64,000 bases of DNA from positions 839,344-903,343 of the forward strand of contig OZ251577.1 in NCBI GenBank assembly GCA_965243805.1. The letters are read 5' to 3'. A model generated the notes under the pieces. It did no database searches and was not told the origin of the DNA. It worked only from the letters and a program-made list of their open reading frames with translations. The position numbers and the translations under genes are program-made. Source of the stretch: Longimicrobiales bacterium. GTDB taxonomy: Bacteria > Gemmatimonadota > Gemmatimonadetes > Longimicrobiales > Gaopeijiaceae. Shown one piece after another: positions 1 through 64,000 of the stretch. Every line of letters begins with the position of its first letter. The first letter of the stretch is position 1.

Positions 1-186
1 GGTCCGTTCAACTTCGAGACCTCCGCGTCTCCCTTCGTCCAGATCGATCCGACGGGGGTGGCGTGCCACCTGATCTCGGGGCTCTGCCAGCAGGCTCTCC
101 GGGACGTGGTGGACCCGACGCTGGTGGTCACCTTGGTGGCGTGCGAGACCAAGGGCGACCCGTCGTGCAGGTGGACGCTGGCGGCC
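1..186 (+). CDS. 3' end of a CDS that starts upstream of the window (C-terminal 61 aa, Cys-containing, ends ...SCRWTLAA, TAG at 184-186)
   Basis: Frame 1 is open from the window edge to TAG at 184-186. It is convergent with the DUF420 gene. No family assignment is possible from 61 aa. Confidence 0.3.
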
Positions 187-617
187 TAGGCGGCCACGTG
201 GTAGAGCATCACGTACACCACCAAGCCCGTCACCGACACGTAGAGCCACATGGGGAAAGTCCAGCGCGCCAGCTTGCGGTGGGCCTTGAACCGGCGACGC
301 CGAACTAGGTAGAGGAGGCGTGCGATCATCGGCAGGACCACGACGGCCAAGGTCATGTGGCTGAACAGGATCGACAGGTAGGCGACGCGAAGCAGGTCGG
401 GGCCTTCGAAGCGGTGAGTGCCCGTCAGCGAAAAGCGTACCACGTAGAGGACCAGGAACAGCCCGGCCGCCGTCACCGCGCCCAGCATGCACTTTCGGTG
501 CGGCTCCAACTCCCGGCGTCGCACGAAGCGGAGCCCGGCCAGCAGGAACACGGCGCTCGACAGGTTGAGCCCTGCGTTCACCGCGGCCAGCCCGTCGGCG
601 AAGGCTTCGACCGTCAT
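186..617 (-). CDS. DUF420-family small membrane protein (about 143 aa). This family is often encoded next to ctaA or cox genes.
   Basis: The ORF 186..968 has its real start at the internal ATG (MTVEAFADGL...). The product is hydrophobic with multiple predicted TM helices, and its start overlaps the ctaA stop by 4 bp. Confidence 0.55.
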   Translation of the reverse strand: MTVEAFADGLAAVNAGLNLSSAVFLLAGLRFVRRRELEPHRKCMLGAVTAAGLFLVLYVVRFSLTGTHRFEGPDLLRVAYLSILFSHMTLAVVVLPMIARLLYLVRRRRFKAHRKLARWTFPMWLYVSVTGLVVYVMLYHVAA

Positions 618-1528
618 GGGGCCTCCTCGGCGTGGATGTTGCGCGGCCGGCGGGCTCGCTCCGCCATGGCGACGGCTAGCGTCAGGAGGATGGCCGCCAG
701 CAGGGTGTGGGCGGAGACCCAGGGCGCACCGAGCCGTTGGAGCACCGAGACGGCCCCCAGGAGCACTTGGGCGACCGCGACCCCCGCCATCGCCACGGCC
801 AGCCGCCGAGCCACCGGCTCCCGAACCCGGGCCAGCACCCGCCAAGCGTACCAGATAACCACCGCGACCACCACCACGGCCAGCACCCGGTGCTGGAAGT
901 GGATCGCCACGAGCGGATGCTCCAGCGGCGGAAGCAACCGACCCAGGCAGAGGGGAACGTCGGGACACGCCACGCCGGCGTCGGTGTGGCGCACCACGGC
1001 GCCGCCCGCCGACTGGAGGAAGACGAGGCCGCTGCCGGCGACTCCCATCCTACGCGCAACCCTCCGCTCGTTCTCCGTGCCCGGCCAGCCGGGACCAGCG
1101 CGCTGCAGCATCGACACGACCAGGATCAGGAAGGCGAAGGCCATGACCAAGTGGGAGGTGGAGATGGCGTCCGGCAGTTGGTAGACGACGGTGGCGCCGC
1201 CCAGCAGCGACTGGACCACGAGCAGCGTTACGCCGATCAGGCCGAGCCGGAAGAGGTCTCGCCGCTCCGGGAGCGTCCGCCGCACCACCACCACTGCACC
1301 CGCGAAGAGCAGGACCAGGACGCCGGCCCAGAGGCGGTGCAGGTGCTCCCAGAAGACGCCGCCGGTCATCTCGGGCATCATCGTGCCGAAGCAGGTGGGC
1401 CAGTCTGGGCAGGCCAAGCTGGAGTTGGTGGCATGCACCACGCTGCCCAGGAGCAACAGAGCCAGCGTCCACAGGAGCACGAAGAAGAGGAAGCGGCGCA
1501 CGAACCGGGCGTGTGGGCGTTCGGTCAC
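614..1528 (-). CDS. ctaA: Heme A synthase (CtaA/COX15 family), about 304 aa
   Basis: This is the C-terminal part of the 614..3493 ORF (VTERPHARF...), with a GTG start and multi-pass TM helices. The paired-Cys motif CPDWPTCFG and conserved His residues are typical of CtaA. The start overlaps the ACAD stop. Confidence 0.7.
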   Translation of the reverse strand: MTERPHARFVRRFLFFVLLWTLALLLLGSVVHATNSSLACPDWPTCFGTMMPEMTGGVFWEHLHRLWAGVLVLLFAGAVVVVRRTLPERRDLFRLGLIGVTLLVVQSLLGGATVVYQLPDAISTSHLVMAFAFLILVVSMLQRAGPGWPGTENERRVARRMGVAGSGLVFLQSAGGAVVRHTDAGVACPDVPLCLGRLLPPLEHPLVAIHFQHRVLAVVVVAVVIWYAWRVLARVREPVARRLAVAMAGVAVAQVLLGAVSVLQRLGAPWVSAHTLLAAILLTLAVAMAERARRPRNIHAEEAP

Positions 1529-3384
1529 TCGCTCGCTCCGACCTCCCCTTCGAGCCAGGCGTAGCGGCCGGCCTGGGCGGCCCGGGCGGTGCGGTAGACC
1601 GCGACGTCGTCGTTGCGGAAGACCTCCCGGAACCGGGCGGCGATCCGCCTCCGGGCCAGCCGGCACGCTTGGTCGGCCAGCTCGGTCGGGGTCGGGTCGT
1701 CGGGCCGCTCCTGGGCCAGCTTGATCGCCCGGACGCAGCACGACGCCATCACGAAGAGGTCGCAGCCGATGTCCACGATCCGCCCCAGGACCGCTTGGCG
1801 CTGCTCCAGCTTGGGGCCGAAGCGGACCATGCAGTGGAAGGTCGTCCTGGCCAGCCGTCTCGAGGCGCGATCGACGTAGCGCATGTGGGCGGCCAGGGGG
1901 CCGAAGTCGCGGTAGCGGGGCCAGCGTCCCCATCCCAGCCAGCGGGACGGGTACCAGACCGCGTAGTGGAGCACCGCGCGGAGCGCCGAAGCCGCCCGCC
2001 TGGCCACGGGCGCCCGAGCGTCGATCATCTCGCCGGCCGCCGCCAAGTGCTGGTCCACCGCCTCCCGTGCGATGAAGAGCCGCATGATCTCGCTGGTTCC
2101 CTCGAAGATCAGGTTGATCCGCGAGTCCCGCAGCGCACGCTCCAGCGGCGCTGGGTCCTCTCCCCGCTGCCGCAGCGAGTCCGCCGTCTCGTACCCCCGG
2201 CCGCCCCGGATCTGCACGGCGTCGTTCACCAGCTCCCACGCCTTCTCGCTGTGCCACAGCTTGGCCGACGCCGCTTCCAGGCGGATGTCCAGCTTCTTCG
2301 CATCCGAGATCGCCGCCGCCAGCACCACCGCCGCCTCCATGGCGTACGTCTCCGCCGCCATCCGCCCCAGCATCTGGGCCACGGCGTCGTGCTTCCCCAC
2401 GGGCCTGCCCCACTGGACCCTCTCCGCCGCCCACCGTCGGCAGGTCCGAAGGTACGACTTGGCCGCCGCTGTGCAGAACGCCGGCAACGCCAGCCGTCCC
2501 GTGTTGAGGGTGATCAGCGCCAGCTTGAGGCCCATCCCTTCGCCCCACAGCAGGTTCTCCCGGGGGACGATCACATCCTTGAAGCGGAGCACGCCGTTCG
2601 AAATCCCGTTCAGTCCCATGAAGCGGCACGGGTGGCCGTTCTCCACGCCGTCCCATGCGGTCTCCACGATGAAGGCGCTGATCGGGCGCTTCCCGCGCAC
2701 TCCCTCGCGGGGCGGCGTCCGCGCCATCACCACCAGCAGGTCCGCTCGGGGGCCGTTGGTCGTCCACAGCTTCTCGCCGTTGAGCACGTAGTGGCTGCCG
2801 TCCTCCGACGGCTGGGCGAAGGTGGACATGTTGGCCGGGTCCGACCCCACCATCGGCTCCGTGAGGGCGAACGCCGACAGCTCGCCCGACGCGGCCCGGG
2901 GCAGGTACTTGCGCTTCTGCTCCTCGGTGCCGAAGAGCACGAGGGGGGTGGGCACACCGATCGACTGGTGGGCCGACAGAAAGGCCGCCGTGGAGCCGCA
3001 CTCCGACGCCACGATCCCCAGCGCGCGGTTGTAGGACATCTGGGAGAGCCCTAGCCCGCCGTACTCCCGGGGGACCTTGATTCCGTACGCCCCGATCTCG
3101 GCCAAACCGTCCAGCACCGAGTCTGGCACCCACTGGTCTCGATCCACGGCGTCGCCGTCCACATGCTCCTCGACGAACGACGACAGCCGCTCCAGGAAGG
3201 GCGCGGCCCGGGCCGCCTCCTCCGGGTCCTGCGCCGGGTGCGGGTGGATCAGGTCGAGCGACAGCCGCCCGCCGAAGAGCTCCTTCATGAAGCTCCGCTT
3301 CCGCCAGCGGTCCTCCCGCGCCCCTTCCGCGACTGCTCGGGACTCGGCTGCGTCGCTGGTCGTGTTGCCAGTAGTCGTGCTCAT
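1525..3384 (-). CDS. Acyl-CoA dehydrogenase, long FadE-like form (619 aa)
   Basis: ACAD N-terminal, middle and C-terminal signatures are present (e.g. ...GIKVPREYGG..., TEPMVGSDPANMST, ...IFEGTSEIMRLFIARE). The ATG start overlaps the patatin stop (ATGA). Confidence 0.8.
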   Translation of the reverse strand: MSTTTGNTTSDAAESRAVAEGAREDRWRKRSFMKELFGGRLSLDLIHPHPAQDPEEAARAAPFLERLSSFVEEHVDGDAVDRDQWVPDSVLDGLAEIGAYGIKVPREYGGLGLSQMSYNRALGIVASECGSTAAFLSAHQSIGVPTPLVLFGTEEQKRKYLPRAASGELSAFALTEPMVGSDPANMSTFAQPSEDGSHYVLNGEKLWTTNGPRADLLVVMARTPPREGVRGKRPISAFIVETAWDGVENGHPCRFMGLNGISNGVLRFKDVIVPRENLLWGEGMGLKLALITLNTGRLALPAFCTAAAKSYLRTCRRWAAERVQWGRPVGKHDAVAQMLGRMAAETYAMEAAVVLAAAISDAKKLDIRLEAASAKLWHSEKAWELVNDAVQIRGGRGYETADSLRQRGEDPAPLERALRDSRINLIFEGTSEIMRLFIAREAVDQHLAAAGEMIDARAPVARRAASALRAVLHYAVWYPSRWLGWGRWPRYRDFGPLAAHMRYVDRASRRLARTTFHCMVRFGPKLEQRQAVLGRIVDIGCDLFVMASCCVRAIKLAQERPDDPTPTELADQACRLARRRIAARFREVFRNDDVAVYRTARAAQAGRYAWLEGEVGASE

Positions 3385-4622
3385 GGGCCTCGCGCTCCTT
3401 CCGCGGCGGCGTCTGGTCCGGCGGCCTGCTGTTCCGCGTCGCCTTCATCGGGCGCAACCAGAGCCTCCAGCTCGTCGCCACGAGCCTCGGCATCGGCTTC
3501 GCCCACGCGGATCAGCTCCTCCAAGTAGTCGGGCTGAAACATGATCATACTAAGGAAATCCGGAGCCTCCGTCTGCCGCGTGCCCAGTCCTCGGGTCAGA
3601 AACCGCAGTCCCTTGGGCAGGTCGGGCTCGTAGCGGTTGGCCAGCCGCCCCAGGTCGACGGAGGGGCGGATCGTGACCAGCTTCACTGGCCTCAGCCCTC
3701 CCCTGCGCTCCGGCGGCAGCTGATCGACCAGCGCGTTGATCCGGTCCAGCAGGTGGCCGTCCTGGTCCAGCACGTCCAGGAACACCGAGTTGAGCAGGAT
3801 GCCGGCGACCTGCGCTGGGGGAGGGTACCCTGTGACGGTGGGCACATCCGCCTCCGACGCCGTGCGCTCCCGACGAGTGCTGACCGCCAAGATCCGGCCC
3901 GCTCCCAGGTGCAGGGCGGGCGACAGCGGGGCCGTGAGACGGATGCCGCCGTCGCCGAACCAGTGGGGACCGATCCCGACGGCAGGAAAGACCAGCGGCA
4001 GCGCCGCCGACGCCATCACGTGGTCGATGGAGAGGGTGGTTGCCCGCGCTCGACGGTTGGGCCGCTGCCACTCCTGGATCTTGTGGCCTTGAGTCCACAT
4101 GACCGACTGGCCGGTGGAGTAGTTGGTGGTGCTCAGCGCAACGGCCTTCAGGCGACCCATACGGAGGTTGTAGTGGATCCCCGTCAGCTCTCCGTCCACC
4201 GCGTGGAGCGCTTCGGTCAGGTACGCCCGGAGCGGCGCCGTGTCCAGCAGGCCCCGTACCCGCGGGCTCGCCTTTCCGCCGCCGGAGATCAGCTGCCAGC
4301 CCCAGCGCGCCACATGACGAGCCAGCGACCACGGGTCGGTGCGGAAGACCTTCTCCGTCGTGAGGTCGGACCAGAGGTGGTGGAGTTCCTCGGCCGCCTG
4401 CTCGAAGGTGCCGTGGTGGGCGGCCAGGTGGGCCGCGTTGATCGCGCCCGCGCTCACTCCGGTGATGATCGGCACGTTCAGCCGCGGGAAGCGGAGCGCC
4501 AAGTGGCGGAGCACGCCCACCTGATACGCGGCCCGCGCCCCGCCGCCGCTCATGACGAACGCCAAGTCGCCGTGGCGCGCACGGGCGTCGTTGTCGGCCG
4601 AATCCACCTGAACCGGAGGCAT
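3381..4622 (-). CDS. Patatin-like phospholipase (413 aa)
   Basis: The GGGxR oxyanion motif (MSGGGARAAYQ), the GxSxG nucleophile (GVSAGA) and the catalytic DGG (FGDGGIR) are all present. The start is set at the internal ATG (MPPVQVDS); the upstream part of the 717-aa ORF is GC-rich read-through. Confidence 0.75.
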   Translation of the reverse strand: MPPVQVDSADNDARARHGDLAFVMSGGGARAAYQVGVLRHLALRFPRLNVPIITGVSAGAINAAHLAAHHGTFEQAAEELHHLWSDLTTEKVFRTDPWSLARHVARWGWQLISGGGKASPRVRGLLDTAPLRAYLTEALHAVDGELTGIHYNLRMGRLKAVALSTTNYSTGQSVMWTQGHKIQEWQRPNRRARATTLSIDHVMASAALPLVFPAVGIGPHWFGDGGIRLTAPLSPALHLGAGRILAVSTRRERTASEADVPTVTGYPPPAQVAGILLNSVFLDVLDQDGHLLDRINALVDQLPPERRGGLRPVKLVTIRPSVDLGRLANRYEPDLPKGLRFLTRGLGTRQTEAPDFLSMIMFQPDYLEELIRVGEADAEARGDELEALVAPDEGDAEQQAAGPDAAAEGARGP

Positions 4623-4892
4623 CCAGAAAGATACGATGGGCGCAACCTGATGGTTCGGGAGTAGCGGGAGGCTCTCACCCAGGACCCGGCGGGAACCATT
4701 CCCGGCCCAGCGTGTACACCCTAGTGGGAGCACCGAGGTCCAAGAGCACGAGATCGCCGGCGACTCCACCGACGACCTCTGTCGATGGGCTGTCAAAAAC
4801 TGACCTACCGTTTCGCAACCCAGAAAGTGTTTAAGAGGAGACGGCAAGCTTCGCATCCAACAAGGAGGGGCCCGAATGATGGAGAGAGCGAA

Positions 4893-5504
4893 ATGACGCC
4901 GCGTGGCCGCACCTCGGCGCGGAGGAAGGCGGTCCCCGACGCGCCCCAGAAGCCCAAGGTCGACGTCGAGCGGTTCCACGCCGGCGACCCAGTCCACATC
5001 AACGAGCTCCTCGCCGCAGCCGAGCCCGACTTGGTCCAGGTGATCCGGCCATGGGCCAAGGGAGACCAAGCCAAAGCTGACGATTTGCTGCAGGAGGCAC
5101 GGGTCCGCATCTACCGCAAGCGAGCCTCCTACTCTGGAGCCGGCTCGTTCTGGGGCTGGGCCGACAAGGTCTGCCTGAACGTCTGCCGCGCCTACGAGCG
5201 CTTGGCCGACCGGCACCCGATGGTGGCGATCGACGACTGTCACGAGATCGCCACCGACGCGCCGGACCCGGCGGAAGAACTGCTTCAACACGCCCGAGCG
5301 GAGGCACTCCACAAGGCGCTCGAAGAACTCGACCCACGGGAACGCGACGCGGCCGTAGCCCGCTACCTGGAAGGGCGGCCCACATGCGAGGTCGCCCGGA
5401 AGTTGGGAGTGACCAACAAGGTGGCCCGCACCCTGCTGGACCGCGCCCTCCGCAGACTCCGCCACTCGGAGGACGTGATGGAAATGATGCTGGACGAGGA
5501 GTAG
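4893..5504 (+). CDS. ECF-type sigma-70 family RNA polymerase sigma factor
   Basis: Region 2 (...LLQEARVRIYRKR...) and a region-4 HTH (...RPTCEVARKLGVTNKVARTLLDRALRRLR) are recognisable. An alternative start exists at 4785. The gene is divergent from the patatin gene. Confidence 0.7.
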   Translation: MTPRGRTSARRKAVPDAPQKPKVDVERFHAGDPVHINELLAAAEPDLVQVIRPWAKGDQAKADDLLQEARVRIYRKRASYSGAGSFWGWADKVCLNVCRAYERLADRHPMVAIDDCHEIATDAPDPAEELLQHARAEALHKALEELDPRERDAAVARYLEGRPTCEVARKLGVTNKVARTLLDRALRRLRHSEDVMEMMLDEE

Positions 5505-5515
5505 AGGCCAGGTCC

Positions 5516-6307
5516 ATGTCTCCCATTCTCGCACTGGAGTTGGACTCGCGACTTCGCAGACGGCTGCGGGTCGCTGTCCACGCCGGCTCCGCCCACGGCT
5601 TGGTGGACCGCGTCCGCTTCGCGACGGGCTGGAAGGACCTGCTGGACTTGGCGCTGCACCATCCCGATTCGCCAGCGTTCGTGGACCCCTCGTATCCGTC
5701 TGACACGGAAGCCGGGGACCCGGTGGCGTCGCTCCACCGGAAGGCTCCGGGTTGCCCGCTGGTCTGTTACGGGAAGACGGCAGCGAAGCGCATCGACTCC
5801 GCCATCGCGAACTCCGGGTTCGTCGCCCGCCTGACTCCTGGCGTCGACGACACCTTCGTGGCCATTGCCTCGACGGTGCTAGAGGTTGCCGATCACAGGT
5901 CGGTGTGCACTCTCGTCGGGGACCTGAGGAAGGTCGCCCGCGCTAGAGCGGCTGAAGGGCTACTCGAGCACATCGTCCGGGACACGGTCTTCCCCTGCTC
6001 GGTAAGCGCGCTCGCCGCCAACCTGGACACGAGCACGGCGATGCTACAGAGGCGGTGCCGTGGGTGGGGCATCCCGAAGCCCAAGAAACTGCTGTCGGTG
6101 GCACGCATCTATCACGTCCACAGGCTAGCCCGGTGGAGCAGCTGCTCCCCGAGGGCGGTCGCGCTTGCCCTGGGCTACTCCGCCTACTCCAACTACGCCC
6201 GGTCCGTCCGACGGGAAATGGAGTGCACGTCGTCAGAGGTCGTGCGGCGCGGCGGCGCACCCTACGTCGCGGAACGGCTGATCGCCGCTGTGAAGGGCGC
6301 CACATGA
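5516..6307 (+). CDS. Putative transcriptional regulator with an AraC-like HTH at the C-terminus (about 263 aa). Its position directly after an ECF sigma gene makes an anti-sigma or partner role possible.
   Basis: The internal ATG (MSPILALELD) starts 12 bp after the sigma-factor stop. The C-terminus (...LGYSAYSNYARSVRREMECTSSEV) resembles an AraC-type HTH. Confidence 0.4.
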   Translation: MSPILALELDSRLRRRLRVAVHAGSAHGLVDRVRFATGWKDLLDLALHHPDSPAFVDPSYPSDTEAGDPVASLHRKAPGCPLVCYGKTAAKRIDSAIANSGFVARLTPGVDDTFVAIASTVLEVADHRSVCTLVGDLRKVARARAAEGLLEHIVRDTVFPCSVSALAANLDTSTAMLQRRCRGWGIPKPKKLLSVARIYHVHRLARWSSCSPRAVALALGYSAYSNYARSVRREMECTSSEVVRRGGAPYVAERLIAAVKGAT

Positions 6308-6325
6308 CAGCCGCCAGACCAACCT

Positions 6326-6366
6326 CGGTTGCGCCATTCGGAGCCCCGGTTGCGCCATTCGGAGCC
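6326..6366. repeat. Tandem direct repeat, 2 copies of cggttgcgccattcggagcc (period 21), in an intergenic or promoter region
   Basis: Read directly from the sequence, upstream of the outer-membrane beta-barrel gene. Confidence 0.8.
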
Positions 6367-6576
6367 GCAGGTGTCGGAGAGGGACTTTGGGGAGGTGCCG
6401 TTTTTGATATGCCACAAGATGAGGTTGGCGGCATCGGTTTAAGCAAACGGCCAGGGCGCGTTCATCGGAGAAGCGCTACCACGACTCTTTGCTGCACCGC
6501 AGGGCCATGTGGCGGTCTTCGCAGATCCATATCCGCGCTTAGAGGTACATCTTCCCAACAACCAGGAGTCCTAGAC

Positions 6577-7239
6577 ATGACGAAATCCCGCTACACTTCG
6601 CTTCTGATCGTGGTCCTGGCAGCACTGGCATCCGCGAGCGAGCCCGAACCGGCGACCGCTCAGGTCGTGCTGGCTGTCCGGGGCGGCGCGTCGATGGCAA
6701 CGCTGGCCTACAAGTCCGCTCCCGGTGTCGACGTCGGCTACCGCCGAGGACTGGCCGTCGGTATGTCGGCAACCTACTACCCGAGAGAGAACATCGGGCT
6801 CAGGCTCGGCGGCGCCTTTGTCGCTAAGGGCGCCGTGGCCAGAATGGGGGAGCTCGAGAACCCCTTGAGCATCAACTATGTCGAGCTGTCCCCGATGTTC
6901 GACATCCGGGCAGTGGTCGGCGGGGGCGACCGGGAGATTTCGTTGCACCTGCTCGCGGGACCGACCGTGTCCCTCAAGCGGGCGTGCGAGAGCGAAATCC
7001 CGGGTGGCGGCACCAGGACGCGTTGCAAGGACCTCGAGCTGGACGTGGAGGCCCTGGATGTAGGCGCGACTGTGGGCGCAGGCTTGCAGTTTCAGCTTTC
7101 CAGAAGCTCCGCGGTGGCATTGTCCGTGGAGGCAATGTACACCCTCGGCTTGAGAGCAGTTCAGGACGCGGGAGGACGAAACCCTGCCAAGAATCGAGGC
7201 TTCGTCGCCCACACCGGCCTGAGCATCCCCGTCGGCTAG
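6577..7239 (+). CDS. Outer-membrane beta-barrel protein (OmpA-like / porin-family beta-barrel), 220 aa
   Basis: There is a signal peptide (MTKSRYTSLLIVVLAALASA) and alternating amphipathic beta-strands with a C-terminal aromatic. A good SD (aggag) lies 8 nt upstream of the ATG. Confidence 0.6.
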   Translation: MTKSRYTSLLIVVLAALASASEPEPATAQVVLAVRGGASMATLAYKSAPGVDVGYRRGLAVGMSATYYPRENIGLRLGGAFVAKGAVARMGELENPLSINYVELSPMFDIRAVVGGGDREISLHLLAGPTVSLKRACESEIPGGGTRTRCKDLELDVEALDVGATVGAGLQFQLSRSSAVALSVEAMYTLGLRAVQDAGGRNPAKNRGFVAHTGLSIPVG

Positions 7240-7267
7240 GCTAGGCTAGGCCGCCATCGAGCCGCTC

Positions 7268-9631
7268 ATGATCTCCTCGCCCACCGCATCAGTGCCGATC
7301 GCGCTCGTTTCGGCAGTCTTGCTGGCTGCCTGCCTGCTTCCATCTGCCGCCAGCGCCCAGCAGGGGTCCGTCGCAGGTCGGGTGCGGGCCGAAGACGGCG
7401 TTCCAGTGGCCGACGCCACGGTTCGCCTTCGCCTAGCGGCCGACTCGAGCGTGCGGCGGCTCACGGGCACGGACCGGCTGGGCTTCTTCGTCTTCCAGCG
7501 GGTAACCCCAGGGGAGTACCTGCTGACCGTTGCCCGGATCGGCTTCGGGCCTCGCACGGAGAGCGTGTCGGTGTCCGCCGCCCGGGACGCCCGCCTGGAC
7601 ATTGTGTTGTCCACGCAGGCCGTGGAGTTGGAGGGATTGGTGGTGGAGACCCGTCGCAGCCGTCGTCGCGAATGGTTCGAGGAGTCCGCTGGGGTGACGG
7701 TGGAGGAGCTGAACCGTGCGGAGATCAAGTCGATTCCGGGGATTGCCGAAGCCGATCCGATGCGGGCCGTGGAAGTATTGCCCGGCGTGGTCACCGTATC
7801 CGACTTCTCGTCGGCCTTCAACGTGCGGGGCGGCTCCGCGGACCAGAACCTCATCCTTCTGGATGGCGTCCCGATCATCAACCCCTTCCACTTGGCGGGC
7901 TTCTTTTCGGTCTTCAATGCCGACATGGTGGAGCGAGCCGAGCTTCGGTCCGGCGGCTTTCCAGCCGAGTACGGCGGGAGAGTGTCGTCGGTCCTTACGA
8001 TCGAGACGGACTTGGGCGACGGCGAGTTCGGAGTCGATTCGGGGTTGAGCCTGCTGGCGACCCGCGTGGCCGCCGGCGACGACTTGCCGGATGGTACCAA
8101 GGCGGCACTCGGCTTCAGCAGCGCTCGCTGGAGAGTCTCGGGTCGTCGGAGCTACTTCGACTTGTTATTGCCCGATCTGCCCTACTACCTGATGGACTTT
8201 CAGGGTGCCTTCGAGGCATGGACTCGAGGTGGACACCGGCTGAAGCTTACCGCGTATTCGGGACGCGACGTGCTGAACCCGCCGGCCAGCGACGACTTTG
8301 CAGGCATGAATTCGCGCTGGGGCAACGACGCCGTCGGCGCGTCGTGGACTCGCCCCATGAGCGGCGGCGGGGCGTTCGATCTGCGCGCCTCGTTCTCGCG
8401 CTTCCACATGGACTTCGACTTCTTTGACCAGTCCGACACTGACATCGCCAACGGCGTCAGCGAGTCCTTGTTCGGGGTCGACTTGGAGCGTCGCCCGACG
8501 CCCCGCATCCGCTGGAAGTCCGGGCTCTCGGCAAAGCGCGCCACATCCGACAACCTTTCGGAGATCGGCGGAGCGGTGCTACAAGATCAGCACTTCGGCG
8601 GCTGGGAGTTGGGAGCTTATACCCAGATGCGCTGGAACCCGAGTTCCCGCTGGTTGATCGAAGGCGGCGTGCGTGTGGACTACTGGGCGCCCAGCGAGTC
8701 CCAGGAGAGGGTCGCCGGCGAGTCCTCGAACATCGTCACGGTGTCGCCACGAGGGGCCGTCAAGCGCTTCGTCGGCAACGGCAACTGGGCCGTCCGCGTG
8801 GCAGGGGGCCGCTTCACCCAGTTTCTGCACTCGCGACGAGACGAACGGCTGCCCTTCGGCATCGACGTCTGGTTGCTGGCCGAGCGTGGCGTTACCCATG
8901 TCGTCTCGGACCAAGTCCAGATGGGAGTCGAAGGCTACTTCGGTCCCGACGAGGAATGGTCCGTGTCGGCAGAGGGCTACTACCGCAGCTTCGACGGCGT
9001 GATTGCGCAGAACAACACCGAGGACCCCGCCGATCCCATGGACGATGTGGTCTCCGGCGACGGATCGTCCTACGGTGCGGACCTGATGGTGCGCAAGTCC
9101 GAAGGAGAGACGACCGGCTGGGTCTCCATCTCTTTTCTGAAGGCGATCCGCCGGTTCCCGGACACGTACTCCAGCTTGACGCCAACGCCGATCGTGGAGC
9201 ATCCGCCAGTGTTCGACCAGCGCGTCGAGGTGGACTTGGTGCTGCGACGGCCGATGGGCTGGGGCTTGGTGGGCGGCCTGCGCTGGAACTTCGGCACTGG
9301 CCTCCCCTACACGCTGCAGCTGGCCTCCTTCCGCCACTTCGACAACCGGGTGGCAGACTTGCTCGTGGAGAAGGGATGTTGCCAGAAAGGCATTCTCCTG
9401 GGACCCCTCAATGGCGAACGCTACCCGGCGCGTCACAGGCTGGACATCAGTCTGCGCAAGCCCATGGACCGAAGCTGGGGACGCGTTGTCCCCTACCTGA
9501 GCGTGATCAATCTCTACAACCGGGACAACATCCTCTTCTATGTCTTCGACTACAGCCAAGCCGAAGTGGGTCGGCGGGGCATCTCCATGATTCCCTTCCT
9601 GCCCACAGCCGGCGTGGAGGTGACGTTTTGA
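7268..9631 (+). CDS. TonB-dependent receptor with an N-terminal carboxypeptidase-regulatory-like domain (787 aa)
   Basis: It has a signal peptide, a CarbopepD_reg-like beta-sandwich (GSVAGRV...TVRL), a plug domain (DGVPIINPF) and a C-terminal barrel ending in ...VEVTF. Confidence 0.8.
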   Translation: MISSPTASVPIALVSAVLLAACLLPSAASAQQGSVAGRVRAEDGVPVADATVRLRLAADSSVRRLTGTDRLGFFVFQRVTPGEYLLTVARIGFGPRTESVSVSAARDARLDIVLSTQAVELEGLVVETRRSRRREWFEESAGVTVEELNRAEIKSIPGIAEADPMRAVEVLPGVVTVSDFSSAFNVRGGSADQNLILLDGVPIINPFHLAGFFSVFNADMVERAELRSGGFPAEYGGRVSSVLTIETDLGDGEFGVDSGLSLLATRVAAGDDLPDGTKAALGFSSARWRVSGRRSYFDLLLPDLPYYLMDFQGAFEAWTRGGHRLKLTAYSGRDVLNPPASDDFAGMNSRWGNDAVGASWTRPMSGGGAFDLRASFSRFHMDFDFFDQSDTDIANGVSESLFGVDLERRPTPRIRWKSGLSAKRATSDNLSEIGGAVLQDQHFGGWELGAYTQMRWNPSSRWLIEGGVRVDYWAPSESQERVAGESSNIVTVSPRGAVKRFVGNGNWAVRVAGGRFTQFLHSRRDERLPFGIDVWLLAERGVTHVVSDQVQMGVEGYFGPDEEWSVSAEGYYRSFDGVIAQNNTEDPADPMDDVVSGDGSSYGADLMVRKSEGETTGWVSISFLKAIRRFPDTYSSLTPTPIVEHPPVFDQRVEVDLVLRRPMGWGLVGGLRWNFGTGLPYTLQLASFRHFDNRVADLLVEKGCCQKGILLGPLNGERYPARHRLDISLRKPMDRSWGRVVPYLSVINLYNRDNILFYVFDYSQAEVGRRGISMIPFLPTAGVEVTF

Positions 9632-10638
9632 AGCTTGCAACCAGACTTCCCGTTGCAGTGGCAAGCGTCGCGGCGCTGATCATGGCGGCGTGCGACCCCA
9701 CGGGCATCGACATTCCGCCGGAGGACATGATCGTGGCCGGGGTGTGGGTGGTCGTCACCGTCGATCCGAGCGATCCGGCGCGCACGGAGCTACTTGCGAT
9801 GGGGTGGCTCCAGTGGGCGCGGACCGGCCACAAGCCGCACGAAGTCCTGGGCGCGTCGGTCCAGGTCGTCGGCGCGTCAGGGCAATCCGTCGAACTCGTC
9901 CAGAGGCCCAGCCAGGAGTCGTGCTTCAAGTTGCGGCCTCTGCCAGCCCACTTGCGTGCACCGGTCTACGGCACGTGCTACCTGGCATCGGTCTCGCCGT
10001 CCCCATTTGCGCCGGGCGAGCGGGTGTCGCTGACCATTGAGTCGCCGGAGGGCGGTACAGCGGAGGGAACGACCTGGCTGCCGGCAGCGTTCGTGCCGGA
10101 AAGCGGCTTGGCGAGCGATCATCGGCACTGCCTCGTGGAGCCCAACCAAAACCATCGCTTTCGCTGGAGCGCCGCCGATGGCGCTTGGGCGTATGTCGGA
10201 GGGGCGCTCGTCAACGGGCTCGACCCTCGGCTCTGGCCCGGGGAGGATTCGCTCTACGCCGGCGAGCCCCTTCACATGTGGGGACTCCCCATCCGCAACA
10301 ACTCGAGCGAAATGGTCTTCCCCCGAGACTTCAGCACTTTGTTTACCGCCAGCGTGGACACGGAGCTGGCAGAAGTGCTCCAGACGGGTCTGCCCAGGGA
10401 CGCGACTGCCGACGTGGCCGTCGTGGGGATCGACCGGAACTGGTTCAACTGGATTCGACTCCCGACGTTCGAGACCCTCTTCATCAACTCGGTGTTCACC
10501 ACCGGGGAGATCCGCATCCCCTCCATCTTCGGGGCCGGGTCGGGGGTGTTCGGGGCCGGCGTCCGCTGGACGGTCGCGGTGGAGTCTCGCGCCGGCGGCA
10601 TGGACGGCGACCCACCGCCGTGCGGGCCCGTCATGTAG
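9628..10638 (+). CDS. Hypothetical lipoprotein (about 336 aa)
   Basis: A TTG start overlaps the TonB-receptor stop (TTGA). The lipoprotein signal is MKLATRLPVAVASVAALIMAAC. The product is conserved-looking but unassignable. Confidence 0.45.
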   Translation: MKLATRLPVAVASVAALIMAACDPTGIDIPPEDMIVAGVWVVVTVDPSDPARTELLAMGWLQWARTGHKPHEVLGASVQVVGASGQSVELVQRPSQESCFKLRPLPAHLRAPVYGTCYLASVSPSPFAPGERVSLTIESPEGGTAEGTTWLPAAFVPESGLASDHRHCLVEPNQNHRFRWSAADGAWAYVGGALVNGLDPRLWPGEDSLYAGEPLHMWGLPIRNNSSEMVFPRDFSTLFTASVDTELAEVLQTGLPRDATADVAVVGIDRNWFNWIRLPTFETLFINSVFTTGEIRIPSIFGAGSGVFGAGVRWTVAVESRAGGMDGDPPPCGPVM

Positions 10639-10650
10639 GAGGCTGGGCGC

Positions 10651-10686
10651 ACGATCACCGTGTTCGTCACACGATCACCGTGTTCG
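10651..10686. repeat. Tandem direct repeat, 2 copies of acgatcaccgtgttcg (period 20), upstream of the cytochrome gene
   Basis: Seen directly in the sequence. Confidence 0.8.
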
Positions 10687-10727
10687 CCATTAGATCGGAG
10701 GCGCCTGTAGCCGTATGTTGTTGATTC

Positions 10728-13148
10728 ATGTCCAAGCTGTTCGCAAACCGTCGCCCCAGTGAACTGATCTGGGCGGTTCTCGTCGTAGGGCTCGTTGCGA
10801 CCGTTTCCGTCGGCATCCAGGCCGCTTCGGTTGCCGCGCTGGAGCCGCGTCCGCCTGCTCCCCAAGCCGCTCAAGCCCTCGCTGGTGCCGACGCCTGTCG
10901 CAGCTGCCACGAGGACCAGTACGTCGCGTGGGCCGCCTCCACCCACGGCACCGCCGGCGGTCCGCCAGGGCCCGAGACGGTGATTGCTCCCTTCGGCGGC
11001 TCCCCCATCCGCTTTGCCGACGCGGTGGTGTCGCCGGTCGTGGACGATGCGGGGCAATACGTCTTCGTCGTGGCGCGCCCAGGTCGCCCGCCGGTCCGAT
11101 ACGTGGTCTCGGGCGTGGTGGGACGAGGCCACATGGTGGGCGGCGGGACCCAGGGCTTCGTTTCGACCTTCCCCGACGGCACCGAGCGCTTCCTTCCCTT
11201 CGATTGGTCCGCCGATGCCGACGCATGGTTCTGCAATACGGCGTTCGTGGGAGGCTTCTGGGTGCCGGGCGCGGATCGGGCGGCGCTGCGGGCCGACGGG
11301 GGATGGCTTCCGGTGACCGAGGAGATGCGGCTGACCGAGTGCGGCGACTGGCCTCCGGTGCGCGTCCTCGGCACGACCCGCCGCTTCGCCAACTGCCAGA
11401 ACTGCCACGGCAGCGCCGTCCAGGTCTCCTACCGCCCCGAGGAGCGTCGCTACGAGACGCGGGTCGCCACCCTGCGGATCGACTGCGAGTCGTGCCACGG
11501 TCCGGCGGCGACCCACATAGAGCGGGCTCGTGCCGGCGCCTTGAGCGCGTCCGCCGACCTGGGCCTTCCCGCCCTGGACACTCTGGGCGTGGACGAGTCT
11601 CTGGCCGTCTGCTTTCAGTGCCACGCCCTGAAGCGAGCGGTGGATGTCGGCGCGTCGGGAGACCGGGTTGCGACGGAGTACAGCCTGGGCCTTCCCCTTG
11701 TGGGCGACTCGCCCTACTTGGCCGACGGACGCATCCGCACCTTCGGCTATCAGCAGACCCACCGCAGCAGCGCCTGCTACCTCTCCGGCACCATGACCTG
11801 CGTGGACTGCCACGACCCTCACACCCAGTCGTACCGGGACCCCTTCGGCACCCCGCTGGCAGGTCGCTGGGACGACGGCCAGTGCACCGCTTGCCACGCC
11901 AGCAAGGCCGCCGACCCAGAGGCCCACACCTTCCACCCGCCCGGCTCCGACGGCGCCCGCTGCGTGTCGTGCCACATGCCCTATGTGCAGCACCCGGACC
12001 TTACGGACGCGATTCCCTACGCCCGCGCCGACCACACGATCCCCGTTCCGCGCCCGGGCTTCGACGAGGCGGCGGGGCTGACTTCGGCGTGCGCGGGGTG
12101 CCATCAGGACCGGTCGGCACCGGCTCTGGCCCAGCAGGCGGCCGAGTGGTGGGGGGAGTTGAAGCCGCACCGCCCCGAGGTGACCGCGCTCTTTGCCGCC
12201 GACCACTCTCTGCGTACATCGGTGCGCCGGGCTGCGGATGCGGCAGCGGATGCGGATGGGGCTGCGGATGCGGATGCGGATGGGGATGGGGCCACGGAGC
12301 GTCCACCGGCACGCCCGGAGCTGGCAGCGCTGCTGGAAGCTGCCGGGCTGGGGGAGCGCTACGGCCTGGCCAAGATCATGGCGGTGGACGCGTGGGTCTT
12401 GGCCGCGACCGCTGCGCCGAACACCCCTGTCCGCGACGCCACGGCCGCTGCCGCGCTGGCCGGCTTGGCCCGCGACCCCGACGTGGACGTGCGCGCCATC
12501 GCCGGCGCCGCCCTCCATGCGGTCTACGACGAAGGGCCGGCGGTCGGTGCCCCAGACGCCCTCCGCGCCCGCTGGGCCGGCGCCCTTTCCCAGTGGGGCG
12601 CCGCCGTGGCCCGGTCCCGGGGACCCGAGGCGGCGCTTCCTTTCCTGCGCAAGGCACGGGCGGTCCGGCCCGCTGACCCCGAGGCGCTGATCGGCCTCGC
12701 CGCCGGACTTTCGGCCCTCGGGGAGCACAGGCAGGCCGTGCAGGCGTACCAGGAAGCGCTGCGCCACGAGCCCGACCACCCCGTCGCCCTGGTGAACCTG
12801 GGGCTGGGGCTCGAGTCCCTGGGCCGCGAAGCCGAGGCCGAAGCCGCTTACCAGCGCGCGGTGCAGGCGCGGCCCCGCGAAGCCCTTCCCCACTTCAACC
12901 TGGGGAACGTGCGCTTCCGCCGAGGCGATCTCCCGGGCGCCGCCGCCGCGTACCGCACCGCGGTCGAGGCCGACCCGGGCTTGGCCCGCGCCCACTTCTA
13001 TCTGGCCGTCGTGCTGATCAACACCGGAAGCCCCGAAGCCGCGCTTCCGGCCTTGTACAACGCCGCCGAGTTCGCCCCGGAGGACGAGGAGATACGCCAG
13101 CTCCTCCGGCAACTGGAAGCCGCACTCCGCGGCCCGTTCTCGCGTTGA
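10728..13148 (+). CDS. Multiheme cytochrome c (8 CxxCH motifs) fused to C-terminal HEAT-like and TPR repeats (806 aa)
   Basis: The eight heme-binding motifs are CRSCH, CQNCH, CESCH, CFQCH, CVDCH, CTACH, CVSCH and CAGCH. There is an N-terminal TM anchor and a low-complexity AADAAADADGAADADADGDG linker encoded by gcggat repeats. TPR repeats lie near the C-terminus. Confidence 0.75.
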   Translation: MSKLFANRRPSELIWAVLVVGLVATVSVGIQAASVAALEPRPPAPQAAQALAGADACRSCHEDQYVAWAASTHGTAGGPPGPETVIAPFGGSPIRFADAVVSPVVDDAGQYVFVVARPGRPPVRYVVSGVVGRGHMVGGGTQGFVSTFPDGTERFLPFDWSADADAWFCNTAFVGGFWVPGADRAALRADGGWLPVTEEMRLTECGDWPPVRVLGTTRRFANCQNCHGSAVQVSYRPEERRYETRVATLRIDCESCHGPAATHIERARAGALSASADLGLPALDTLGVDESLAVCFQCHALKRAVDVGASGDRVATEYSLGLPLVGDSPYLADGRIRTFGYQQTHRSSACYLSGTMTCVDCHDPHTQSYRDPFGTPLAGRWDDGQCTACHASKAADPEAHTFHPPGSDGARCVSCHMPYVQHPDLTDAIPYARADHTIPVPRPGFDEAAGLTSACAGCHQDRSAPALAQQAAEWWGELKPHRPEVTALFAADHSLRTSVRRAADAAADADGAADADADGDGATERPPARPELAALLEAAGLGERYGLAKIMAVDAWVLAATAAPNTPVRDATAAAALAGLARDPDVDVRAIAGAALHAVYDEGPAVGAPDALRARWAGALSQWGAAVARSRGPEAALPFLRKARAVRPADPEALIGLAAGLSALGEHRQAVQAYQEALRHEPDHPVALVNLGLGLESLGREAEAEAAYQRAVQARPREALPHFNLGNVRFRRGDLPGAAAAYRTAVEADPGLARAHFYLAVVLINTGSPEAALPALYNAAEFAPEDEEIRQLLRQLEAALRGPFSR

Positions 13149-13164
13149 CTAGATTTCTCGTGCC

Positions 13165-13632
13165 ATGACTCGCATCCGAACCGCTCTCGCCCTGCTCTTC
13201 TGCGGCGCATGCCACGCCTACGCGCCAGCCTCTCCCGCCGCCGTCAGCCCCGGCGATCAGGTGCGCGCCCTGCTGACCCCCGAGCAGTTCGCCGCATTCG
13301 CGGACGCGCTTCCGACCGACAACCGGCAAGTCGAGGGCACGGTGATCCAAGCCGGCTCCGGGACGCTGCTGCTGGAAGTGCCCGTGTTCACGGAAGTGGA
13401 GGGAATGCGCGTCGAATCCCTCAGTCAGCGCCTTCGGGTGCAGGAAGCGGGGCTCGCCGACTTGGAAGTGCGCACGCTCTCCCGCAGCCGCACTTTCGCC
13501 GTGCTCGGCGCGGTAGTTGCGCTGGCCGGATACGTCGCCTGGGAACAAATCTTCTCCGACACCGATCGCGGCCCGGGACTGCCCGACGGCCCCATCACCG
13601 AACTCCGGCGGATCGTCTTCCGCCTGCCTTAG
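13165..13632 (+). CDS. Hypothetical secreted protein or lipoprotein (155 aa)
   Basis: The product carries a signal peptide ([16 protein letters not shown]). I found no recognisable domain. Confidence 0.4.
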
Positions 13633-14015
13633 CTCCTACCAGGTCGCGGGAAGAACTGGTCGATCAGCACCGCATTCCCGTCCGGGTCCCGGAAGGCTAC
13701 ATGGGCGGGTCCGGTTCCCTCTGGGTCCGTGTCGGTGGTCATCTCGACCCCGGCCTTCACCAGCGACTCGCGGATCTCCCTCACGTCGGTGAACTCGCCC
13801 AAGGTGGACATGTCCTGTCCCAGCCCCGGGTTGAAGGTCAGGATGTTGCCCTCGAAGAGACCTTCAAAGAGCCCGAGGACCGTGGTCCCGTTGACCATGA
13901 TCACGTACTTCTGGTCGTCGCCGCCCGTCTGCTTGAAGCCGAGCTTCTCGTAGAACGCACGCGACGCCGCCAAGTCCTTGACGGCAAGGCTGACCGAGAA
14001 TGCGCCGAGTTCCAT
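13629..14015 (-). CDS. VOC / glyoxalase-bleomycin-resistance family protein (128 aa)
   Basis: The sequence [27 protein letters not shown]... is typical of the glyoxalase-I-like fold. The start is the internal ATG of the 368-aa ORF. Confidence 0.65.
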
Positions 14016-14017
14016 GG

Positions 14018-14515
14018 CTACCCCGGCGACCCCCAGCGGTAGCCGAACTCGGGCAGGGGAATGAACGCCGCCCGGGGCGGTCGCTGGTCGTCGGGGTCGG
14101 GGCGGCGCAGGGCGAGGGCGCGGTTCATGTACAGGGCCACCGAGACGGCGTGCTTCTCGGCGAACGACCACTCGAAGCCCAAGGGGAAGCGGCCGATCAA
14201 CCCGAACCCTCGTCCCGCCTCGGCGCGCGCTGTCATCCCCCACAAGCCCAAGCCCACATAGGGCGCCACAGCGTAGGAACCAACGTACTGCTTGGCGGTG
14301 ACCGACACGCTGGCGTCGCGAAAGCCCCACGTCCCCAGCTGCACCTCGATCCCCTGGTGCGCCCACCGGTACTCGGCGATCAGGGCGACGCTGCTGGCCC
14401 CGCCGGCGGAGATGCCCAAGCGGTACTGGGCGCGGAGGCAGGCGGGACCGACCGCAAGGCACACGGCGACGGCGGCGGGAAGCACGATCGGGGCCGTGCG
14501 ATGGGACCAAGTCAT
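14018..14515 (-). CDS. Hypothetical secreted protein, possibly a small outer-membrane beta-barrel (165 aa)
   Basis: It has a signal peptide and an alternating hydrophobic pattern. Confidence 0.4.
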
Positions 14516-16230
14516 GGCCCTCTAGAGTAGGACCGTTCGAGGATCGCCGCCATGTGGTCGTGCCCGGAGGCGCGGGCGCGTTCCAGGGGCGTAGCGGGCG
14601 GAAGATCCCGAGGCAACGTTGGGTCTGCGCCCTGGGCGAGGAGGAGGGCGGCGGCAGCGCGACGGCCAGCGGCAGCGGCCCAGGCCAGGGGCGTTCCCAG
14701 ATGCTCGTCGTCGAGAACGTCGGGGTCGGCGCCATGGTCCAGCAGGAGCCTCACGGCCTCGGTTTCGCTCCGTCCCGCGTAGTGGTGGAGGGCGGTCTGG
14801 CCGAGCCAGCCGGGCCGATTGGGGTCGAAGCCCGCGGCCAGGAGGCGTCGGATCAGGTCAAGGTCCGAGATGGCCCGGTCGGGGTCGCCCATGCGCAGCG
14901 TGGCGCCGTTCAGCCGGCGGGCCGCCTCTGGGTCGGCCTCCAGGAGCAGGTCGGCCAAGGCAAGGTCGTTGCGCGCCAAGACTTCCTCGGCGAACCAGGG
15001 GACGTGAACGCTGGACGCGCGGGCCTCCAGAGCGGCGGCGAGCTCGCCGTTGGTCATGCGCCAGGGCGGCGTCTCGGCACCGTGGGCCAGCAGCAGTACC
15101 TCGATGCGGCGCGCCTCGTCGCCCTGGCAAGACCGAACGATCCCCAAGCAGCTGTCCGACGAGTCCGGCGCCGAGTTCGGGTCCGCGCCATAGCTCAGAA
15201 GGACTTCCGTCACTGCTACGTGGCCCCGAGCGCAGGCGTGCCAGAGAGCGTGTCCCCGGGGCGCCAGCTCTTCCGGCTGATTGGGGTCGGCCCCGTGCCG
15301 GAGAAGCAGCGCCACCACATCCTCGTGGCCGGCCCGAGCCGCATAGCTCAGGGGCGACCGGCGGCCCGAGTCCAGCGAGCAGCCCGCGCCCAGCGAGCGA
15401 GTCGAATCCAGAGAGTGAACCGCGCCCATCGAGCGAGTCGCGCCGAGGGAGCGAGCCGCGCCGGGAGCATCCGCGAGCAGCGTGCGCGCCAGCCCCAAGT
15501 CTCCCGTGGCACAGGCTACCGAGAGGTCGGCCCGGGCGCCTGCGTCGGCGAGGGCTTGCAGAACCGCATTGTCGTCGGCGTGATCGACTCCCTTCAGCTC
15601 CCGCCAGACTCGGTACTCGTAGTCGCCGTTGAACAGGACGTGGGAGGGGGTCTGGCCGTCGCTTCGTCGATGGTCCGGGTCGGCGCCAAGCGCGCACAGA
15701 GGCGCAACCAGCTCCGGCTGACGGGTCATGACGGCCCAGTGGACGGCGTTCCTGCCCATGATGTCGGCCGCTCGGGCGAGGCCGGGCGTGCGGGCCAGCA
15801 CGGCGTCCACCTGCTGCCGCTCGCGGGACGCCATCGCTCGCCTCAGCACATCGAAGTCCGGAGCGTAGCCGAAACGTCGCCCGGCGGTATCTACCAGCAC
15901 TGCGCGCACCTCGTTGAAGCCGTAGCGAGTCGCCCGTCGCAGCAGCTTGCTCCACCCCGAGTCCATGAAGCGCGTGCGTCCAGGCTCGGCTCCCGCCTCT
16001 AGCAGCATTCGCACAACTGCCGGCTGGTTGGCGTACACAGCAAGGTGAATGGGCTGCGTGTACCAGTACTGGGCGTGCACGAGGTTCGGGTCCTCTGTCG
16101 TCAGCTCCCGCACTCGAGCTTCGTCGCCGTCCCGGCAGGCCTCGAAGAGACCCCAAGCCTGGGCGCCGTCCACAGGGTCCACGTCGTAGACGTAGCTCCC
16201 CTTCCTCCCCGGCGAACTCCCCTCCATCCC
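14512..16230 (-). CDS. Ankyrin-repeat protein (about 572 aa)
   Basis: There are multiple ANK repeats (...TPLHVLF..., GADPNQ..., GADPDVLDD...[10 protein letters not shown]...). An internal tandem 27-bp repeat encodes ARSLGATRS / MGAVHSLDS / TRSLGAGCS. The start is set at an internal ATG (MEGSSPG). Confidence 0.7.
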
Positions 16231-16285
16231 CAGCGGACGGGCACGGCGACGGCGGGGACACGCACGGTGACGGCGCGCCATCCCG

Positions 16286-17500
16286 CTACATCGGTGTCGC
16301 GGGCGGCCCGAACCGGTGCATCACGACCCACTGAATGCCCAGGTCGTCCTCCTGCTGGCCCAGCACGTAGTCGGCACCGGCTTCCAGAACCGAGTAGCCC
16401 TTCATCGTCGGCATGTGGCACAGGAACTCGCCCGTGGGCGCGAAGACCATGGCGCCGGGCCGCACCTCCACGCCGGGACGACGGTAGCGAAAGACCCACA
16501 GGTGGCCCGCGCCGCCGACCAGCACACCGCTGAACGCCGGCAAGACCTCCGCCACAGGCCGATCGCGACTCATCAACGCGGCGTCGTACGGGCTCGGCTC
16601 GCCTCCCCGACGCGCCAGCAGCTCGTCCCGGTAGGCGGCCACGTCGGCACCCGTCACCGCTCGGTCGTCGTCTTCCCAGCGGACGATCCTGATCAGCCGG
16701 TACTGGGAATCGAGGATGCGCACTTCGGGCTTGTCGGTGGTGCCCATGGCGATGTAGTCGCCGAAGGCGGCGACCGACGCCCATGGATCGAACAGCGGGT
16801 CGAGCCGGAAGTTTGGCGGGCCCTCCGACAGCTGGCCCCACCGACGGTGCGGAAGGCGAGCCAGTACTCCCGAGAGCTTGCCGTCAGGGTGGTGAACCTC
16901 CACGACCAGGGTATCGGGCGTGCGGAAGCTCCTCCCTCGGTCGTGGGTCCTCCGAGCAGTCACCAGCGCCCCGGTCGCCAGCACTCCGCCGCCCTGGGAA
17001 GGGTTCAGATAGAGCGGATCAACTTGGACGGCGCGGCTCCACTCTCCGTCGGAGGTGAAGACGTGGTAGCGCCAGGGCCGATAGTCGCCCACCCACAAGG
17101 TGTCGCCGGGCAAGGTCCACAGGAACCACGGGTTGCTGAACTCGCCCGGACCCTCGCCGAAGCGGCCGAACGACCGGATGTGCTCGCCAGCGGCGTCGAA
17201 GAGGCGGACTTCGCCCGCGGTTTCGTCCACGACGGCCACCGAGCCGTCGGAGAGCCGCGTCGCGCCGGCCAAGTGGGCGAACATGTGGGCGGGATCGTCC
17301 TCCCGGTCGCCCACGACCAGCAGCGGCTCCGCACCGACGGAGCAGACGGCGTCGGATCGGTAGGGGTCGCTGACGACGATCTGCAAGCCGGCGCTGTCCA
17401 CCGCAATCGTCGGGGCGGCTGGAGCCGACGCCTCGCACGCCACCGAAGCGACGAGGGCGAACGCGAGCAGCGCGACGGAGGGCGCAGACCTGTTCGCCAA
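16286..17500 (-). CDS. Hypothetical lipoprotein, probably beta-propeller-like (about 404 aa)
   Basis: A TTG start gives the lipoprotein signal MANRSAPSVALLAFALVASVAC. The rest is rich in W/Y/G repeat-like segments. The start region lies inside a 19-bp tandem duplication. Confidence 0.45.
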   Translation of the reverse strand: MANRSAPSVALLAFALVASVACEASAPAAPTIAVDSAGLQIVVSDPYRSDAVCSVGAEPLLVVGDREDDPAHMFAHLAGATRLSDGSVAVVDETAGEVRLFDAAGEHIRSFGRFGEGPGEFSNPWFLWTLPGDTLWVGDYRPWRYHVFTSDGEWSRAVQVDPLYLNPSQGGGVLATGALVTARRTHDRGRSFRTPDTLVVEVHHPDGKLSGVLARLPHRRWGQLSEGPPNFRLDPLFDPWASVAAFGDYIAMGTTDKPEVRILDSQYRLIRIVRWEDDDRAVTGADVAAYRDELLARRGGEPSPYDAALMSRDRPVAEVLPAFSGVLVGGAGHLWVFRYRRPGVEVRPGAMVFAPTGEFLCHMPTMKGYSVLEAGADYVLGQQEDDLGIQWVVMHRFGPPATPM

Positions 17501-17526
17501 GGGACTAGCTGTTCGCCAAGCGACTA
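17489..17526. repeat. Tandem direct repeat, 2 copies of ctgttcgccaag(g/c)gactag (period 19), spanning the TonB-receptor stop codon and the start of the downstream lipoprotein gene
   Basis: Seen directly in the sequence. Confidence 0.8.
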
Positions 17527-19704
17527 GAACCTCGACGTGAGCGTCACCCGGAAGCTTCGGGTGGGCCCGGGGTTGCGTTCCTGCACGTCCACGTACTCGG
17601 CCTGAAGGATGTTCCCCACCTTGGCCTGCACCTCCACGTCCCGCACCACCGCCTCCATGCGCAGGTCCAGCACCGTGATCGACCCCCGGTCGTCTAGTGG
17701 GAACGCCAGGACCTCCTCGGCTCGGCTGCGGTGGCGCATGTCCAGCGCGACTCGATCCCGCCACGCGGACAAAGTGGACGTGACGTTGTGACGCGACCGG
17801 TACGGCAGGGGACGGCTGGTCCGCTCGTCTTCCGAGTCGAGCAGCAGGTAGTTGGCGTGCAGGTTGAGGTTGTCGGGCCAGAGGCCCACCCGCACCCCGG
17901 CATCGAGCCCCCGCACTCGGGCGGCGGCCACGTTTCGGAACTGGAAGGTGAATACGTCCCCCGGCGCCGGCGACACTTCAATCAAGTCTTCGTACTCGCT
18001 CCAGAAGAGGCCCGCGTCCACCCATACCCTGTCCCAGGGGGTGGCGGTGGCCCCCACTTCGCCGGCCCACGCCGACTCTCCGCGCAGCTGCAGGTTCGGC
18101 ACCACTCGAAATCCGAATACGGTGGTGGACGAGAACTGCTCCGAGATGCTGGGCACCCGATACCCCCGACTCAGGGAGGCCCGGAGGCTGACTTGGTCCC
18201 CAGGCTGGTAGACCAAGCCCAGCTTGGGGTTGACCGCCAGCTCCCGCTCCACGACCGACGCTTGGTGATGGTCCACTCGCACTCCGGCCGTTCCCCGCAA
18301 CCGGTCGGAGACCGCGACCTCGTCTTGGGCGAACACGGCCAAGCTGGTCACCGTCGGGTCGGGGCTCAGGAAGTTGGAGGAGACGAGGGTGTAGGCGGCC
18401 TCGGCCCCGGCGGTCACGGCGTGGGCGCCGTCGGAATGCACGGTGGCCTGGACATCGGCGCCCCAGCGGGTGGACCGGTTGAAGTCGTCGTTGTCGTGGA
18501 AGAAGTTGCGCTGCCGGCTGTGATAGAGCTGTGGACGTGCCTGGAGCCGGATCCTGGAGTTGGCCACAGGCACCGCGGTCACGCCGACGACCAAGTTGGT
18601 CTCGCGCTTCCAGTCTCCCAGCTGGGTCGGGTCCACCTCCAGGGGACGGGCGGCGGAGCGCCACGTGAAGAACTCCTCGGCTTCCTCCCGCTTCCAATTG
18701 GCGAAGACCTCCCAAGGGTTGGCGGACTCGGGACCGAAGACGGCCTTCGCTCGAAAGCGCCATCGGTCCACGCCGCCGTTCTGGCGGAAGCCGTCGGAGC
18801 CCTCCCGTCCTCCGAAGAGCGTCAGGTCGGCACCGCCGATTCGCCGGGTGTGCTGGAGCTGCAACCCTTCCATGCTCAGCACGTCCTCGGTGAAGTCCAT
18901 ACTTCCGGGCGTGTCGAAGACGCCGTAGTAGCCCCGAACCACCGTCCGCCGTCCGGCTGGCGGGCGACGGGTCACGACGTTGACGACGCCGCCGAGGGCG
19001 TTGGTGCCCCACAAGGTCGAGTGGGGTCCCTTCACGACCTCAATGCGCTCCACATCCAGCAGCGGCATGGCGCCGAAGTCGACCGACGAGCCGGTGCCGG
19101 TCAGGAAGCGGTGGCCGTCCAGCAGCATCAGCACCCGGCTGCCCACGCCGCGGGCGATCCCCTGGGCGCCCCGGATGTCGATCTGTCCCGCCACGAAGGT
19201 CACGCCCTGCGCGAAGGGGAGAGCCTCCGCCAAGTTCGTCACGTTCCGCCGTCGCAGGTCCTCTCCGCTGACCACCGCCACGCTGGTGGGCGCCTCTCCC
19301 GGCCGAGCGGCTCCCCGGCTTGCGGCGACGGTCAGGCCGGGCACCTCGATCAGGACCCGGGCCAGCTCGATCCGCAGAAGCGCGGCGGCACCCGGGCTCG
19401 CGCCGCTGGCGGCCTGGCCGGCCCCCGGCTCCACAGTGTGCTCCGCCGTTTGGAAGCCGGCGGCCGCCACGACGACGGTGTACGGACCTCGCCGGGGAGG
19501 CACCACCGCGAAGCCACCGTCGGCTCCGGTGCGGACGCGAAGCGGAGTGCCGCGAATCAACACCTCCGCGCCCGCCACCGGTTCCCCCGTCGCTTCCGCG
19601 ACCACCACGCCTCGGAGGGAGGCGTCCTCTTGGGCGGCTGTCGGGAGCGGTGACAGAACCGCCGCCAGCAGGGCAAGGCCCATCGCCAGCAACGCGGGCT
19701 TCAC
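17524..19704 (-). CDS. TonB-dependent receptor with an N-terminal carboxypeptidase-regulatory-like domain (about 726 aa)
   Basis: It has a signal peptide (VKPALLAMGLALLAAVL...AAQ, GTG start), a CarbopepD_reg domain (LRGVVVAEATGEPVAGAEV), a plug (DGHRF) and a barrel ending in ...TLTSRF. Confidence 0.75.
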   Translation of the reverse strand: MKPALLAMGLALLAAVLSPLPTAAQEDASLRGVVVAEATGEPVAGAEVLIRGTPLRVRTGADGGFAVVPPRRGPYTVVVAAAGFQTAEHTVEPGAGQAASGASPGAAALLRIELARVLIEVPGLTVAASRGAARPGEAPTSVAVVSGEDLRRRNVTNLAEALPFAQGVTFVAGQIDIRGAQGIARGVGSRVLMLLDGHRFLTGTGSSVDFGAMPLLDVERIEVVKGPHSTLWGTNALGGVVNVVTRRPPAGRRTVVRGYYGVFDTPGSMDFTEDVLSMEGLQLQHTRRIGGADLTLFGGREGSDGFRQNGGVDRWRFRAKAVFGPESANPWEVFANWKREEAEEFFTWRSAARPLEVDPTQLGDWKRETNLVVGVTAVPVANSRIRLQARPQLYHSRQRNFFHDNDDFNRSTRWGADVQATVHSDGAHAVTAGAEAAYTLVSSNFLSPDPTVTSLAVFAQDEVAVSDRLRGTAGVRVDHHQASVVERELAVNPKLGLVYQPGDQVSLRASLSRGYRVPSISEQFSSTTVFGFRVVPNLQLRGESAWAGEVGATATPWDRVWVDAGLFWSEYEDLIEVSPAPGDVFTFQFRNVAAARVRGLDAGVRVGLWPDNLNLHANYLLLDSEDERTSRPLPYRSRHNVTSTLSAWRDRVALDMRHRSRAEEVLAFPLDDRGSITVLDLRMEAVVRDVEVQAKVGNILQAEYVDVQERNPGPTRSFRVTLTSRF

Positions 19705-19733
19705 TGCCAAGCTCGCCGACGGCGCACTGGCCC

Positions 19734-20186
19734 CTACTGTCGGCGCCACACGGATTGGGAAACACTCAGGGCGGGCTGTGCCACGGTTACGGTGAGGACG
19801 GCCCCTTCCAGCGTGACCGTTCCGGTGCCCTGTTGCAGGGCGCCGCGTTGCTCCCAGCTCCCGTCGCTCCGGATCGTGTAGGTGCCCTGGTCAGCCACGG
19901 GCTGGGTGCCGCCTTGGCCGTCGGGCACCGTCACCTGCAGGCTGAAGGTGCCTGTCGCCTCCTGGCCCGTCGCCGGGGACTGAGCGAGCGTCAGGGTGCC
20001 GGACACGGCCGGGGCGGTCAGGGTGGCACCTCCGGTGAGGGCCGCCGAGGAGAAGGATTCCAGCGAATAGGTGCCCGAGATGTCGATCGGCCCCTCGTCG
20101 GCGGGATCCGCTGGGTCGTCGTCGCCGCACGCCAAAGCCAGTGCGCCGACGAGGACCGCGCAGAGGCGGAAGTAATGTCTGGTCAT
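19734..20186 (-). CDS. Hypothetical lipoprotein (150 aa), upstream of and co-oriented with the TonB-dependent receptor
   Basis: The lipoprotein signal peptide is MTRHYFRLCAVLVGALALAC. Confidence 0.5.
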   Translation of the reverse strand: MTRHYFRLCAVLVGALALACGDDDPADPADEGPIDISGTYSLESFSSAALTGGATLTAPAVSGTLTLAQSPATGQEATGTFSLQVTVPDGQGGTQPVADQGTYTIRSDGSWEQRGALQQGTGTVTLEGAVLTVTVAQPALSVSQSVWRRQ

Positions 20187-20305
20187 TGTGTCCTCTTGAT
20201 ACAGGGTACGACGAACGGCGAACGCCGCTAACGAGCTGCGAAACGAGCACCGCCACCAACTCCCAAAGATACTTCCACCGTTCCTGTTGGGCTACCTTCT
20301 CCGCC

Positions 20306-20854
20306 ATGGACGCCAATGCCCCACTCGGAACCACCGCGCTGCTGGAGCGTCTGGACCAGCTGGGCGTGTCCCATCGGACTATTGACCACCCTGCGGTCTT
20401 CACCGTAGAGGAAGCCGCCCGCCTGCGGGGCCGGATCCCCGGAGCCCACTCCAAGAACCTCTTCGTGCGAGACAAGAAGGAGCGCCACTGGCTGGTCTCG
20501 TGCCTGGCCCGTCGGAAGGTGGACCTGAAGTGGCTGGCCGCGGGTCTCGGGACGAAGCGTCTCACGTTCTGCAGCAGGCGGCGGCTGGAGGGCTACTTGG
20601 GCATCCAGCCGGGGGCCGTGTCGCCGTTCGCGGTGATCAACGATATGGGCGGAGTGGTGCGGGTCGCGTTGGACGCCGAGCTGCTGGAGGCCGACCCCCT
20701 CAACTTTCACCCGCTGGACAACGCCAAGACCACAGCCGTGTCGCGGGCCGGGCTCATGCGGTTCCTAAAGGCGGAGAACCACGAGCCCCTGATCCTCCGC
20801 TTCCCCAGCCGGACGCAGGTCAGCGAAACGCGGGAACCACCTGCTCCAAGATGA
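20306..20854 (+). CDS. YbaK/ProX-family aminoacyl-tRNA editing deacylase (182 aa)
   Basis: The sequence MDANAPLG...HRTIDHPAVFTVEEA...GAHSKNLFVRDKK...GAVSPF matches the YbaK/ProX deacylase family. Confidence 0.7.
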   Translation: MDANAPLGTTALLERLDQLGVSHRTIDHPAVFTVEEAARLRGRIPGAHSKNLFVRDKKERHWLVSCLARRKVDLKWLAAGLGTKRLTFCSRRRLEGYLGIQPGAVSPFAVINDMGGVVRVALDAELLEADPLNFHPLDNAKTTAVSRAGLMRFLKAENHEPLILRFPSRTQVSETREPPAPR

Positions 20855-21974
20855 TCCTCAGCGTCTCTTGTTCGTAGTACCAGGCTTCGTCTCCGACCCC
20901 GTGCCAGTTGTTGGTGGCCGCAACCACCAAGTTGAGCCCCGGGACCACCACCAAGTACTGGCCGCCGTGCCCAGCGGCGAAGTAGAAGGACGCCCGAGAG
21001 CCCGGTCCCACCCACCAGAGGAAGCCGTAGGCCACATGCTCCAGTCCCCCCATGCGAAGCCGGTTGCCCGTGCCTGCAGTCGTGGAGAGGGCCACCCACC
21101 ATTCGGGCACGACTTGGCGGGCGCCGCTGGCCCCGCGCTGGAGAAAGAGCTGGCCGAAGCGGACCAAGTCCCTCGGGCGAAGGCGCAACCCCGACCCCGC
21201 GTTGTAGGAGGCAGGCCCCAGCGCCTCCCAGCGGCTCTCCGACACGCCGATGGGACCCAGCACCGCCTGCTGGGCCAAGTCGGGCAAGGGAGCCCCCATG
21301 GCCTCCTCCAGCACGATCCCCAGCAGATGGACAGCGGCCGAGTTGTAGTTGAACCGAGTTCCCGGCGGGTCCGCCAGCGGGGATTCCAGCAGGTACCGGA
21401 GGCGGTCCGGGGCCTCGATCCACTCCCTGTAGGAGCCGCCCGCCGCCGTCTCGTCCCAGGAGAACCCACTCGTCATCGTCAGCAGGTGGCGGACGGTGAT
21501 GCCGCCCTTCTCCGGCCCCAGATCGCCGGCCGAGAGGTCCAGGTAGCTCGACACGGGATCGTCCAGGCTTCCCAGGTCCCCCCGGCGAAGCGCGACTCCC
21601 GTCAGGGCGGACACCACGCTCTTGGCGACGGAGCGCACATCGTGGAGGCCGTCGGGGCGGCTCGTGCCGAAGTACTCCTCCAAGGCGAGGCGGCCGTCCT
21701 TCGCCACAAGCAGGCTCGTCATTCGGGGATTGGCCCAAGCTCGTCTCACAGCGTCTTCGACCATCTCCGGCGACCCGCCAGCTTCCTCCACGTCGGCGAC
21801 GACCCAGGGCGCGCTCAGCTCCACGCGAACCGGTTCGGGAACTCCCGGATCGAAGGGTCCGTCGCAACCGGCAGCCGCCAGTGGAACCACGACAGCCAGG
21901 GCGAGCGGGAGCCGAGTCCGAACGGTCCAACCTCCCCTTCCGTCGCTCCCGTTTCTTGGATGCTCTGGGGCCAA
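20820..21974 (-). CDS. Serine hydrolase of the beta-lactamase / PBP4* family, probable lipoprotein. The start codon is uncertain.
   Basis: The C-terminal 300 aa match class-C beta-lactamase-like hydrolases (...VRSVAKS..., FNYNSAAVHLLG...). The upstream in-frame segment ...RTRLPLALAVVVPLAAAGC looks like a lipobox, but I could not see a clean ATG or GTG start. A TTG at about 21974 is one option. Confidence 0.55.
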   Translation of the reverse strand: MAPEHPRNGSDGRGGWTVRTRLPLALAVVVPLAAAGCDGPFDPGVPEPVRVELSAPWVVADVEEAGGSPEMVEDAVRRAWANPRMTSLLVAKDGRLALEEYFGTSRPDGLHDVRSVAKSVVSALTGVALRRGDLGSLDDPVSSYLDLSAGDLGPEKGGITVRHLLTMTSGFSWDETAAGGSYREWIEAPDRLRYLLESPLADPPGTRFNYNSAAVHLLGIVLEEAMGAPLPDLAQQAVLGPIGVSESRWEALGPASYNAGSGLRLRPRDLVRFGQLFLQRGASGARQVVPEWWVALSTTAGTGNRLRMGGLEHVAYGFLWWVGPGSRASFYFAAGHGGQYLVVVPGLNLVVAATNNWHGVGDEAWYYEQETLRIILEQVVPAFR

Positions 21975-22039
21975 GTCGAGATTCTCCTTGACGAACGCCC
22001 TATGGCGTGGCACACTGGATCGTGTAATGTTACCTTCGG

Positions 22040-22147
22040 GAAAGAGGCCGACAAGAGGCCGACAAGAGGCCGACAAGAGGCCGACAAGAGGCCGACAAGA
22101 GGCCGACAAGAGGCCGACAAGAGGCCGACAAGAGGCCGATCCGAAAG
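22040..22147. repeat. Perfect tandem repeat, 11-bp unit (agaggccgaca) in about 9.7 copies, in the divergent intergenic region between the serine-hydrolase gene and the lipoprotein operon
   Basis: Contiguous identical units are read directly from the sequence. There are no spacers, so this is not a CRISPR array. Confidence 0.9.
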
Positions 22148-22187
22148 TCGGGCGGCGACAATCGGGCACTCGAACCAGGTGCGACAG

Positions 22188-22823
22188 ATGGACCGAGCCG
22201 GCTTGAGGCTGGCGGTGATGGCAGTCCTCACAGCGTGCACGGCTAGCCCAGACGGGGCGGCGCAGGTCGCCGATCCGGAAGAGCAGATGGCGCAGGCCCT
22301 TCTGGCCGCCCCCGCCGACAAGGCCGAGGGTGCCCGGTTGCTCGGCTGGACTACCGGCGGCGAGCTGGTGGAGTTGCGGCCCGGAACCACCGACATCACC
22401 TGTCACGCCTCCAACCCGGCCAACGAACGGTTCTCCACCTCCTGCTACCACAGTTCGCTGGAGCCCTACTTCGCACGGGGTCGGGAGCTGGATCGCGAGG
22501 GGGCGGCCTACGCCGACCGCTACCGCCTGCGGTTCGAGGAGATGGAGTCGGGGCAGCTCGCCATGCCGGCGTCGTTCGCAGTCCAGTACGTCTTCGACGG
22601 CACCTGGAACGCCGACACGAGGACGGGCGACGGCCAAGTCCGCTGGGTAATCTACGTCCCGGGTGCGACTGCCGAATCGACCGGGCTGTCGTCCGAGCCC
22701 CAGGAGAACGCTCCGTGGATCATGATGGAGGGCACCCCCGGCGCCCATGTCATGCCGCCCAGGGGGCGTGATCCCGGCCAGGGAGAGGATCCCGGCCAGG
22801 GAGAGGAGGGCGCTTCGAGATGA
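22188..22823 (+). CDS. Hypothetical lipoprotein (211 aa) with a C-terminal DPGQGE x2 repeat
   Basis: The lipoprotein signal is MDRAGLRLAVMAVLTAC. The 3' end contains an 18-bp tandem duplication. The stop overlaps the sugar-transferase start (ATGA). Confidence 0.5.
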   Translation: MDRAGLRLAVMAVLTACTASPDGAAQVADPEEQMAQALLAAPADKAEGARLLGWTTGGELVELRPGTTDITCHASNPANERFSTSCYHSSLEPYFARGRELDREGAAYADRYRLRFEEMESGQLAMPASFAVQYVFDGTWNADTRTGDGQVRWVIYVPGATAESTGLSSEPQENAPWIMMEGTPGAHVMPPRGRDPGQGEDPGQGEEGASR

Positions 22824-24298
22824 CGCGTCCCCAGGTCGTCCCCGACACCGCTCAATCAACCGACGCGGCTCGCGACAACATCTTCCATCCGCGACGGTCG
22901 TGGACCGAACGACCGAGCCTCAGGGGCACGCTGGGCCCAATCGGCAGGATCCGGCTCGCCGTCGCCACCCTGGCATTGGGCGACATCGCCGTCGGCGCAC
23001 TCGGCTTGGTCGTAGTGGCTTCGCTCCCCATCGTCGCGACGGACGGACTGGTCGTGGGGTTTACCGCGTTTTCGGTCTGCATGGTGCTAGGCCTGTACTT
23101 GGCGGGCGCATACAGCTCCGACGGCATAAGGGACGCCAAGAGCCTGACGATGAGCGTCTCCGCCGGACTGGGCCTCTCCGTACTCTTCGTCGCGGTGGTC
23201 GAGTTCGTCTGGCCGTCGTCCCTCTTGGGCAGGGAGGCGATCGCCTGGCTCTTCCTGGTCGTCGCGCCTCTGTTGTTCGCCTGGCGGTTTGCCGGGGTCG
23301 GTCGCACCCGAGTGCGCTTTGCGCCGAGCGCGGTGGCGATCGTCGGGAACGGAAGCGGCGCATACCGCTTGGGCAGTGTCCTGGCCGACTCGCCGTCCTT
23401 CTACTTGGCGACCACACTGGATCCGCTGTCCGCCAAGGCCATGCAGGTCGTGGAGCATGGCGGTCCGCCCGCCGCCGCCCCGGTCGCCGACATTCCGTTG
23501 ATCATGGCCCGCGCCGGAGTGAAGTTGATCGCCGTAGCCGACTCGGCCCCCGAGTACCAAGCCGCCCTTGTGCGGCAGCTGCGGCAGTGCAGAAGCACGG
23601 GCGTGGACGTTCAGGATGTGGCCACTTGCATCGAGATGCTCTCCCAGAAGGTTCCGGTTCGCGACCTGCAGAAGTGGCGCAAGCCCTCGATCAGCTTTCC
23701 GGGCTGGGAGCGAGCGTTCGACGACAAGCTGAAGCGCATCGGGGACGTGGGCCTGTCGCTGATCGCTATGGTCCTGGCGGCCCCGCTGATGCTCTTGGCC
23801 GCAGTGGCCGTACGGTGGAGCGACGGCGGCCCGGCGATGTACAAGCAGATTCGGGTAGGCAATCACGGCCGAAGGTACACGCTGTACAAGTTTCGCTCCA
23901 TGGAAGTGGACGCGGAGCGCAACGGAGCCGTCTGGGCGACGAAGGACGATCCCCGGGTGACGAAGGTGGGCCGGTTTCTGCGGAAGTTCCACTTGGACGA
24001 GCTGCCCCAGCTCTGGAACGTCTTCCGGGGCGACATGAGCTTGGTGGGACCGCGACCCGAGCGTCCCGAGTTCGTCGGCTGGCTGCGATTGTCGATTCCG
24101 CACTACGACGCCCGACACACCATCAGGCCGGGGATCACGGGCTGGGCCCAGATCCGCTACCCGTACGGCGCATCTGCCGCCGACGCCGAGTCGAAGCTGG
24201 AGTACGACCTCTACTACGTTCGCCACAGGAACATCCTCTGGGACCTTTACATCCTCTTCCAGACTGTGATGGTCGTGTTCCGGGGAAGGACCAGCTAG
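22820..24298 (+). CDS. Polyprenyl-phosphate sugar phosphotransferase (bacterial sugar transferase, WbaP/EpsB family), 492 aa
   Basis: It has N-terminal TM helices and the C-terminal catalytic domain motifs ...SLVGPRPERPEF... and GITGWAQI. Confidence 0.8.
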   Translation: MTRPQVVPDTAQSTDAARDNIFHPRRSWTERPSLRGTLGPIGRIRLAVATLALGDIAVGALGLVVVASLPIVATDGLVVGFTAFSVCMVLGLYLAGAYSSDGIRDAKSLTMSVSAGLGLSVLFVAVVEFVWPSSLLGREAIAWLFLVVAPLLFAWRFAGVGRTRVRFAPSAVAIVGNGSGAYRLGSVLADSPSFYLATTLDPLSAKAMQVVEHGGPPAAAPVADIPLIMARAGVKLIAVADSAPEYQAALVRQLRQCRSTGVDVQDVATCIEMLSQKVPVRDLQKWRKPSISFPGWERAFDDKLKRIGDVGLSLIAMVLAAPLMLLAAVAVRWSDGGPAMYKQIRVGNHGRRYTLYKFRSMEVDAERNGAVWATKDDPRVTKVGRFLRKFHLDELPQLWNVFRGDMSLVGPRPERPEFVGWLRLSIPHYDARHTIRPGITGWAQIRYPYGASAADAESKLEYDLYYVRHRNILWDLYILFQTVMVVFRGRTS

Positions 24299-24335
24299 CA
24301 GAGGCTCCCCGCAGGGAGCGCGAGGCGAACAGCAC

Positions 24336-25778
24336 GTGATCGGCGCCGTCGCCCTGCCGACCCTCGTCGTCGGCGTCATCGTTGTGCAGGTCGTCTTCGT
24401 GGTGTTCGTGCTGTTGCGGCCCCGAGTGCGCCAGCCTTCTTCACCTGCGTGGATCCTGGTCATTCTCGTGCTGCCGGTATTGGGCGTGGCACTCTACTTG
24501 GTCGTCGGCGAAGTCCGGGCTGGAAGCAAACGCAAGCAGCGGCACAGGACGATTCACGCCAGCATCGGAGCCGTTCTTCGCAAGGCCTGGGCAGTGGACC
24601 CGGAGCCCGCCGACGTGGAGGGGAGCATCCAGTCGGTTGCCAGACTGGCCCGGTTGGTGGGGGACACGCAGCCCCGTGGGGGGAACCGTCTGACGCTGCT
24701 GGCCGGCGCCGAAGAGTTCGTGGGCAGCTTGGTGCGAGATGTTGGCTCGGCGCGGGAGCATGTGCACCTCCTCTTCTACATCTACCTGGACGATGAGATG
24801 GGGCGCGCCGTGGGCGCTGCCCTGACCGCTGCCGCCGCCAAGGGCGTGGACTGCCGACTGCTGGTGGACAACGTGGGCTCCGCCGAGTTCCTCAAGTCCA
24901 AGTTGTGCAAAGAGCTGCGAGCGGGCGGCGTTCGCGTGGCGGCGGCGTTGCCTACGCGCATCACCCAAATCGCGTCGATCCGCTTCGACATGCGCAACCA
25001 CCGGAAGATCGCCGTCGTGGACGGCAAGGCGGGCTACACCGGAAGCCACAACTTGGCAGCGGAGGCGTTCCATCCCAAGCCCCGCTTCGCGCCGTGGATC
25101 GACGCCACCCTGCGGATCGAGGGGCCAGTCGTGCGCGACCTTCAGGCCCTCTTCGTGGAGGACTGGTACATGGACACGGGCGAGAGCTTGGAGGGGCTGA
25201 TCGCGATCTCGCCCCGCACCCACGCCCCAGGGACCGTGGTCCAGGTGGTGGGCAGCGGCGTCAACTCCCAGAACCAGGCGCTGGTGCGAGTCATCCAGTC
25301 GGCGGTCCACATGGCTCGGGAGGAGCTGGTCCTCACCACGCCCTACTTCGTGCCCGACGAAGGCACGGCCGCGGCCCTGACCACCGCCGCGATGCGGGGC
25401 GTGCGCACCGTGATCGTGGTCCCGGCACGGAACGACTCGCCGCTGATCGCCCTGGCCAGCCGCAGCTTCTACCAGCCCCTGCTGGACGCCGGCGTCGAGG
25501 TCCACGAGTTCACCAAGGGACTCCTCCACGCCAAGACGATGACCGTGGACCGAGAGTTCGCCATGGTGAGCACGGCCAACCTGGACCGCCGGAGCTTCGA
25601 CATCAACTTCGAGGTCTCCACTCTGGTGTACGACAGCGCCTTCGCGTCGGGCTTGCGCCAGCTGCAGACTGGGTACCTGGAGGAGTGCCGCGTCGTGGAC
25701 GCAGCGGCTTGGGCCTCGCGGAGTTGGCCGCGCCGCTTGGCTGAGAACGCGGCAGGGCTGGTAAGCCCGCTGCTGTGA
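24336..25778 (+). CDS. cls: Cardiolipin synthase (phospholipase D superfamily, two HKD motifs), 480 aa
   Basis: There are N-terminal TM helices. The two HKD motifs are HRKIAVVDGKAGYTGSHNL and HAKTMTVDREFAMVSTANLD. Confidence 0.8.
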   Translation: MIGAVALPTLVVGVIVVQVVFVVFVLLRPRVRQPSSPAWILVILVLPVLGVALYLVVGEVRAGSKRKQRHRTIHASIGAVLRKAWAVDPEPADVEGSIQSVARLARLVGDTQPRGGNRLTLLAGAEEFVGSLVRDVGSAREHVHLLFYIYLDDEMGRAVGAALTAAAAKGVDCRLLVDNVGSAEFLKSKLCKELRAGGVRVAAALPTRITQIASIRFDMRNHRKIAVVDGKAGYTGSHNLAAEAFHPKPRFAPWIDATLRIEGPVVRDLQALFVEDWYMDTGESLEGLIAISPRTHAPGTVVQVVGSGVNSQNQALVRVIQSAVHMAREELVLTTPYFVPDEGTAAALTTAAMRGVRTVIVVPARNDSPLIALASRSFYQPLLDAGVEVHEFTKGLLHAKTMTVDREFAMVSTANLDRRSFDINFEVSTLVYDSAFASGLRQLQTGYLEECRVVDAAAWASRSWPRRLAENAAGLVSPLL

Positions 25779-26854
25779 GCCTGCCGGACGAGGACGCTCC
25801 GTCCCGGGTGGCGGCGGAGTGGGCCCGTGGCCGGCCAGCACCGGCTGCGGCGGGGCGAGGTGTTGCCGCGGCGGGACGAGGGGCTGCCGCGGGGCGATGC
25901 ACTGCGCTTGTGGTGGGCGACCCCTCCGCCGAGCTGGCCCGTGCGCTGGAGGAGTCAGGAGTCGCGACAACCCGGTGGCGGCGGACGCTCTCGCCTGGGC
26001 AGTTGTGCACGCCGTGGCCTCCCGCTGGCCGGTTCCGGGAGGCTTGGGTGCGGATGCCGCGGGCGGGAGCGGAAGCGGCCATGCTCCTGCACGCGGCCGC
26101 TGCGCGAGTGGGCGACGGGGAGCCGGTCTTCCTCTTCGGCGCCGGCCGCGACGGCATCCGCGCCGCCGCCAAGCGCTTCCCGCCCGGAACGGCCCCGCCC
26201 CGCACCCTTCTCGTCAAGCGGCGATGCCGAGTGCTGTGCGCGGTCCGCCTCGCTCCGCCGCCCCGCCCAGACTGCTTGGCGGTGTGGGAGGTCTCCGGCG
26301 CCGTGGACTGGGGCGCGGGCAGGCGCGAGTGGACGTTCTACCCGGGAGTCTTCGCGTGCGGGCGGCTGGACTCGGCGACGGCCCTCCTCGCCCACGCGCT
26401 CGCAACCGGTCCCGCGCTGCCGAACGACTGCCGCATCCTGGACTTCGGGGCCGGCACCGGCGTTCTGGCCGCGGCGGCGATAGAAAAGGCGGGTCCCGGC
26501 GCGACGGCCCACCTGCTGGACCCGGACGCGATCTCGCTGGCGGCTGCGGCCCGCAACGTCCCCTCGGCAACACGGGTGCTGGGGAGCGGCGCCGATGCCG
26601 TGGATCGCCCTTTCGACCTCATCGTCTCCAACCCGCCGATCCACGAGGGCCGCCGTGAGAGCCTCCGCACCGTCGCTGAACTCGCGGCGGGCGCCCCGCG
26701 CTTGCTGTCACCGGGTGGGCGCCTTCTCCTGGTGGCCCTGCGGAAGCTGCCCGTCGGCGACGTGCTGCGCCGGCGCTTCAAGCGGGCCAAGACGGTGGCG
26801 GACGAAGGCGCGTTCCGGGTGTGGGAGGCGGCGGAAGGACGCGGTCAGCCGTAG
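25775..26854 (+). CDS. Class I SAM-dependent methyltransferase, RsmC/RlmG-like (rRNA m2G methyltransferase family), 359 aa
   Basis: The SAM-binding motif is ILDFGAGTGVLA and the catalytic motif is DLIVSNPPIHEG (NPPxH). The ATG overlaps the cls stop. Confidence 0.6.
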   Translation: MSLPDEDAPSRVAAEWARGRPAPAAAGRGVAAAGRGAAAGRCTALVVGDPSAELARALEESGVATTRWRRTLSPGQLCTPWPPAGRFREAWVRMPRAGAEAAMLLHAAAARVGDGEPVFLFGAGRDGIRAAAKRFPPGTAPPRTLLVKRRCRVLCAVRLAPPPRPDCLAVWEVSGAVDWGAGRREWTFYPGVFACGRLDSATALLAHALATGPALPNDCRILDFGAGTGVLAAAAIEKAGPGATAHLLDPDAISLAAAARNVPSATRVLGSGADAVDRPFDLIVSNPPIHEGRRESLRTVAELAAGAPRLLSPGGRLLLVALRKLPVGDVLRRRFKRAKTVADEGAFRVWEAAEGRGQP

Positions 26855-27636
26855 CGGCCCGCAATGTAGTCCGCCGTCTCCTTTCGGGCCGGAAGTCGGA
26901 AGACCTGCTCCGTCGCTCCGTGCTCCACGATCCGGCCCATCAGCATGAAGACGCACTCCTGGGAGACGCGGCGCGCCTGGGCCATGTTGTGAGTGACGAT
27001 CAGGATCGTGTAGTCTCCCGCCAACTCCTGAATCATCTCCTCCACGGCCTCCGTGCCTGCCGGATCGAGGGCGGAGCAGGGCTCGTCCATCAAGAGGACC
27101 TGCGGCTTCACGGGCAGGAGCCGGGCAATGCACAGCTTCTGCTGCTCTTCCAGCGAGAGGGCGGTCGCGGGCCGATCCAGCTGGTCCTTCACCGAATCCC
27201 ACAGCAGGACGCGACGCAACGCCGACTCCATCGCCTCTTCGTGCTCGCCTGCCGACGCCTTGCGCAACCGCGCCTCGTGGAGCCGGAAGCCGAAGAGCAC
27301 GTTCTCCCGGATGGAGATCGGCAACGGGTTGGGGCGCTGGAAGACCATCCCCACCTGCTTGCGCACCTGCACGATCTCCACGTCGTCGCCGAAGACGTCC
27401 TGCTGATGGACCCGCACACTGCCCGTGGTGCGCACGTAGTGCAGTCGCTCGTTGATGCGGTTGCAGGTGCGCAGAAGGGTCGTCTTGCCGCAACCGGAAG
27501 GTCCGATCATGGAGGTGACGATCCCCCGTCGCACGTCCAGGTCCACGTCGTGCAGGGCCTGGAAGTCGCCATACCACAGGTTCAGTCCACGAACCTCCAC
27601 CGCGAACTCGGACTGGCCCACGTTCGCGTCAGCCAA
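26845..27636 (-). CDS. pstB: Phosphate ABC transporter ATP-binding protein PstB (263 aa)
   Basis: Walker A (GPSGCGKTT), the signature LSLEEQQKL and Walker B (LLMDEP) are present. The C-terminal ...ADYIAGRYG is typical of PstB. Confidence 0.85.
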   Translation of the reverse strand: MADANVGQSEFAVEVRGLNLWYGDFQALHDVDLDVRRGIVTSMIGPSGCGKTTLLRTCNRINERLHYVRTTGSVRVHQQDVFGDDVEIVQVRKQVGMVFQRPNPLPISIRENVLFGFRLHEARLRKASAGEHEEAMESALRRVLLWDSVKDQLDRPATALSLEEQQKLCIARLLPVKPQVLLMDEPCSALDPAGTEAVEEMIQELAGDYTILIVTHNMAQARRVSQECVFMLMGRIVEHGATEQVFRLPARKETADYIAGRYG

Positions 27637-28456
27637 AGCGTCCCTCGATGTATCCTGTGGTGCGTTCGTCGCGGACCCGTCCCGCGAAGAGGTCCTCGGT
27701 CTTGCCCGTCTCCACTACCTCTCCCGTGAGAAAGAAGGCGGTTCGGTCGGCCAGGCGCCGGGCCTGCTGCACCAAGTTGGTCACCAGGACGATCGTGATC
27801 TCGGCGCGCAGCTCCTTCAGCACATCCTCGATGCGCATTGTGGTGACGGGGTCCACGGCAATGGAGAACTCGTCCAGCAGGAGAAGCTCCGGCTCCTGGG
27901 AGAGCGCGCGGGCGATCGTCAGCCGCTGCTGCTGGCCTCCCGAGAGAAGGCTGCCCAGCGACGCCAACCGGTCCTTCACTTCGTCCCAGAGGGCGGCCCG
28001 GGTCAGGCAGCGTTCCACCACCTCGTCCAGCTCGGCCTTCCGGCGCACGCCCCTCAGGCGCGGGGCGAAGGCCACGTTCTCGTAGATGCTCAGGGGCAAG
28101 CCGACGGGCAACGGAAAGACGACGCCGATGCGGCGACGGAGGGCGTAGAGGTTGCGTGCCTCGGCCACGTCCCGGCCGTTGATCTTGACGACGCCCTTCA
28201 CATCCATCGCCGGGTCGAATGCGTCCATGCGGTTCAGCACTCGCAGGAAGGACGTCTTGCCGCTGTTGGCGGGACCGATGATGCCGAAGATCTCGTTTCG
28301 GTACACCTCCAAGCTGGCGTCCCGGAGGGCGAGCTTGCCCCCGTAGGAGATCGTCAGGTCGCGCACCTCCACCACCGGCGGCTTGTCGTAGCGAGGACCC
28401 GTGTCGTAGCGGGGACCCGTGGCGGGTTCGGGGCCGCCCGCGGGGGAGGGACCCAT
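27629..28456 (-). CDS. pstB: Second PstB-like phosphate ABC transporter ATPase (275 aa)
   Basis: Walker A (GPANSGKTS), LSGGQQQRL and LLLLDEF are present. The C-terminal ...TGYIEGRFG is PstB-like. The start is set at the internal ATG, directly downstream of pstA. Confidence 0.8.
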   Translation of the reverse strand: MGPSPAGGPEPATGPRYDTGPRYDKPPVVEVRDLTISYGGKLALRDASLEVYRNEIFGIIGPANSGKTSFLRVLNRMDAFDPAMDVKGVVKINGRDVAEARNLYALRRRIGVVFPLPVGLPLSIYENVAFAPRLRGVRRKAELDEVVERCLTRAALWDEVKDRLASLGSLLSGGQQQRLTIARALSQEPELLLLDEFSIAVDPVTTMRIEDVLKELRAEITIVLVTNLVQQARRLADRTAFFLTGEVVETGKTEDLFAGRVRDERTTGYIEGRFG

Positions 28457-28458
28457 CG

Positions 28459-29325
28459 CTACCACTTCTTGAGCCCGCGCAAGTACACCCGAAACGCGAT
28501 GGAGACGGCGTTCATGAGCAGGACGATGGAGACCAGCACCAGCGCCACCCCGTAGGGGACGTTTTCGGCCACGCCCGACGTCTGGGTGGTGATCACGTAG
28601 AGGTGGAGCGACATGGCCATCGTCTCGTCCAGGACGCCGGAGGGGTAGTACAGAAGGAACGCCGCGGCGCCGGTGAACATGATCGGGGCCGTCTCGCCTG
28701 CGGTCCGGGACACTTCGAGGATGACGCCGGTCAGAATGCCGCTGATGGAGTTGGGCAACACGACCTTGCGGATCGTCTGCCAGCGGGTGGCGCCCATGTT
28801 CCAGCACGCTTCTCGAAACGCCCGGGGGACGGCTTGGAGGGACTCGCGGGTGGCCACGATCACCACGGGCAGGGTCATCACGGCCAGCGTCAGGCTCGCC
28901 GCCAGGATGCTGGTCCCCATGCCGAAAAAGAGCACGAAAGCGCCGACGCCGAAAAGGGCGTGAACGATCGACGGCACCCCGGCCAAGTTGACGATCGCCA
29001 GGTTGATGAGCCGAGTGAGGAGGTTGTCGGGGGCGTACTCGCTCAGGTAGAGCGCTGCCGCGACGCCGACGGGCACCGACGCCAGCAGCGCCACCACCAC
29101 CAGCCACACGGTGCCGACCAACGGGAAGGCGATCCCGCCCCCGCCGTCGCTGGAGGGCGGAGTGGTGAGGAACTCCCACGACAGCGCTGGGCCGCCCTTG
29201 ACGATCAGCGTGCCCAGGACGAGGAGCACGGGGATCACCAGGGTGACCGTCATGAAGAAGAAGACGGCCTTGGCCAGCGCTTCGGTGCGGTGGCTTCGCT
29301 CGCTCAGAGGAGTCGCGGCGAACAC
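28459..29325 (-). CDS. pstA: Phosphate ABC transporter permease PstA (288 aa)
   Basis: This is a six-TM permease with the EAA-like loop (...EACWNMGATRWQTIRKVVLP...). Confidence 0.85.
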   Translation of the reverse strand: MFAATPLSERSHRTEALAKAVFFFMTVTLVIPVLLVLGTLIVKGGPALSWEFLTTPPSSDGGGGIAFPLVGTVWLVVVALLASVPVGVAAALYLSEYAPDNLLTRLINLAIVNLAGVPSIVHALFGVGAFVLFFGMGTSILAASLTLAVMTLPVVIVATRESLQAVPRAFREACWNMGATRWQTIRKVVLPNSISGILTGVILEVSRTAGETAPIMFTGAAAFLLYYPSGVLDETMAMSLHLYVITTQTSGVAENVPYGVALVLVSIVLLMNAVSIAFRVYLRGLKKW

Positions 29326-29329
29326 GGCG

Positions 29330-30244
29330 CTACTTCCTGCGGATGCCTCGCACCGCCACGTCGGCGGTCAGGTTGACGACGAACGTCACGGCGAAGAGGA
29401 GGATGCCCAGGGTGAAGAGGGAGCCGTAGTGCTCCGAGCCGTAGGCGGTGTCGCCCAGCTCGGCGGCGATGGTGGCGGTCAGGGCGCGGACCGAGTCGAA
29501 GGGGCTCGTCGGCAGGTTGATGGCGTGGCCCGACGCCATCAGCACGGCCATCGTCTCGCCGAAGCCGCGGCCGACGCCCAGCAGCACGGCGGCCAGGAGC
29601 CCGTTGCGGCTGGCCGGGATCACGACCTTCCAGATCACCTCCCAGCGGGTGGCGCCCAGAGCCTCCGCCGCCTCTCGGTAGGTGTCGGGCACGGCCTTCA
29701 GGGCGTCCTCCGCGATCGTGGCCATGATCGGAGCGGCCATCAGTCCCAAGATGATCCCGGCGTTGAGGACGCCCAGCCCCAGGGGCACTCCGAAGAGGCC
29801 CTCGATCAGCGGCTTCATGATCGTGATGCCCACGAACCCCCAGACGACCGATGGGATCGCCGCCAGGAGCTCCACGATCACTTTCAGGGTCTCGCGGGTC
29901 TTGCCCGTGGCAAACTCGCCGATGTAGACGGCGGCACCCAGGGAGAGGGGCACCGACACGAGCATCGCCAGACCCGTTACGCTGGCGGTGCCTACGATCA
30001 GCGCGAGCGCACCGTACGTGGGGTTGCTGGAGGTGGGGCGCCAAGCGATGGAGGCAAAGAACTCGCCCACGCTCAGGGAGCCGAAGACGAAGTCCAGTCC
30101 TTCTTTGGCGACGAAGACGAAGATTCCGGCCACGAAGACGATCGCCGAGACGCCCCCGGCGAAGATGAGCAGTTGGGCGGCCCGATCCGAGTACCACGCA
30201 AAGTCCCGGCGGTCCATGGCGTCCAGGGACGCCGGTTGCTTCAT
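29330..30244 (-). CDS. pstC: Phosphate ABC transporter permease PstC (about 304 aa)
   Basis: This is a permease with ...EAAEALGATRWEVIWKVVIP.... The start is set at the internal ATG (MKQPASL), overlapping the pstS stop. Confidence 0.85.
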   Translation of the reverse strand: MKQPASLDAMDRRDFAWYSDRAAQLLIFAGGVSAIVFVAGIFVFVAKEGLDFVFGSLSVGEFFASIAWRPTSSNPTYGALALIVGTASVTGLAMLVSVPLSLGAAVYIGEFATGKTRETLKVIVELLAAIPSVVWGFVGITIMKPLIEGLFGVPLGLGVLNAGIILGLMAAPIMATIAEDALKAVPDTYREAAEALGATRWEVIWKVVIPASRNGLLAAVLLGVGRGFGETMAVLMASGHAINLPTSPFDSVRALTATIAAELGDTAYGSEHYGSLFTLGILLFAVTFVVNLTADVAVRGIRRK

Positions 30245-31128
30245 CCGCAGGCCACATCCCGAACCGGGGCGTACCCCCGGGCTCGGATCACGCACTGTCC
30301 CTCGTCCGACAGGATCCAGTCCATGTACCCCTTCACGGCCCCTCGGGGCTGGCCTGCCGTGTACATGAACAGGGGACGGGCGACGGCGTAGCTGCCGTCC
30401 TCCGCCGCGCTCACCGTCGGCGCCACGCACGTCTTGCCTTCGGCCTTGGCCAGGCAGGGCATGCGCACGTGTTCCGTGGCGTACGCCAAGCCGCTGTAGC
30501 CGATGGCGCAGGGGGTGTTCTCCACCAAGTCCACCACGTCCTTAGAGCCGTGCATGTCGCGGGAGCCGAGCTTGAAGTCCCCCTCTCCCAGCACGGCTTC
30601 GCGGAAGTACACGTAGGTGCCCGAGTTGTTTTGGCGGCTGACCCGCACGATCTCGTCGGAGCTGCAACCCGGAACCGCGACGCCCAGGTCGGACCAGCGC
30701 TCCGCCGTGCCGCCTTCGCCGTAGACCGACCGGATCTGGGCCAGGGTCAGCTCCTGGATCGGGTTGTCCTCGTGGAGGTAGACGGCCAGCGCGTCGTGAC
30801 CGACCACGAACTCGACGGCCTCCACGCCGTTCTTCCGCGCCGCGTCCCGCTCCGAGTCCCGCATCCGGCGAGACGAGTTGGCGATGTCCACGGTGCCGTT
30901 GATCATGGCGGAGATGCCCGTGCCCGATCCGCCGCCCGTGACCGACACAGCCACGTCGGGGGCGACCGACTTGTACGTCTCCGCCCACGCCTGGGCCACG
31001 TTCAGCAGGGTGTCGGAGCCCTTGTTCTGAATGACCGCGCGCTGCGGACGATCGGAGCCGACGCAGGCCAGGATCGCCACGGCGGCTATGGGAGCGATGC
31101 GCTTCATTAGGGGAGCGATGCGCTTCAT
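30241..31128 (-). CDS. pstS: Phosphate-binding lipoprotein PstS (about 295 aa; alternative start 21 nt downstream)
   Basis: The lipobox is AILAC and the phosphate-binding motifs are ...TGGGSGTG... and ...SRR.... The start region is tandemly duplicated (MKRIAPL MKRIAPI). Confidence 0.8.
   Translation of the reverse strand: MKRIAPLMKRIAPIAAVAILACVGSDRPQRAVIQNKGSDTLLNVAQAWAETYKSVAPDVAVSVTGGGSGTGISAMINGTVDIANSSRRMRDSERDAARKNGVEAVEFVVGHDALAVYLHEDNPIQELTLAQIRSVYGEGGTAERWSDLGVAVPGCSSDEIVRVSRQNNSGTYVYFREAVLGEGDFKLGSRDMHGSKDVVDLVENTPCAIGYSGLAYATEHVRMPCLAKAEGKTCVAPTVSAAEDGSYAVARPLFMYTAGQPRGAVKGYMDWILSDEGQCVIRARGYAPVRDVACG
31090..31128. repeat. Tandem duplication, 2 copies of gggagcgatgcgcttcat (period 21), spanning the pstS start codon and creating two in-frame ATGs
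   Basis: Seen directly in the sequence. Confidence 0.8.
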
Positions 31129-31255
31129 CTTGTGGTCTCGGGGAAGTCGGGAGCGTGCGGGATGGATGGAACTGCCGGGAAGGCTATCCGCCGCGTGTCA
31201 CGGTGCGGTAACCGAAAGGCAACGATGCCGTTCGTGCCGCCGACGCCGAGCCGAT

Positions 31256-31320
31256 CCGCGAACGCCAAACCCGCGAACGCCAAACCATTCTCGCCGACGC
31301 CAACCCTTCTTCGCCGACGC
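31256..31320. promoter_or_regulatory. Direct-repeat cluster upstream of pstS (2 copies of ccgcgaacgccaaac, then tcgccgacgc repeated at 20-bp spacing). It may be a Pho-box-like regulatory array.
   Basis: The repeats are read from the sequence. The Pho-regulon interpretation is inference. Confidence 0.35.
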
Positions 31321-31321
31321 G

Positions 31322-32680
31322 CTACGCCGGAAGCAGCTTCTCGCGGTCTTCAGGGAGTTGGCCCTCGATCGCCTCCCCTGCGGCCGCTGGCCGGCCTTCG
31401 CCGTCGTCGGTCGGCCCGGCCCCAACGGCCCGTCTCAGGACCTCCTCGATGTCCAGTCCCAGCACCGACGCCAACCCCTGCATCGTGCCGTAGGCACCGC
31501 GGACGCGCTGGTTGAGGGCGTTGGACACGCCGTCGCCCTGGCCGCCGTCCATGACCACCACCCGGTCGATGTCCACGCCCTTGACCGCGTCTACCGCCGT
31601 ATCGAGCAGCTCGGGCAGCTTCTCGGCTAAGAAGATCGCGAAGGCGGCGTCGCCTCCGGCCCGCACTTCCCCGTAGAGCCGTCGCAGCACCTCCACCTGG
31701 GCCTTGCCGCGCTCCAGGATCGGCGCCGCCTCGGCTTCGGCGCGCGCGAAGGCGGCCTCCTTTTCGGCCTTGGCCGGCTCCACCACGTCGGCCCGCAGCC
31801 GCTGCTCCTCGCGCTCGACCCTCTTCTCCTCCAGGACCTTCTCGGCCTCCACTTCGGCCTCCATGGCACGCACTCGGGCGATCTTCTCGGCGGTCACGCC
31901 CTCCTGGTCCAGCTCGGCTTGGCGCACCCGCAGCGCGTTGCGCGCCTCCGAAACCTTGATCGACGCGCCCGCCTCCCGCACCTCGGCCCGCTGACGGGCT
32001 TCGGCTTGGGCTTCCCGGGTGTCGGCCTCGGCCTGCGCTTCGGCGATCTCGGCGTGGCGGATCGCTTCGGCCGACTTCTTGCGCCCGATCGCCTCCAGGT
32101 AGCCCCGCTCGTCGCTCACGTTCTGGATCTTCAGCACGTCCAGGTGGAAACCCAGCGAGGCCAAGTCTTCTCCCGCGTCCTCCGAGAGCGCCTTGGCGAA
32201 GCCCAGCCGGTCCTCGTTGACGGCTTCCGGCGTCATGGTGGCCAGAACGCCCCGCAAGTTCCCCGTCAGCGTGTCCTGGGCCAGGAGACGGACCTCCTCC
32301 TCCGACTTCCCCAGCAGGCGCTCGACGGCGTTGTTGAAGACCCATTCGGGCTCGGAGGCGACCTTCACGTTGGCGATCGCCTCCACGTTCAGGGGGATGT
32401 TCCCCTTGGAGAAGGCGTTCTTGACCAGCACTTCGATGGGGATCGTCTCCAGGTTGACGTGCTGGACCGTCTCGATGATCGGGACGCGGAGCGTTCGCCC
32501 TCCGCTGATGGAGCGGTAGCCGACGGCTTGGCCGTCCTTGAGCTTGCGCTTTCGGCCTGTGAGGACGGCTGCTCGGTTCGGCGGCACGATGACGATCAGC
32601 GTCTTGATGGTGGTGATCAGCACGACGACCACGAAGAGGACGATGGCGGCGACGACGGCCGCGGGAATCAACGATTCCAT
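31322..32680 (-). CDS. SPFH / band-7 flotillin-family protein (YqiK-like), 452 aa
   Basis: There is an N-terminal TM helix, an SPFH domain, and a long Glu/Ala-rich coiled coil (EAQAEADTREAQAEARQRAEVREA...). Confidence 0.75.
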   Translation of the reverse strand: MESLIPAAVVAAIVLFVVVVLITTIKTLIVIVPPNRAAVLTGRKRKLKDGQAVGYRSISGGRTLRVPIIETVQHVNLETIPIEVLVKNAFSKGNIPLNVEAIANVKVASEPEWVFNNAVERLLGKSEEEVRLLAQDTLTGNLRGVLATMTPEAVNEDRLGFAKALSEDAGEDLASLGFHLDVLKIQNVSDERGYLEAIGRKKSAEAIRHAEIAEAQAEADTREAQAEARQRAEVREAGASIKVSEARNALRVRQAELDQEGVTAEKIARVRAMEAEVEAEKVLEEKRVEREEQRLRADVVEPAKAEKEAAFARAEAEAAPILERGKAQVEVLRRLYGEVRAGGDAAFAIFLAEKLPELLDTAVDAVKGVDIDRVVVMDGGQGDGVSNALNQRVRGAYGTMQGLASVLGLDIEEVLRRAVGAGPTDDGEGRPAAAGEAIEGQLPEDREKLLPA

Positions 32681-32732
32681 TTCTTGGCGGACCTCTCTCT
32701 TGTTTGGGGACTGGCTCGGTTGGGGTTGAGGT

Positions 32733-33302
32733 TCAGTCTTCCAGCAGCTTCACATCCACGGGCGCGACGGCAGCCACGCCGCCGTTCATCTCCACGACGA
32801 CGACCTGCCGCCCCTCCGCCAGCGGCTCGGAGCCTGCGTACGCATCATTTACGCGGGCGCGTATGCGAAACCTTCTGTCGCCGCGCTCCACCCGCACGAA
32901 TCCGGGGCTACCCGGCCCCACTTCCAGGGTGACCTTCCCCGTGAGCCCCACGAGCGACTCGCCCCCGGCGATGACGCCCGCCTCCGAGCGTCGCAGGTAG
33001 CCGAACGCCGCGCTGACGATGGCGGCCGCCGCCAAGCCCGTCGCACCGGCGGCCAGAGCGGTCGTGCCGGTCCTGCTCCCGTCCCAGAGGAGATGGAGAG
33101 CGGTGCCTGCGGCCCCGAAGCCGAAGACGGCGTAGACCGCGGTGCGCAGCGAAAGGATCGCCGAAGCGTCGCCGCCGAAGGAGCCGCCGTCCGCGTCGAC
33201 CTCGGCGGAGACGTCCACGTCGCCGTCCAGGAAGTCGCCGAAGAGGGAGAGGCCCAGAAGGACGCCTCCCACGGCGAGAGATGCGAGATAGGCGGTCAGC
33301 AC
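32733..33302 (-). CDS. NfeD-like membrane protein (YqiJ-like partner of flotillin), 189 aa
   Basis: A GTG start gives TM helices plus a C-terminal OB-fold-like beta domain (...GKVTLEVGPGSPGFVRVERGDRRFRIRAR...). It sits immediately upstream of the flotillin gene. Confidence 0.55.
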   Translation of the reverse strand: MLTAYLASLAVGGVLLGLSLFGDFLDGDVDVSAEVDADGGSFGGDASAILSLRTAVYAVFGFGAAGTALHLLWDGSRTGTTALAAGATGLAAAAIVSAAFGYLRRSEAGVIAGGESLVGLTGKVTLEVGPGSPGFVRVERGDRRFRIRARVNDAYAGSEPLAEGRQVVVVEMNGGVAAVAPVDVKLLED

Positions 33303-33429
33303 CTGCGCCTCGTCGTTTGGTTTTCGGACCCCGTGCCAAGCCGGCACCGGGAACGTACGTTCGCCTCTACGTCGGCAACAGGAAGCACCTTCAGAGAGTT
33401 CGCCGGCTCCTTCCCCCCAAGAAGGTCTC

Positions 33430-33463
33430 CCTTCCCTAGGAGGTCCGCCTTCCCCAGGAGGTC
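33430..33463. repeat. Tandem duplication, 2 copies of ccttccc(t/c)aggaggtc (period 18), duplicating the Shine-Dalgarno of the PQQ-dehydrogenase gene
   Basis: Seen directly in the sequence. Confidence 0.8.
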
Positions 33464-33464
33464 T

Positions 33465-35456
33465 GTGTTGACTGGCCGAACCAACCGCCCGTTCCACACC
33501 GTTGCGCTGGCGTCGGTGTTCGTCGCCGCTTGCCTGCCGCCCTCCGCCGCCGCCTCGGCCCAGCGGGGCACCGAGGCCGGAGAGTGGCGGCACTACGGGG
33601 GCGGACCGGGGAACACGCGCTACTCGCCGCTGGACCAGATCGACCGCACCAACGCCGGCTCGATGGAGGTGGCGTGGCGCTGGCAGGCGGCCAACTTCGG
33701 TCCGGCGCCCGAGTTCAACTACCGGACGACCCCCATCATGGTGGACGGGGTGCTCTACGCCACGGCGGGCTACCGGCGGACGGTGGCCGCGATCGACGCT
33801 GGCACCGGCGAGACCCTTTGGACCTACCGGCTGGACGAGGGAGACCGATCGGCGCCTCGACGCAACTCGGGCCGTGGGGTGGCGTACTGGGAGCCGCCGG
33901 AGGGCGCGGGCGGCCCTCGCATCTTCTTCGTAACGCCGGGGTTCCGACTGGTGGCACTGGACGCGGGAAGCGGGAGACCAGTGCAGGAGTTCGGCGACGG
34001 CGGGATCGTGGAGTTGCGGCGGGAGCTGGGACGGGAGGTCGATCTGGAAGGCGCGCCGATCGGCTCCAGCTCGCCGCCGGTGGTGGTGGAGAACGTGGTG
34101 GTGGTCGGGTCCGCGCTGCCGTCGGGGGGCGCGCCGCCCTCGCCCGAGATGCCCCCGGGTCACGTCCGAGGGTACGACGCCCTCACCGGCGAGCGCCTGT
34201 GGACCTTCCACACCATCCCCCAGCCCGGCGAGTTCGGGCACGAGACGTGGGAGGACGGCTCCTGGGAGTACACGGGCAACGCCGCCGTTTGGACGGCGAT
34301 CAGCGCGGACCCGGACCTGGGGCTGGTCTACCTGCCGGTGGAAGCCGGCACCGGCGACTACTACGGCGGCCATCGCCTCGGCGACAACCTCTTCTCCCAG
34401 AGCCTGGTGGCCGTGCACGCGACGACCGGCGAGCGCGCTTGGCACTTCCAGACCGTGCACCACGGGATATGGGACTACGACCCGCCAGCGGCGCCGGTGC
34501 TGGCCGACTTGGTTGTGGACGGGCGACCTGTCCCCGCGGTGGCCCAGATCACCAAGCAGACGTTCACCTTCGTGCTGGATCGGCGGACCGGCGAGCCGGT
34601 GTGGCCCGTCGAGGAGCGTCCCGTCCCCCAGACCGACGTGCCGGGCGAACGCACATCGCCCACCCAGCCCTTCCCCACCAAGCCCCCGCCCTTCGACCGG
34701 CAAGGCGTGGACCCGGCCGATCTGATCGACTTCACGCCCGAGCTGCGGGCCGAAGCGGAAGCGATCTTGGCGCAGCTGCGGTGGGGTCCGCTGTACACGC
34801 CCCCGTCGGTGGCGGTGGAGGGGGGCACGCAAGGCACACTCATGGTGCCCGGCTCTCTGGGCGGCGCCAACTGGCCCGGCGCGGCGTGGGACCCCGAGTC
34901 CGGTCGGCTCTTCGTGCAGTCTGCCACCCACCCCAGCGTGATCGCCCTGGAGCAGGACCCGGAACGGTCCTCCATGAACTTCGTGCGCGGCGGGGGACTG
35001 CGGCTTCGGCGCGGGGGCGGTCCCCAGGGGTTGCCGCTCTTCAAGCCGCCGTGGGGACGGATTACGGCGCTCGACCTGAACGCCGGCGAGATCGCGTGGC
35101 AGGTCCCCAACGGCGACGCGCCCGACTACGTGAAGGAGCACCCGGCCTTGGAGGGGGTGGAGGTGGGAAGGACCGGAAGGCAGGATCGGGGCGGCCTTCT
35201 GGTCACCCGGACGCTGCTCTTCGCGGGCGAGGGCGGCGGGATGTACGCGGCCCAGGGGTCGGGCGGCAGGATGTTGCGGGCTCACGACAAGTCCACCGGC
35301 GCGATCGTGGCGGAGATCGAGCTGCCCGCCAACCAGACGGGCCTGCCCATGACCTACATGCACGAAGGGCGGCAGTTCGTGGTGGTGGCGGTGGGCGCGC
35401 GCCGGCACCCAGGGGAGCTGGTTGCGCTGGCGCTGCCGGAGGGAGGCGGGCGTTGA
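33465..35456 (+). CDS. PQQ-dependent quinoprotein dehydrogenase (sugar/alcohol dehydrogenase family), secreted, 663 aa
   Basis: A GTG start follows AGGAGG. There is a signal peptide and eight-bladed propeller W-motifs (...RLWTFHT..., ...AWHFQTVHHGIWDYD...), characteristic of PQQ dehydrogenases. Confidence 0.75.
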   Translation: MLTGRTNRPFHTVALASVFVAACLPPSAAASAQRGTEAGEWRHYGGGPGNTRYSPLDQIDRTNAGSMEVAWRWQAANFGPAPEFNYRTTPIMVDGVLYATAGYRRTVAAIDAGTGETLWTYRLDEGDRSAPRRNSGRGVAYWEPPEGAGGPRIFFVTPGFRLVALDAGSGRPVQEFGDGGIVELRRELGREVDLEGAPIGSSSPPVVVENVVVVGSALPSGGAPPSPEMPPGHVRGYDALTGERLWTFHTIPQPGEFGHETWEDGSWEYTGNAAVWTAISADPDLGLVYLPVEAGTGDYYGGHRLGDNLFSQSLVAVHATTGERAWHFQTVHHGIWDYDPPAAPVLADLVVDGRPVPAVAQITKQTFTFVLDRRTGEPVWPVEERPVPQTDVPGERTSPTQPFPTKPPPFDRQGVDPADLIDFTPELRAEAEAILAQLRWGPLYTPPSVAVEGGTQGTLMVPGSLGGANWPGAAWDPESGRLFVQSATHPSVIALEQDPERSSMNFVRGGGLRLRRGGGPQGLPLFKPPWGRITALDLNAGEIAWQVPNGDAPDYVKEHPALEGVEVGRTGRQDRGGLLVTRTLLFAGEGGGMYAAQGSGGRMLRAHDKSTGAIVAEIELPANQTGLPMTYMHEGRQFVVVAVGARRHPGELVALALPEGGGR

Positions 35457-35644
35457 ACCCCATGGGCTGGTGCACCAAGCTGAGGGCTTGTTGCTGGCCG
35501 ATCTGCCTAGCTGTTCTTGGGTTTGCGTCGGGTGCGTGTGCGCCGGACGGCCAGCGGTGGACCTGGGTCAAGGACACGGCCTTCCAGATCACGTAGGGGG
35601 CCTTGCCCCCGCGCCCCCTGACGGCCACATTCCCTCGCACAACT

Positions 35645-35818
35645 GAAACGGCCGGAGGGGCTCACGGAAGCCGGTGCGAACCCGGCGCGGCCCCGCCACT
35701 GTGACGAGGTCCGGGACGAGCTTCCCGGAACGTCCGCTCCACCATGCCACTGGAACCCTGTCGGGCCGGGTTCTGGGAAGGCGAGTGGGACGGCCTCGCT
35801 AGCCAGGAGACGTGCTCC
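35645..35818 (+). promoter_or_regulatory. Cobalamin (AdoCbl) riboswitch in the 5' leader of the TonB-dependent receptor gene
   Basis: The leader contains GGAAGCCGGTGCGAACCCGGCGCGGCCCCGCCACTGTGACG, which matches the conserved core and B12 box (GCCACTG). The downstream AGCCAGGAGACGTGC matches the 3' conserved element. Confidence 0.65.
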
Positions 35819-35926
35819 TTCGGCACCCACGTCAACGCCTCCGCGGGGAGGCGAGGGTGCTCGTGAACCAGCGCAACGCGGTGCTGGCATGTCCCTCTTC
35901 TTCCGCACGGGGGAAAGGAGAGAGGC

Positions 35927-37972
35927 ATGATGAAGTTCTGCGTCACGCGAGTCCCTTCCCCGGCGGCCCTTCTGGTCGCCCTTCCGCTCGTTCTCGTTCC
36001 GCCGGCCGTCTCCCAAGAGCAGCCTGTGCCGCTTGAGGGGCTGGTGGTCACCGCTTCGAGGGGGCCGGCGCCGGCGTGGACTGTCGCGTCCCACACCACC
36101 GTGCTGGAAGGCGAGGCGCTGGAGCGGGCGGGCATCGAGTACGTGGCCGACGCGCTCCGGCAGCTTCCCGGCGTAGCGGTGGTGCGCAACGGATCGTTCG
36201 GGGCGACCACCTCCGTCTTCCTGCGGGGCGGCGAATCGGACTACGTGCAGGTTCTGGTGGACGGCGTGCCCGCCAACGAGCCGGGAGGCCGCTTCGACTT
36301 CGGGTCGATCAGCACCGACAACGTGGAGCGGATCGAGGTGGTGCGGGGACCGGCGTCCGCGCTGTACGGCTCCGACGCCGTGAGCGGAGTCGTCCACATC
36401 CTGACCCGACGGGGCCAGGGGCAGCCGGCCGCCCACCTTTCCTGGCGAGCCGGGAGCTTCGGCACGCGACAGTGGGAAGGGGCGGTCTCCGGCGGCTCCA
36501 GACTCCTCTCCTACGCCTTTTCGCTGGGACGCAACGACTCCGACGGTATTCTGGAGTTCAACAACGGCCATCGGGCGACCACAGCTAGTGGGCGCGTCCA
36601 TGTCCAGCCGGATTTACGCACCGACGCGGCACTCTCGGTCCGCTACGAGGACCGGCGCTTCCACTTCCCCACCGACGGCTCCGGCGCTCTGGTGGACCGG
36701 AACGCCTTCACCTTCGGTGACGCGCTGGCGGTGGCGGTCGACGCCGGGCGGCGCTGGACGGACGCTTTCGAGACGCGAGTGGCCGTGACCGTACACGAAT
36801 CCGACGGAGGAACCGACGACGGACCCGACGGACCCGCGGACACGCTGGGGTTCTTCGGCTTCCAGAGCCTGGGCGACGTTCGCCGGGCGACCGCAGACGC
36901 CCGCGCCACATGGCGGTTCGAGGGCGAGTCCACGCTGGCTGTGGGAGTGGAGGTGGAGCGCCAGTCGATCCGGGATTTCAGCAAGTCGCTGTCCCAGTTC
37001 GGGAGCAGCCCCAGCCGGTCGGAGAACGAGCGGTCGAACCGAGCGGCCTATGCCCAGGTCTTGGCCGTGCTGGGCGGACCTTCTGGCGGCAGTGCGGCCG
37101 GGGAGTTGGCGCTGAACGGGGGCGGGGAGCTGGCGCTGAACGGGGGCGTGCGGCTGGAGGACAACGAGCGCTTCGGGACGGCGGCAACGTGGCGGGGCGG
37201 TGCGGCTTGGCGGACCCCCCTGCGAGGGACTCGGCTGCGGGTCTCGGTTGGCACCGGGATCAAGGAGCCCACCTTCTTCGAGTCCTTTGCCTCGGGTTTC
37301 GCAAGGGGTAATCCAGAGTTGGAGCCGGAGCGCTCGACGGGCTTCGAGGCCGGTGTGGATCAGGATATGGCAGGCGGGGCGGTCCGGCTCTCGCTGACCG
37401 GGTACTCCCAGAGCTACCGCAACCTGATCCAGTACACCTTCTCGCCGCCGGTGGCAGGCGGTCCCAACTACCACAACGTGGCCAAGGCGCGGAGCCGCGG
37501 CGTGGAGGCCGAGGCGACGGCTGCGGCGGGCCCGGTGCGGCTGTCGGCCTCGTACGCGTGGGTGGACACGGAGGTGCAGGACGCCGGCTTCGACGAGGGA
37601 CCAGGGGCGTCGTTCGTGGAGGGACAGCCGCTGCTTCGGCGCCCGAAGCACACTGTGACGGCCAGTGCTTTCGTCCCGGTCGGCGAGCGCGTCGGCTTGG
37701 ACTTGGCGGCTCGGCGAGTCGGCGAGCGGGAGGACCGGGACTTCGGGACGTGGCCCGCGACCCCGGTGGTGCTGGCCCCCTACACCGTGGTGGACGCGGC
37801 GGTCCATGCTCGGCTGTTCGGGGGCGACGGCCGGCCCGCGCTGGACCTGATCGTCCGCGCCGAGAACGTGCTGGGCGCCGACTACCAGGAGGTGCACGGC
37901 TTCGCTGCACCCGGGCGCGGCGTGTACGTCGGCGGGAAGGTGTCGGTGGGCGGCAGCGGCGGCGAGCGGTAG
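35927..37972 (+). CDS. btuB: TonB-dependent outer-membrane receptor, BtuB-like (cobalamin/corrinoid uptake inferred from the riboswitch), 681 aa
   Basis: It has a signal peptide, a TonB box region, a plug (...RIEVVRGPASALYGSDAVSGVVHILTRRG) and a barrel. A strong SD (ggaaaggagagagg) precedes the ATG. Confidence 0.75.
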   Translation: MMKFCVTRVPSPAALLVALPLVLVPPAVSQEQPVPLEGLVVTASRGPAPAWTVASHTTVLEGEALERAGIEYVADALRQLPGVAVVRNGSFGATTSVFLRGGESDYVQVLVDGVPANEPGGRFDFGSISTDNVERIEVVRGPASALYGSDAVSGVVHILTRRGQGQPAAHLSWRAGSFGTRQWEGAVSGGSRLLSYAFSLGRNDSDGILEFNNGHRATTASGRVHVQPDLRTDAALSVRYEDRRFHFPTDGSGALVDRNAFTFGDALAVAVDAGRRWTDAFETRVAVTVHESDGGTDDGPDGPADTLGFFGFQSLGDVRRATADARATWRFEGESTLAVGVEVERQSIRDFSKSLSQFGSSPSRSENERSNRAAYAQVLAVLGGPSGGSAAGELALNGGGELALNGGVRLEDNERFGTAATWRGGAAWRTPLRGTRLRVSVGTGIKEPTFFESFASGFARGNPELEPERSTGFEAGVDQDMAGGAVRLSLTGYSQSYRNLIQYTFSPPVAGGPNYHNVAKARSRGVEAEATAAAGPVRLSASYAWVDTEVQDAGFDEGPGASFVEGQPLLRRPKHTVTASAFVPVGERVGLDLAARRVGEREDRDFGTWPATPVVLAPYTVVDAAVHARLFGGDGRPALDLIVRAENVLGADYQEVHGFAAPGRGVYVGGKVSVGGSGGER

Positions 37973-38029
37973 GCTCGGTCCGGGCGGGGTCGACGAGCCC
38001 GGTCGGGCGGATGGTGAGCCCGGCCGGGC

Positions 38030-39568
38030 TCAGCCCACCCACCCCATCAGCACGGCCAAGCTCACCGCGCTCAGCCCCGTGAAGACCGCGATGCTGATCA
38101 CGGTGAACACGCGGGCGAACGGCGACGGGTAGAAGGCGCGGTCGCTCTTGGGGATCGCCTTCAGGCAGTAGTGGAAGTTGAGGCAGAAGATCACCGGCGC
38201 CACGAAGGTGGCCAGCGCGGACGCCAGCAGCACCAGGAAGACGGGCCGGGGCACGGCGGCGACGAACACGACGGCGGCGACCAGCGAGTACAGCATCGTC
38301 ATCCGGTAGATGTTGTACTCCGAGTACCACCTGCCGCGGTGCTCGGCGCCGATCCGATCCCTCGAAGTGCCTCGCAGCGCCGCAGTCGGGCGAAAGAGGT
38401 TGCGGGCGCAAGCGCCCACGATTCGCGGCCAACCGTCGAAGTAGTTGAAGGCCGTGGAGAAGGTGGCGGCGAAGGCGCCCGTCATGAACACGATCATCAT
38501 CCACGGTCCCACGCTCTCGGTGAAGATGCCGGCGATCTCCCCCATCACGCCCCGTCCCTCGACAGCGCTGGGGTACAGCCACACGGCGGCCAGCAACAGG
38601 AACACGCTGGCGATCACGAACGACACCACATGGCCGATCCGGAAGTCCCAGAGGCCGATCCGGAAGCAGCGCCGGCTGTACTCCGCCGCTCTGTCCGGCA
38701 GTTGGGACGTGTCCACCACCAAGTCCTCAATGCGCGGCGCGAAGGGGTCGAAGGGGGCCGCAAGTCCCGCGCCCTCCAGCCGCCTGCGTATCTTGCTCAT
38801 CCCCGCTCGCTTTGCCCGGCCCCACTCCGACGCCTGCAACGACACGTCCAGTCCGGTGGGGAGCAAGCCGAGCAAGGCGGCGATCACGAGCCACGATCCT
38901 TCGGGGGCACCGAAGACCACGAACCCGGTGAGCTCGCCCAGCGGCGCGGGCCGCACAAGGTAGACAGCCACCGCCGACACGAAGAGAAGCCCGCCCGCCA
39001 CCTTGGCGCCCGTCTCCAGCGCGGCGTACTGGCCGCGGAGCAAGATCATCACCGAACCGACGCCGATCAGCGCCGCCCATCCGGCCAGTGGGACTGGCAG
39101 ACCCAGGGTGGCGGAAAGCAGGTAGTAAAGCACCGCGGCCGCAGCCACCAAGCGTCCCGCCTGCCCAACGGCGCACTGGATCAACGTCGTGACCAGCACG
39201 TACCAGACCGGAAGCTTCTTCCACGCCGTGGCGTAGGCGGCCATCAGACTCTTGCCGGTGGCGTTGGTGAACCGGAACGCCAGCTCGAAGCCGTAGTACT
39301 TGAAGATGTACGCCACGGGAATGCACCACAGGAGCGCATAGCCGAACCGTCCGCCCGCGGCCGGCGCCGTGACCAGGTGGCTGGTGCCGATCCCGGTCAT
39401 CATCAGGATCATCCCGGGGCCGAAGTGGCGGAGCAGGCTGCGTGGCCTCATGTCGGGGACCACCAGGTCGTCGAAGTCGGGCCGGGGGCCGTCCAGATGC
39501 GACGCCGGCCGCGCTTCTTCCGTCGAGTCCGTTGGCACCATCTCTTGTTCTCCCCGGGGGTCAAGCAA
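38030..39568 (-). CDS. Polytopic membrane transporter (about 12 TM helices; possibly NRAMP/MntH-like family). The assignment is weak.
   Basis: The product is a 512-aa hydrophobic protein. I could not see the canonical DPGN motif, so the family call is tentative. Confidence 0.4.
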   Translation of the reverse strand: MLDPRGEQEMVPTDSTEEARPASHLDGPRPDFDDLVVPDMRPRSLLRHFGPGMILMMTGIGTSHLVTAPAAGGRFGYALLWCIPVAYIFKYYGFELAFRFTNATGKSLMAAYATAWKKLPVWYVLVTTLIQCAVGQAGRLVAAAAVLYYLLSATLGLPVPLAGWAALIGVGSVMILLRGQYAALETGAKVAGGLLFVSAVAVYLVRPAPLGELTGFVVFGAPEGSWLVIAALLGLLPTGLDVSLQASEWGRAKRAGMSKIRRRLEGAGLAAPFDPFAPRIEDLVVDTSQLPDRAAEYSRRCFRIGLWDFRIGHVVSFVIASVFLLLAAVWLYPSAVEGRGVMGEIAGIFTESVGPWMMIVFMTGAFAATFSTAFNYFDGWPRIVGACARNLFRPTAALRGTSRDRIGAEHRGRWYSEYNIYRMTMLYSLVAAVVFVAAVPRPVFLVLLASALATFVAPVIFCLNFHYCLKAIPKSDRAFYPSPFARVFTVISIAVFTGLSAVSLAVLMGWVG

Positions 39569-39641
39569 TCAAAAGACGAGCCAGGAGGCCAAGCGTCAAC
39601 ATCGCCCCGCTGGCTTGGGACCGAGGCGGGCACTACTTTCT

Positions 39642-39679
39642 CCGGGTCACGCCCCAGTGTCCCCGGGTCACGCCCCAGC
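39642..39679. repeat. Tandem direct repeat, 2 copies of ccgggtcacgccccag (period 22), in the divergent promoter region between the transporter and peptidase genes
   Basis: Seen directly in the sequence. Confidence 0.8.
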
Positions 39680-39705
39680 GCATTCCCACAAGAAGAGACT
39701 CCGTC

Positions 39706-41781
39706 ATGACGACGCTCCCGACGCCCCAGCGCTCCTTTTTTGGCTTTCCTCGCACGGCAGTCTGCGCCGGGCTCCTCGCCTTTGCGCTCGCTGGGATGAA
39801 CGACCAGGGGCTGGCGCAGCAACCCGAGAGCGACGCGCCCGACAACGACCGCTGGACCCCGGCGCTCAGCATGCACTACTCCCAACTCTCGGGCCTAGCG
39901 ATCTCCAGCGACGGCGCCGACGTGGCGTACGTGGTCCGCGAGCCTCTCATGGAGGGGGAGAAGTCCGAGTACCTGACCCACGTGTGGCTGGCGTCCAGCG
40001 ACGGAACTCGAGACCGCCAGTTCACGCGGGGCGCCAAATCGGCCTCCAATCCGTCGTTCTCGCCAGACGGCCGGTGGCTGGCCTTCACCACATCGCGCTC
40101 CGGCAAGAATCAGATATGGGTGATCGCCCTGGCAGGCGGCGAGGCCCGGCAGCTCACCGACGCCAAGGCCGGCGTGGGCGCGTACAGTTGGTCGCCAGAC
40201 GGAACCGCCATCGCCTTTGTGATGCGGGACCCGCCCACCGAGGAAGAGGAGAAGGCCGAGAAGGAGAAGCGGGACGTGGTCCTGGTGGATCAGAACTTCA
40301 AGTACGGCCACCTGTACACCGTGCCCTTCGACCCCGCCTCCACCGAGCCAGCCGAGGCCGTCCGCGTCACCGAGGGCGACTTCCACATCACCGGCTTCGA
40401 CTGGAGTCCCGACGGAAGGCGCCTGGTATTCGCTCACCAAGCCGACCCCCGCATCAACACGGGACGGCTTTCCGGCGACATCTCCATCGTCGGCGCTACC
40501 GGGGGCGACATCCGGCCGCTGGTAACCGGACCCGGAGTAGAGTCAGGTCCTCACTGGTCCCCCGACGGTGCCTTGATCGCCTATGCGTCCACCGGAGACC
40601 AGCCCGAGCCGATCGGCTTGGAGGATCTGTACGTGGTGGACCCAGAGAGCGGCGAGTCGCGGCGGCTAGCCGACACGCCGAACCGAAGCGCGTTCATCTT
40701 GGGATGGTCCGCCGATTCGAGGGAAGTCTTCCTGAACGAGGTGCTGCGCACGACCCGTCATGTCGTCACCGTGCCCGTCGGCGGAGGCGACGTGCGACAG
40801 GTCACCCAAGGCGAAGGCGTGGTAGGCTCCGTGGCGTTGGCGCCCGAAGCGGGACGCTTGGCACTGACGTGGGAGACGACCGACGAGCCCGTGGAAGTGC
40901 ACGTGTCGTCGCTGGCCGACTTTGCCCCGTCCCAGTTGAGCAGCGTGAACCAGGACGCGCCCCGCCCGCCGATGGGCCGCACCGAGCTACTGTCGTGGAG
41001 CGCGCCCGACGGCACCCCGGTGGAGGGACTGCTCACCTACCCCGTCGACTGGGAAGCCGGGACCCGGGTGCCCCTGATCCTCAACGTGCACGGCGGTCCG
41101 GCCGGCGTCTTCAGCCAGTCCTTCACTGGCTCGCCCAGCATCTACATGATCCAGTACTTCGCCCAGGAGGGCTTCGCCGTCTTGCGGCCCAACCCTCGCG
41201 GAAGCACTGGCTACGGCAAGGAGTTCCGCTACGCCAACTTCATGGACTGGGGCTACGGCGACCTGTCGGACCTGCTGGCGGGCGTGGACCACGTGATCGA
41301 GATGGGCGTTGCTCATGCCGACAGCCTGCTGCTGATGGGATGGAGCTACGGCGGCTACATGACGTCGTTCGCGGTGACCCAGACCGACCGCTTCCGCGCC
41401 GCGTCGATGGGCGCCGGTCTGCCGAACCTGATCAGCATGGTAAGCACGACCGACATCGGCGACTACTTGGCGGGCCACATGGGCGGCGAGTACTTCGACG
41501 ACTACGAGACCTACGAGAAGCACTCTGCCGTGTACCACATCAAGAACGTGACGACGCCCACCCAGGTGATCCACGGCGCTCAGGACCTGCGCGTCCCCTT
41601 CACCCAGGGCCAAGAGTTCTACAACTCGTTGACGCGCCTGGGCGTCGAAACCGAGATGATCGTCTATCCGCGCACGCCCCACGGTCCACGGGAACCCAAG
41701 TTCCTCATGGACGTGTCGGAGCGGATCATGACGTGGTTCGAGAAGCACCTGCGGAAGGAACCGCCCAGGGCGGACGGGTGA
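39706..41781 (+). CDS. S9-family serine peptidase (prolyl oligopeptidase / acylaminoacyl-peptidase-like) with an N-terminal beta-propeller, 691 aa
   Basis: It has a signal peptide, WD40-like/TolB-like repeats (SFSPDGRWLAF, SWSPDGTAIAF), the catalytic nucleophile GWSYGG, and Asp/His downstream. Confidence 0.8.
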   Translation: MTTLPTPQRSFFGFPRTAVCAGLLAFALAGMNDQGLAQQPESDAPDNDRWTPALSMHYSQLSGLAISSDGADVAYVVREPLMEGEKSEYLTHVWLASSDGTRDRQFTRGAKSASNPSFSPDGRWLAFTTSRSGKNQIWVIALAGGEARQLTDAKAGVGAYSWSPDGTAIAFVMRDPPTEEEEKAEKEKRDVVLVDQNFKYGHLYTVPFDPASTEPAEAVRVTEGDFHITGFDWSPDGRRLVFAHQADPRINTGRLSGDISIVGATGGDIRPLVTGPGVESGPHWSPDGALIAYASTGDQPEPIGLEDLYVVDPESGESRRLADTPNRSAFILGWSADSREVFLNEVLRTTRHVVTVPVGGGDVRQVTQGEGVVGSVALAPEAGRLALTWETTDEPVEVHVSSLADFAPSQLSSVNQDAPRPPMGRTELLSWSAPDGTPVEGLLTYPVDWEAGTRVPLILNVHGGPAGVFSQSFTGSPSIYMIQYFAQEGFAVLRPNPRGSTGYGKEFRYANFMDWGYGDLSDLLAGVDHVIEMGVAHADSLLLMGWSYGGYMTSFAVTQTDRFRAASMGAGLPNLISMVSTTDIGDYLAGHMGGEYFDDYETYEKHSAVYHIKNVTTPTQVIHGAQDLRVPFTQGQEFYNSLTRLGVETEMIVYPRTPHGPREPKFLMDVSERIMTWFEKHLRKEPPRADG

Positions 41782-41785
41782 CGTC

Positions 41786-43276
41786 ATGGCTGGATCGACA
41801 CGCAAGGGCAAGGGGGAGGGCAAGAGCGTCGCGGGCATCGAAGTCGCCAACTTCGGTCCAATTGTCGAGGCCGACGTGGACCTTCGGCCTCTCACGGTGT
41901 TCGTGGGTCCAAGCAACACGGGCAAGTCCTATTTGGCGATGTTGATCTACGCGCTCCACCGATTCGCAAGCGATCCGCTGTTCCATGGCTTCAGGCCCGC
42001 TCATCGCATGAAACTACTGCGGGACATTCCCGTGGAAGGTTTGGGTTCTGTACTGCGGGGCTGGCTGGAGGATGTATCTTTGGACGGTCGCCCCATGGTT
42101 GGACGCTTGCCAACGAGAGTATCGGCAGTTGTGCGCAGAGTACTCGCCGAGCCCGAACAGCTGGCGAACGCTCTGGGCGAGGGGATAGCGTCAAGTCTTG
42201 GATTTACCGATCTCGGCCACCTCGTCCGGCACGACGCGCAGGACTCGGCCACCGTGGCTTGGCGTGCCGGTGCCGCTGGCGGGCCTATGTCGAGATACAG
42301 CTACACGATCAAACGCCACGGCAAACCAACGCTTACCGGAGAAGTGCCCGCTACACTTGATCTACGAATCCCGTCGCCTCGCATCGGCAGATCGCTGTGG
42401 CTGCTGCGTCGGCATGCCGGTGCGGAGGAGTTGAGCGAATCCGATGTCCGTCGGATACTGGCCGACGTCGCCGATTTGGCCTTCTGTTCCACGGTTGGTC
42501 AGTTCAATCGGAGAGCACACTACTTACCGGCTGATCGCACGGGAATCATGCACGCTCACAGCATGGTGGTTCGCTCGCTGATTGGGCAGGCCTCACATGC
42601 CGGGATTCGCCGCCAAGTCGAAGTGCCTTTGTTGTCGGGCGTCTTGGCCGACTTCCTCGAGAACTTGATTGATCTGCCCAGCTCCAGATCGCAGTACGGA
42701 GAGCTCGTTGGAGTGATGGAATCCGATCTCTTGAGGGGATCGGTCGAAAGTAGGAAGTCCGACACTGGCTATCCTTTGTTCTCTTATCAGCCCAATGGCT
42801 GGGCGAACGGCCTCCCGCTGATGAATGCGTCGTCGATGGTGTCGGAACTTGCTCCGGTGGCACTGTACCTCCGCCACGTGGTCAAGCCGGGGGAGTTATT
42901 GATCATCGAGGAACCCGAGTCTCACTTGCATCCAGCCATGCAGGTTCGCCTTGCTCAATTCTTGGCCAGGGTTGCAAAACGCGGGCTACGGCTTCTGGTG
43001 ACGACACATAGCGAGATCTTCTTGGAGGCACTCAGCAACGTGATTGTCCTGGATGGCATCCCGGAGGCAGAACGAATCGGAATCTCAGGAAGCGATTCTA
43101 CCATACCGCAAGACGATGTGGGCGTTTGGCTGTTTGGTCGCGACGACGCTCGCGGATCGCACGTAAGAGAGATCGGACTGGATGTCGAGTCTGGAACGTT
43201 TCCCACGCAGTTCGAGCTAGTGAGCGAAGCCCTGTACTACGACTGGGCCAGAACCCTTGACCGGAGCAATGGATGA
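41786..43276 (+). CDS. OLD/AbiEii-like ABC-type ATPase (AAA_15/AAA_21 family), 496 aa, in a low-GC islet
   Basis: Walker A (FVGPSNTGKSYL), Walker B plus D-loop (LLIIEEPESHLHP) and H-loop (LLVTTHSEIF) are present. GC is about 10-12% below the flanks. The ATG lies only 4 nt after the peptidase stop. Confidence 0.7.
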   Translation: MAGSTRKGKGEGKSVAGIEVANFGPIVEADVDLRPLTVFVGPSNTGKSYLAMLIYALHRFASDPLFHGFRPAHRMKLLRDIPVEGLGSVLRGWLEDVSLDGRPMVGRLPTRVSAVVRRVLAEPEQLANALGEGIASSLGFTDLGHLVRHDAQDSATVAWRAGAAGGPMSRYSYTIKRHGKPTLTGEVPATLDLRIPSPRIGRSLWLLRRHAGAEELSESDVRRILADVADLAFCSTVGQFNRRAHYLPADRTGIMHAHSMVVRSLIGQASHAGIRRQVEVPLLSGVLADFLENLIDLPSSRSQYGELVGVMESDLLRGSVESRKSDTGYPLFSYQPNGWANGLPLMNASSMVSELAPVALYLRHVVKPGELLIIEEPESHLHPAMQVRLAQFLARVAKRGLRLLVTTHSEIFLEALSNVIVLDGIPEAERIGISGSDSTIPQDDVGVWLFGRDDARGSHVREIGLDVESGTFPTQFELVSEALYYDWARTLDRSNG

Positions 43277-43282
43277 ACGAAC

Positions 43283-43831
43283 ATGACTTCAGTTAGAAAT
43301 GCCATTTTGGCAAAGATTGAATCCCGTTGGCAGACGACCGAATCCCGTTGGCGGACCACAACATGCCAAAGCAATAACTGCTCGGTTGACATGGACAATG
43401 CCCCGGAACCGTTTGACATGATCAACCTCGATCGGATTGCGACAAGGGATCTGGAAGCCATGAGCGTCGATCGAAAGCGTTGCGACTACCTGTACTTGGG
43501 CACGGCGGACAACGGTGGTCACGTGGTGATCGCTCCTATTGAACTGAAGGGGGGCACCAACTTTCGGTCAGCCACTGTCGTACAGCAGTTGCAGACGGGA
43601 GCCGAGATAGCGGATGCCATCGTTCCGGCCGATGTGTCCTTCTCGTTTGTTCCCGTACTGGCTTCCCATAAGCCTCGGCGGCGTCATGTATGGCGGGGAC
43701 TGCGGACGCCAGTCATCTTCCGCAACAAGAGCCGTGCCATAACGACAATACAATGCGGCGAGCGGCTCACGACTGCGTTGGAGGCGGCCAGGACCAGGCG
43801 GGCCCCGGCCCCCGCGGTCGTCAGCTCGTAG
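43283..43831 (+). CDS. Hypothetical protein (182 aa), partner of the ATPase. No recognisable domain.
   Basis: It starts 7 nt after the ATPase stop and has the same low GC. It contains a tandem 21-bp duplication (ESRWQTT ESRWRTT). Confidence 0.4.
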   Translation: MTSVRNAILAKIESRWQTTESRWRTTTCQSNNCSVDMDNAPEPFDMINLDRIATRDLEAMSVDRKRCDYLYLGTADNGGHVVIAPIELKGGTNFRSATVVQQLQTGAEIADAIVPADVSFSFVPVLASHKPRRRHVWRGLRTPVIFRNKSRAITTIQCGERLTTALEAARTRRAPAPAVVSS

Positions 43832-43859
43832 CGGGCCAGCACGCGAGGGAACGCGCCGT

Positions 43860-45572
43860 TTAGCCCCCGTCCAGGACCTCATCCCGCACGCCTGTCATCT
43901 CCCAGCGGACCAGGGCGACGGGGATCACGCCGGAAGCGTAGAACGTGTCGAAGAAGCGTCGGAGTGTGAATGCGTCGCCCTCCTGAATCGCCCATTCGGC
44001 CATGAGCTGCTCGATCTCGATCTTGCCGGTTAGGTAGCTGGTGCCGTAACCGGGTTGTTGCAGGTAGAGGTGCTGTTCGTTGCGCACCAGCGCAGCGTCG
44101 GGGAGCCAGCCTCGGGGCGTCCAGCGAGTGGAGTGGGCGACGGCCTCTTCCATGTCGAAGACGTTGCCGTGCAGGTACAGCCCGCTCAACGCCCGAGCCG
44201 CGCGCTGGGCCAGCATGATCCACACCAACTCCCGCGACCGCGGCTTTCCGGCAAAGAGCCCGGCGTGCATCATCATCTCTTCCATCCCGGTGGCCAGCCC
44301 TTCGGAGCGCGCGTCCCAGATGTTGTAAAGCGACGGCACACGGCGCACGGCACTGGCATGGGGCACCTCGGCCAACGTGGCCAGTTCGATCCAGTGGTGC
44401 AGGTGGGTTCGCATCACCACCGGGTCCCGGTAGTTGACCTCGCTGAAGAAGTTGCGGATCTCGCCTGGGGCGGCGGGCGTGAAGACGCCGTTCTTGGCCC
44501 GCAGCGCCGGCGCCATGTATGCCTCGACAGTCTGGACTTGATGCTCCTCCAGGAAGCGCATGTACTCGTCCACAGCCTCGTTCAGCCGTTGGTCGTATTC
44601 CTCGGCGGTGGCGATTCGCTCCAGCAGCGGCAAGTCTCGGTTCCGGTGTTCCTCGAGCCGAAGCGAGGAATGGGCGCGGGCCAGCTCGCGTCGCATGAGA
44701 GTGACCTGCTCCTCCCAAGAGAACGGGACCAGGTGCACGTTCCGCATGTACCACGTGTAGTTGTCCCGTCCCACTCCCGACGGGCCCGTCTTGGAGTCCG
44801 CCAGCGCCTCGATCCAGTCGTGGAACTCCACCGTCGCTGTTCGGGCGGAAGCGATCGCCGCGTCCAGGGCGTCGCTGGTTCCCGCCACTTGCTCGGCCAG
44901 CGCGTCCAAGTCCGCGGCTTGGCGACGGAACGAACGCAGCCCGGCAACCCAGAGGTCGTGAGCGTCGCCGACAAGGTTCGCACGGGCTTGCTCCAACAGC
45001 ACTGGGACGGCACCAAGGCGGCCGGCCAGCTCGGCGGCGGCTTTGTCGGAGAGGGGATAGTCGTACTGCCAGAGGTCAATCCAGCCGTGTATGACGGGAC
45101 CTTCGTGGGCGGGCACGTCGCTCTCGGCGGCGAAGACCGTCACGTAGAACGCCGGGTTGCGCTCCCAGGGCCGCCGGATCCGGTGGTCGAAGTCGAGGCC
45201 GTTGATCTCCGCCCGCACCAAGTGCCAGTCGATCTGTCGAGCCACGGGCCAGCCGCTGGGGTTCAGCGCGTCCAGGCGCGCCCGCCAAGCTGGCAGGGCG
45301 TCGTACTGGGCGGCCATGGCGTCCGCAGAATAGTCGGGCACACCGCCGACGAACTCGGGGGACTCGAAGTCGCGCCACTCTGCGAAGAAGGCGGCCAAGC
45401 CGTCGGGGTCCGCGTCGGCGAGGGCTGGGTCCGCGTCGGCAAGGGCCTCGGACGTGGTGGCTACATCGGCGACGGCGGAGTCCACCGTGTCGCTGGGACC
45501 GCAAGCGGCCAGAAGCACGAGAACGAGGCCGAGGCAGCCACGAGATTCGGCTTTGGGTAGGGTCGAGATCAT
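43860..45572 (-). CDS. DUF885-like lipoprotein (570 aa)
   Basis: The lipobox is LVLLAAC. The length and motif distribution resemble the DUF885 family. The call is tentative. Confidence 0.45.
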   Translation of the reverse strand: MISTLPKAESRGCLGLVLVLLAACGPSDTVDSAVADVATTSEALADADPALADADPDGLAAFFAEWRDFESPEFVGGVPDYSADAMAAQYDALPAWRARLDALNPSGWPVARQIDWHLVRAEINGLDFDHRIRRPWERNPAFYVTVFAAESDVPAHEGPVIHGWIDLWQYDYPLSDKAAAELAGRLGAVPVLLEQARANLVGDAHDLWVAGLRSFRRQAADLDALAEQVAGTSDALDAAIASARTATVEFHDWIEALADSKTGPSGVGRDNYTWYMRNVHLVPFSWEEQVTLMRRELARAHSSLRLEEHRNRDLPLLERIATAEEYDQRLNEAVDEYMRFLEEHQVQTVEAYMAPALRAKNGVFTPAAPGEIRNFFSEVNYRDPVVMRTHLHHWIELATLAEVPHASAVRRVPSLYNIWDARSEGLATGMEEMMMHAGLFAGKPRSRELVWIMLAQRAARALSGLYLHGNVFDMEEAVAHSTRWTPRGWLPDAALVRNEQHLYLQQPGYGTSYLTGKIEIEQLMAEWAIQEGDAFTLRRFFDTFYASGVIPVALVRWEMTGVRDEVLDGG

Positions 45573-45624
45573 GGATTCTTCCTCTCTGGGCGGCAGTTGC
45601 CGGATCTGTTGTACCGACGCATGA

Positions 45625-48600
45625 CTACATCCCGTGACTTGCGGCAGCGGGCGACTGCCGTGGGGCTGGAGGACCTCCTGGCGCCAAGCTGGCGACGGCG
45701 GGGACGCGCGGCAAGGTGGGAGCCGATCCCTCCGCAGCCGGTCCGTCCGCAGCCGATTCCTGCGCCTCGATCCCCAGCCAACAGATCAGTTCCACTTCGG
45801 CGGGCTCGATGACCGGCAGCACCGGAGGGGGTCGCAGGGGCTCGAGACCCGTATCCAAAACTTGGTCGATCAGATGTCGCGACAGAGCGGCTCCGCGACG
45901 CTGTTTGGGCGAGTTGGCGTCGGCCGAGGCGTCGAACCACTGCCGCAGCATCATCTCCTCGCGACGGGGCCAGGGAGACTCCAGCACCTCGAGGGCGCGT
46001 CGAACGCGGTCTTCGGAGACGCCGGGCGGCGGATTGTTTCGAATGAAGGCGGCCACGCGCCGGTTCAGCGGTCGCAATCTGGGCTGGAGGTTGGCAGGGT
46101 CGGTCTCGTGCATCCAGTGTTCCCAGATGTCTTGGCGAGCGACGGTCCAAAAGTCGTAGGCGCGCTCCTGTACGACCGCAGGGAACCAAGTCGGCGTGTC
46201 CTCTTCACACTCGATCAGGCGCAAGCAGGCCCCTACCTCGGACTGGACGGCCGCTGAACGGTCGGGCATCCAGTCGGCGTCCGCGGGGACAAAGCGCAGG
46301 TACGTTCGTTCGAGCTTGGTACCGTGCCCGACGACTGCGCAGAAAAAGAATCCTCGGCGCGCGCCCCGCTTCACCATCCCCGAGCCGGTCTTCCACGGCA
46401 TCTCCACGATGCGGTCACGTTCGGCTTGGAGCGCCTTGCGCAACGTCTGACGGTACTCCTCGCCAGTCTGGGCGGCTCCGGCTGTGCCTCCGCGCTCGAA
46501 GAAGGCGGCGTCCTCGTGCAGCAGCTTCTCGATCTCCTCCCGGGTCTCGGTGAAGACCTGGCTGCCGTGCGCCGCCCCTTCGATGGGAGCCGCCACGCCT
46601 ACGCTCGCCGCCGCCATCGCCAGCTTTGCGAGAATGCGCTGCTCCAGGTTGAGCAATCGGTCGAGTCTGTCCACGGGGAAGATCGTCCGAAGGAAAACGC
46701 GATGGTGCGGGCTGCCGATTCGGTCGATGCGGCCGTGGCGCTGGACAAGACGCATCGGGTTCCACGGCATGTCGAAGTTGACGATGTGGCGACATTGCTG
46801 AAGGTTGACGCCCTCCGCGAGCACATCGGTGGAGACCAGGAGGTCGAAACGGTCCGCCGCCTGCCCTGCCGTTGCGCCCATGGAGACGGGGGCAAAGCCC
46901 TGGACGGCCTTCAGGCGGGACTCGGTGCTGGTGCGGCCGGAGCCGGTCGCCGTGGCGACGCGCCCTCGGTACGGCTCAAGGCCCGGGTGCTGTTGCACGG
47001 CGTCGGCCAGGTAGTCGCGTATCCACTCCACCGTGTCGGCGTAAGACGAGAAGACCAGCACCTTTCGTTTCTGGCGTTCGTCGTGGGAGTGGGCGGCCTC
47101 ACGCTCCGCCTGTTCGGCGACCTGGGCCAGGGCGTCCGCCAGCGCCCCCAGCTTGGGGTCTCGGTCGGGAGTGATCTTGGCCGCGTCTTCGGCCAGCTCT
47201 CGGAGAAGATGGCGGTCCCGTTCCACGTGCTGCCGCAGCCGTGGTACATCGTACAGGTTTGCATCCGAGTAGAGCCGCTCGTCGGGGTCGTCGCCCGCAC
47301 TTGCCAGCATCTCTTCCATTCCGGCCTCGTCGTCCGCCGAGAGCTCGCTGAGGAAGGCGGTGGTCACCACATATCCGGCATCCAGAGCGTCCAGAAACAC
47401 GTCGTGCATGGCGGCCATGCGCTCGGTGGTTTTCCTGAACGCGTGCGCCGAGGACTCGAAGCGCTTCAGCAGGCCCGACCGCAACAGCCCCACCACGGCG
47501 CGTCCACGGGCGCGCTCCTCTGGATCGTCGACGCGAAGCAAGTAGGCGGCGGGTGTGTAGCGCGAAAACGTAATAGCATCATCGCTATCGGGGTCCAGCG
47601 CCGCCTCCAGCCGGTCGAAGAAGCCGGGCAAGCGTTGATCCAGCGCGTAGCGGACCGTCACTGCATGGGGCACGGGAAACTCGATGCGGCGAGGCTGGCC
47701 GTCGGGTCCCGGTATCGTGTCGCCGGCGTAGTGCTTGCGCACGAACTGGCGGGTGCGCTTGACCGTGGTGGCGTCGATGATCGGGTAAAGGAGGTCCGGG
47801 CTCAAGTTCGACGGGTCTTCGCGCATGGCGGCTTCGAAGCGGCCTCGGATCGAGAGGATTCCCTGGTCCGCCAGATGCGCGTCTTGGCGCAGGAAAAAGC
47901 GGATCAGGTGGTACAGGTCCCAAAGCGAGTTGTTGACCGGCGTGGCCGTGAGGAGCAGCAGGTCGCGGCGCCGGCCAAAGAGGAGGCGTCTCATCGTAGC
48001 CGCTCGCGTCGGCGCGCCCGGGTTTCGGTAGTTGTGGGCCTCGTCCACGATGACCAGCTGGTACTCGTCCAGCCCTCGCTGCAAGTGCTCTTTGCCGGGC
48101 CGGTCGGCGTCCGGCGGCAGCAGCTGCACATCGTTGGCCAGCTGCTCGTAGGACAGCGACTCTGCGAATATCTCGTACTCGACGAGGAACTTCTTCCAGG
48201 TCGTGTCGCGCAACGCGGCAGGGCAGATCAGCAGGACACGTTGCCGCCGGTCGCGATACAACTGCAGGATCTCGCCCGCGATGAACGTCTTGCCCAACCC
48301 TACTTCGTCGGCGACGATGGCACCGCCCGTCGCCTTGATCAGCCGCAGCGCTCGAGCCACGCCGTGCTTTTGGAAGCTGGTCAGCGGCAGGTTCTTGTCG
48401 TCCTCGGCGTCCTGGTCCACCTCGTCGCCGTACAGCTGCCAGAGGACGCGAAGAAACACCTCCCATGGCCTGCGCGGCAGCAGCAGCTCCTCAAAGATGT
48501 CGACCAGGTCGTAGGGTACGGCTTCGTCCCAGAGGTGGTCGAACCACCGCCTTGCGTGCTCCACGGTGGAGGTGTCGTCGCGGCCGAGACTGAGTTCGAG

Positions 48601-49170
48601 GTTCGTGGTCAGGCCAGCGGCGGTGAGGTTGGAGGAGCCAGCAAGCACGCCTTCGGTGGCCTCGCCGGTCAGGACGTACGCCTTTGCGTGAAGGAACGCT
48701 TTCTCGTACCGACGAACCTCAATGTTCCCCGACCGCAACGCCTTGACCAGCATGGCCAAGTTAGATCGCCCGGCGTACGTAAACGGCAGGCGGTCGCGCT
48801 CTCGCCGAAGCTCTGTCGTCATGTGGGACAGGCACTCGCCGACGCAGCGCCGGTCGAAGTCGTCCTTCGGCTCGCCCAGCCGCCTTTGGCAAGGCGACAG
48901 GCCTTGGGCTGCCAAGTCGGCACCCAGAAGAAGGCGAACCATGGGGACTGTGGCCAGCCCGTCCGCGATCTGCGCGAACCCCGCCGGGCTGAAGTAGGCG
49001 GTGGCGATCCGCGCCTCGCTGGGCGGGCTTGTGGAAGGTTCGTCCGTGGATGCCGAGCCCGCCACGTTCAGCAACGAGCCAAGCGCCTGCGCGAGGGTGT
49101 TGCCGTGCCGGTTGTCTACAAAGCTCGGGAATGGTGGCGGGCCGACTGGTAGCCCATCAGTGCAATCCAT
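45625..49170 (-). CDS. Fusion of a phospholipase-D-like (HKD) nuclease domain and an SNF2-family helicase (about 1181 aa; start could instead be 49230)
   Basis: The N-terminal HKD motif is FLHAKAYVLTG...GSSNLTAAGL. The SNF2 motifs are I (IVADEVGLGKTF), II (VIVDEAHNYRN), III (LLLTATPVNN) and IV-VI (...LLVSTDVLAEGVNLQ...QRHGRIDRIG). The start overlaps the ImmA-like gene. Confidence 0.75.
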   Translation of the reverse strand: MDCTDGLPVGPPPFPSFVDNRHGNTLAQALGSLLNVAGSASTDEPSTSPPSEARIATAYFSPAGFAQIADGLATVPMVRLLLGADLAAQGLSPCQRRLGEPKDDFDRRCVGECLSHMTTELRRERDRLPFTYAGRSNLAMLVKALRSGNIEVRRYEKAFLHAKAYVLTGEATEGVLAGSSNLTAAGLTTNLELSLGRDDTSTVEHARRWFDHLWDEAVPYDLVDIFEELLLPRRPWEVFLRVLWQLYGDEVDQDAEDDKNLPLTSFQKHGVARALRLIKATGGAIVADEVGLGKTFIAGEILQLYRDRRQRVLLICPAALRDTTWKKFLVEYEIFAESLSYEQLANDVQLLPPDADRPGKEHLQRGLDEYQLVIVDEAHNYRNPGAPTRAATMRRLLFGRRRDLLLLTATPVNNSLWDLYHLIRFFLRQDAHLADQGILSIRGRFEAAMREDPSNLSPDLLYPIIDATTVKRTRQFVRKHYAGDTIPGPDGQPRRIEFPVPHAVTVRYALDQRLPGFFDRLEAALDPDSDDAITFSRYTPAAYLLRVDDPEERARGRAVVGLLRSGLLKRFESSAHAFRKTTERMAAMHDVFLDALDAGYVVTTAFLSELSADDEAGMEEMLASAGDDPDERLYSDANLYDVPRLRQHVERDRHLLRELAEDAAKITPDRDPKLGALADALAQVAEQAEREAAHSHDERQKRKVLVFSSYADTVEWIRDYLADAVQQHPGLEPYRGRVATATGSGRTSTESRLKAVQGFAPVSMGATAGQAADRFDLLVSTDVLAEGVNLQQCRHIVNFDMPWNPMRLVQRHGRIDRIGSPHHRVFLRTIFPVDRLDRLLNLEQRILAKLAMAAASVGVAAPIEGAAHGSQVFTETREEIEKLLHEDAAFFERGGTAGAAQTGEEYRQTLRKALQAERDRIVEMPWKTGSGMVKRGARRGFFFCAVVGHGTKLERTYLRFVPADADWMPDRSAAVQSEVGACLRLIECEEDTPTWFPAVVQERAYDFWTVARQDIWEHWMHETDPANLQPRLRPLNRRVAAFIRNNPPPGVSEDRVRRALEVLESPWPRREEMMLRQWFDASADANSPKQRRGAALSRHLIDQVLDTGLEPLRPPPVLPVIEPAEVELICWLGIEAQESAADGPAAEGSAPTLPRVPAVASLAPGGPPAPRQSPAAASHGM

Positions 49171-50335
49171 GGTACGTCTTGATCTTGTCGAATGTCGCCT
49201 TCTTCTTGATGGCCAGTAGATGGTACGCATCCATCGGCAGGGTCTGTAGCGACAGCGTGTGTGCGATCAAGTTACGCGAAAACCGTTCTCCGGTTCGAAC
49301 CATCTGCGTGCGCAAGAAGTTGCCTCCTGAACTCGGACGGGTGGATGCCATACGCTTTCGTTCGTTGTCGTAAGCGTCTTTGAATCTCTGGTGCGACAAG
49401 TATCCGGCGTCGCGAAGCCGTCGAAGAACGACCAGCGAGCTGACCTTGAAGTGGGTCGCCAGGCGTTGCAGAGTGCGCCTCAGCTTTTCGCCGTCGCGGT
49501 ACTGACTGCGCAAAGCGTCCAAGGGAACCAGCAGTTCGGCCGCCACTTGATTGCACCACTGCTCGGTCCGATGGCCCTCCAAGGACGCGAGTGTGGTGTT
49601 CGACAGTCCCGAGTTTCCCAGCCAAATGTGGGCCAACTCGTGTGCCAGAGTGAACATCTGGGCCGCCTTTGCGTCGGCGCCGTTCACGAAGACGAGGGGT
49701 GCTAGATCATCCGAGAGGGCGAATCCTCGGAATTCGTCGGGATCCAGCACGCGGGATGTGTTGTTTCCCACCACGCCGCTGATCATGACCAGCACGCCCT
49801 TGGCGTCGGCGCGGTCCGCAAAGCGACGAACAGCCAACGTCCAGTTAGGGACGTCGCTCCGGTCCCGGACCCGAAAATCCAAGGTGGATGACATGTTCCG
49901 GGCCACCTGGGCCGGATCGTCGCCCAGGCTGGCCGAGCCCACGAATTCAACGGGATCGTGTTCCTCCTCCACGGCATACTCGTGGTACCAGTCCTGACGC
50001 CGCTGGCACAGGTAGACGGTGTCCACTAGGTGTGCACTCGGCCTGCGGGGCTGCTTGCCAGTCGTGGTGCGGAAGTCGGCTATGCCCAGATCGTCGGTCA
50101 GGGGTCCGCCCGAGAAGAGCGCTCCGAACGGCGTGTAGGTCGCCTTAGCGAAGAGCTGGAGCTGCCGATAGGTAGGCTTGGTCGTGCCAGCCTCCCATTC
50201 GCGGTACTTGGGGAAGCGTCGCTCGAGCGTCTCCACATCTTTCCCCGAGCGTTCCTGCGCCCACCGGAGCGTCGCAGGATTCACAGACACCCGGTAGGGG
50301 CCACGCTGAGGTTGTGGGCTGGATGGAGTCGTCAT
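49157..50335 (-). CDS. Fused XRE-family HTH plus ImmA/IrrE-type zinc metallopeptidase regulator (392 aa)
   Basis: The N-terminal HTH_XRE is ...LRWAQERSGKDVETLERRF.... The HEXXH zinc motif is HELAHIWLGN, in a DUF955/ImmA-like context. Confidence 0.7.
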   Translation of the reverse strand: MTTPSSPQPQRGPYRVSVNPATLRWAQERSGKDVETLERRFPKYREWEAGTTKPTYRQLQLFAKATYTPFGALFSGGPLTDDLGIADFRTTTGKQPRRPSAHLVDTVYLCQRRQDWYHEYAVEEEHDPVEFVGSASLGDDPAQVARNMSSTLDFRVRDRSDVPNWTLAVRRFADRADAKGVLVMISGVVGNNTSRVLDPDEFRGFALSDDLAPLVFVNGADAKAAQMFTLAHELAHIWLGNSGLSNTTLASLEGHRTEQWCNQVAAELLVPLDALRSQYRDGEKLRRTLQRLATHFKVSSLVVLRRLRDAGYLSHQRFKDAYDNERKRMASTRPSSGGNFLRTQMVRTGERFSRNLIAHTLSLQTLPMDAYHLLAIKKKATFDKIKTYHGLH

Positions 50336-50372
50336 GCGGGAACACTCCCGGACGGATCGGCTGGGTCGACCT

Positions 50373-51140
50373 TCAAGGTAACCGATTGGGGGAACTGCGG
50401 AAGTGCTTCAGGACGGCATCCATTTGACTGTGGTAGTCCCAGCCCTCGTTGAAGGTCTCGAAGATGTGGACCAGTTGGCGTTCGGCAAGACCGTAGCAGT
50501 GCGCGACAAGGGCGTCGAGTTGGTGGATCAGGTCCTCTTTCTCGTCGTCGGCGAGCGGCCCCCACTCCACGCCGACGGCCTCCGCCCATTCGGCGAAGCG
50601 CTCGTCCGGGCACGCGAGACGACCCGCTATCTCCACGATGCGTTTCCACAGGGGGTCGTGGCGGCTGAGGCGGGGGATGGGGAAGGGATTGATGACGAAG
50701 TATGTGACATGTGTTTCGACAAATCGGCGAGCATACCAGTCCAAGGGAATCGAGCACAGGACGCCCAACAGGAAGGCTTGATCCTTCTCGTCGCCACGAG
50801 GCCAGAGGAAGTAGGGCGCATTGTGCACGACGAACACCCTTGGCGGCAAGAGGCAGGCGATGATGGTTCGCTTGTCCGTTGCACGTGCCACGTCGCGAAA
50901 CGCGATCCGAGGCTTGAAGCATGGTAACGTAGATTGGTCCTGAAGGATGCCTATCGGGAACTCTTTGTGTGCGCTGTCGCGCCGGCTCCTCGCCGCCCTA
51001 ATCCGCTTGCTCTGCAGCCAGTCGAGTACCGGGCTTGGGTTGGCCCAGGCGTAGGGCGGACCCTTGTTGGGATCCCATAGATCGAACGACGCGCCCTTGT
51101 ACACGGGCCAGTAACCGTCTTCGCGCTCGAAGCTCATCAT
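50373..51140 (-). CDS. Hypothetical protein (255 aa) between the methyltransferase and the ImmA-like regulator, in lower-GC DNA. It may become a C-terminal extension of the methyltransferase if the C26 tract changes length.
   Basis: Its ATG overlaps the methyltransferase stop (ATGATGA). Its reading frame is open upstream all the way to the poly-C tract. Confidence 0.45.
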   Translation of the reverse strand: MMSFEREDGYWPVYKGASFDLWDPNKGPPYAWANPSPVLDWLQSKRIRAARSRRDSAHKEFPIGILQDQSTLPCFKPRIAFRDVARATDKRTIIACLLPPRVFVVHNAPYFLWPRGDEKDQAFLLGVLCSIPLDWYARRFVETHVTYFVINPFPIPRLSRHDPLWKRIVEIAGRLACPDERFAEWAEAVGVEWGPLADDEKEDLIHQLDALVAHCYGLAERQLVHIFETFNEGWDYHSQMDAVLKHFRSSPNRLP

Positions 51141-54100
51141 TGGCTTCTGCGCCGTCGCGTGGAGGTCTGTGATCGGCCTTGCACGCCAGCCGACGGCTTG
51201 TCGAACACCATGAAGTGCTTCTGTGCTGTGGCGTCCATCTCGCGGTCTGGGCGTGCACGCCAGTTGCCTCCTCCCCCCCCCCCCCCCCCCCCCCCCCCAT
51301 TTATAATTGTGTCCTCAAATGTGTCAAGACGAGGTGCTTTGGACAGCTGGGCGAACACATCTACCGATTCGTCGCCGGGCAACAAGGGGAGCGACGCCGA
51401 GTCGTTCCACTGTTCAATGTCTTGCCGATAGAACACCAAGGGCTCATTGACCACGCCAGCGCGGAAGGCGGAATGGTCTGGATAGGGGCCGCGCATTCGC
51501 AACTGAGATCCTAATTCGTCTCCTCGGCGGGCTATCGCCACAAGCACAATCGTGTACTGAGGGGTGACACTCTCGAACACCCATCCCGCCCGATTTTTCA
51601 GAGCAACCGCATCCATACTGCTCGCCTCGCCAAACACCGCCTTCCGAAACTCCTGCGATCCTTTGGCCTGCAACGCACTCCTGGGCAGTACGACGCCAAT
51701 CCGTCCGCCCTGCTTTGCGGCCAGCCGCCAGAAGCGCCAGCAGAACGCCTTGTACACATCGGCGTCGCCGGTTCCCATGCCGGGGAAATCCCCTCCCAGC
51801 AACGCTCGTCGCACGTCGTCGTTTTCCCGCACCTCTTCTCGCAAGGCCACAACCAAGTCGGGGCGCTCCTGACGGAACCGCGCCTTCTCGGCCTCCTGGT
51901 GGCGCTGGGACATGCCGCGCAAACCGGGAAAGTGCCGCGCCCAGAAGCCGTGTTCCTCCACCTTGGGCTTCTTCCACGGCGGGTTGCCCAGGATCACGTC
52001 GAAGCCGGAGCGTTCGCGCAAAAAGACCTCCGGGAATGCTACCGGGAAGTGCAGCACGGCAAGGCCGGACAGCTCTTGCGCCGCCACAGCGTCGGGCATC
52101 TCCCCCTCTGCCAAGCCATCGCTGCGGGAATCCCAGTCCTGGAACTGGAAATCCTTGACCAATGTCCTGTCCGAGATCGGCCGGGCGGTGATCAGGTCGC
52201 ACAGCGCCTTGGTGGCCGCAACCGCTTCTTCCGCCTCCTGTTGGGCCTGCCGTGCTTGGCGCACCTCGGCCACCGTGGCGTCGTTCAAGTTGGCCAGCCG
52301 ACGCAGCGGCTTGGCGGCCTTGCCCAGCAGGGATTCGGCGTCGCATCGGAACAGCGGCGTATTGACGGCTTCAAGCTTGGCCTTGATGTCGTCAATAGTT
52401 CCGATGCCGACCAGCGAGTTCCCGCGAACCAAGTTGTGGTCCAGAAATGAAAGCGGGAGACCAGGCACGAACGTGTGAATCCACACGGCCAAACGAGCCA
52501 GCTGGACCGAAATGTCGTTCAGGTCCACGCCGTAGATGCACCGTCGCGCGATCATCCGACGCAGCAGTTGACCGTCCTCAATGGAAAATGCGCTAGCCGC
52601 GTCGCCGCCCAAATGGGTTCGCGCGGCTCGACGAAGCTCGGCCAGCTTGTTGCGCACGCGCGGCAAGTCGCGACCGACCAGAAAGTCGGCCATTCCCTTC
52701 TCGATTCGGTCGATGGCACCGACCAGGAAGTGGCCCGAGCCCATGGCGATGTCAGCCACCCGGAAGTCGAAGAACCTCTCGGCGGCGGTGGCGTCGTCCA
52801 TGGAGTCCAAGCGCTCGAAATGGTCTTTCAGCGCGGGTTCAAGCGCCTTGTCCAGCAGGTGCCCCACGGCGAACGGCTTGGTGTAGTAGCTGCCCGTGAA
52901 CTTGCGAACTCCAGAGCGGTTGTGCAGGTAGGTCTCCCCTTCGGAGACGACGACTCGCGCCTTCGGCTTGGCTGGCACGTAGGTTCCCTTGCTGTCCACG
53001 GCCAAGTCCGTGTTCGCCACGGCAAGTTCGGACTCAAGCAGGCCCTCGTAGATCGTGCCGAACTCTCTCACACGCAGCGACCGGAAGTCCACGGGTCCCG
53101 GTCCGCCTTCGGGCGTCTCAATGACCAAGAGATGACGCAGGGCGACCTCAAAGACTTCGTTGGGCAACGAGACGCGGGCCAACTCAGCGCCGGTCTCCGA
53201 CACCTTCGGGTCGTTGCTGAACAATCCGCCGTCGTACTCGGGCACGCCCCACTCCGAGTTGCCGACCGCCACTGCCTCGCACAAGCGGGCCACCTCCTGC
53301 CAGTGGGCGTCGCCTGGGGCCACGGGCGTGTTCTCGGTCGCCTGTTTGACCAGCTCCTGCGCCTTCTGCTTGAGCGAACGGCGACGGTAGGCGTCGTTGG
53401 TGCGGTAGGGCAACAGGTCGCAGTCCTCAGCGTACGCTATGAAGAGGAGGCGGAACAGCACCGTCATGGCCATGTCGTAGGTGCGAGCCAACTCCGGCGC
53501 GGTCAGCGACTCGATGCCTCTTGCGTCGGCGATGCCCTGTGCGAGCCTTGGGACGACTTGGTCGTAGATGCGCTCGCGGAGACGTTCGGCCAAGTTGCCG
53601 GCAAAACGACGGGAATCATCCAGGATTTTGTCCAGGCTGCCCTCCGGCGCCAGCGCTTCGGCGGAGAAGATCAGCCACAGGTACGCCAAGTCGGGATCGG
53701 TCAGCAGCGGAGTTTGGCACTCCACGTAGGTCTCGGTGCGGCCGCGCCTGCCGACGCCCCGGTCGGTGGCGGTCGAGTAGAGGCGCAACCGGTTGCCTTG
53801 GACCATCAACACCCAGGACAGGTTTTCGTCGTCGGCCTTCTTGAGCGCGTAGGTGACCGGCGACAGGCTGTTGAAGCGAGGGTTGCCGGCTTCCGCCGAC
53901 TCGTGGTCGTGCAGCAGGACGGCGAGGGCGGTGCGTCGCTGGCCGCCATCCCCGCTCAGGAGAAGGCGGGTCAGATTGTCCAGCGGGGCAACGCGAAAGC
54001 CCAGGGCACCCAGCATCTCGATTGCGCGGGTGCCGATTGCCTTCTGGGCCTTGCGACCGGCGGCGATCCAGTCGGGTCGCTGCCGAACCGCCGTCACGAG

Positions 54101-54646
54101 GTTATGGATGGCCAGCAGCCCCTCGTTGCGGATGCCCGGCAGATCGGTCTCCAGCGACGGCAGGGCTTGGGAGAGAAACTGAAGCGCCGAGTGGCGGTCC
54201 GGCTGCACCAAGGCTTCCCGGCAGATTCGTTCGACCCGCTCGGTGTCCAGGCCAGTCCAGACTGCGGGCTTCTCTCCTGTGGGACCGCAGAGCGCCGCGC
54301 CTTCGGGGTGAAGCACGGCCAGGAGCACCGGGGCCGCACGACCGGCTCGACGGTCCTGGTGAGCGGCGGCCATGGCGAGCCGGGACGGAGTGCGGTCGGC
54401 ACGGGCAACCACAACCTCCAGGCCATGGTCGCCTTCGCCTACGAAGAGGCCGGCGGGCTGGAAGCCGAACCGCGGGCTGGGCGACCAGGGGCGGGGAACT
54501 AGTTCGGGAAGGAAGTCCAAGGATCGTCGGGCAAGCGGCCCGCCCGATCTGGCGAGTCCGGCTTGTGGGCGAAAAAACGGGGGGGGGGGGGGGGGAGCAT
54601 AGAGCGACGCTCGAACAGGCGCAAATGCAGGGGCTGTCAGGCACAC
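51137..54646 (-). CDS. Large N6-adenine DNA methyltransferase of the PglX / DrmMI / Eco57I-like (type IIG-related) family, 1169 aa, with homopolymer tracts near both ends
   Basis: The SAM motif I is DIAMGSGHFLVGA and catalytic motif IV is VILGNPPWKKPK. A G17 run at codons 18-23 gives a Pro run, and a C26 run near the 3' end gives a Gly12 run. Confidence 0.75.
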   Translation of the reverse strand: MCLTAPAFAPVRASLYAPPPPPPFFRPQAGLARSGGPLARRSLDFLPELVPRPWSPSPRFGFQPAGLFVGEGDHGLEVVVARADRTPSRLAMAAAHQDRRAGRAAPVLLAVLHPEGAALCGPTGEKPAVWTGLDTERVERICREALVQPDRHSALQFLSQALPSLETDLPGIRNEGLLAIHNLVTAVRQRPDWIAAGRKAQKAIGTRAIEMLGALGFRVAPLDNLTRLLLSGDGGQRRTALAVLLHDHESAEAGNPRFNSLSPVTYALKKADDENLSWVLMVQGNRLRLYSTATDRGVGRRGRTETYVECQTPLLTDPDLAYLWLIFSAEALAPEGSLDKILDDSRRFAGNLAERLRERIYDQVVPRLAQGIADARGIESLTAPELARTYDMAMTVLFRLLFIAYAEDCDLLPYRTNDAYRRRSLKQKAQELVKQATENTPVAPGDAHWQEVARLCEAVAVGNSEWGVPEYDGGLFSNDPKVSETGAELARVSLPNEVFEVALRHLLVIETPEGGPGPVDFRSLRVREFGTIYEGLLESELAVANTDLAVDSKGTYVPAKPKARVVVSEGETYLHNRSGVRKFTGSYYTKPFAVGHLLDKALEPALKDHFERLDSMDDATAAERFFDFRVADIAMGSGHFLVGAIDRIEKGMADFLVGRDLPRVRNKLAELRRAARTHLGGDAASAFSIEDGQLLRRMIARRCIYGVDLNDISVQLARLAVWIHTFVPGLPLSFLDHNLVRGNSLVGIGTIDDIKAKLEAVNTPLFRCDAESLLGKAAKPLRRLANLNDATVAEVRQARQAQQEAEEAVAATKALCDLITARPISDRTLVKDFQFQDWDSRSDGLAEGEMPDAVAAQELSGLAVLHFPVAFPEVFLRERSGFDVILGNPPWKKPKVEEHGFWARHFPGLRGMSQRHQEAEKARFRQERPDLVVALREEVRENDDVRRALLGGDFPGMGTGDADVYKAFCWRFWRLAAKQGGRIGVVLPRSALQAKGSQEFRKAVFGEASSMDAVALKNRAGWVFESVTPQYTIVLVAIARRGDELGSQLRMRGPYPDHSAFRAGVVNEPLVFYRQDIEQWNDSASLPLLPGDESVDVFAQLSKAPRLDTFEDTIINGGGGGGGGGGGNWRARPDREMDATAQKHFMVFDKPSAGVQGRSQTSTRRRRSQ
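51273..51298. repeat. Homopolymeric tract of about 26 C (plus strand) inside the 3' end of the methyltransferase gene
   Basis: Read directly from the sequence. It is a simple-sequence contingency-locus candidate. Confidence 0.9.
54579..54595. repeat. Homopolymeric tract of about 17 G (plus strand; a C-run on the coding strand) 50 nt into the methyltransferase ORF
   Basis: Read directly from the sequence, preceded by an A6 run. Confidence 0.9.
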
Positions 54647-54784
54647 CGCTAGGGACTGTGCTGCCGCTCCAGCTCGGAGAGTCCGACAGCAGTTACGCCC
54701 TGGCCCAGCGACAGTCGCCCCACGCCCGAATGCACGCCGTATCCGTGGCCAGCCCTCTGCCGGCGAGCAGGCTCCTCGGGCGAG

Positions 54785-55489
54785 TCACCGGACGCCGATC
54801 ATTTGCCGCTTGGGCGTGACGATCGCGAGCTTCGGACTCACCCGCGTGCCGCTGTGGTGCTTGCGGTGCGCCGCCTCAAAGACGAGCTCCCGGCCACCTT
54901 CTAGCTTCGCGCGCAACTGCGGGCGCGTGCGGGCTTTGTTCCACAATGGACACGTGGCCTTGCCCAGTCGCCCGAGCTCTGTGCCTTCGACCCGGAAGCC
55001 GGTGTGCTGGTCATAGCGCACCACGAGAAAGCAGAATTTTCTCGCGCCCAACTGCGCGCCGAGCCGATCCAGCCACTGATCGTATTCGCTCACGACAGCG
55101 GCTACGGCCTGCTGCGGCTTGTCTCCGCGCCGGATCTCGTCCAGGTGCGAAGGGAAGCGCAGCGGGTAGCGTTGCGTAGCCCGGTTCCCCTTGTACATCC
55201 TGATCTTCACGCCGATGTCGCCGATCAGGAAGTTCACGTGGGTGCGCCACAGCGACACGAACCGGATCTCCGGCGATGCCGCCACGATCCAGTCCACGAG
55301 ATGCCGTTTCGTCAGATCGCCCTTGTGGTTGCTTGCGGCCAGGATGTGCTCCGAAGACTCGGAAAGCGCATCCTGTACGACCTGCACCACATCGGCGACG
55401 CCGCGCTCGGGCTGCGGGATGTCCGCCCCGAAGTATCTCGCGAGCTCCTCGCGACATATCTGTCGGATGCGGGCTTCGGTGATGTTCAT
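54785..55489 (-). CDS. Hypothetical protein (about 234 aa) immediately upstream of the methyltransferase operon. Function unknown.
   Basis: The start is set at an internal ATG (MNITEARIRQICREEL). I found no recognisable motifs. GC is lower than the background. Confidence 0.35.
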   Translation of the reverse strand: MNITEARIRQICREELARYFGADIPQPERGVADVVQVVQDALSESSEHILAASNHKGDLTKRHLVDWIVAASPEIRFVSLWRTHVNFLIGDIGVKIRMYKGNRATQRYPLRFPSHLDEIRRGDKPQQAVAAVVSEYDQWLDRLGAQLGARKFCFLVVRYDQHTGFRVEGTELGRLGKATCPLWNKARTRPQLRAKLEGGRELVFEAAHRKHHSGTRVSPKLAIVTPKRQMIGVR

Positions 55490-55972
55490 GCAGACCTCCT
55501 CCCTGTGGGGTTTGGTGCCGCTCTGCCCCACTGAGCGCGCACGTACAGTGTCGAACCTTGTCAATAGTCGGAGCCTCAAGCTTGAGCAAGTTCGACCCGT
55601 CCGACCCGCCGGGGGAAGATATCAACTCAACTTCCCCGACAGGTCAGCCAGCGGCGAGCGTGGGTTCGATGGCGCGGCAAACGTAGCTGGACATGGCAGA
55701 AGTAAGTAAGTGAACAAGAGAGAGGTGTGTGCAGATTGGCATTCAGAATGCAAATGTACCGCCACTGCCTAGCCACTTCAGAAGCTCTCGACGCCCCACT
55801 GGGTCCAGCCACTTCGCGGGCACTCGAAGCCACCAGGGTAGGACAGCGACTCCCGCACTGACTTGACATACCGTCAACCTTACGTGCCAATTAGCCTAGC
55901 CTAGCCCCGACAACCTCAGCCCGGCCGCAACAACGGCCGGCAGGAACGACTACCCCCGTTGCACCAGCAGCT

Positions 55973-57616
55973 ATGACGATCCATCAGCTCCTCGGCACCG
56001 GCACCGACCGCGCCCTTTCGGCACCCGGCCGACGCGACTGCACCTACGACGCTCTCCGCACTCACGTGGAGCGCACGGTGGCAGCGCTGAACGCACGGGG
56101 AGTAGGGCGAGGAGATCGGGTGGCGATCGTCCTTCCCAACGGGCCGGAGATGGCCAGCGCCTTTGTGGCAATCGGGTCCGGGGCGGTGACCGCGCCTCTC
56201 AACCCCCGCTACACGGAACGCGAGTTCGCCTTCTACCTGTCGGACCTGGGAGCACGGGCGCTGGTGGTGGCAGAGGGCGACCCTTTGCCCGCACGGCACG
56301 CCGCCGACCGTTTGGAGGTGCCCGTGCTGGAGGTGCGCTTCGACCCCGACGGGCCTGCCGGCACCTTCGACTTCGCCACCCCGCCCGACGACGGACAACG
56401 CCCGCCCGCCCGTCCAGGCATGGCTTCGCCCGACGACACGGCGCTCGTGCTCCACACCTCGGGCACCACTTCGCGGCCGAAGATCGTCCCCCTCCTCCAC
56501 CGGAACGTGTGCGCCACGGCCCACAACATTCGGGAGACCCTTGCGCTGTCGTCGGAGGACGGCTGCCTCAACGTCATGCCGCTCTTCCACATCCACGGCC
56601 TCATGGCGTGCGTACTGGCAACGCTGGGCGCAGGCGGGAGCGTGTACTGCACCCCCGGCTTCAACGCGCTGAAGTTCTTCGGCTGGCTGGACGACTGCGT
56701 CCCGACGTGGTATTCCGCGGTCCCGACGATGCACCAAGCGATCCTGGCCCGGGCCGTGCGCAACGCCGAGACCGTCGAGCGGGCCAAGCTGCGGTTCATT
56801 CGCTCGTCGTCGGCGTCCCTGCCCGCACGGGTAATGGCGGAGCTGGAGGAGACGTTCGGCGCGCCCGTCGTGGAGGCGTACGCCATGACCGAAGCCGCTC
56901 ATCAGATGACGTGCAACCCCTTGCCTCCAGCGCGCCGCAAGCCGGGAACGGTCGGCCCGGCGGCGGGTCCCCAAGTCTCGGTCATGGACCAGGACGGCAC
57001 CCACCTCAAGCCCGGCGAGGAGGGCGAGATCGTCATTCGGGGACCCAACGTCACCCCAGGCTACGAGAACAACCCGGCTGCCAATGCGGCGGCGTTCACC
57101 CACGGCTGGTTCCGCACCGGCGACCAGGGCTTCCGAGACGGGGACGGCTACTTCACGATCACGGGCCGTCTCAAGGAGATCATCAACCGAGGCGGCGAGA
57201 AGGTCTCTCCCCGGGAAGTGGACGAAGCACTGATGGACCATCCGGCCGTGCAGCAGGTGGTCACCTTCGCGATGCCCCACCCGAAGCTGGGCGAGGAAGT
57301 GGCCGCCGCCGTGGTGCTGCGGGACGAAGCCGGCTCGCAGACCGACGACGCTGGCTCGCAAAGCGACGAAGCCGGCTCGCAGACCGACGCCCAAGTCGCC
57401 GCCGACATCCGGAGCTTCGCTGCCTCTCGCTTGGCGGGCTTCAAGGTGCCGCGCACGGTGGTGGTCCTGGACGAAATCCCCAAGGGGCCCACTGGCAAGC
57501 TGCGGCGGATCGGACTGGCAGAGCAGCTGGGGCTTGGAGGCGCGGAAGCGGGTGCGGAAGCGGGTGCGGGAGCGCGTGCCGCCGAAGGGCGTGGCGTGGC
57601 AACCCGATCCCCGTGA
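55973..57616 (+). CDS. AMP-dependent acyl-CoA synthetase / ligase (547 aa) with an internal EAGSQTD-like tandem repeat
   Basis: The AMP-binding motif is LHTSGTTSRPK, and ...GWFRTGDQG... and ...PKGPTGKLRR are also present. A 21-bp unit repeated three times sits in a surface-loop region. Confidence 0.8.
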   Translation: MTIHQLLGTGTDRALSAPGRRDCTYDALRTHVERTVAALNARGVGRGDRVAIVLPNGPEMASAFVAIGSGAVTAPLNPRYTEREFAFYLSDLGARALVVAEGDPLPARHAADRLEVPVLEVRFDPDGPAGTFDFATPPDDGQRPPARPGMASPDDTALVLHTSGTTSRPKIVPLLHRNVCATAHNIRETLALSSEDGCLNVMPLFHIHGLMACVLATLGAGGSVYCTPGFNALKFFGWLDDCVPTWYSAVPTMHQAILARAVRNAETVERAKLRFIRSSSASLPARVMAELEETFGAPVVEAYAMTEAAHQMTCNPLPPARRKPGTVGPAAGPQVSVMDQDGTHLKPGEEGEIVIRGPNVTPGYENNPAANAAAFTHGWFRTGDQGFRDGDGYFTITGRLKEIINRGGEKVSPREVDEALMDHPAVQQVVTFAMPHPKLGEEVAAAVVLRDEAGSQTDDAGSQSDEAGSQTDAQVAADIRSFAASRLAGFKVPRTVVVLDEIPKGPTGKLRRIGLAEQLGLGGAEAGAEAGAGARAAEGRGVATRSP

Positions 57617-58584
57617 AGGTCGCCATCTACGGCGCCGGAGCGACAGGCGGCTATTTGGGACTTCACTTGGCGCGCTCGGGGGTGGACACGACTCTGATCG
57701 CCCGAGGTCCTCACTTGGCCGCCATGCAGCGCAACGGGGTCACTGTTCTGGCCGACGGCGACGCCCTGAACGCACGGCCCCTCTGCACCGACGACCCAGC
57801 GGAAGCCGGCCCGCAGGACTATGTGATCGTCGCACTCAAAGCCCACTCGGTACCGACGGTCGTGGAAGCGATGCAACCCCTTCTGGGACCCGACACGGCG
57901 GTCGTCACCGCCCAGAACGGCGTGCCCTGGTGGTACTTCCACAAAGCCGGCGGCCCGCTGGAGGGGCATCGGCTGGAGAGCGTGGACCCTGGCGGGCGAC
58001 AGTGGGACGGGATCGGACCCCAGCGCGCAATCGGCTGCGTCGTCTACGCCGCAACCGAGATATCGGAGCCGGGCGTGATCCGCCACAACTACGGCAACCG
58101 CTTCACTCTAGGCGAGCCGTCCGGCGAAAAGACCCCCCGGGTGAAGGCGCTGAGCCGCGCCCTGATCGCCGCCGGGTTGCGCGCGCCCGTGCGCTCGATC
58201 CGGGACGAGATCTGGGTGAAGCTCTGGGGCAACGTCTCCTTCAACCCCATCAGCGCGCTGACGCTGGCCACTCTGGACCGGATCGCCGGCGAGCCCGACA
58301 CCCGCGCCGTCGCCAAGGCGATGATGACGGAGGCCAAGGAGGTCGGCGAGGCACTGGGCATCCGCTTCCGAATCGACTTGGAGAGACGCCTGGACGGCAC
58401 AGCGTCCGTCGGCGCACACCGCACGTCGATGTTGCAGGACCTTCAGGCGGGCCGCACGATGGAGATCGACGCCATCGTCGCGTCCGTCCAGGAGATGGGA
58501 CGCTTGGTGGGCGTGGCGACACCGACGATCGACGTGGTGCTGGCCCTGGTGCGGCAACGGGCGGCGGTGGCTGGGCTGTACTAG
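57613..58584 (+). CDS. panE: 2-dehydropantoate 2-reductase (ketopantoate reductase, PanE/ApbA family), 323 aa
   Basis: A GTG start overlaps the ligase stop (GTGA). The Rossmann motif is IYGAGATGGYLG and the C-terminal ApbA domain is present. Confidence 0.7.
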   Translation: MKVAIYGAGATGGYLGLHLARSGVDTTLIARGPHLAAMQRNGVTVLADGDALNARPLCTDDPAEAGPQDYVIVALKAHSVPTVVEAMQPLLGPDTAVVTAQNGVPWWYFHKAGGPLEGHRLESVDPGGRQWDGIGPQRAIGCVVYAATEISEPGVIRHNYGNRFTLGEPSGEKTPRVKALSRALIAAGLRAPVRSIRDEIWVKLWGNVSFNPISALTLATLDRIAGEPDTRAVAKAMMTEAKEVGEALGIRFRIDLERRLDGTASVGAHRTSMLQDLQAGRTMEIDAIVASVQEMGRLVGVATPTIDVVLALVRQRAAVAGLY

Positions 58585-58699
58585 CCGGACGGTCTGCACC
58601 GCTACCAACAGGGCCGGGCTACGGGCTTGCCCGCCATGGTACCTTATCCCCGTCCCATCGCTCCACAGCCGTCCTCCGTCCCGCGGCCATGGTGGACCC

Positions 58700-61645
58700 A
58701 TGCCAGCCAACAGCGAAGCCACGATCAACGTCCATTTGGGCGATGTGCTGCGGACCAAGCACCCGGCTTGGCGCGAAGGGATCGGCACGGAGCAGTCGCA
58801 GGTCTTTCGCAAGGCGGCTCGCCGTCCCGACATCGTGGTGCGCCACCCAGGGCGGCAGGTCGTGGTCGTGGAGACCGAGTTCGCTCCGGGCCGCCAAGTC
58901 GAAGCCGACGCACGTGCTCGCTTGGGCGAGGTTGTCGAAGCCACCGACGGCGAGGTGGAGCAGGCCGTTGCCGTCCTCTTGCCGGAGGACCTGAAGGAAG
59001 GGCAGGACGGATTGGCAGAACGGGTCGCCGGAGCGCGGTTTCGGTACGCGGTGTTCTCGGATGCGCCCGGGACGCCGGAACGGTGGCCCGAGTCGGGGTG
59101 GCTGTCCGGCGGCGTGGACAACTTGGCGACCTGCATCGAGCACGCCTCCCTCTCGGCGAAGAAGATCGCCGAGGGCGCGCAGAAGCTGGAAGAGGGCGTC
59201 AAGCAAGCGGCAGCCCTGCTCGAGGAGCTAGCAGCATGGCGCAAGACCGACACGCTCGACTTGATCGCCGCCACGCTCCATCAGGAGAAGAGCACGCAGA
59301 CAACCCGCATGGCGATGGCGATCGTCGCCAACGCGCTGACGTTCCACAGCAACATTGCGGGCGCCCACGGCATTCCGGGCCTGGACCGGCTTCGCTACGA
59401 AGGTCGCTCCGAACTGGACCAAGCCCAGCTGCTCGAGTGCTGGCGCTTCGTGCTGCGGGAGATCAACTACTGGCCGATCTTCAAGATCGCCATCGACCTG
59501 CTCTCGCCGATCCCGGTCTACATGGCAGGCAAGGTACTGCCTCGACTGGAGAAGGCGGCGAACCATTTGGCGACCACCGGCGTTGCCAGCACCCACGATC
59601 TCTCGGGCCAGATGTTTCAGCGTCTGATCGTGGACCGCAAGTTCCTCGCCACCTTCTACACCTTGCCGGCCTCGGCAACGCTGCTGGCGGAGCTCGCGGC
59701 GTTTAGGCTGGCCGTGGACTGGAACGACGCGGGAGCCGTGTCGCGTCTACGAATCGCCGACTTGGCGTGCGGCACCGGCATGTTGCTTCAAGCGGCCTAC
59801 CAAGCCGTGCGGATGCGGCACCGCCACTGCGGACGGGACGACGCGGACCTTCACCCCGCAATGATGGAGAAGGTCCTTTTCGCCGCCGACATCATGCCCG
59901 CAGCCACTCACCTCACGGCCTCAACCCTGTCCGGCGCGCACCCCACCGTCACGTTCGCCGGCACCCGAATCGTGACGATGCCCTACGGCGAGCAGCCCGA
60001 GGAGACGGGCCGTCCGCTCTCGATCGGCTCGCTGGACCTGTTGGCCGGCGGGACGGCGCGGTCCGTACTGGGCACCGGCCCCAGCGGCGCGCAGATCGAC
60101 GTCTTCGGCACTGGCCGCAAGCAGGTTCGGGGCACCGGCGATGCCGTTGAAGCCGCCGACCCGCATTCGGTGGAGTTCGCTCACGGGAGCGGCGACCTGC
60201 TGATCATGAACCCGCCCTTCACCCGGCCCACCAACCACGAGTCCGCCACGGTCCCGGTGCCCTCGTTCGCAGGGTTCGACACCTCCCAGGCCGAACAACG
60301 GGCGATGTCGGGCGAGCTGGCGAAGCTTCGCAAGGGGTTGGACTCGCCGGCGGGCGCGGGGAACGCCGGGCTGGCGTCGTACTTCGTGGACCTGGCCCAT
60401 GTGAAGACGAAGCCCGGCGGCGTGATCGCGCTGGTGCTGCCCGCATCGTTCGTGCAGGGCGGATCGTGGGCGGCGGCACGGACGCTGGTGGAGCACCATT
60501 ACGAGGACCTGGTGGTGGTGACGATCGCAGCCAGCGGCAACACGGACCGCGCGTTCTCTGCCGACACGGGGATGGCCGAGACGCTGGTGGTGGGGACCAA
60601 GAAGCGCGACCTGGACTCGCCGTGCGGTGACGTCTTGTTCGTGAACCTTCTGCGCCGGCCCCGCAGCTTGGCCGAAGCCGCAGCTGTGGCAGCCACAGTC
60701 CGCGACCTGCCCGCCGACCGTCCGAGCGGACGCTTCTTCCTGGGCGAACTTGCCGAGGTGGGAACCTTCGTCCGGGCACCGTTGGTCGAGGGGGGCTGCG
60801 CAGGGTTGCGCGAGCCCGCGCTGGCCGACGCCATGCTGACATTGCAACAGGGCGTGCTCACGCTTCCGCGCTCCAACGACCGCCAGGCGATTCCCGTGAC
60901 CCGGCTGGACGAACTGGGCAGTCGAGGCAGGCTAGACCGCGACATCTCGGGTAAGCACCCCGACGGCACGCCCCGAGGACCCTTCGACATCGTCGTCGCG
61001 CGCACCATGCCGCTGTACCCGGTTCTGTGGTCGCACGACGCGAAACAGGAGCGCAGCCTAGTGGTCGCCCCGCGCCAGGAGGGCTTGATTCGAGAGGGCC
61101 TGAGGGAACAAGCGGTGAACCTCTGGCAAGCCACGGCAACCCGGCTGCACTTCAGTCGCGACTTCCGCCTCAACTCCCAGAGCTTGGCGGCGTGCTTGAC
61201 GCCGGCCAAGTGCATCGGCGGAACCGCCTGGCCCAACTTCGTCGCGGCGAAGGAGGAGTGGGAGAAGCCGCTGACGCTCTGGGCCAACAGCACCCTGGGG
61301 CTGATTTGCTTCTGGTGGGTCGGCACGCGCCAGCAACAAGGGCGGGCCCGACTCACGATCAGCCGCCTGCCCGATCTGCCGGTACTCGATCCCCGGCACC
61401 TGTCGGAGGCGCAGGTCAGCATCGCTGTTCGGACCTTCGACGAGTTCAGCGACCGGGAGCTGCTACCCGCCAACGAGGCGTACCGGGACGAAGTCCGTCA
61501 CGAACTGGACCGGGCTCTGCTGGTGGACGTGCTGGGGTTGCCCCCCGCGTTTCTTGGTCCCCTAGCCGCCCTGCGCGATGCATGGTGCGCCGAGCCCACG
61601 GTGCATGGGGGCAAGACGACCCGGCCAGGCCGAAAGCCGACCTAA
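58700..61645 (+). CDS. Gamma-class N6-adenine methyltransferase-domain protein with an N-terminal restriction-endonuclease-like region (MmeI-like type IIG / PglX-related), 981 aa; paralogue 1
   Basis: Motif I is RIADLACGTGMLL and motif IV is LLIMNPPFTRP. The N-terminal ...RRPDIVVRHPGRQVVVVETEF... resembles a PD-(D/E)xK-like core. Confidence 0.6.
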   Translation: MPANSEATINVHLGDVLRTKHPAWREGIGTEQSQVFRKAARRPDIVVRHPGRQVVVVETEFAPGRQVEADARARLGEVVEATDGEVEQAVAVLLPEDLKEGQDGLAERVAGARFRYAVFSDAPGTPERWPESGWLSGGVDNLATCIEHASLSAKKIAEGAQKLEEGVKQAAALLEELAAWRKTDTLDLIAATLHQEKSTQTTRMAMAIVANALTFHSNIAGAHGIPGLDRLRYEGRSELDQAQLLECWRFVLREINYWPIFKIAIDLLSPIPVYMAGKVLPRLEKAANHLATTGVASTHDLSGQMFQRLIVDRKFLATFYTLPASATLLAELAAFRLAVDWNDAGAVSRLRIADLACGTGMLLQAAYQAVRMRHRHCGRDDADLHPAMMEKVLFAADIMPAATHLTASTLSGAHPTVTFAGTRIVTMPYGEQPEETGRPLSIGSLDLLAGGTARSVLGTGPSGAQIDVFGTGRKQVRGTGDAVEAADPHSVEFAHGSGDLLIMNPPFTRPTNHESATVPVPSFAGFDTSQAEQRAMSGELAKLRKGLDSPAGAGNAGLASYFVDLAHVKTKPGGVIALVLPASFVQGGSWAAARTLVEHHYEDLVVVTIAASGNTDRAFSADTGMAETLVVGTKKRDLDSPCGDVLFVNLLRRPRSLAEAAAVAATVRDLPADRPSGRFFLGELAEVGTFVRAPLVEGGCAGLREPALADAMLTLQQGVLTLPRSNDRQAIPVTRLDELGSRGRLDRDISGKHPDGTPRGPFDIVVARTMPLYPVLWSHDAKQERSLVVAPRQEGLIREGLREQAVNLWQATATRLHFSRDFRLNSQSLAACLTPAKCIGGTAWPNFVAAKEEWEKPLTLWANSTLGLICFWWVGTRQQQGRARLTISRLPDLPVLDPRHLSEAQVSIAVRTFDEFSDRELLPANEAYRDEVRHELDRALLVDVLGLPPAFLGPLAALRDAWCAEPTVHGGKTTRPGRKPT

Positions 61646-61693
61646 GCCGCGAGCCAGCCCAAGCCAGAGAGCCAGCCAACCCAACAGTGACGT

Positions 61694-61717
61694 GACAAAT
61701 TCCGGGTAGAATTTGTC
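61694..61717. promoter_or_regulatory. Perfect AT-rich palindrome gacaaattc-N6-gaatttgtc, 25 nt upstream of the second paralogue. It is a candidate operator.
   Basis: Read directly from the sequence. It stands out in a 70%-GC background. Confidence 0.5.
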
Positions 61718-61741
61718 CGAGAATCTGTCGAACGGGGCCCC

Positions 61742-64000
61742 ATGCCAGCCAACAGCGAAGCCAGGGTCAACGTCCAGTTGGGCGAACTCTTGCGCACCAA
61801 GCATCCGGGCTGGCGCGACGGAATCGGTACGGAGCAGTCCCAGGTCTTCCGCGAGGCGGCGCGCCGGCCCGACATCGTGGTGCGGCATCCCGGCGGCCAA
61901 GTCGTGGTCGTGGAGACCGAGTTCGCTCCCGGTCCCGGCGTCGAGTCGGACGCCTGTGCTCGTCTGGGCGCCGTCGTCAAGGAGACGAACGGGGAAGTGG
62001 AGCAGACCGTCGCCGTCCTGCTGCCGGAGGAGTTGAAGCACGACCAGCGCCGCTTGGCCGAGCGCGTCGCCGGAGCGCAGTACCGGTACGCCGTCTTCTC
62101 GGGCGCACCGGAGGCGCCGGAGCGCTGGCCCGAGTCGGGCTGGCTGTCCGGCGGCGTGGACGACTTGGCGACCTGCATCGAGCACGCCTCTCTCTCGGAG
62201 AAGAAGGTCGCCGAGGGGGCCCGCGTCCTCGAAGAGGGCGTCAGCCAAGCGGCGGCCCGGCTGAGGGAGCAGGTGGCTTGGCGCAAGACGGACACGCTGG
62301 ATCGCATCGCAGCCACGCTGCATCAGGAGGAGAGCGAGCAGACCACCCGCATGGCGATGGCCGTCGTCGCCAACGCGCTGACCTTCCACAACAACATCGC
62401 CGGCGTCCACGGCGTCCCCGGTCTCGACGAACTGCGCGACCATCGTGGGCTGAGCAAGACCAAGCTGCTGGACTGCTGGCGCTTCGTGCTCCGCGAGATC
62501 AACTACTGGCCGATCTTCAAGATCGCGTCGGACCTGCTGCTGCCGATCCCGGTGTACATGGCGTGCCACGTCATGGACCGGCTCGAGAGCGTCGCGGTTC
62601 GCCTGGCAACCAGCGGCGTCGCGGGAACGCACGATCTCCTGGGCCAGATGTTCCAGCGCTTGATCGTGGACCGGAAGTTCCTCGCCACCTTCTACACGTT
62701 GCCGGCCTCCGCGACGCTGCTGGCCGAGCTTGCGGTGCCGCGCTTGAAGGTGGAGTGGGGCGACGCCGAGGCCGTGAGCCGCTTGCGGATCGCCGATTTG
62801 GCCTGCGGGACCGGGATGCTCCTGCAAGCGGCCTATCAGTCGGTGCGAATGCGGCACCGGCACCAGGGGAAGGACGACGCCGCCCTGCACTCGGCGATGA
62901 TGGAGCGGGCCCTCTTCGCCGCCGACATCATGCCCGCGGCGACTCACCTCACCGCGTCGGCACTCTCGGGCGCGCACCCCAGCGTCACCTTCGCGGGCAC
63001 CCGCATCGCAACGATGCCCTACGGCGAACAGCCGTCGGAGACCGGCTGGCCGCTCTCAATTGGGTCGCTGGACTTGCTGGCCGGCGACACGGCGCGGTCC
63101 GTGCTCGGCACTGGTCCCGGTATGCAGATCGACGCCTTCGGCACCGGCCGTGCGCAGGTTCGAGGTAAGGAAGAGGCGGGCGCAGGGGCAGAGGACGCGG
63201 ACCCCCACTCCGTGGAACTCGCCCACGAGAGCGGCGACCTGCTGATCATGAACCCGCCCTTCACCCGGCCCACGAACCACGAGTCCGCCACGGTCCCGGT
63301 GCCCTCGTTCGCAGGTTTCGACACGTCGCAGGCCGAACAGAAGGCCATGTCGAGCAAGCTGGCCAAGCTGCGCAAGGGGCTGGACTCGCCGGCAGGCGCG
63401 GGCAACGCCGGGCTGGCGTCGTACTTCGTGGACTTGGCCCATGTGAAGACGAAGCCCGGCGGCGTGATCGCGCTGGTGCTGCCCGCATCGTTCGTGCAGG
63501 GCGGATCGTGGACGGCGGCGCGAGCACTGCTGGAGCGCCGCTACGAGGACCTGGTGGTGGTGTCGATCGCGGCCAGTGGCAGCACGGACCGGGCGTTCTC
63601 GGCCGACACTGGGATGGCCGAGGTGCTGGTGGTCGGCACCCGGAAGCGCAACCCGGACTCGCCCTCGGGAGACACGCTCTTCGTCAACCTTCTGCACCGG
63701 CCCCGCAGCTTGGCGGAGGGCGGAGCAGTAGCCAGTGCAGTATGCGATCTGCCGACCGATCGGCGGAGTGGCCGCTTTCGCCTGGGCGACCTAGCTGAGG
63801 TCGGGACCTTCATCCGCGCGCCCCTGGCCGAAGGAGGCTGCGCAGGGTTGCGCGAGCCGGCACTGGCCGACGCCATGCTGACGCTGCAGAAGGGCGTGCT
63901 GACGCTTCCGCGGACTGCGGATCGTCCCGCGGTCCCCGTGACTCGGCTAGGTGAACTGGGTCGCCGAGGCAGACTGCACCGCGACATCTCGGGCAAGCAT
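61742..64000 (+). CDS. Paralogue 2 of the 981-aa methyltransferase / restriction-like protein (about 85% identical to paralogue 1). It is truncated by the window end.
   Basis: It shows the same motifs (DLACGTGMLL, LLIMNPPF) and is collinear with the upstream copy. Confidence 0.6.
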   Translation, partial: MPANSEARVNVQLGELLRTKHPGWRDGIGTEQSQVFREAARRPDIVVRHPGGQVVVVETEFAPGPGVESDACARLGAVVKETNGEVEQTVAVLLPEELKHDQRRLAERVAGAQYRYAVFSGAPEAPERWPESGWLSGGVDDLATCIEHASLSEKKVAEGARVLEEGVSQAAARLREQVAWRKTDTLDRIAATLHQEESEQTTRMAMAVVANALTFHNNIAGVHGVPGLDELRDHRGLSKTKLLDCWRFVLREINYWPIFKIASDLLLPIPVYMACHVMDRLESVAVRLATSGVAGTHDLLGQMFQRLIVDRKFLATFYTLPASATLLAELAVPRLKVEWGDAEAVSRLRIADLACGTGMLLQAAYQSVRMRHRHQGKDDAALHSAMMERALFAADIMPAATHLTASALSGAHPSVTFAGTRIATMPYGEQPSETGWPLSIGSLDLLAGDTARSVLGTGPGMQIDAFGTGRAQVRGKEEAGAGAEDADPHSVELAHESGDLLIMNPPFTRPTNHESATVPVPSFAGFDTSQAEQKAMSSKLAKLRKGLDSPAGAGNAGLASYFVDLAHVKTKPGGVIALVLPASFVQGGSWTAARALLERRYEDLVVVSIAASGSTDRAFSADTGMAEVLVVGTRKRNPDSPSGDTLFVNLLHRPRSLAEGGAVASAVCDLPTDRRSGRFRLGDLAEVGTFIRAPLAEGGCAGLREPALADAMLTLQKGVLTLPRTADRPAVPVTRLGELGRRGRLHRDISGKH

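Follow-up and report, generated by a model that had tools for sequence, protein, structure and literature searches.

Among de novo mutations, short tandem duplications form a universal class, and they are raised in rad27 mutants; microhomology-mediated tandem duplications (MTD) were described in S. pombe and have been reported from bacteria and archaea as well as eukaryotes (bioRxiv 10.64898/2026.02.28.708716). The closest matches to the Longimicrobiales genome considered here derive from sponge-type metagenomes. A search of the literature on Gemmatimonadota and on sponge symbionts revealed nothing specific on such duplications, the general MTD preprint alone being relevant.

The region analysed (the window) is a single stretch of 64 kb. 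The explanation that best accounts for its repeats as a whole is that they are genuine, recent short tandem duplications, filtered by purifying selection and about 16 times denser in this lineage than in related species; we put the probability of this reading at roughly three in four.

Density and catalogue of the duplications

A first-pass annotation had reported an unusual density of short tandem duplications and listed nine with two copies. All nine were recovered, each no more than a few bases from the position given (the entry at 22751 is the start of the context around the 22770 repeat), together with at least seven further repeats in the window, at 16196, 25847, 28384, 37099, 45404, 45721 and 57323 (Table 1). 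Those at 16196, 25847, 28384, 45404 and 45721 were wholly missing from the earlier list. The in-frame coding repeats that it had described in the cytochrome linker, the ankyrin gene, the ligase and the BtuB-like receptor are likewise all found. Sixteen loci have periods of 15–24 bp, arranged head to tail, with units that are unique within the window.

The density lies far above both simulation and related species. Third-order Markov simulations yielded about 0.3 non-simple loci, against 14 observed; at periods 15–24, 11 loci were observed and 0.0 expected. For events of period 17–24, there are nine in the 64 kb, where 0.57 would be expected from 1.456 Mb comprising 80 loci of other species (Poisson P=1e-8). 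Duplications of 15–24 bp are about 16-fold denser in the window than in related species.

Table 1. Tandem repeats in the window and their state in relatives (L numbers)
Position	Strand	Repeat	Context	Relatives
6326..6366		21-bp x2, 20/21 identical	Intergenic; 19 nt past stop of AraC-type HTH gene (5516-6307)	Two copies, more diverged, in 96% relative L085
10650..10689		20-bp x2, 19/20 identical	Intergenic; 12 nt past stop at 10638, 39 nt before multihaem cytochrome/TPR start (10728)	Found in L085; perfect copies in L089
12229..12292	+	6/30-bp in-frame array	Cytochrome/TPR linker	Indels of +42 and -12/-24 bp
15364..15462	-	18-bp x5 in-frame array	Ankyrin-repeat protein gene	Window +36 bp vs L089, +24 bp vs L085
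16196..16235		21-bp x2, 84% identical	Ankyrin gene 5' end or upstream	Single copy in L085 and L089
17490..17527	-	19-bp x2, 18/19 identical	TonB-dependent receptor to lipoprotein junction	Absent in L085; 20-bp unit in independent assembly L089
22770..22807	+	Perfect 18-bp x2, in frame	Last 18 codons of 205/211-aa gene; spans SD of overlapping sugar-transferase gene (start 22820)	Not duplicated (one copy) in L081-L085, L087-L089
25847..25892		21-bp imperfect, 2.2 copies	Between PLD stop (25778) and methyltransferase start (~25910)	Growth by steps: none extra in L087/L081; L083 +21 bp; window +39 bp
28384..28421	-	18-bp x2 in-frame	PstB1 N-terminal extension	In all 95-97% relatives; absent L086, L082
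31087..31128	-	21-bp x2, 20/21 identical	pstS start + 6 codons	In six clade proteins; one copy in four sister proteins (289 aa) and 88-89% homologues
31256..31320		Perfect 15-bp x2, then imperfect 20-bp x2.2	Intergenic; 128-190 nt upstream of pstS, right after Band_7 gene stop	Window +35 bp vs L083/L084/L087/L088; larger excess vs L081
33410..33465	+	18-20-bp unit (CCTTCCCCAGGAGGTCTG) with SD, three units	Upstream of PQQ dehydrogenase	Four units in L081; unlike sequence in L086
37099..37148	+	24-bp x2 in-frame (GELALNGG x2)	BtuB-like TonB receptor	Common to L083, L081; ~one unit in L086
39637..39678		21-bp x2, 19/21 identical	Divergent Nramp/S9-peptidase intergenic region; ATG at 39703, 25 nt downstream	Absent L083, L081; diverged two-copy form in L087
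43307..43352		21-bp x2, 84% identical with indel (first listed as 43319)	583-bp uncalled region separating AAA_15 ATPase and DUF885 genes	Absent in L091, L092
45404..45446	-	21-bp x2 in-frame (ADADP(A)L x2)	Directly after DUF885 lipoprotein signal peptide	Absent L090/L091/L092; present on independent contig encoding P0255
45721..45765	-	15-bp x3 imperfect in-frame	SNF2/PLD helicase, C-terminal ~45 codons	In every relative compared, diverged
57323..57389	+	21-bp x3.2 in-frame	AMP-binding ligase	L090 one unit shorter
57542..57579	+	12-bp x3.2 in-frame	AMP-binding ligase C-terminus	27 bp missing in L090

Some units include translation signals, and here the earlier descriptions hold. In the 17490 unit, the stop (TAG) of the gene for the TonB-dependent receptor is followed, after a spacer of 4 nt, by the start (TTG) and 3.7 codons of a 404-aa lipoprotein gene, a duplicated stop–start junction that would make a 4-codon mini-ORF. 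The doubled start of pstS is seen in translation (MKRIAPL/MKRIAPI), the PstS N-terminus reading MKRIAPLMKRIAPI. At the PQQ dehydrogenase, the SD is duplicated: GGAGG lies in both units of the 33430 pair (period 18, 16/18 identical), and the repeat terminates at the GTG start (33465).

Presence and absence among relatives

The loci were dated using relatives' contigs at 95–97% and 85–86% nucleotide identity. In a scan of genome contigs, the PstS loci that matched were no more than 76% identical, and exact searches with the PstB2 ORF (26845–27636) and with P0258 gave no match. Comparison with sister genomes, as the first-pass annotation had suggested, shows that presence or absence differs locus by locus among close relatives. 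The duplications at 28384, 31087 and 37099 are common to the clade of at least 95% identity and missing from the 85–86% relatives. Those at 6326 and 10650 also occur in the 96% relatives covering these sites; since 6326 has two copies in L085, that duplication is older than the split. The repeat at 45721, present and diverged in all relatives, is therefore old. At the other extreme, 17490, 39637 and 45404 are each found in just one other assembly, and 16196, 22770, 31256 and 43307 have the two-copy state in the window alone; beside these four events, three repeat loci carry units added in the window. Copy number changes stepwise among relatives at 25847 and 33430, and varies among strains at 12229, 15364, 22042, 25847, 33430 and 57323, with cytochrome/TPR orthologues of at least 90% identity having 793, 798, 806 or 816 aa. 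A single-copy allele was observed for 16196, 17490, 22770, 28384, 31087, 31256, 37099, 39637, 43307 and 45404. One short-read relative, L081, has private gains of 15 bp and 20 bp of a like kind.

The duplications are genuine; they were gained recently and remain polymorphic. The proposal that they represent a mutational signature rather than functional elements is borne out by gain and loss between genomes only 3–5% apart and by units that are unrelated in sequence. Error-prone synthesis, considered as a source of the diverged copies in apparently recent events, is needless, as 1–2 differences per 42 bp fit 3–5% divergence.

Long insertions relative to close relatives are skewed towards the window (19 gained in the window and five in relatives), whereas short indels are balanced (43:48). 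The skew could reflect a higher rate on the window branch, or duplicated alleles could be under-represented in short-read assemblies of mixed populations. It is significant, and might also be expected if the duplications were artefacts, either un-merged k-mer overlaps at joins or consensus errors of a long-read MAG. The four duplications found in no other assembly, two of them perfect copies, would fit such an origin, as would the absence of the 22770 junction from JGI metagenomes, in which the only match (L093) was an unrelated chance sequence. However, independent short-read assemblies from other samples also contain the duplications at 6326, 10650, 17490, 28384, 31087, 37099, 39637 and 45404, and L081, with its private events, is itself a short-read assembly. 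Units range in length between 15 and 24 bp, with no fixed k, many copy pairs differ by 1–4 substitutions, and every coding event keeps the reading frame. An artefactual origin for the duplications in general is very improbable, while some of the window-only events (16196, 22770, 31256 and 43307) may be long-read assembly errors.

Location and selection

Seven of 14 events lie in intergenic DNA, which makes up 6.9% of the sequence (P=1.6e-5). The remaining events lie close to gene ends, with the sole exception of 37099, deep within a gene. It had been suggested that start codons and SD sites are preferentially affected, but the enrichment is for intergenic DNA and gene ends generally, stops as much as starts. 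The repeats at 6326 and 10650 follow stops, 17490 crosses one, and 22770 and 45721 fall in C-terminal codons. As duplications follow stops as frequently as they precede starts, the association with starts and SD sites is best regarded as a survivorship effect. Hardly any intergenic DNA in this genome is more than about 100 nt from a start. Coding events all have lengths divisible by three and are in frame (P=0.0014 were length independent of frame). This pattern of location and frame is what purifying selection would leave in a compact genome.

A functional reading of the promoter-proximal copies, as direct-repeat operators (for example, PhoB sites at pstS) or as tandem SD or start sites that tune expression, was also considered. 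The repeats at 10650, 25847, 31256, 33430 and 39637 sit 0–130 nt upstream of starts; the 33430 unit contains an SD and is retained in three to four copies in all relatives of at least 95% identity. In addition, two other Longimicrobiales (L035 and L051) have unrelated 21–23-bp tandem repeats upstream of pstS, the unit in L051 including TGTAAC. Pho boxes of the OmpR/PhoB type are, like the duplications, tandem direct repeats upstream of genes such as pstS, but they have a 10–11-bp period, a common consensus and conservation across orthologous promoters. The units here are unrelated in sequence and lack a consensus, one 9-mer being common to two loci; their periods are 15–24 bp, and 15–21 bp for the promoter-proximal copies. 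Those at 31256, 39637 and 43307, and the second step of 25847, are missing in relatives 95–97% identical, none of these is present in the 85% relatives (L082 and L086), and like events occur within coding sequence and past stop codons. The suggestion of response-regulator sites is rejected on conservation, consensus and period, and a regulatory role of any of these kinds is highly doubtful. A separate conserved element with an 11-bp period in the pstS promoter (31195–31216; TGTCAC..GGTAAC) is a better Pho-box candidate than the duplications. The sequence TGTTCGCCA occurs in two of the units, those at 10650 and 17490, and at one further place (four matches against 0.5 expected); as a candidate shared motif it was dismissed as coincidence, being found at no other locus.

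Size, junctions and possible mechanism

Indels relative to close relatives are bimodal in size, with classes of 1–6 bp and 18–21 bp (mode 21), and no simple indel exceeds 24 bp. Microhomology at the junctions is 0–2 nt ('GA' at 22770), and none of 13 loci reaches 4 nt; arms of at least 2 nt occur at 4/13 loci (P=0.007 against chance) and of at least 1 nt at 6/13 (P=0.08). The term 'microhomology-mediated', applied to the repeats at first pass, is as such not supported by arms this short. Classical slippage and MTD models involve longer microhomology than these 0–2 nt. The units show no link to hairpins or palindromes, their fold energies being like those of random windows (mean percentile 0.43), and no conserved sequence was present at unit boundaries among the loci examined. 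Rfam and tRNA scans at the sites revealed no tRNAs, the sole Rfam match being a cobalamin riboswitch at 35641–35833. None of the features tested accounts for the narrow 18–21-bp mode.

The narrow sizes, the mode of 21 bp, the sharp ceiling at 24 bp and the near-zero microhomology would be better explained by fixed-stagger fill-in than by slippage. The copies might then be footprints of mobile elements or nucleases, in which cuts staggered by about 21 bp (two helical turns) are filled in and end-joined, or an element is excised and leaves a bare target-site duplication; the defence island of the window (41.8–55.6 kb) encodes nucleases. Against this, none of the relatives has an element at any of the sites, the other allele always being a clean single copy; duplication lengths are not constant (15–24 bp) and unit boundaries share no sequence. 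To our knowledge, no bacterial transposon family combines 18–21-bp target duplications with footprint-leaving excision. Such an origin seems very unlikely.

In the preferred reading of short tandem duplication under selection, a process associated with replication or repair would copy a unique stretch of 15–24 bp (mode 21 bp) head to tail, needing at most 0–2 nt of microhomology, and the two-copy events would be the earliest stage of VNTR formation. Selection would then purge out-of-frame or otherwise disruptive copies within genes, leaving survivors in intergenic DNA, gene boundaries, signal peptides, linkers and termini, in frame where coding. In a compact genome such tolerant DNA would nearly all adjoin starts and stops, so that the survivors would seem to 'target' start codons, SD sites and stops. 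By analogy with rad27/FEN1 mutants, the guess that we favour is that the enzymatic source lies in defective processing of the lagging strand or of flaps, or in template switching. The excess probably reflects a raised mutation rate and not weaker selection.

A bolder and rather unlikely proposal is that the species-level lineage has acquired a mutator state that duplicates some two helical turns (18–21 bp) in tandem, essentially without microhomology, at an order of magnitude above sister lineages, seeding VNTRs, arrays of SD sites and alternative starts. The cause of such a state might be a change in flap or Okazaki-fragment processing, or end joining on cuts staggered by about 21 nt. The mutator rate is possibly even higher on the branch of the window genome, given the skew in long insertions.

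If the excess is genome-wide, this lineage offers a natural case for studying the birth of tandem repeats, in which events of uniform size and almost no microhomology can be placed in time by means of a tree of nearly identical genomes. Microhomology this close to zero constrains models of microhomology-guided slippage. There is also a warning for annotation: duplicated starts, SD sites and stop–start junctions in such genomes are neutral by-products, which still yield ambiguous gene starts (pstS, and the lipoprotein at 17500) and small upstream ORFs. Apart from these points, the mutation class is ordinary.

Comparison with known systems

Transposon target-site duplications are likewise short, fairly uniform direct repeats without microhomology; unlike transposon footprints, the copies here have no element near them in any genome, vary in length and have no target motif. 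By analogy, the pattern may resemble that of yeast rad27/FEN1 deficiency, in which lagging-strand maturation is affected and short tandem duplications (there 5 to ~100 bp) are in excess, although flanking direct repeats of 3–12 bp are typical of that signature. A similar duplication mutator signature is known from E. coli polA 5'-nuclease mutants.

As in bacterial VNTR or minisatellite (MLVA) loci, copy number varies between strains and the repeats are intergenic or in frame within coding sequence; unlike MLVA VNTRs, most of the present loci are newly born, with two copies of unique sequence, and are not established arrays. With MTD, they share the head-to-tail change of a unique segment from one copy to two, polymorphism between close isolates, further expansion to multiple copies (here at 25847, 33430 and 57323) and constraint in coding regions. 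They differ in their arms of 0–2 nt, where MTDfinder uses 4–25 nt and the 2026 preprint at least 1 nt, and in sizes held tightly to 18–21 bp at about 16 times the density in relatives, a lineage effect of a kind not described for MTD. The duplications of the window are a lineage-specific intensification of a known mutation class, that of short tandem duplication and VNTR birth.

Excess of short tandem duplications

The window has a G+C content of 68% and a gene content typical of Gemmatimonadota, including TonB-dependent receptors with CarboxypepD_reg domains, a pstSCAB-B operon, a PQQ dehydrogenase, a multihaem cytochrome/TPR protein, an ankyrin-repeat protein and a defence island of lower GC (~41.8–55.6 kb). 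All nine two-copy duplications listed in the first-pass annotation were found where it had placed them, together with further events of the same kind and small in-frame arrays (see table). Its descriptions of individual units are also borne out: the doubled start of pstS gives the N terminus MKRIAPLMKRIAPI; GGAGG, a Shine–Dalgarno (SD) sequence, occurs in each 33430 unit, and these units adjoin the GTG at which the PQQ dehydrogenase gene starts; and the 17490 unit takes in the stop codon of a TonB receptor gene, 4 nt of spacer and the TTG with which the next gene starts.

The excess is statistically robust. Third-order Markov simulations gave about 0.3 loci, compared with 14 observed, and none with periods of at least 15 bp, compared with 11 observed. 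An identical scan of 1.456 Mb from 80 other species yielded 13 events with periods of 17–24 bp, predicting 0.57 per 64 kb; the window contains nine (Poisson P=1e-8). The period spectrum is discrete, with a cluster at 15–24 bp (mode 21); in the window scan none exceeded chance at 7–14 bp, and none was present at 25–120 bp except multiples of an 11-mer array.

Tandem duplications and other features (window positions unless a relative's locus is named)
Position	Kind	Setting	Junction microhomology	Relatives
6326	duplication	19 nt past stop codon		shared with the 96% relatives covering it
10650	duplication	12 nt past stop codon	none	shared with the 96% relatives covering it
12229	in-frame array
15364	in-frame array
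16196	further duplication			window only
17490	duplication	stop-start junction	none	missing in L085; found in L089
22770	duplication	last 18 codons of gene	GA	window only
25847	further duplication			stepwise growth: 0, +21, +39 bp
28384	further duplication	N-terminal extension or just past signal peptide		all ≥95% relatives; missing from L086/L082
31087	duplication	on start codon	none	all ≥95% relatives; missing from L086/L082
31256	duplication		C	window only (+35 bp)
33430	duplication			window three units; L081 four
37099	further duplication	deep within gene		all ≥95% relatives; missing from L086/L082
39637	duplication			missing in L083/L081; found in L087
43307	duplication			window only
45404	further duplication	N-terminal extension or just past signal peptide		missing in three contigs; found in independent contig encoding protein P0255
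45721	further duplication	C-terminal tail
57323	in-frame array			window one unit above L090
57542	in-frame array
6441/6442	breakpoint	75 bp from 6326 duplication		L085 3465–5661 holds ~2.2 kb missing from window
22042–22139	perfect 11-bp array, x8.9	49 bp upstream of gene starting at 22188
31195–31216	direct repeat, 11-bp period	67–88 nt upstream of pstS		all, including L082 (85%)
L035 9817–9858	two-copy repeat, 21 bp	just upstream of its pstS
L051 8711–8756	two-copy repeat, 23 bp	just upstream of its pstS
35641–35833 (+)	cobalamin riboswitch RF00174, 67.8 bits	upstream of BtuB-like TonB receptor at 35927
41786–55579	defence-type island, 62–65% GC
51273–51298	26-nt homopolymer	ORF 51137–54646 (minus strand)		L090: 27 nt
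54579–54595	poly-G(17)	~370 nt upstream of likely RM gene start		L090: poly-G(18), then scaffold gap and further G runs

Distribution among relatives

Among species-representative genomes, the top PstS matches are Longimicrobiales MAGs with at most 76% identity. Proteins of closer relatives were found in a protein database, on several ENA 'PANK22-1 ... METAG' scaffolds and Logan contigs, and the homologous DNA was obtained and aligned across each duplication locus. Nucleotide identity to the window is 96–97% for L083, L085 and L091, about 96% for L087 and L089, about 95% for L081 and L090, 86% for L086 and 85% for L082. These alignments, the basis of dating, reveal a nested pattern of gains, with single-copy and duplicated alleles among the relatives. 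L081 has private gains of 15 and 20 bp. The doubled PstS N terminus occurs in six members of its 90% cluster, but not in four sister proteins or in 88–89% homologues. Such repeats are nearly absent from the homologous region of the 85–86% relatives, which indicates that the accumulation is recent and specific to this clade.

For the four window-only events that lack corroboration, an artefactual origin is a formal possibility. For most loci it is excluded, because eight loci recur in independent assemblies, units differ in length, the two copies have usually diverged from each other, and the coding events are all multiples of three (P=0.0014 were length independent of frame). A junction search in JGI metagenomes matched only an unrelated sequence.

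Location, size and origin

On a gene map of calls transferred from relatives (positions 4,893–45,572), intergenic DNA makes up 6.9% of the sequence but holds seven of the 14 duplications in this interval (P=1.6e-5). The others lie at gene edges, and the 37099 event, which is in frame, is the only one deep within a gene. Among the intergenic events, positions after a stop codon are as common as positions before a start. Targeting of start codons is not supported. Roughly position-blind mutation followed by a selection filter in a compact genome would leave survivors near gene edges; the pattern matches this, and targeting of translation signals is thus not required.

The interpretation of the duplications as a mutational signature is essentially right, the gains being polymorphic among relatives. 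The units share no motif, either internally or at their boundaries, and their hairpin potential is not raised. The alternative offered by the first-pass annotation, that the promoter-located copies are binding sites for response regulators, is excluded by units that show neither conservation nor any consensus.

When the window is compared with its ≥90% relatives, indel lengths show two modes, at 1–6 bp and 18–21 bp. Indels longer than 24 bp are sums of units (15+20, 21+18, 2x18 and 3x11), and approximately 17 of the 24 indels of at least 8 bp are tandem copies gained or lost. The 1–6 bp indels are symmetric between genomes (43 vs 48), whereas long insertions are skewed towards the window (19 vs 5 in relatives; Fisher P=0.006 when compared with the short-indel ratio). 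This skew may reflect a higher rate on the window branch, or a shortage of duplicated alleles in population assemblies built from short reads.

Junction microhomology spans only 0–2 nt. Arms of 2 nt occur at four of 13 loci, somewhat above chance (P=0.007), and none of the loci examined reached 4 nt, the minimum by which MTDfinder defines candidate microhomology-mediated tandem duplication sites; the suggested microhomology-mediated origin is not supported as worded. Transposon footprints or staggered cuts would account for the narrow size range and the missing microhomology, although there is no supporting element, target motif or constant length.

Possible local consequences and other features

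Judged from sequence, local effects are plausible. The pstS gene has two potential in-frame starts, and ahead of the PQQ dehydrogenase gene the SD-bearing unit is repeated in tandem three to four times, with a small CCUUCC/GGAGG hairpin predicted to be possible in each copy. On the minus strand, the 19-bp duplication at 17490–17527 separates the start of the lipoprotein gene by 19 nt more from its SD, a GAGG inside the last codons of the receptor, and a putative four-codon mini-ORF (TTG GCG AAC AGC TAG) lies ahead of this gene, which is at 17500. Because of this shift and the interposed mini-ORF, translation of the lipoprotein gene may now depend on re-initiation.

The conserved direct repeat upstream of pstS (TGTCACGGTGC/GGTAACCGAAA) is a better candidate Pho box than the non-conserved upstream duplications. 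Two other Longimicrobiales genomes, L035 and L051, carry unrelated repeats upstream of pstS, which hints that this region is a tolerant or favoured site; the L051 unit, beginning TGTAAC, could be a genuine doubled Pho box.

The perfect array of AAGAGGCCGAC lies in a divergent intergenic region, upstream of a gene of 205/211 aa. The identical unit is present at the identical locus in every relative down to 85% identity, in ~5 to at least 16 copies. Two short-read assemblies break at this array, leaving runs of N. An SD-like AGAGG occurs within every unit. This looks like a conserved hypervariable repeat locus, separate from the two-copy duplications, and either a contingency-type locus or a repeated binding or standby site.

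The defence-type island encodes an AAA_15/AAA_21 ATPase, an SNF2 helicase with an N-terminal PLD nuclease domain, an M78 (IrrE-like) peptidase and an Eco57I-like Type IIG restriction-modification (RM) enzyme; in L090, an additional AAA_22 ATPase gene separates the helicase from DUF885. Within the RM gene is a homopolymer that reads as poly-G on the coding strand and specifies a poly-Gly linker. In L090 the gene is a single 1276-aa ORF; in the window a frameshift at the tract splits it into 51137–54646 and 50373–51140. The split may reflect phase variation, mark a pseudogene or result from a sequencing error in the homopolymer. The poly-G(17) tract may likewise be phase variable, as a second such tract in this gene's promoter region.

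The riboswitch accounts for the long 'empty' intergenic region before the BtuB-like receptor. The extra DNA in L085 contains two genes, of 114 and 204 aa, along with the greater part of a DUF5128 gene of 399 aa, of which only the last 43 codons remain in the window (6443–6571).

Comparison with known short tandem duplications

Short tandem duplications are a recognised, universal spontaneous mutation class and the proposed source of most tandem repeats; a 2026 preprint reports that they arise de novo in bacteria, archaea and fungi, with Okazaki-fragment maturation implicated via rad27 (bioRxiv 10.64898/2026.02.28.708716). The present duplications belong to this class: they are 1x to 2x changes affecting unique sequence, and relatives carry the single-copy alleles. 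By analogy, we infer an enzymatic basis that may be linked to Okazaki-fragment maturation. Unlike the known examples, they occur at a density ~16x that of related species, with sizes tightly confined to 18–21 bp and minimal junction microhomology. The kind of event is known, and this further instance is modestly interesting for its lineage-specific intensity and size signature.

Follow-up and report, generated by a model that had tools for sequence, protein, structure and literature searches.

Good evidence that repeats drive variation of gene expression comes mainly from host-adapted pathogens, and most of the repeat units concerned are 1-7 nt long. In Moraxella catarrhalis, a variable (AGAT)n repeat in the 5′ UTR of uspA2 modulates the mRNA level or translation, and in Helicobacter pylori a G-repeat of tlpB is targeted by the sRNA RepG; these leader repeats concern an envelope or sensor protein, and one of them works via a trans-acting partner. 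Haemophilus influenzae hmw1A and hmw2A carry an (ATCTTTC)n repeat in the 5′ UTR (PMC12721329, PMC2424069), and hmw1A offers a precedent for control by repeat number from that position (PMC12721329). The hmw repeat is transcribed as part of the leader and exerts graded rather than on/off control; its 7-nt unit pairs with a G-rich arm in a long hairpin that is cut by RNase III (PMC12721329, PMC2424069).

Head-to-tail repeats with an 11-bp period are also known as operators. The CarH operator consists of three to four tandem 11-bp direct repeats of nnnnTnnACAn (PMC9304148), and regulators of the OmpR/PhoB family and SARP regulators have tandem 11-bp direct-repeat operators as well (PMC10936776; for PHO boxes, PMC9019756). 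Such operators hold 2-5 imperfect repeats, fixed in number, with ~6-7 conserved positions. Intergenic repeats of the heptamer TAACTGA occur in Beggiatoaceae, Cyanobacteria and Bacteroidetes, dispersed as 169 sets per genome (PMC4679880). Bidirectional bacterial promoters, as recounted in PMC10268837 from Warman et al. 2021, have a pseudo-symmetric −10 element and starts ~18 bp apart.

Here we describe a tandem array of an 11-bp unit in a window of 64,000 nt (the whole stretch of DNA that was analysed; G+C ~68%) from an uncultured bacterium of the Longimicrobiales (Gemmatimonadota). By analogy with the systems above, the array looks like an expression "dial" of the kind already known from pathogens, and the closest known systems are the repeat-number leader rheostats hmw1A and uspA2. 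As in hmw, a perfect tandem repeat lies between a promoter, here a putative one, and the start codon of a surface-related gene, and its copy number is polymorphic between strains. Whereas leader position and graded control are described for hmw, we infer both for this array, whose transcription is predicted and whose 11-nt unit has no complementary arm. The units of uspA2 and tlpB differ in being 1-4 nt long and in belonging to host-adapted pathogens. With the 11-bp operators the array shares the head-to-tail period, the placement of sites on one helical face and a position in which the repeats adjoin or overlap core promoter elements; it differs from them in its 5-9 perfect, hypervariable units, and neither a cognate regulator nor any regulator gene was found within the 64-kb window. 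Unlike the dispersed TAACTGA repeats, it occurs at a single locus in a relative's 4.14-Mb chromosome. The resemblance to the bidirectional promoters outlined in that secondary account is a putative one and concerns the core promoter beside the array, not the array: TAATGTTA reads TAnnnT on both strands, and the predicted starts lie 17-18 bp apart between divergent genes. Noteworthy here are a unit as long as 11 nt, the occurrence in an environmental phylum and the pairing of a hypervariable copy number with a strictly conserved unit.

A domain search bore out the flanking genes named in an earlier, sequence-only reading of this DNA, and in the window genome the array does lie between divergent envelope-related genes, as follows.

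20820-21974, minus strand: Beta-lactamase-family serine hydrolase lipoprotein (domain search), with a likely TTG start at 21974
22042-22140, plus strand: tandem array of eight AAGAGGCCGAC units and a terminal AAGAGGCCGAT (direct reading, Tandem Repeats Finder, orthologous sites)
22188-22823, plus strand: lipoprotein of 211 aa with signal peptide MDRAGLRLAVMAVLTAC and no Pfam domain
22820-24298, plus strand: Bac_transf polyprenyl-phosphate sugar transferase (PF02397, E 8e-68)
24336-25778, plus strand: cardiolipin synthase-like PLD protein (PLDc_N, PLDc_2 x2)
25775-26854, plus strand: RsmC-like small-domain methyltransferase (MTS, MTS_N), the last gene of the co-oriented block

The TTG start of the hydrolase is preceded by AAGGAG (plus-strand 21984-21989; predicted anti-SD duplex, −8.3 kcal/mol). 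On the other side, the sugar-transferase start overlaps the lipoprotein stop, and the pstSCAB operon converges on the array operon from the right. The lipoprotein is a member of an uncharacterised family with 287 homologues; the few with a source name come from Gemmatimonadota/Longimicrobiales MAGs, and some distant ones (~45% identity) are named Blastocatellia. Cys72, Cys86 and His88 are invariant in the family, and His187 and Met189 nearly so. The predicted fold is confident (pLDDT 85); a fold search against the PDB gave no informative match, and exact look-ups of the window's lipoprotein and sugar-transferase sequences returned none. The 3′ end of the lipoprotein gene also contains a perfect tandem duplication (18 bp, 2.1 copies, 22770-22807) that adds 6 aa (DPGQGE). 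It is private to the window allele, being missing in the same-species relatives P0001 and P0121 (96% identity), and is a second length polymorphism at the array locus.

Direct reading and a pattern search placed eight perfect head-to-tail units at 22042-22129, followed at 22130-22140 by a ninth that matches the unit at 10 of 11 positions. Tandem Repeats Finder delimited the array as 22042-22139, with a period of 11, 8.9 copies, 100% matches and no indels over 98 bp, and its score of 196 made it the top tandem repeat of the window. The perfect 11-bp repeat that had been noticed from the letters is hence real, but the 9.7 copies assigned to 22040-22147 exceed its actual size by about one unit. 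Adjacent units abut, and the absence of spacers agrees with the earlier statement that this is not a CRISPR array. Occurrences of AAGAGGCCGAC with at most one mismatch numbered 13 in the window against 1.9 expected, and none of 100 shuffles reached 13. The sense strand of the array is purine-rich and contains no T.

We aligned nine orthologous upstream regions from lineages with and without the array. A motif pair was conserved, nTG(G/A)C(G/A) and (T/G/C)AATGT separated by 16-18 nt, and was followed in several lineages by TTGGAC. The −35-like hexamer of the orthologues reads TTGACG, GTGACA, ATGGCA or CTGGCG, and the −10-like motif of one distant orthologue (L018) is TATAAT; in the relative whose chromosome is complete (L003), the pair is near-consensus, TTGACG-17-TAATGT. 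A promoter scan with the E. coli consensus, applied here to a phylum with uncharacterised promoters, returned no sigma-70-type site at this position. From the conservation of the motif pair we infer that the operon promoter lies there. The features around the array are as follows.

22002-22007, plus strand: putative −35-like hexamer of the operon promoter, ATGGCG (conserved; a weak match to the E. coli consensus)
22025-22030, plus strand: putative −10-like hexamer TAATGT, 17 nt past the −35-like hexamer and within the pseudo-symmetric TAATGTTA
22037-22039, plus strand: predicted transcription start, 7-9 nt past the −10-like hexamer (standard −10-to-start distance), with the array 3-5 nt further on
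22141-22187, plus strand: non-repeat leader, 47-49 nt in three species, with the RBS-like AGGTG at 22177-22181
22027-22054, minus strand: possible leftward promoter of the hydrolase gene, with the −35-like TTGTCG (22054 to 22049), a 16-nt spacer and the −10-like TAACAT (22032 to 22027), as judged by direct reading

In all three species that carry the array, it starts 10-11 nt after the −10-like hexamer and ends 47-49 nt before the start codon; just past it, CAGGTG(C/T)GA is conserved and RBS-like (predicted anti-SD duplex, −6.2 kcal/mol). Since the array starts just past the −10-like hexamer, it probably forms the first 55-100 nt of a transcribed leader of ~150 nt. The sequence-only reading had suggested that changes in copy number would move upstream elements in phase. 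For the operon this is not supported, as the conserved promoter-like motif precedes the array, which would then be situated in the leader and not between or upstream of promoter elements.

We scanned genomes (one per species), metagenomes and viral contigs for two tandem units. The genome scan found a single related locus, in the 4.14-Mb chromosome OZ242008.1 (L003) of a Longimicrobiales (Gemmatimonadota) MAG, and otherwise only two unrelated chance arrays of 2-3 copies; the metagenome scan yielded nothing relevant and the viral contigs none. A genome-wide search for arrays of the same 11-mer had been proposed from the sequence; run on the 4.14-Mb chromosome of this relative, it found only the one locus. 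A dispersed repeat family was rejected, as the relative has one locus in its 4.14 Mb and the other arrays are unrelated ones of 2-3 copies (Sutterella, Methylobacterium and an actinobacterium-like contig). The single locus in that chromosome, together with the absence from other contexts, indicates a locus-specific element. A degenerate 11-bp array, CAGGAGGCCGAC AAGAGGCCGAC AAGAGGCCGAC AGGACACCGAC GAGACACCGAC, was seen at 2080-2140 of another contig (L028; JGI contig Ga0325400_1002540), which is unrelated and high in GC and has a different gene context; we take it to be a chance resemblance.

At the orthologous site, arrays of AAGAGGCCGAC were found in L003, L005, L006 and L029-L034 in addition to the window, representing three species-level lineages. 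Every array unit in the arrays of all these relatives is AAGAGGCCGAC, with no interior variant unit in the 10 contigs. Species A, the lineage of the window (~97% DNA identity), has 8.9 units in the window, as assembled, and 5.9 units in L029; in L030 at least 5 units are followed by an N-gap and then 0.9 unit, and a further contig (L004) ends inside the array. Species B is represented by a HiFi contig (L005) with 5 units. In species C, L003 and L006 share 97% DNA identity, and L031-L034 encode an identical lipoprotein; here we counted 7 units in L003 (complete chromosome) and in L033 (long-read), 5 in L031 (long-read, 3.1 Mb) and in L006, at least 6 with an N-gap in L032, and 2 in L034, a k-mer-based contig that is probably collapsed. 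Some of these copy numbers come from short-read assemblies, which can collapse repeats. Short-read assemblies break or carry N-gaps at the array, which is compatible with heterogeneity and also with a plain failure to resolve the repeat, and annotation pipelines will therefore usually miss it.

Copy number thus differs between close strains, 5 against 7 units alongside an identical lipoprotein and 5.9 against 8.9 units within the window's species, and the earlier expectation that it would not be fixed across related genomes held. Two properties of a contingency or rheostat locus were accordingly found here, copy-number polymorphism and perfect head-to-tail repeats in the promoter/leader region, the latter judged by position relative to the conserved promoter-like motif.

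Distant orthologues (L007-L025; 62-67% protein identity) keep the gene order but lack the array. Their order is TonB receptor, small ORF, tRNA_edit, hydrolase (minus) and lipoprotein (plus), in some cases followed by Bac_transf, and then cls, MTS and pstB (minus). Searched for the unit in every rotation and with up to 3 mismatches allowed, the array-less relatives yielded nothing, and hence no single-copy precursor. With array and precursor both missing from the distant relatives, the array is an innovation of one clade.

Our reading of these data is that the array would be a hypermutable, sequence-constrained cis-regulatory repeat that tunes expression of the operon by its copy number in a graded manner, a proposition that we hold to be evenly balanced. 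The constraint on the unit speaks for it. Between the three array-bearing species, DNA identity at the locus is ~80%, and the proteins of the operon are 71-89% identical. Four-fold degenerate sites identical in all three species amount to 45% of 500, and to only 11% where the window has A; in the flanking non-coding sequence, 39% of 93 aligned columns are three-way identical, the promoter-like motif and RBS included. By contrast, all 11 positions of the unit are identical in the three species. A unit under concerted evolution is expected to change at the neutral rate if it is neutral, and the probability of 11/11 identity by chance is ~1.5e-4 when calculated from the four-fold sites, ~3e-5 from the flanks and 1e-6 when base-specific. 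The identity goes far beyond the neutral expectation, which indicates an old array with a constrained unit. It had been read from the perfect identity of the units that the array expanded recently; finding an unchanged unit at one orthologous locus in three species at ~80% DNA identity contradicts this. On these comparisons, the unit's conservation argues for long-term purifying selection, in an array that turnover has kept uniform. Only three independent lineages carry the array, and some of the 11 positions could be conserved by chance.

The main rival, which we consider possible but on balance unlikely, is a neutral minisatellite. A single 11-bp duplication in the three species' common ancestor would have occurred in an insertion-tolerant leader, and frequent slippage would have kept the array uniform while its copy number drifted without consequence for expression. 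A perfect array whose copy number varies, and for which no motif, RNA family or partner could be recognised, is what this history would leave; it also accommodates the lack of a single-copy precursor or related sequence in the array-less relatives, whose leaders, 75-115 nt long and poorly conserved, suggest tolerance. It does not readily account for the identity of all 11 positions where neutral and flanking sites are 39-45% three-way identical, nor for the absence of any variant among the interior units of 10 contigs. Moreover, no reliable assembly shows fewer than 5 copies, and the array has outlasted at least two speciation events.

We also considered whether the array serves the divergent hydrolase gene. 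With the units read as GTCGGCCTCTT on the minus strand, the first would supply the −35 element (TTGTCG), and the others would make up a phased platform for upstream activation or one of the UP type. TTGTCG, a 16-nt spacer and TAACAT are present on the minus strand in both the window and L005; TTGTCG lies inside the first unit, and TAACAT overlaps the plus-strand −10-like hexamer. A pseudo-symmetric −10 region, here TAATGTTA, is also a trait of bidirectional promoters, and regulators that bind 11-bp direct repeats typically overlap the −35. However, the first unit holds the leftward −35-like element at a fixed distance, so copy number would leave the −35 to −10 spacing unchanged. Further, species C keeps an array of 5-7 units although it has no hydrolase gene at this position, its upstream neighbour being the 3′ end of a co-directional tRNA_edit gene that stops ~35 nt upstream of the promoter-like motif, and array-less relatives retain the hydrolase gene at this site. 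We therefore find a role in the hydrolase promoter improbable, and the earlier description of the array as a divergent-promoter element is not supported. The retention of the array without the hydrolase gene in species C ties it to the lipoprotein / sugar-transferase / cardiolipin-synthase / methyltransferase operon. A coding repeat (a phase-variable N-terminal extension of the lipoprotein) or a mis-assembly is hardly credible: the T-free unit leaves the array open in all frames and an ATG at 22002 of the window is in frame with the lipoprotein through it, but the period of 11 is not a multiple of 3, the in-frame ATG is not a conserved feature, being absent from L006, copy differences of 2-3 units shift the frame between alleles, the lipoprotein signal peptide must be N-terminal, and the array's presence in independent assemblies (a HiFi contig and a complete chromosome) means that it is not an artefact of the window's assembly.

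Under the proposed graded tuning of the operon by copy number, replication slippage would add or remove whole 11-bp units, giving alleles of about 5 to 9 units in the population. Each unit would be a recognition element for a putative partner, in which case copy number would set how far expression of the operon is lowered or raised. The outcome would be a graded "rheostat" and not an on/off frameshift switch. The recognition could take place on DNA or on RNA, two modes that fit the data about equally and each of which, taken singly, we regard as doubtful. In the DNA mode, head-to-tail sites would lie on one face of the helix, the 11-bp period being one helical turn, from ~+5 to +100, and would act as an operator or roadblock, with an occupancy that increases as units are added; the period shared with several head-to-tail DNA-binding regulators favours such a multi-site arrangement. 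In the RNA mode, a U-free, purine-rich 5′-terminal leader would bind a protein or the ribosome or would alter mRNA decay; arguments for a site of action in the mRNA leader, similar to that of hmw1A, are that the array is placed at the start of the transcript and that its sense strand is rich in purines and free of U.

A more specific version, which we offer tentatively and think unlikely as it stands, is that a trans-acting factor specific to the clade recognises the unit, either a protein bound head-to-tail along one face of the DNA or a partner that binds RNA. In that case the array would be self-adjusting and multivalent, with slippage changing its valency, and would permit heritable, reversible diversification of the envelope. 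If so, a free-living soil or sediment lineage of Gemmatimonadota would diversify a lipoprotein, glycan priming and cardiolipin in this way, and, taken with the homopolymers in the restriction-modification island described below, this would hint that "leader-start" hypermutable tracts are in general use outside host-adapted pathogens. If the array is functional in any of these ways, free-living bacteria would join those with heritable tuning of envelope genes, and a compact testable element would be at hand in the locus, with one unit, one operon and natural alleles of 5 to 9 copies.

We compared the array with known element classes. RNA folds of the array gave only 4-bp GGCC:GGCC ladders, which were weak and had many alternative registers; no inverted repeat to the array was present within 300 nt, and there was no supported covariation. 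A hairpin of the hmw type, cut by RNase III, was rejected, as the complementary arm was not found. Rfam gave no match to the array at the gathering score, and at E<=10 a single chance match (E 6.5). An array of SD-like sites acting in ribosome standby or mRNA stabilisation was likewise rejected: pairing with an assumed anti-SD came to −5.8 kcal/mol, which 34% of random 22-mers equalled or bettered, and the GAGG core of the unit is no better an anti-SD partner than these. Nor did intrinsic curvature stand out, since the 37 degrees predicted over 98 bp, a rough value from a wedge model, were reached or exceeded by 70% of shuffled-unit arrays. A CarH-type operator did not fit, the best phase, GAGGCCGACAA, having C at the required T of nnnnTnnACAn and the sense strand being free of T; no MerR/B12-binding gene was found in the window. 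The neighbouring pstSCAB prompted a comparison with PHO boxes, which failed because the repeats of the pstS promoter (GGTTTGGCGTTCGCG, period 15-20) differ from the unit. These repeats lie at 31225-31330, upstream of pstS on the minus strand, and comprise two copies of GGTTTGGCGTTCGCG and related GGTTGGCGTCGGCG copies; they are candidate sites for a Pho-type regulator.

Two long homopolymers were observed in a defence-like island of lower G+C (59-65%) at 41732-55621, which also holds a type IIG / DrmMI-like methylase besides the following genes.

41732-43276, plus strand: PD-T4-4/AriA/GajA-like ATPase
45625-49266, minus strand: HKD(PLD)+SNF2 helicase with DrmD-like matches
49157-50407, minus strand: CapP/RmrA-like M78 peptidase

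The type IIG restriction-methylase gene (50373-54784) is split by a 26-nt homopolymer at 51273-51298 (C26 on the plus strand, G26 on the coding minus strand). The ORF at 51137-54784 (minus) matches positions 30-1096 of PADLOC profile PDLC03620, and that at 50373-51314 (minus) matches positions 1100-1370. Between the two parts of the match, an insert of ~120 nt contains TTGACA-16-TATAAA, G26, AGGAGG and GTG, and from its sequence it reads as a near-consensus promoter, a hypermutable tract and an RBS before the C-terminal part. The split may represent a phase-variable specificity module, a frameshift or a long-read homopolymer error. A second homopolymer (G17 plus, C17 minus) occupies 54579-54595 directly after the −10-like TATGCT, ~45-60 nt upstream of the start of the type IIG profile match, a position that places it in the promoter or leader of that gene. 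Both homopolymers of the island share with the 11-mer array a start immediately behind a −10-like hexamer. In this genome, hypermutable tracts may therefore recur where leaders start, with long-read homopolymer errors as another possible source of such tracts.

Among the other features of the window, a cobalamin riboswitch (Rfam RF00174, 67.8 bits) at 35641-35833 immediately precedes the gene for a TonB-dependent receptor (35867-37972). A perfect (GGCTA)3.6 repeat at 7234-7251 ends at the start of a plus-strand TonB-receptor-like ORF (7250-9631), and its reverse complement, (TAGCC)3, at 55892-55906 ends at the start of a plus-strand ORF for an AMP-binding enzyme (55895-57616).

Follow-up and report, generated by a model that had tools for sequence, protein, structure and literature searches.

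The 64-kb window analyzed here, that is, the whole stretch of DNA under study, contains two adjacent genes encoding an ABC-type ATPase and a small protein, which raises the question whether the two form an anti-phage module and whether the small partner makes it a new kind of system. A first-pass annotation had proposed a candidate abortive-infection or defense pair with an AbiEii-like ATPase and a partner without a recognizable nuclease motif, and had considered the pair a possible new variant for want of an identifiable nuclease. The elements of this proposal, namely two ORFs, short gaps between the genes, ATPase motifs, and a low GC content, are all real according to ORF, motif, and GC computation, and both genes are intact. 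The ATPase gene closely follows an S9 peptidase gene (Table 1), and a spacer of 6 nt separates the ATPase stop from the partner start. The composition of the pair is foreign. Its GC content of 0.587 lies clearly below that of the surroundings (window mean 0.677, sd 0.028), as had been described, no other 2-kb stretch of the window is as low in GC, and the GC3 of the pair is 0.67 as compared with 0.84–0.90 in the flanking genes. A scan for promoters and terminators around the pair returned no promoter and a single terminator-like site, which lies on the wrong strand; these two results are within chance. Transcription of the pair may depend on the peptidase gene upstream.

Table 1. Position of the two genes, their upstream neighbor, and the sequence features of the encoded proteins in the window.
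Feature	Position	Strand	Remarks
S9 peptidase gene	39442..41781		ATPase start 4 nt past the peptidase stop
ATPase ORF, 496 aa	41786..43276	+	OLD-type ABC ATPase, predicted sensor/activator subunit
Walker A, GPSNTGKS, residues 41-48	41906..41929	+	G41, S43, N44, G46, K47, S48 invariant (65 homologues)
YLPADRTG, residues 246-253, equivalent of the Q-loop region	42521..42544	+	Y246, L247, P248, A249, R251, G253 invariant (65 homologues)
ABC signature position, SSMVSE, residues 349-354	42830..42847	+	S349, S350, M351, S353, E354 invariant (65 homologues)
Walker B and D-loop, LLIIEEPESHLHP, residues 371-383	42896..42934	+	I373, E375 to P383 invariant (65 homologues)
H-loop, TTHS, residues 406-409	43001..43012	+	T407, H408, S409 invariant (65 homologues)
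ATPase C-terminal extension, residues 424-496	43055..43273	+	Two strands and a long helix (secondary structure of the AF2 model)
Partner ORF, 182 aa	43283..43831	+	Small PD-(D/E)xK/restriction-endonuclease-fold nuclease, predicted effector
C28-x4-C33 hairpin	43364..43381	+	With C67 and C158 (43754-43756), candidate four-cysteine metal site
R66-C67-D68-Y69-L70, with D68, the putative first catalytic acid, opening a core β-strand	43478..43492	+	C67, D68 invariant (94 sequences)
P85-I-E87-L88-K89-G90, (D/E)xK motif	43535..43552	+	L88 invariant; E87, K89 at least 90% (94 sequences)
Q102-L103, helix after the ExK strand, conserved polar residue	43586..43591	+	Aligns with the Q of the WonB family

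The ATPase contains the full ABC motif set, comprising Walker A, the Q-loop region, a divergent signature, Walker B, the D-loop, and the H-loop, and matches the Pfam models AAA_15 (2.4e-18) and AAA_21 (1.3e-16). Among solved folds, its AF2 model (pLDDT 84.7, pTM 0.88) is nearest to PtuA of the Septu system, which is the closest, and to the heads of SMC, Rad50, and RecN; the coiled-coil insertion typical of SMC/Rad50 is absent from the model. Since the ABC signature is atypical (SSMVSE), the mechanics of the ATPase may differ; BLASTP pairs this segment with 'SSSGQQE' or 'ASSGQQS'. Judging from its motif position, R251 would correspond to the arginine of 'IPAGRS' in the ATPases related to WonA, a subunit of the WonAB system of the Vibrio cholerae WASA-1 prophage, in which both genes are required for defense (PMC12137116). 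The BLASTP alignment to one WonA-type ATPase enters the C-terminal extension and reaches residue 453. This extension is a candidate docking surface for the nuclease, by analogy with the model of WonAB in which the nuclease is bound to the ATPase's C-terminal extensions (PMC12137116).

The partner belongs to a family of ~1,650 representative clusters, and Pfam holds no model for this family. Its signature, C-D…E-L-K…Q, is formed by residues that are invariant or >90% conserved among 94 homologues. A confident AlphaFold model of the partner matches PD-(D/E)xK restriction-endonuclease (REase) folds, and the core α-β-β-β-α-β fold is present in the predicted structure, with D68 located just before strand 69-74 and E87-x-K89 closing strand 80-89. 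On this model, the partner is placed in the PD-(D/E)xK/REase-fold nuclease superfamily, and nuclease activity is predicted. The earlier view that it carries no recognizable nuclease motif is incorrect, as the PD-(D/E)xK signature (D68, E87-x-K89, Q102) and the REase fold were found, while the absence of HNH and TOPRIM was borne out: neither was detected by Pfam or PADLOC in the partner or its 94 relatives, the fold being that of a REase. Conservation within the family amounts to 87% for C28, 99% for C33, and 100% for both C67 and C158, which makes these four cysteines a candidate metal site. One of them, C67, adjoins the putative catalytic aspartate. A Pfam match of the partner to DUF5033 (E 0.019) is noise and was reproduced by no family member. 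The exact 182-aa sequence is absent from the protein collection, and a different start call is probably the cause.

AbiE systems consist of the nucleotidyltransferase toxin AbiEii and the winged-helix antitoxin AbiEi. The label 'AbiEii-like' goes back solely to the name that Pfam gives AAA_21. Among the best 25 of the 132 PADLOC matches of the ATPase there is no AbiE model, the partner matches PDC-M47B only, and it has a nuclease fold; membership in AbiE is not supported.

The distribution of the pair was analyzed in genome loci anchored on either gene. When the partner alignment (A1) was used as the query of the genome scan, the ATPase gene was located directly upstream of the partner, in the same order, at all 11 loci, so that the two genes are kept as neighbors elsewhere. 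At the seven loci anchored on the ATPase, the partner was intact in five, frameshifted in one, and deleted in one. All intact partner copies examined have the ATPase immediately upstream and stem from at least five phyla. The partner family is found in Gemmatimonadota, Acidobacteriota, Poribacteria, Rhodothermales, and marine Gammaproteobacteria. In a close relative (L001), the nuclease gene is cleanly deleted and the leftover ATPase gene is decaying, with a dN/dS of 0.32 as compared with 0.06–0.12 in the neighboring genes and with its stop codon gone. In another locus (L016), the nuclease gene is disrupted by a frameshift, while the ATPase ORF is still there. The pair is syntenic on the chromosome of related Longimicrobiales genomes and has been at this locus since their divergence, so that it is not a recent mobile acquisition. 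No match to the partner was obtained with tblastn in plasmids or in phages, no relatives were found in IMG/VR, and an exact-match probe of viral contigs with the published wonB qPCR primer returned nothing.

The genomic context of the pair is defense-related and includes R-M, Hma-like, and DISARM-like loci, embedding in R-M or Hma-like systems being frequent. In the window, a PLD-SNF2 helicase, an M78 peptidase, and a type IIG/DrmMI-like methylase are found near the pair, the PLD-SNF2 helicase and type IIG R-M genes being located 1.8 kb downstream. Elsewhere, the pair is embedded in a type I R-M system (L019), lies between DUF499 and DUF1156 genes (L018), or is tandemly duplicated next to a DUF1156 gene (L012), and in two loci (L002/L003) a PLD-SNF2 helicase that is 83% identical directly adjoins a pair that is 52% identical. 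Metabolic genes surround the pair in L004 and L017. The PDDEXK_11 gene found downstream in L004 does not encode the partner but is a gene of its own. The proposal of a candidate abortive-infection or defense pair is well supported by the strict conservation of the two genes as neighbors across phyla, by their presence in defense loci, and by homology to WonAB and (at the ATPase level) PD-T4-4, two experimentally validated systems with this architecture.

The helicase and type IIG genes downstream in the window, the adjoining helicase in L002/L003, and the embedding in L018 and L019 would also fit a pair that is not autonomous and serves as an accessory or second-line module of a neighboring restriction-type system, for example by sensing anti-restriction proteins and functioning solely in concert with that system, and the embedding of ABC-ATPase systems has been discussed (bioRxiv 2024.01.29.577857). 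However, no neighbor is common to all loci, the PLD-SNF2 helicase being shared by L002/L003 only and the surroundings in L004 and L017 being metabolic, and within the window the helicase is encoded on the opposite strand and separated from the pair by a DUF885 gene of housekeeping type. Moreover, WonAB (PMC12137116) and PD-T4-4, a validated defense system of Escherichia coli (Vassallo et al. 2022, PMC9519451), work when cloned alone. We therefore regard an accessory role as unlikely. The probability is lower still that the pair represents a selfish module of the toxin-antitoxin or addiction type, in which the ATPase would restrain a nuclease toxin and which would stabilize the genomic island without any dedicated anti-phage role. 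Such a module would be in line with a small, potentially toxic nuclease, the tight coupling of the genes, the foreign composition, the presence of HicB, Phd/YefM-like, and Fic genes close to some copies, and the toxicity of overproduced WonB (PMC12137116). Simple toxin-antitoxin sequestration has, however, been ruled out for WonAB because the toxicity of WonB requires active WonA (PMC12137116), and no plasmid copies were found by tblastn. The nuclease, and not the ATPase, is lost or disrupted in L001 and L016, which fits the shedding of a costly effector, although this is a weak discriminator.

The similarity of the ATPase fold to SMC, Rad50, and RecN heads, together with the chromosomal and syntenic location in related genomes, would be compatible with a housekeeping ATPase-nuclease pair for DNA repair or chromosome maintenance, analogous to SbcCD, Rad50-Mre11, or RecN. 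We consider this highly improbable, as the pair is patchily distributed, has a foreign GC content, and easily disappears or turns into pseudogenes in close relatives; it also forms a tandem duplication in L012 and resides within R-M systems. In addition, the ATPase is devoid of the SMC/Rad50-type coiled-coil insertion, and its top sequence matches in PADLOC are all defense ATPases.

The reading that we prefer, and consider likely, is that the pair is an anti-phage module of the class 'OLD-type ABC ATPase + small REase-fold nuclease' that would function as follows. The ATPase would dimerize via its ABC head and bind or hydrolyze ATP at composite sites, and its variable inserts and C-terminal extension would hold the nuclease in check in a putative complex. 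A phage-derived cue may then shift the state of the ATPase and license the nuclease with its predicted catalytic residues D68, E87, and K89, presumably in an ATP-dependent manner. The activated nuclease would cut nucleic acid, the substrate possibly being, by analogy with WonAB, an RNA that belongs to the translation machinery and not bulk DNA. The infected cell would be arrested or killed before phage assembly. This outcome, abortive infection, is the probable mode of action of the pair.

It is conceivable, but rather doubtful, that this clade represents a mechanistically distinct branch of the class, in which a cysteine metal site or an Fe-S/redox gate controls the nuclease, the SSMVSE signature alters the ATP-driven dimerization, and the pair acts as a plug-in 'second-line' sensor. 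Such a sensor would reside inside R-M, Hma, or DISARM-like systems and would fire once the host system is put out of action by anti-restriction factors of the phage, the nuclease cutting translation RNA and not DNA.

With the anti-phage reading, a Pfam-less family of >1,000 sequence clusters from poorly studied environmental phyla gains a fold, putative catalytic residues, and a likely role, and WonAB/PDC-M29, PDC-M47, and PD-T4-4, three entities with names of their own, are joined into one ATPase-REase class. Since there is no Pfam model and the partner reaches only an E-value of 0.008 with PDC-M47B, this branch would probably escape present annotation resources and is probably under-counted in censuses of defense systems. 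The nuclease-loss alleles in L001 and L016 provide natural comparisons for the mutual dependence of the subunits, and the decay of the ATPase in L001 is indirect evidence bearing on a requirement for both genes. The pair adds no new category of immunity.

An OLD/ABC-type sensor ATPase is common to Septu (PtuAB), Gabija (GajAB), PARIS (AriAB), OLD, and the pair described here, and the PADLOC models of AriA, GajA, and Old match the C-terminal half of the ATPase. The effectors differ, however, PtuB containing an HNH and GajA, AriB, and OLD a TOPRIM domain, whereas in our pair the effector is a stand-alone protein with a predicted REase fold. The top PADLOC match of the ATPase is PD-T4-4_A (8e-31, 105.7 bits) in two fragments, the best of which covers residues 315-424. 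Like the pair, PD-T4-4 consists of two genes for an ABC ATPase and a PD-(D/E)xK nuclease, its B subunit being classed as PD-(D/E)xK, and according to Adams et al. 'a distinct nuclease' can occur in operons of this kind. PD-T4-4_B is matched at E ≤ 0.01 by 0/94 members of the partner family.

The second-best PADLOC match of the ATPase is PDC-M47A (2.7e-26, 90.5 bits, two fragments on a model of 461 positions). The partner of the window matches PDC-M47B marginally (E 0.008), and in its family this is the sole consistent match, obtained for 45 of the 94 members with a best value of 5.8e-7. PDC-M47, an experimentally untested 'guilt-by-embedding' candidate (bioRxiv 2024.01.29.577857), provides the most specific cross-matches of both genes, yet the scores are far below family level; the pair is related to PDC-M47 but scores lower than members would. 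The names 'PDC-M47' and 'PDC-M29' were found in no searchable paper. WonB-type proteins match PDC-M29B and cross-match to PDC-M47B in PADLOC, and WonAB-type systems fall into PDC-M29, a sister family to PDC-M47. In the partner family, 0/94 members match PDC-M29B at E ≤ 0.01, true members reaching values up to 3.7e-62, and PDC-M29A is not among the best 25 of the 132 PADLOC matches of the ATPase.

The relation to WonB was analyzed with hhalign by comparing the partner family (alignment A2) with WonB-type sequences from Supplementary Tables 4/5 of PMC12137116 (A3). The partner family and WonB/'Novel REase' match with a probability of 94.7% (E 6e-8) and with CD, ELK, and Q in register, the homology being limited to a catalytic core of 48 columns, while ten column-shuffled alignments used as a control gave E-values of 0.38–0.9. 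C67-D68 and E87-L88-K89 of the partner align with C51-D52 and E69-L70-K71 of WonB, respectively, so that K89 corresponds to WonB K71. In WonAB, which causes abortive infection via translation arrest, mutation of the ATPase motifs, WonA R182A, and WonB K71A each abolish defense (PMC12137116). The first-pass annotation had taken a match of the small protein to a known family as an argument against a new variant; a match exists, at the superfamily level only. The proposed new variant for want of an identifiable nuclease is not supported, as the partner has a REase fold and is remotely homologous to WonB/'Novel REase' and to PDC-M47B.

The pair shares with WonAB the operon order of an ATPase followed by a small nuclease (~145-180 aa) on the same strand, N-terminal cysteines in the nuclease, and, in the ATPase, the Walker A motif, the arginine of the 'PA(G/D)R' loop, the Walker B/D-loop EEPE(A/S)HL(F/H)P, and the H-loop TTHS. 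However, BLASTP identity to WonA-type ATPases is ~25-36% around the motifs only, the signature reads SSMVSE where WonA-type ATPases have SSGQQE, and inserts make the ATPase ~100 aa longer. Unlike WonB, the partner has the invariant C-terminal cysteine C158 and, in the clade of the window, an extra N-terminal helix, and WonAB is prophage-borne, whereas the pair is chromosomal and found in GC-rich environmental phyla. Members of the class are WonAB, PD-T4-4, the 'OLD-ABC ATPase + Novel REase' operons (survey by Krishnan et al. 2020, cited through PMC12137116), and two PADLOC candidates, PDC-M29 and PDC-M47. Since the partner is a distant relative of the WonB/PD-T4-4-class nucleases, the pair is a divergent new member and not a new kind of system; within the known ATPase and nuclease class, it forms a divergent branch that lacks annotation.

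The two ORFs claimed by the first-pass annotation were found exactly where it had placed them. The ATPase ORF starts 4 nt past the stop codon of the S9 peptidase gene, and a gap of 6 nt separates its end from the start of the partner. The claimed dip in GC content was also borne out and is extreme for the window, with a value of 0.587 for the pair compared with a mean of 0.677 (sd 0.028) over all equal-size windows, making the pair the minimum-GC stretch of its size in the whole 64 kb. Likewise, the GC3 of the pair is 0.67 compared with 0.84-0.90 in the peptidase, Nramp-like and DUF885 genes on either side.

Features of the ATPase/nuclease pair and its surroundings in the window
Feature	Position	Strand	Basis or remark
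S9 prolyl-oligopeptidase-family gene	39442..41781		upstream of ATPase; Pfam Peptidase_S9 5.6e-47
ATPase ORF, 496 aa	41786..43276	+	ORF call
Walker A, GPSNTGKS	ATPase residues 41-48		confirmed in translated sequence
Walker B/D-loop, LLIIEEPESHLHP	ATPase residues 371-383		confirmed in translated sequence
H-loop, TTHS	ATPase residues 406-409		confirmed in translated sequence
Partner ORF, 182 aa	43283..43831	+	ORF call
PLD-SNF2 helicase, 1,201 aa	45625..49230	-	PADLOC HKD+Snf2 2e-52, DrmD 3e-41
M78/IrrE-like peptidase	49157..50335	-	capP/RmrA-like
Type IIG/DrmMI-like R-M ORF, 255 aa	50373..51140	-	same PADLOC model as for the 1,169-aa ORF, positions 1132-1370
Type IIG/DrmMI-like R-M ORF, 1,169 aa	51137..54646	-	PADLOC model positions 30-1096

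The motifs previously quoted for the ATPase are all present, and the protein matches the Pfam domains AAA_15 (2.4e-18) and AAA_21 (1.3e-16). Conservation was scored over 65 homologues with 41-90% identity. Invariant residues were G41, S43, N44, G46, K47 and S48 in the Walker A motif, R251 in the YLPAxRxG loop, S349, S350, M351, S353 and E354 at the ABC signature position, I373 and E375 to P383 in the Walker B/D-loop, and T407, H408 and S409 in the H-loop. Given this invariance, catalytic competence would be expected. The folds nearest to the AlphaFold2 model (pLDDT 84.7, pTM 0.88) are PtuA of Septu, retron effector complexes and SMC/Rad50/RecN heads, while a PDB sequence search returned OLD and PtuA only, with matches around Walker B and the H-loop. 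The protein is an OLD-type ABC ATPase, as first proposed.

The partner had been described as lacking any recognisable nuclease motif, which proved wrong. A single-sequence word-indexed search with this protein returned only four relatives. The ORFs located 3' of more distant ATPase homologues (loci L003 and L004) are plain partner homologues, and a six-sequence partner profile retrieved 133 proteins. Exhaustive HMMER searching with a 94-sequence profile yielded 1,650 representative clusters at the E <= 1e-3 cut-off, 1,021 of which also passed E <= 1e-10; a Pfam scan of the 94 aligned members found no domain in any of them. In this alignment C67, D68, L88, G106 and C158 are invariant, and conservation reaches at least 90% at C33, P41, D50, R66, Y69, L70, P85, E87, K89, Q102 and L103, resulting in the signature R-C-D-Y-L … P-x-E-L-K-G … Q-L of the PD-(D/E)xK type. 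In the confident AlphaFold2 model (pLDDT 89.5, pTM 0.86), D68 heads strand 69-74, E87-x-K89 closes strand 80-89 and Q102 lies in the next helix. Signature and model together mark the partner as a divergent stand-alone PD-(D/E)xK nuclease with a REase fold. The conservation of four cysteines (C28 87%, C33 99%, C67 and C158 100%) suggests a candidate structural metal site. Gene callers often skip or shorten the partner gene (a 113-aa version in L004, no call in L002 or L017), and the exact 182-aa product was absent from a collection of 15 billion proteins; therefore, the family is likely under-counted in databases.

The pairing of the two genes is strict and holds elsewhere as well. Among species-representative genomes, an ATPase homologue (31-76% identity) ends just 5' of the partner in 11/11 partner-anchored loci, which by record title belong to Longimicrobiales, other Gemmatimonadetes, Terriglobia, other Acidobacteriota, 'Ca. 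Versatilivorator', Azotimanducaceae, Arenicellales, Rhodothermales and Poribacteria. Five of the seven ATPase-anchored loci (L003, L004, L017, L018 and L019) contain an intact partner, including those of L004 and L017, which the gene caller had shortened or left uncalled. This pattern is consistent with two genes that depend on each other functionally and with an effector that may be costly and is lost on occasion.

The two remaining ATPase-anchored loci, L001 and L016, are natural nuclease-loss alleles and add to the value of the finding. In L001, a close relative with full collinearity and flanking proteins 94-97% identical to those of the window, a clean 583-bp deletion (L001:5473-5485 vs window 43276-43858) has taken out the whole partner gene along with the stop codon of the ATPase, and the ATPase reading frame now runs into the antisense strand of DUF885. 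Because all three genes (peptidase, ATPase and partner) still follow one another in the more distant Longimicrobiales genome L005, the state of L001 is a loss. The orphan ATPase carries a 7-aa internal deletion and is only 80% identical to that of the window, with a dN of 0.095 compared with 0.011-0.022 and a dN/dS of 0.32 compared with 0.06-0.12 for neighbouring genes, which looks like decay after effector loss. In the second allele (L016:7398-7925) a frameshift interrupts the partner directly behind the RCDYLFIG strand, with a profile match to positions 1-67 only; the ATPase ORF is full-length. Three AAA_22/AAA_35 genes surround this locus; they resemble an extra 525-aa AAA_22/AAA_35 gene in L001 (L001:7230-8807), where 1.6 kb not present in the window is inserted between DUF885 and the PLD-SNF2 helicase.

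In the model with the most support, the ABC ATPase would form an ATP-dependent dimer that holds and controls the small nuclease, probably via the C-terminal extension of the ATPase. A cue from the phage would then allow the nuclease (D68/E87/K89) to cleave nucleic acid, aborting the infection. The model draws on sequence, fold, homology and linkage evidence obtained for the pair; complex formation, trigger, substrate and abortive outcome would follow by analogy with WonAB. The substrate would be DNA or else tRNA/rRNA, which WonB is suspected to cut.

A dependence of the pair on a neighbouring R-M, Hma or DISARM-like system is less well supported. Such neighbours do occur: the minus-strand genes at 45625-54646, downstream of the pair in the window, form a defence island, whose two type IIG/DrmMI-like ORFs overlap by 4 nt, perhaps as a naturally split gene or through a frameshift. 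In L019:4272-13485 the pair lies inside a type I R-M operon between hsdM and hsdS/hsdR (HsdM, pair, HicB, DUF1828, second AAA_15/21 ATPase, NTase_sub_bind, HsdS, Fic, HsdR), and in L018:2606-10810 a HEPN_Swt1/DUF499 gene and a DUF1156 gene flank it in an Hma-like arrangement. L012:398-4504 holds two complete pairs in tandem (398-1897/1897-2370 and 2529-4013/~4001-4504), followed 3' by a 962-aa gene whose N-terminus, judged by eye, we take to be DUF1156-like. Metabolic genes adjoin the pair in L004 and L017, and no single companion system is obligatory. A pure addiction module and a housekeeping repair pair are likewise less well supported than the abortive model. No copies were found in the phage, IMG/VR or plasmid records searched. 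In L002:5948-9415 and L003:4171-7638, the PLD-SNF2 helicase is 83% identical to that of the window and directly convergent to a strongly diverged pair, whose ATPase and nuclease are only 52% and 41% identical to those of the window. This suggests that cassettes are exchanged at a hot spot or that the pair evolves faster.

The defence interpretation of the pair is sound, while the proposal of an unidentifiable, possibly novel partner fails, as this is a recognisable REase-fold nuclease with homology to an established family of partners. The architecture of ATPase and small PD-(D/E)xK nuclease is already known from the literature. WonAB, from the WASA-1 prophage of V. cholerae, combines an OLD-type ABC ATPase with a small 'variant of the PD-(D/E)xK fold' (Adams et al., PMC12137116). 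Defence needs both genes and is abolished by mutating Walker A, R182, Walker B or the H-loop of WonA, or by K71A in WonB; WonB is Lon-labile, is lost when WonA is inactive and is toxic only with active WonA, and the abortive defence proceeds via translation arrest, chromosomal DNA not being degraded (PMC12137116). Adams et al. see WonAB as related to an operon described by Krishnan et al., 'OLD-ABC ATPase + novel REase', which is present in ~0.96% of bacterial genomes, and also to PD-T4-4 (PMC12137116), whose nuclease was classed as PD-(D/E)xK in a 2025 preprint.

The top PADLOC models for the window ATPase were PD-T4-4_A (8e-31) and PDC-M47A (2.7e-26), followed by NsnB, AriA, HEC-01A, GajA and Old. 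The partner alone gave a marginal match to PDC-M47B (E 0.008), PDC-M47B models were matched by 45/94 partner-family members (best 5.8e-7), and PD-T4-4_B was matched by 0/94; models of the PDC-M series represent untested candidate systems proposed by 'guilt-by-embedding' (bioRxiv 2024.01.29.577857). An alignment of nine WonB/Novel REase proteins from the supplementary tables of PMC12137116 has D41, C51-D52 and E69-L70-K71 invariant. Its hhalign comparison with the partner family gave 94.7% probability (E 6e-8, score 50.8, 48 columns), with R-C-D-Y-L, E-L-K-G and the helix Q in register, compared with E 0.38-0.9 and scores of ~10 for ten column-shuffled controls. WonB-type proteins match PDC-M29B (up to 3.7e-62), a few cross-match PDC-M47B, and the ATPases of their operons match PDC-M29A, AriA and PD-T4-4_A. 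By BLASTP, the window ATPase aligns with WonA-type ATPases in the Walker A region and from signature to H-loop (24-36% identity), and the alignment carries on into the first part of the C-terminal extension. On these comparisons, WonAB/PDC-M29, PDC-M47, PD-T4-4 and the window clade would form one class, in which the window clade appears as a distinct, distant branch. The pair is a divergent addition to a known class, and its value lies in annotating a large Pfam-less family and in linking several separately named systems. In contrast to WonAB-type systems, the window clade has longer inserts in the ATPase and the signature SSMVSE instead of the WonA-type SSGQQE, while its nuclease has an invariant C-terminal cysteine and, in the window's subclade, an extra N-terminal helix.
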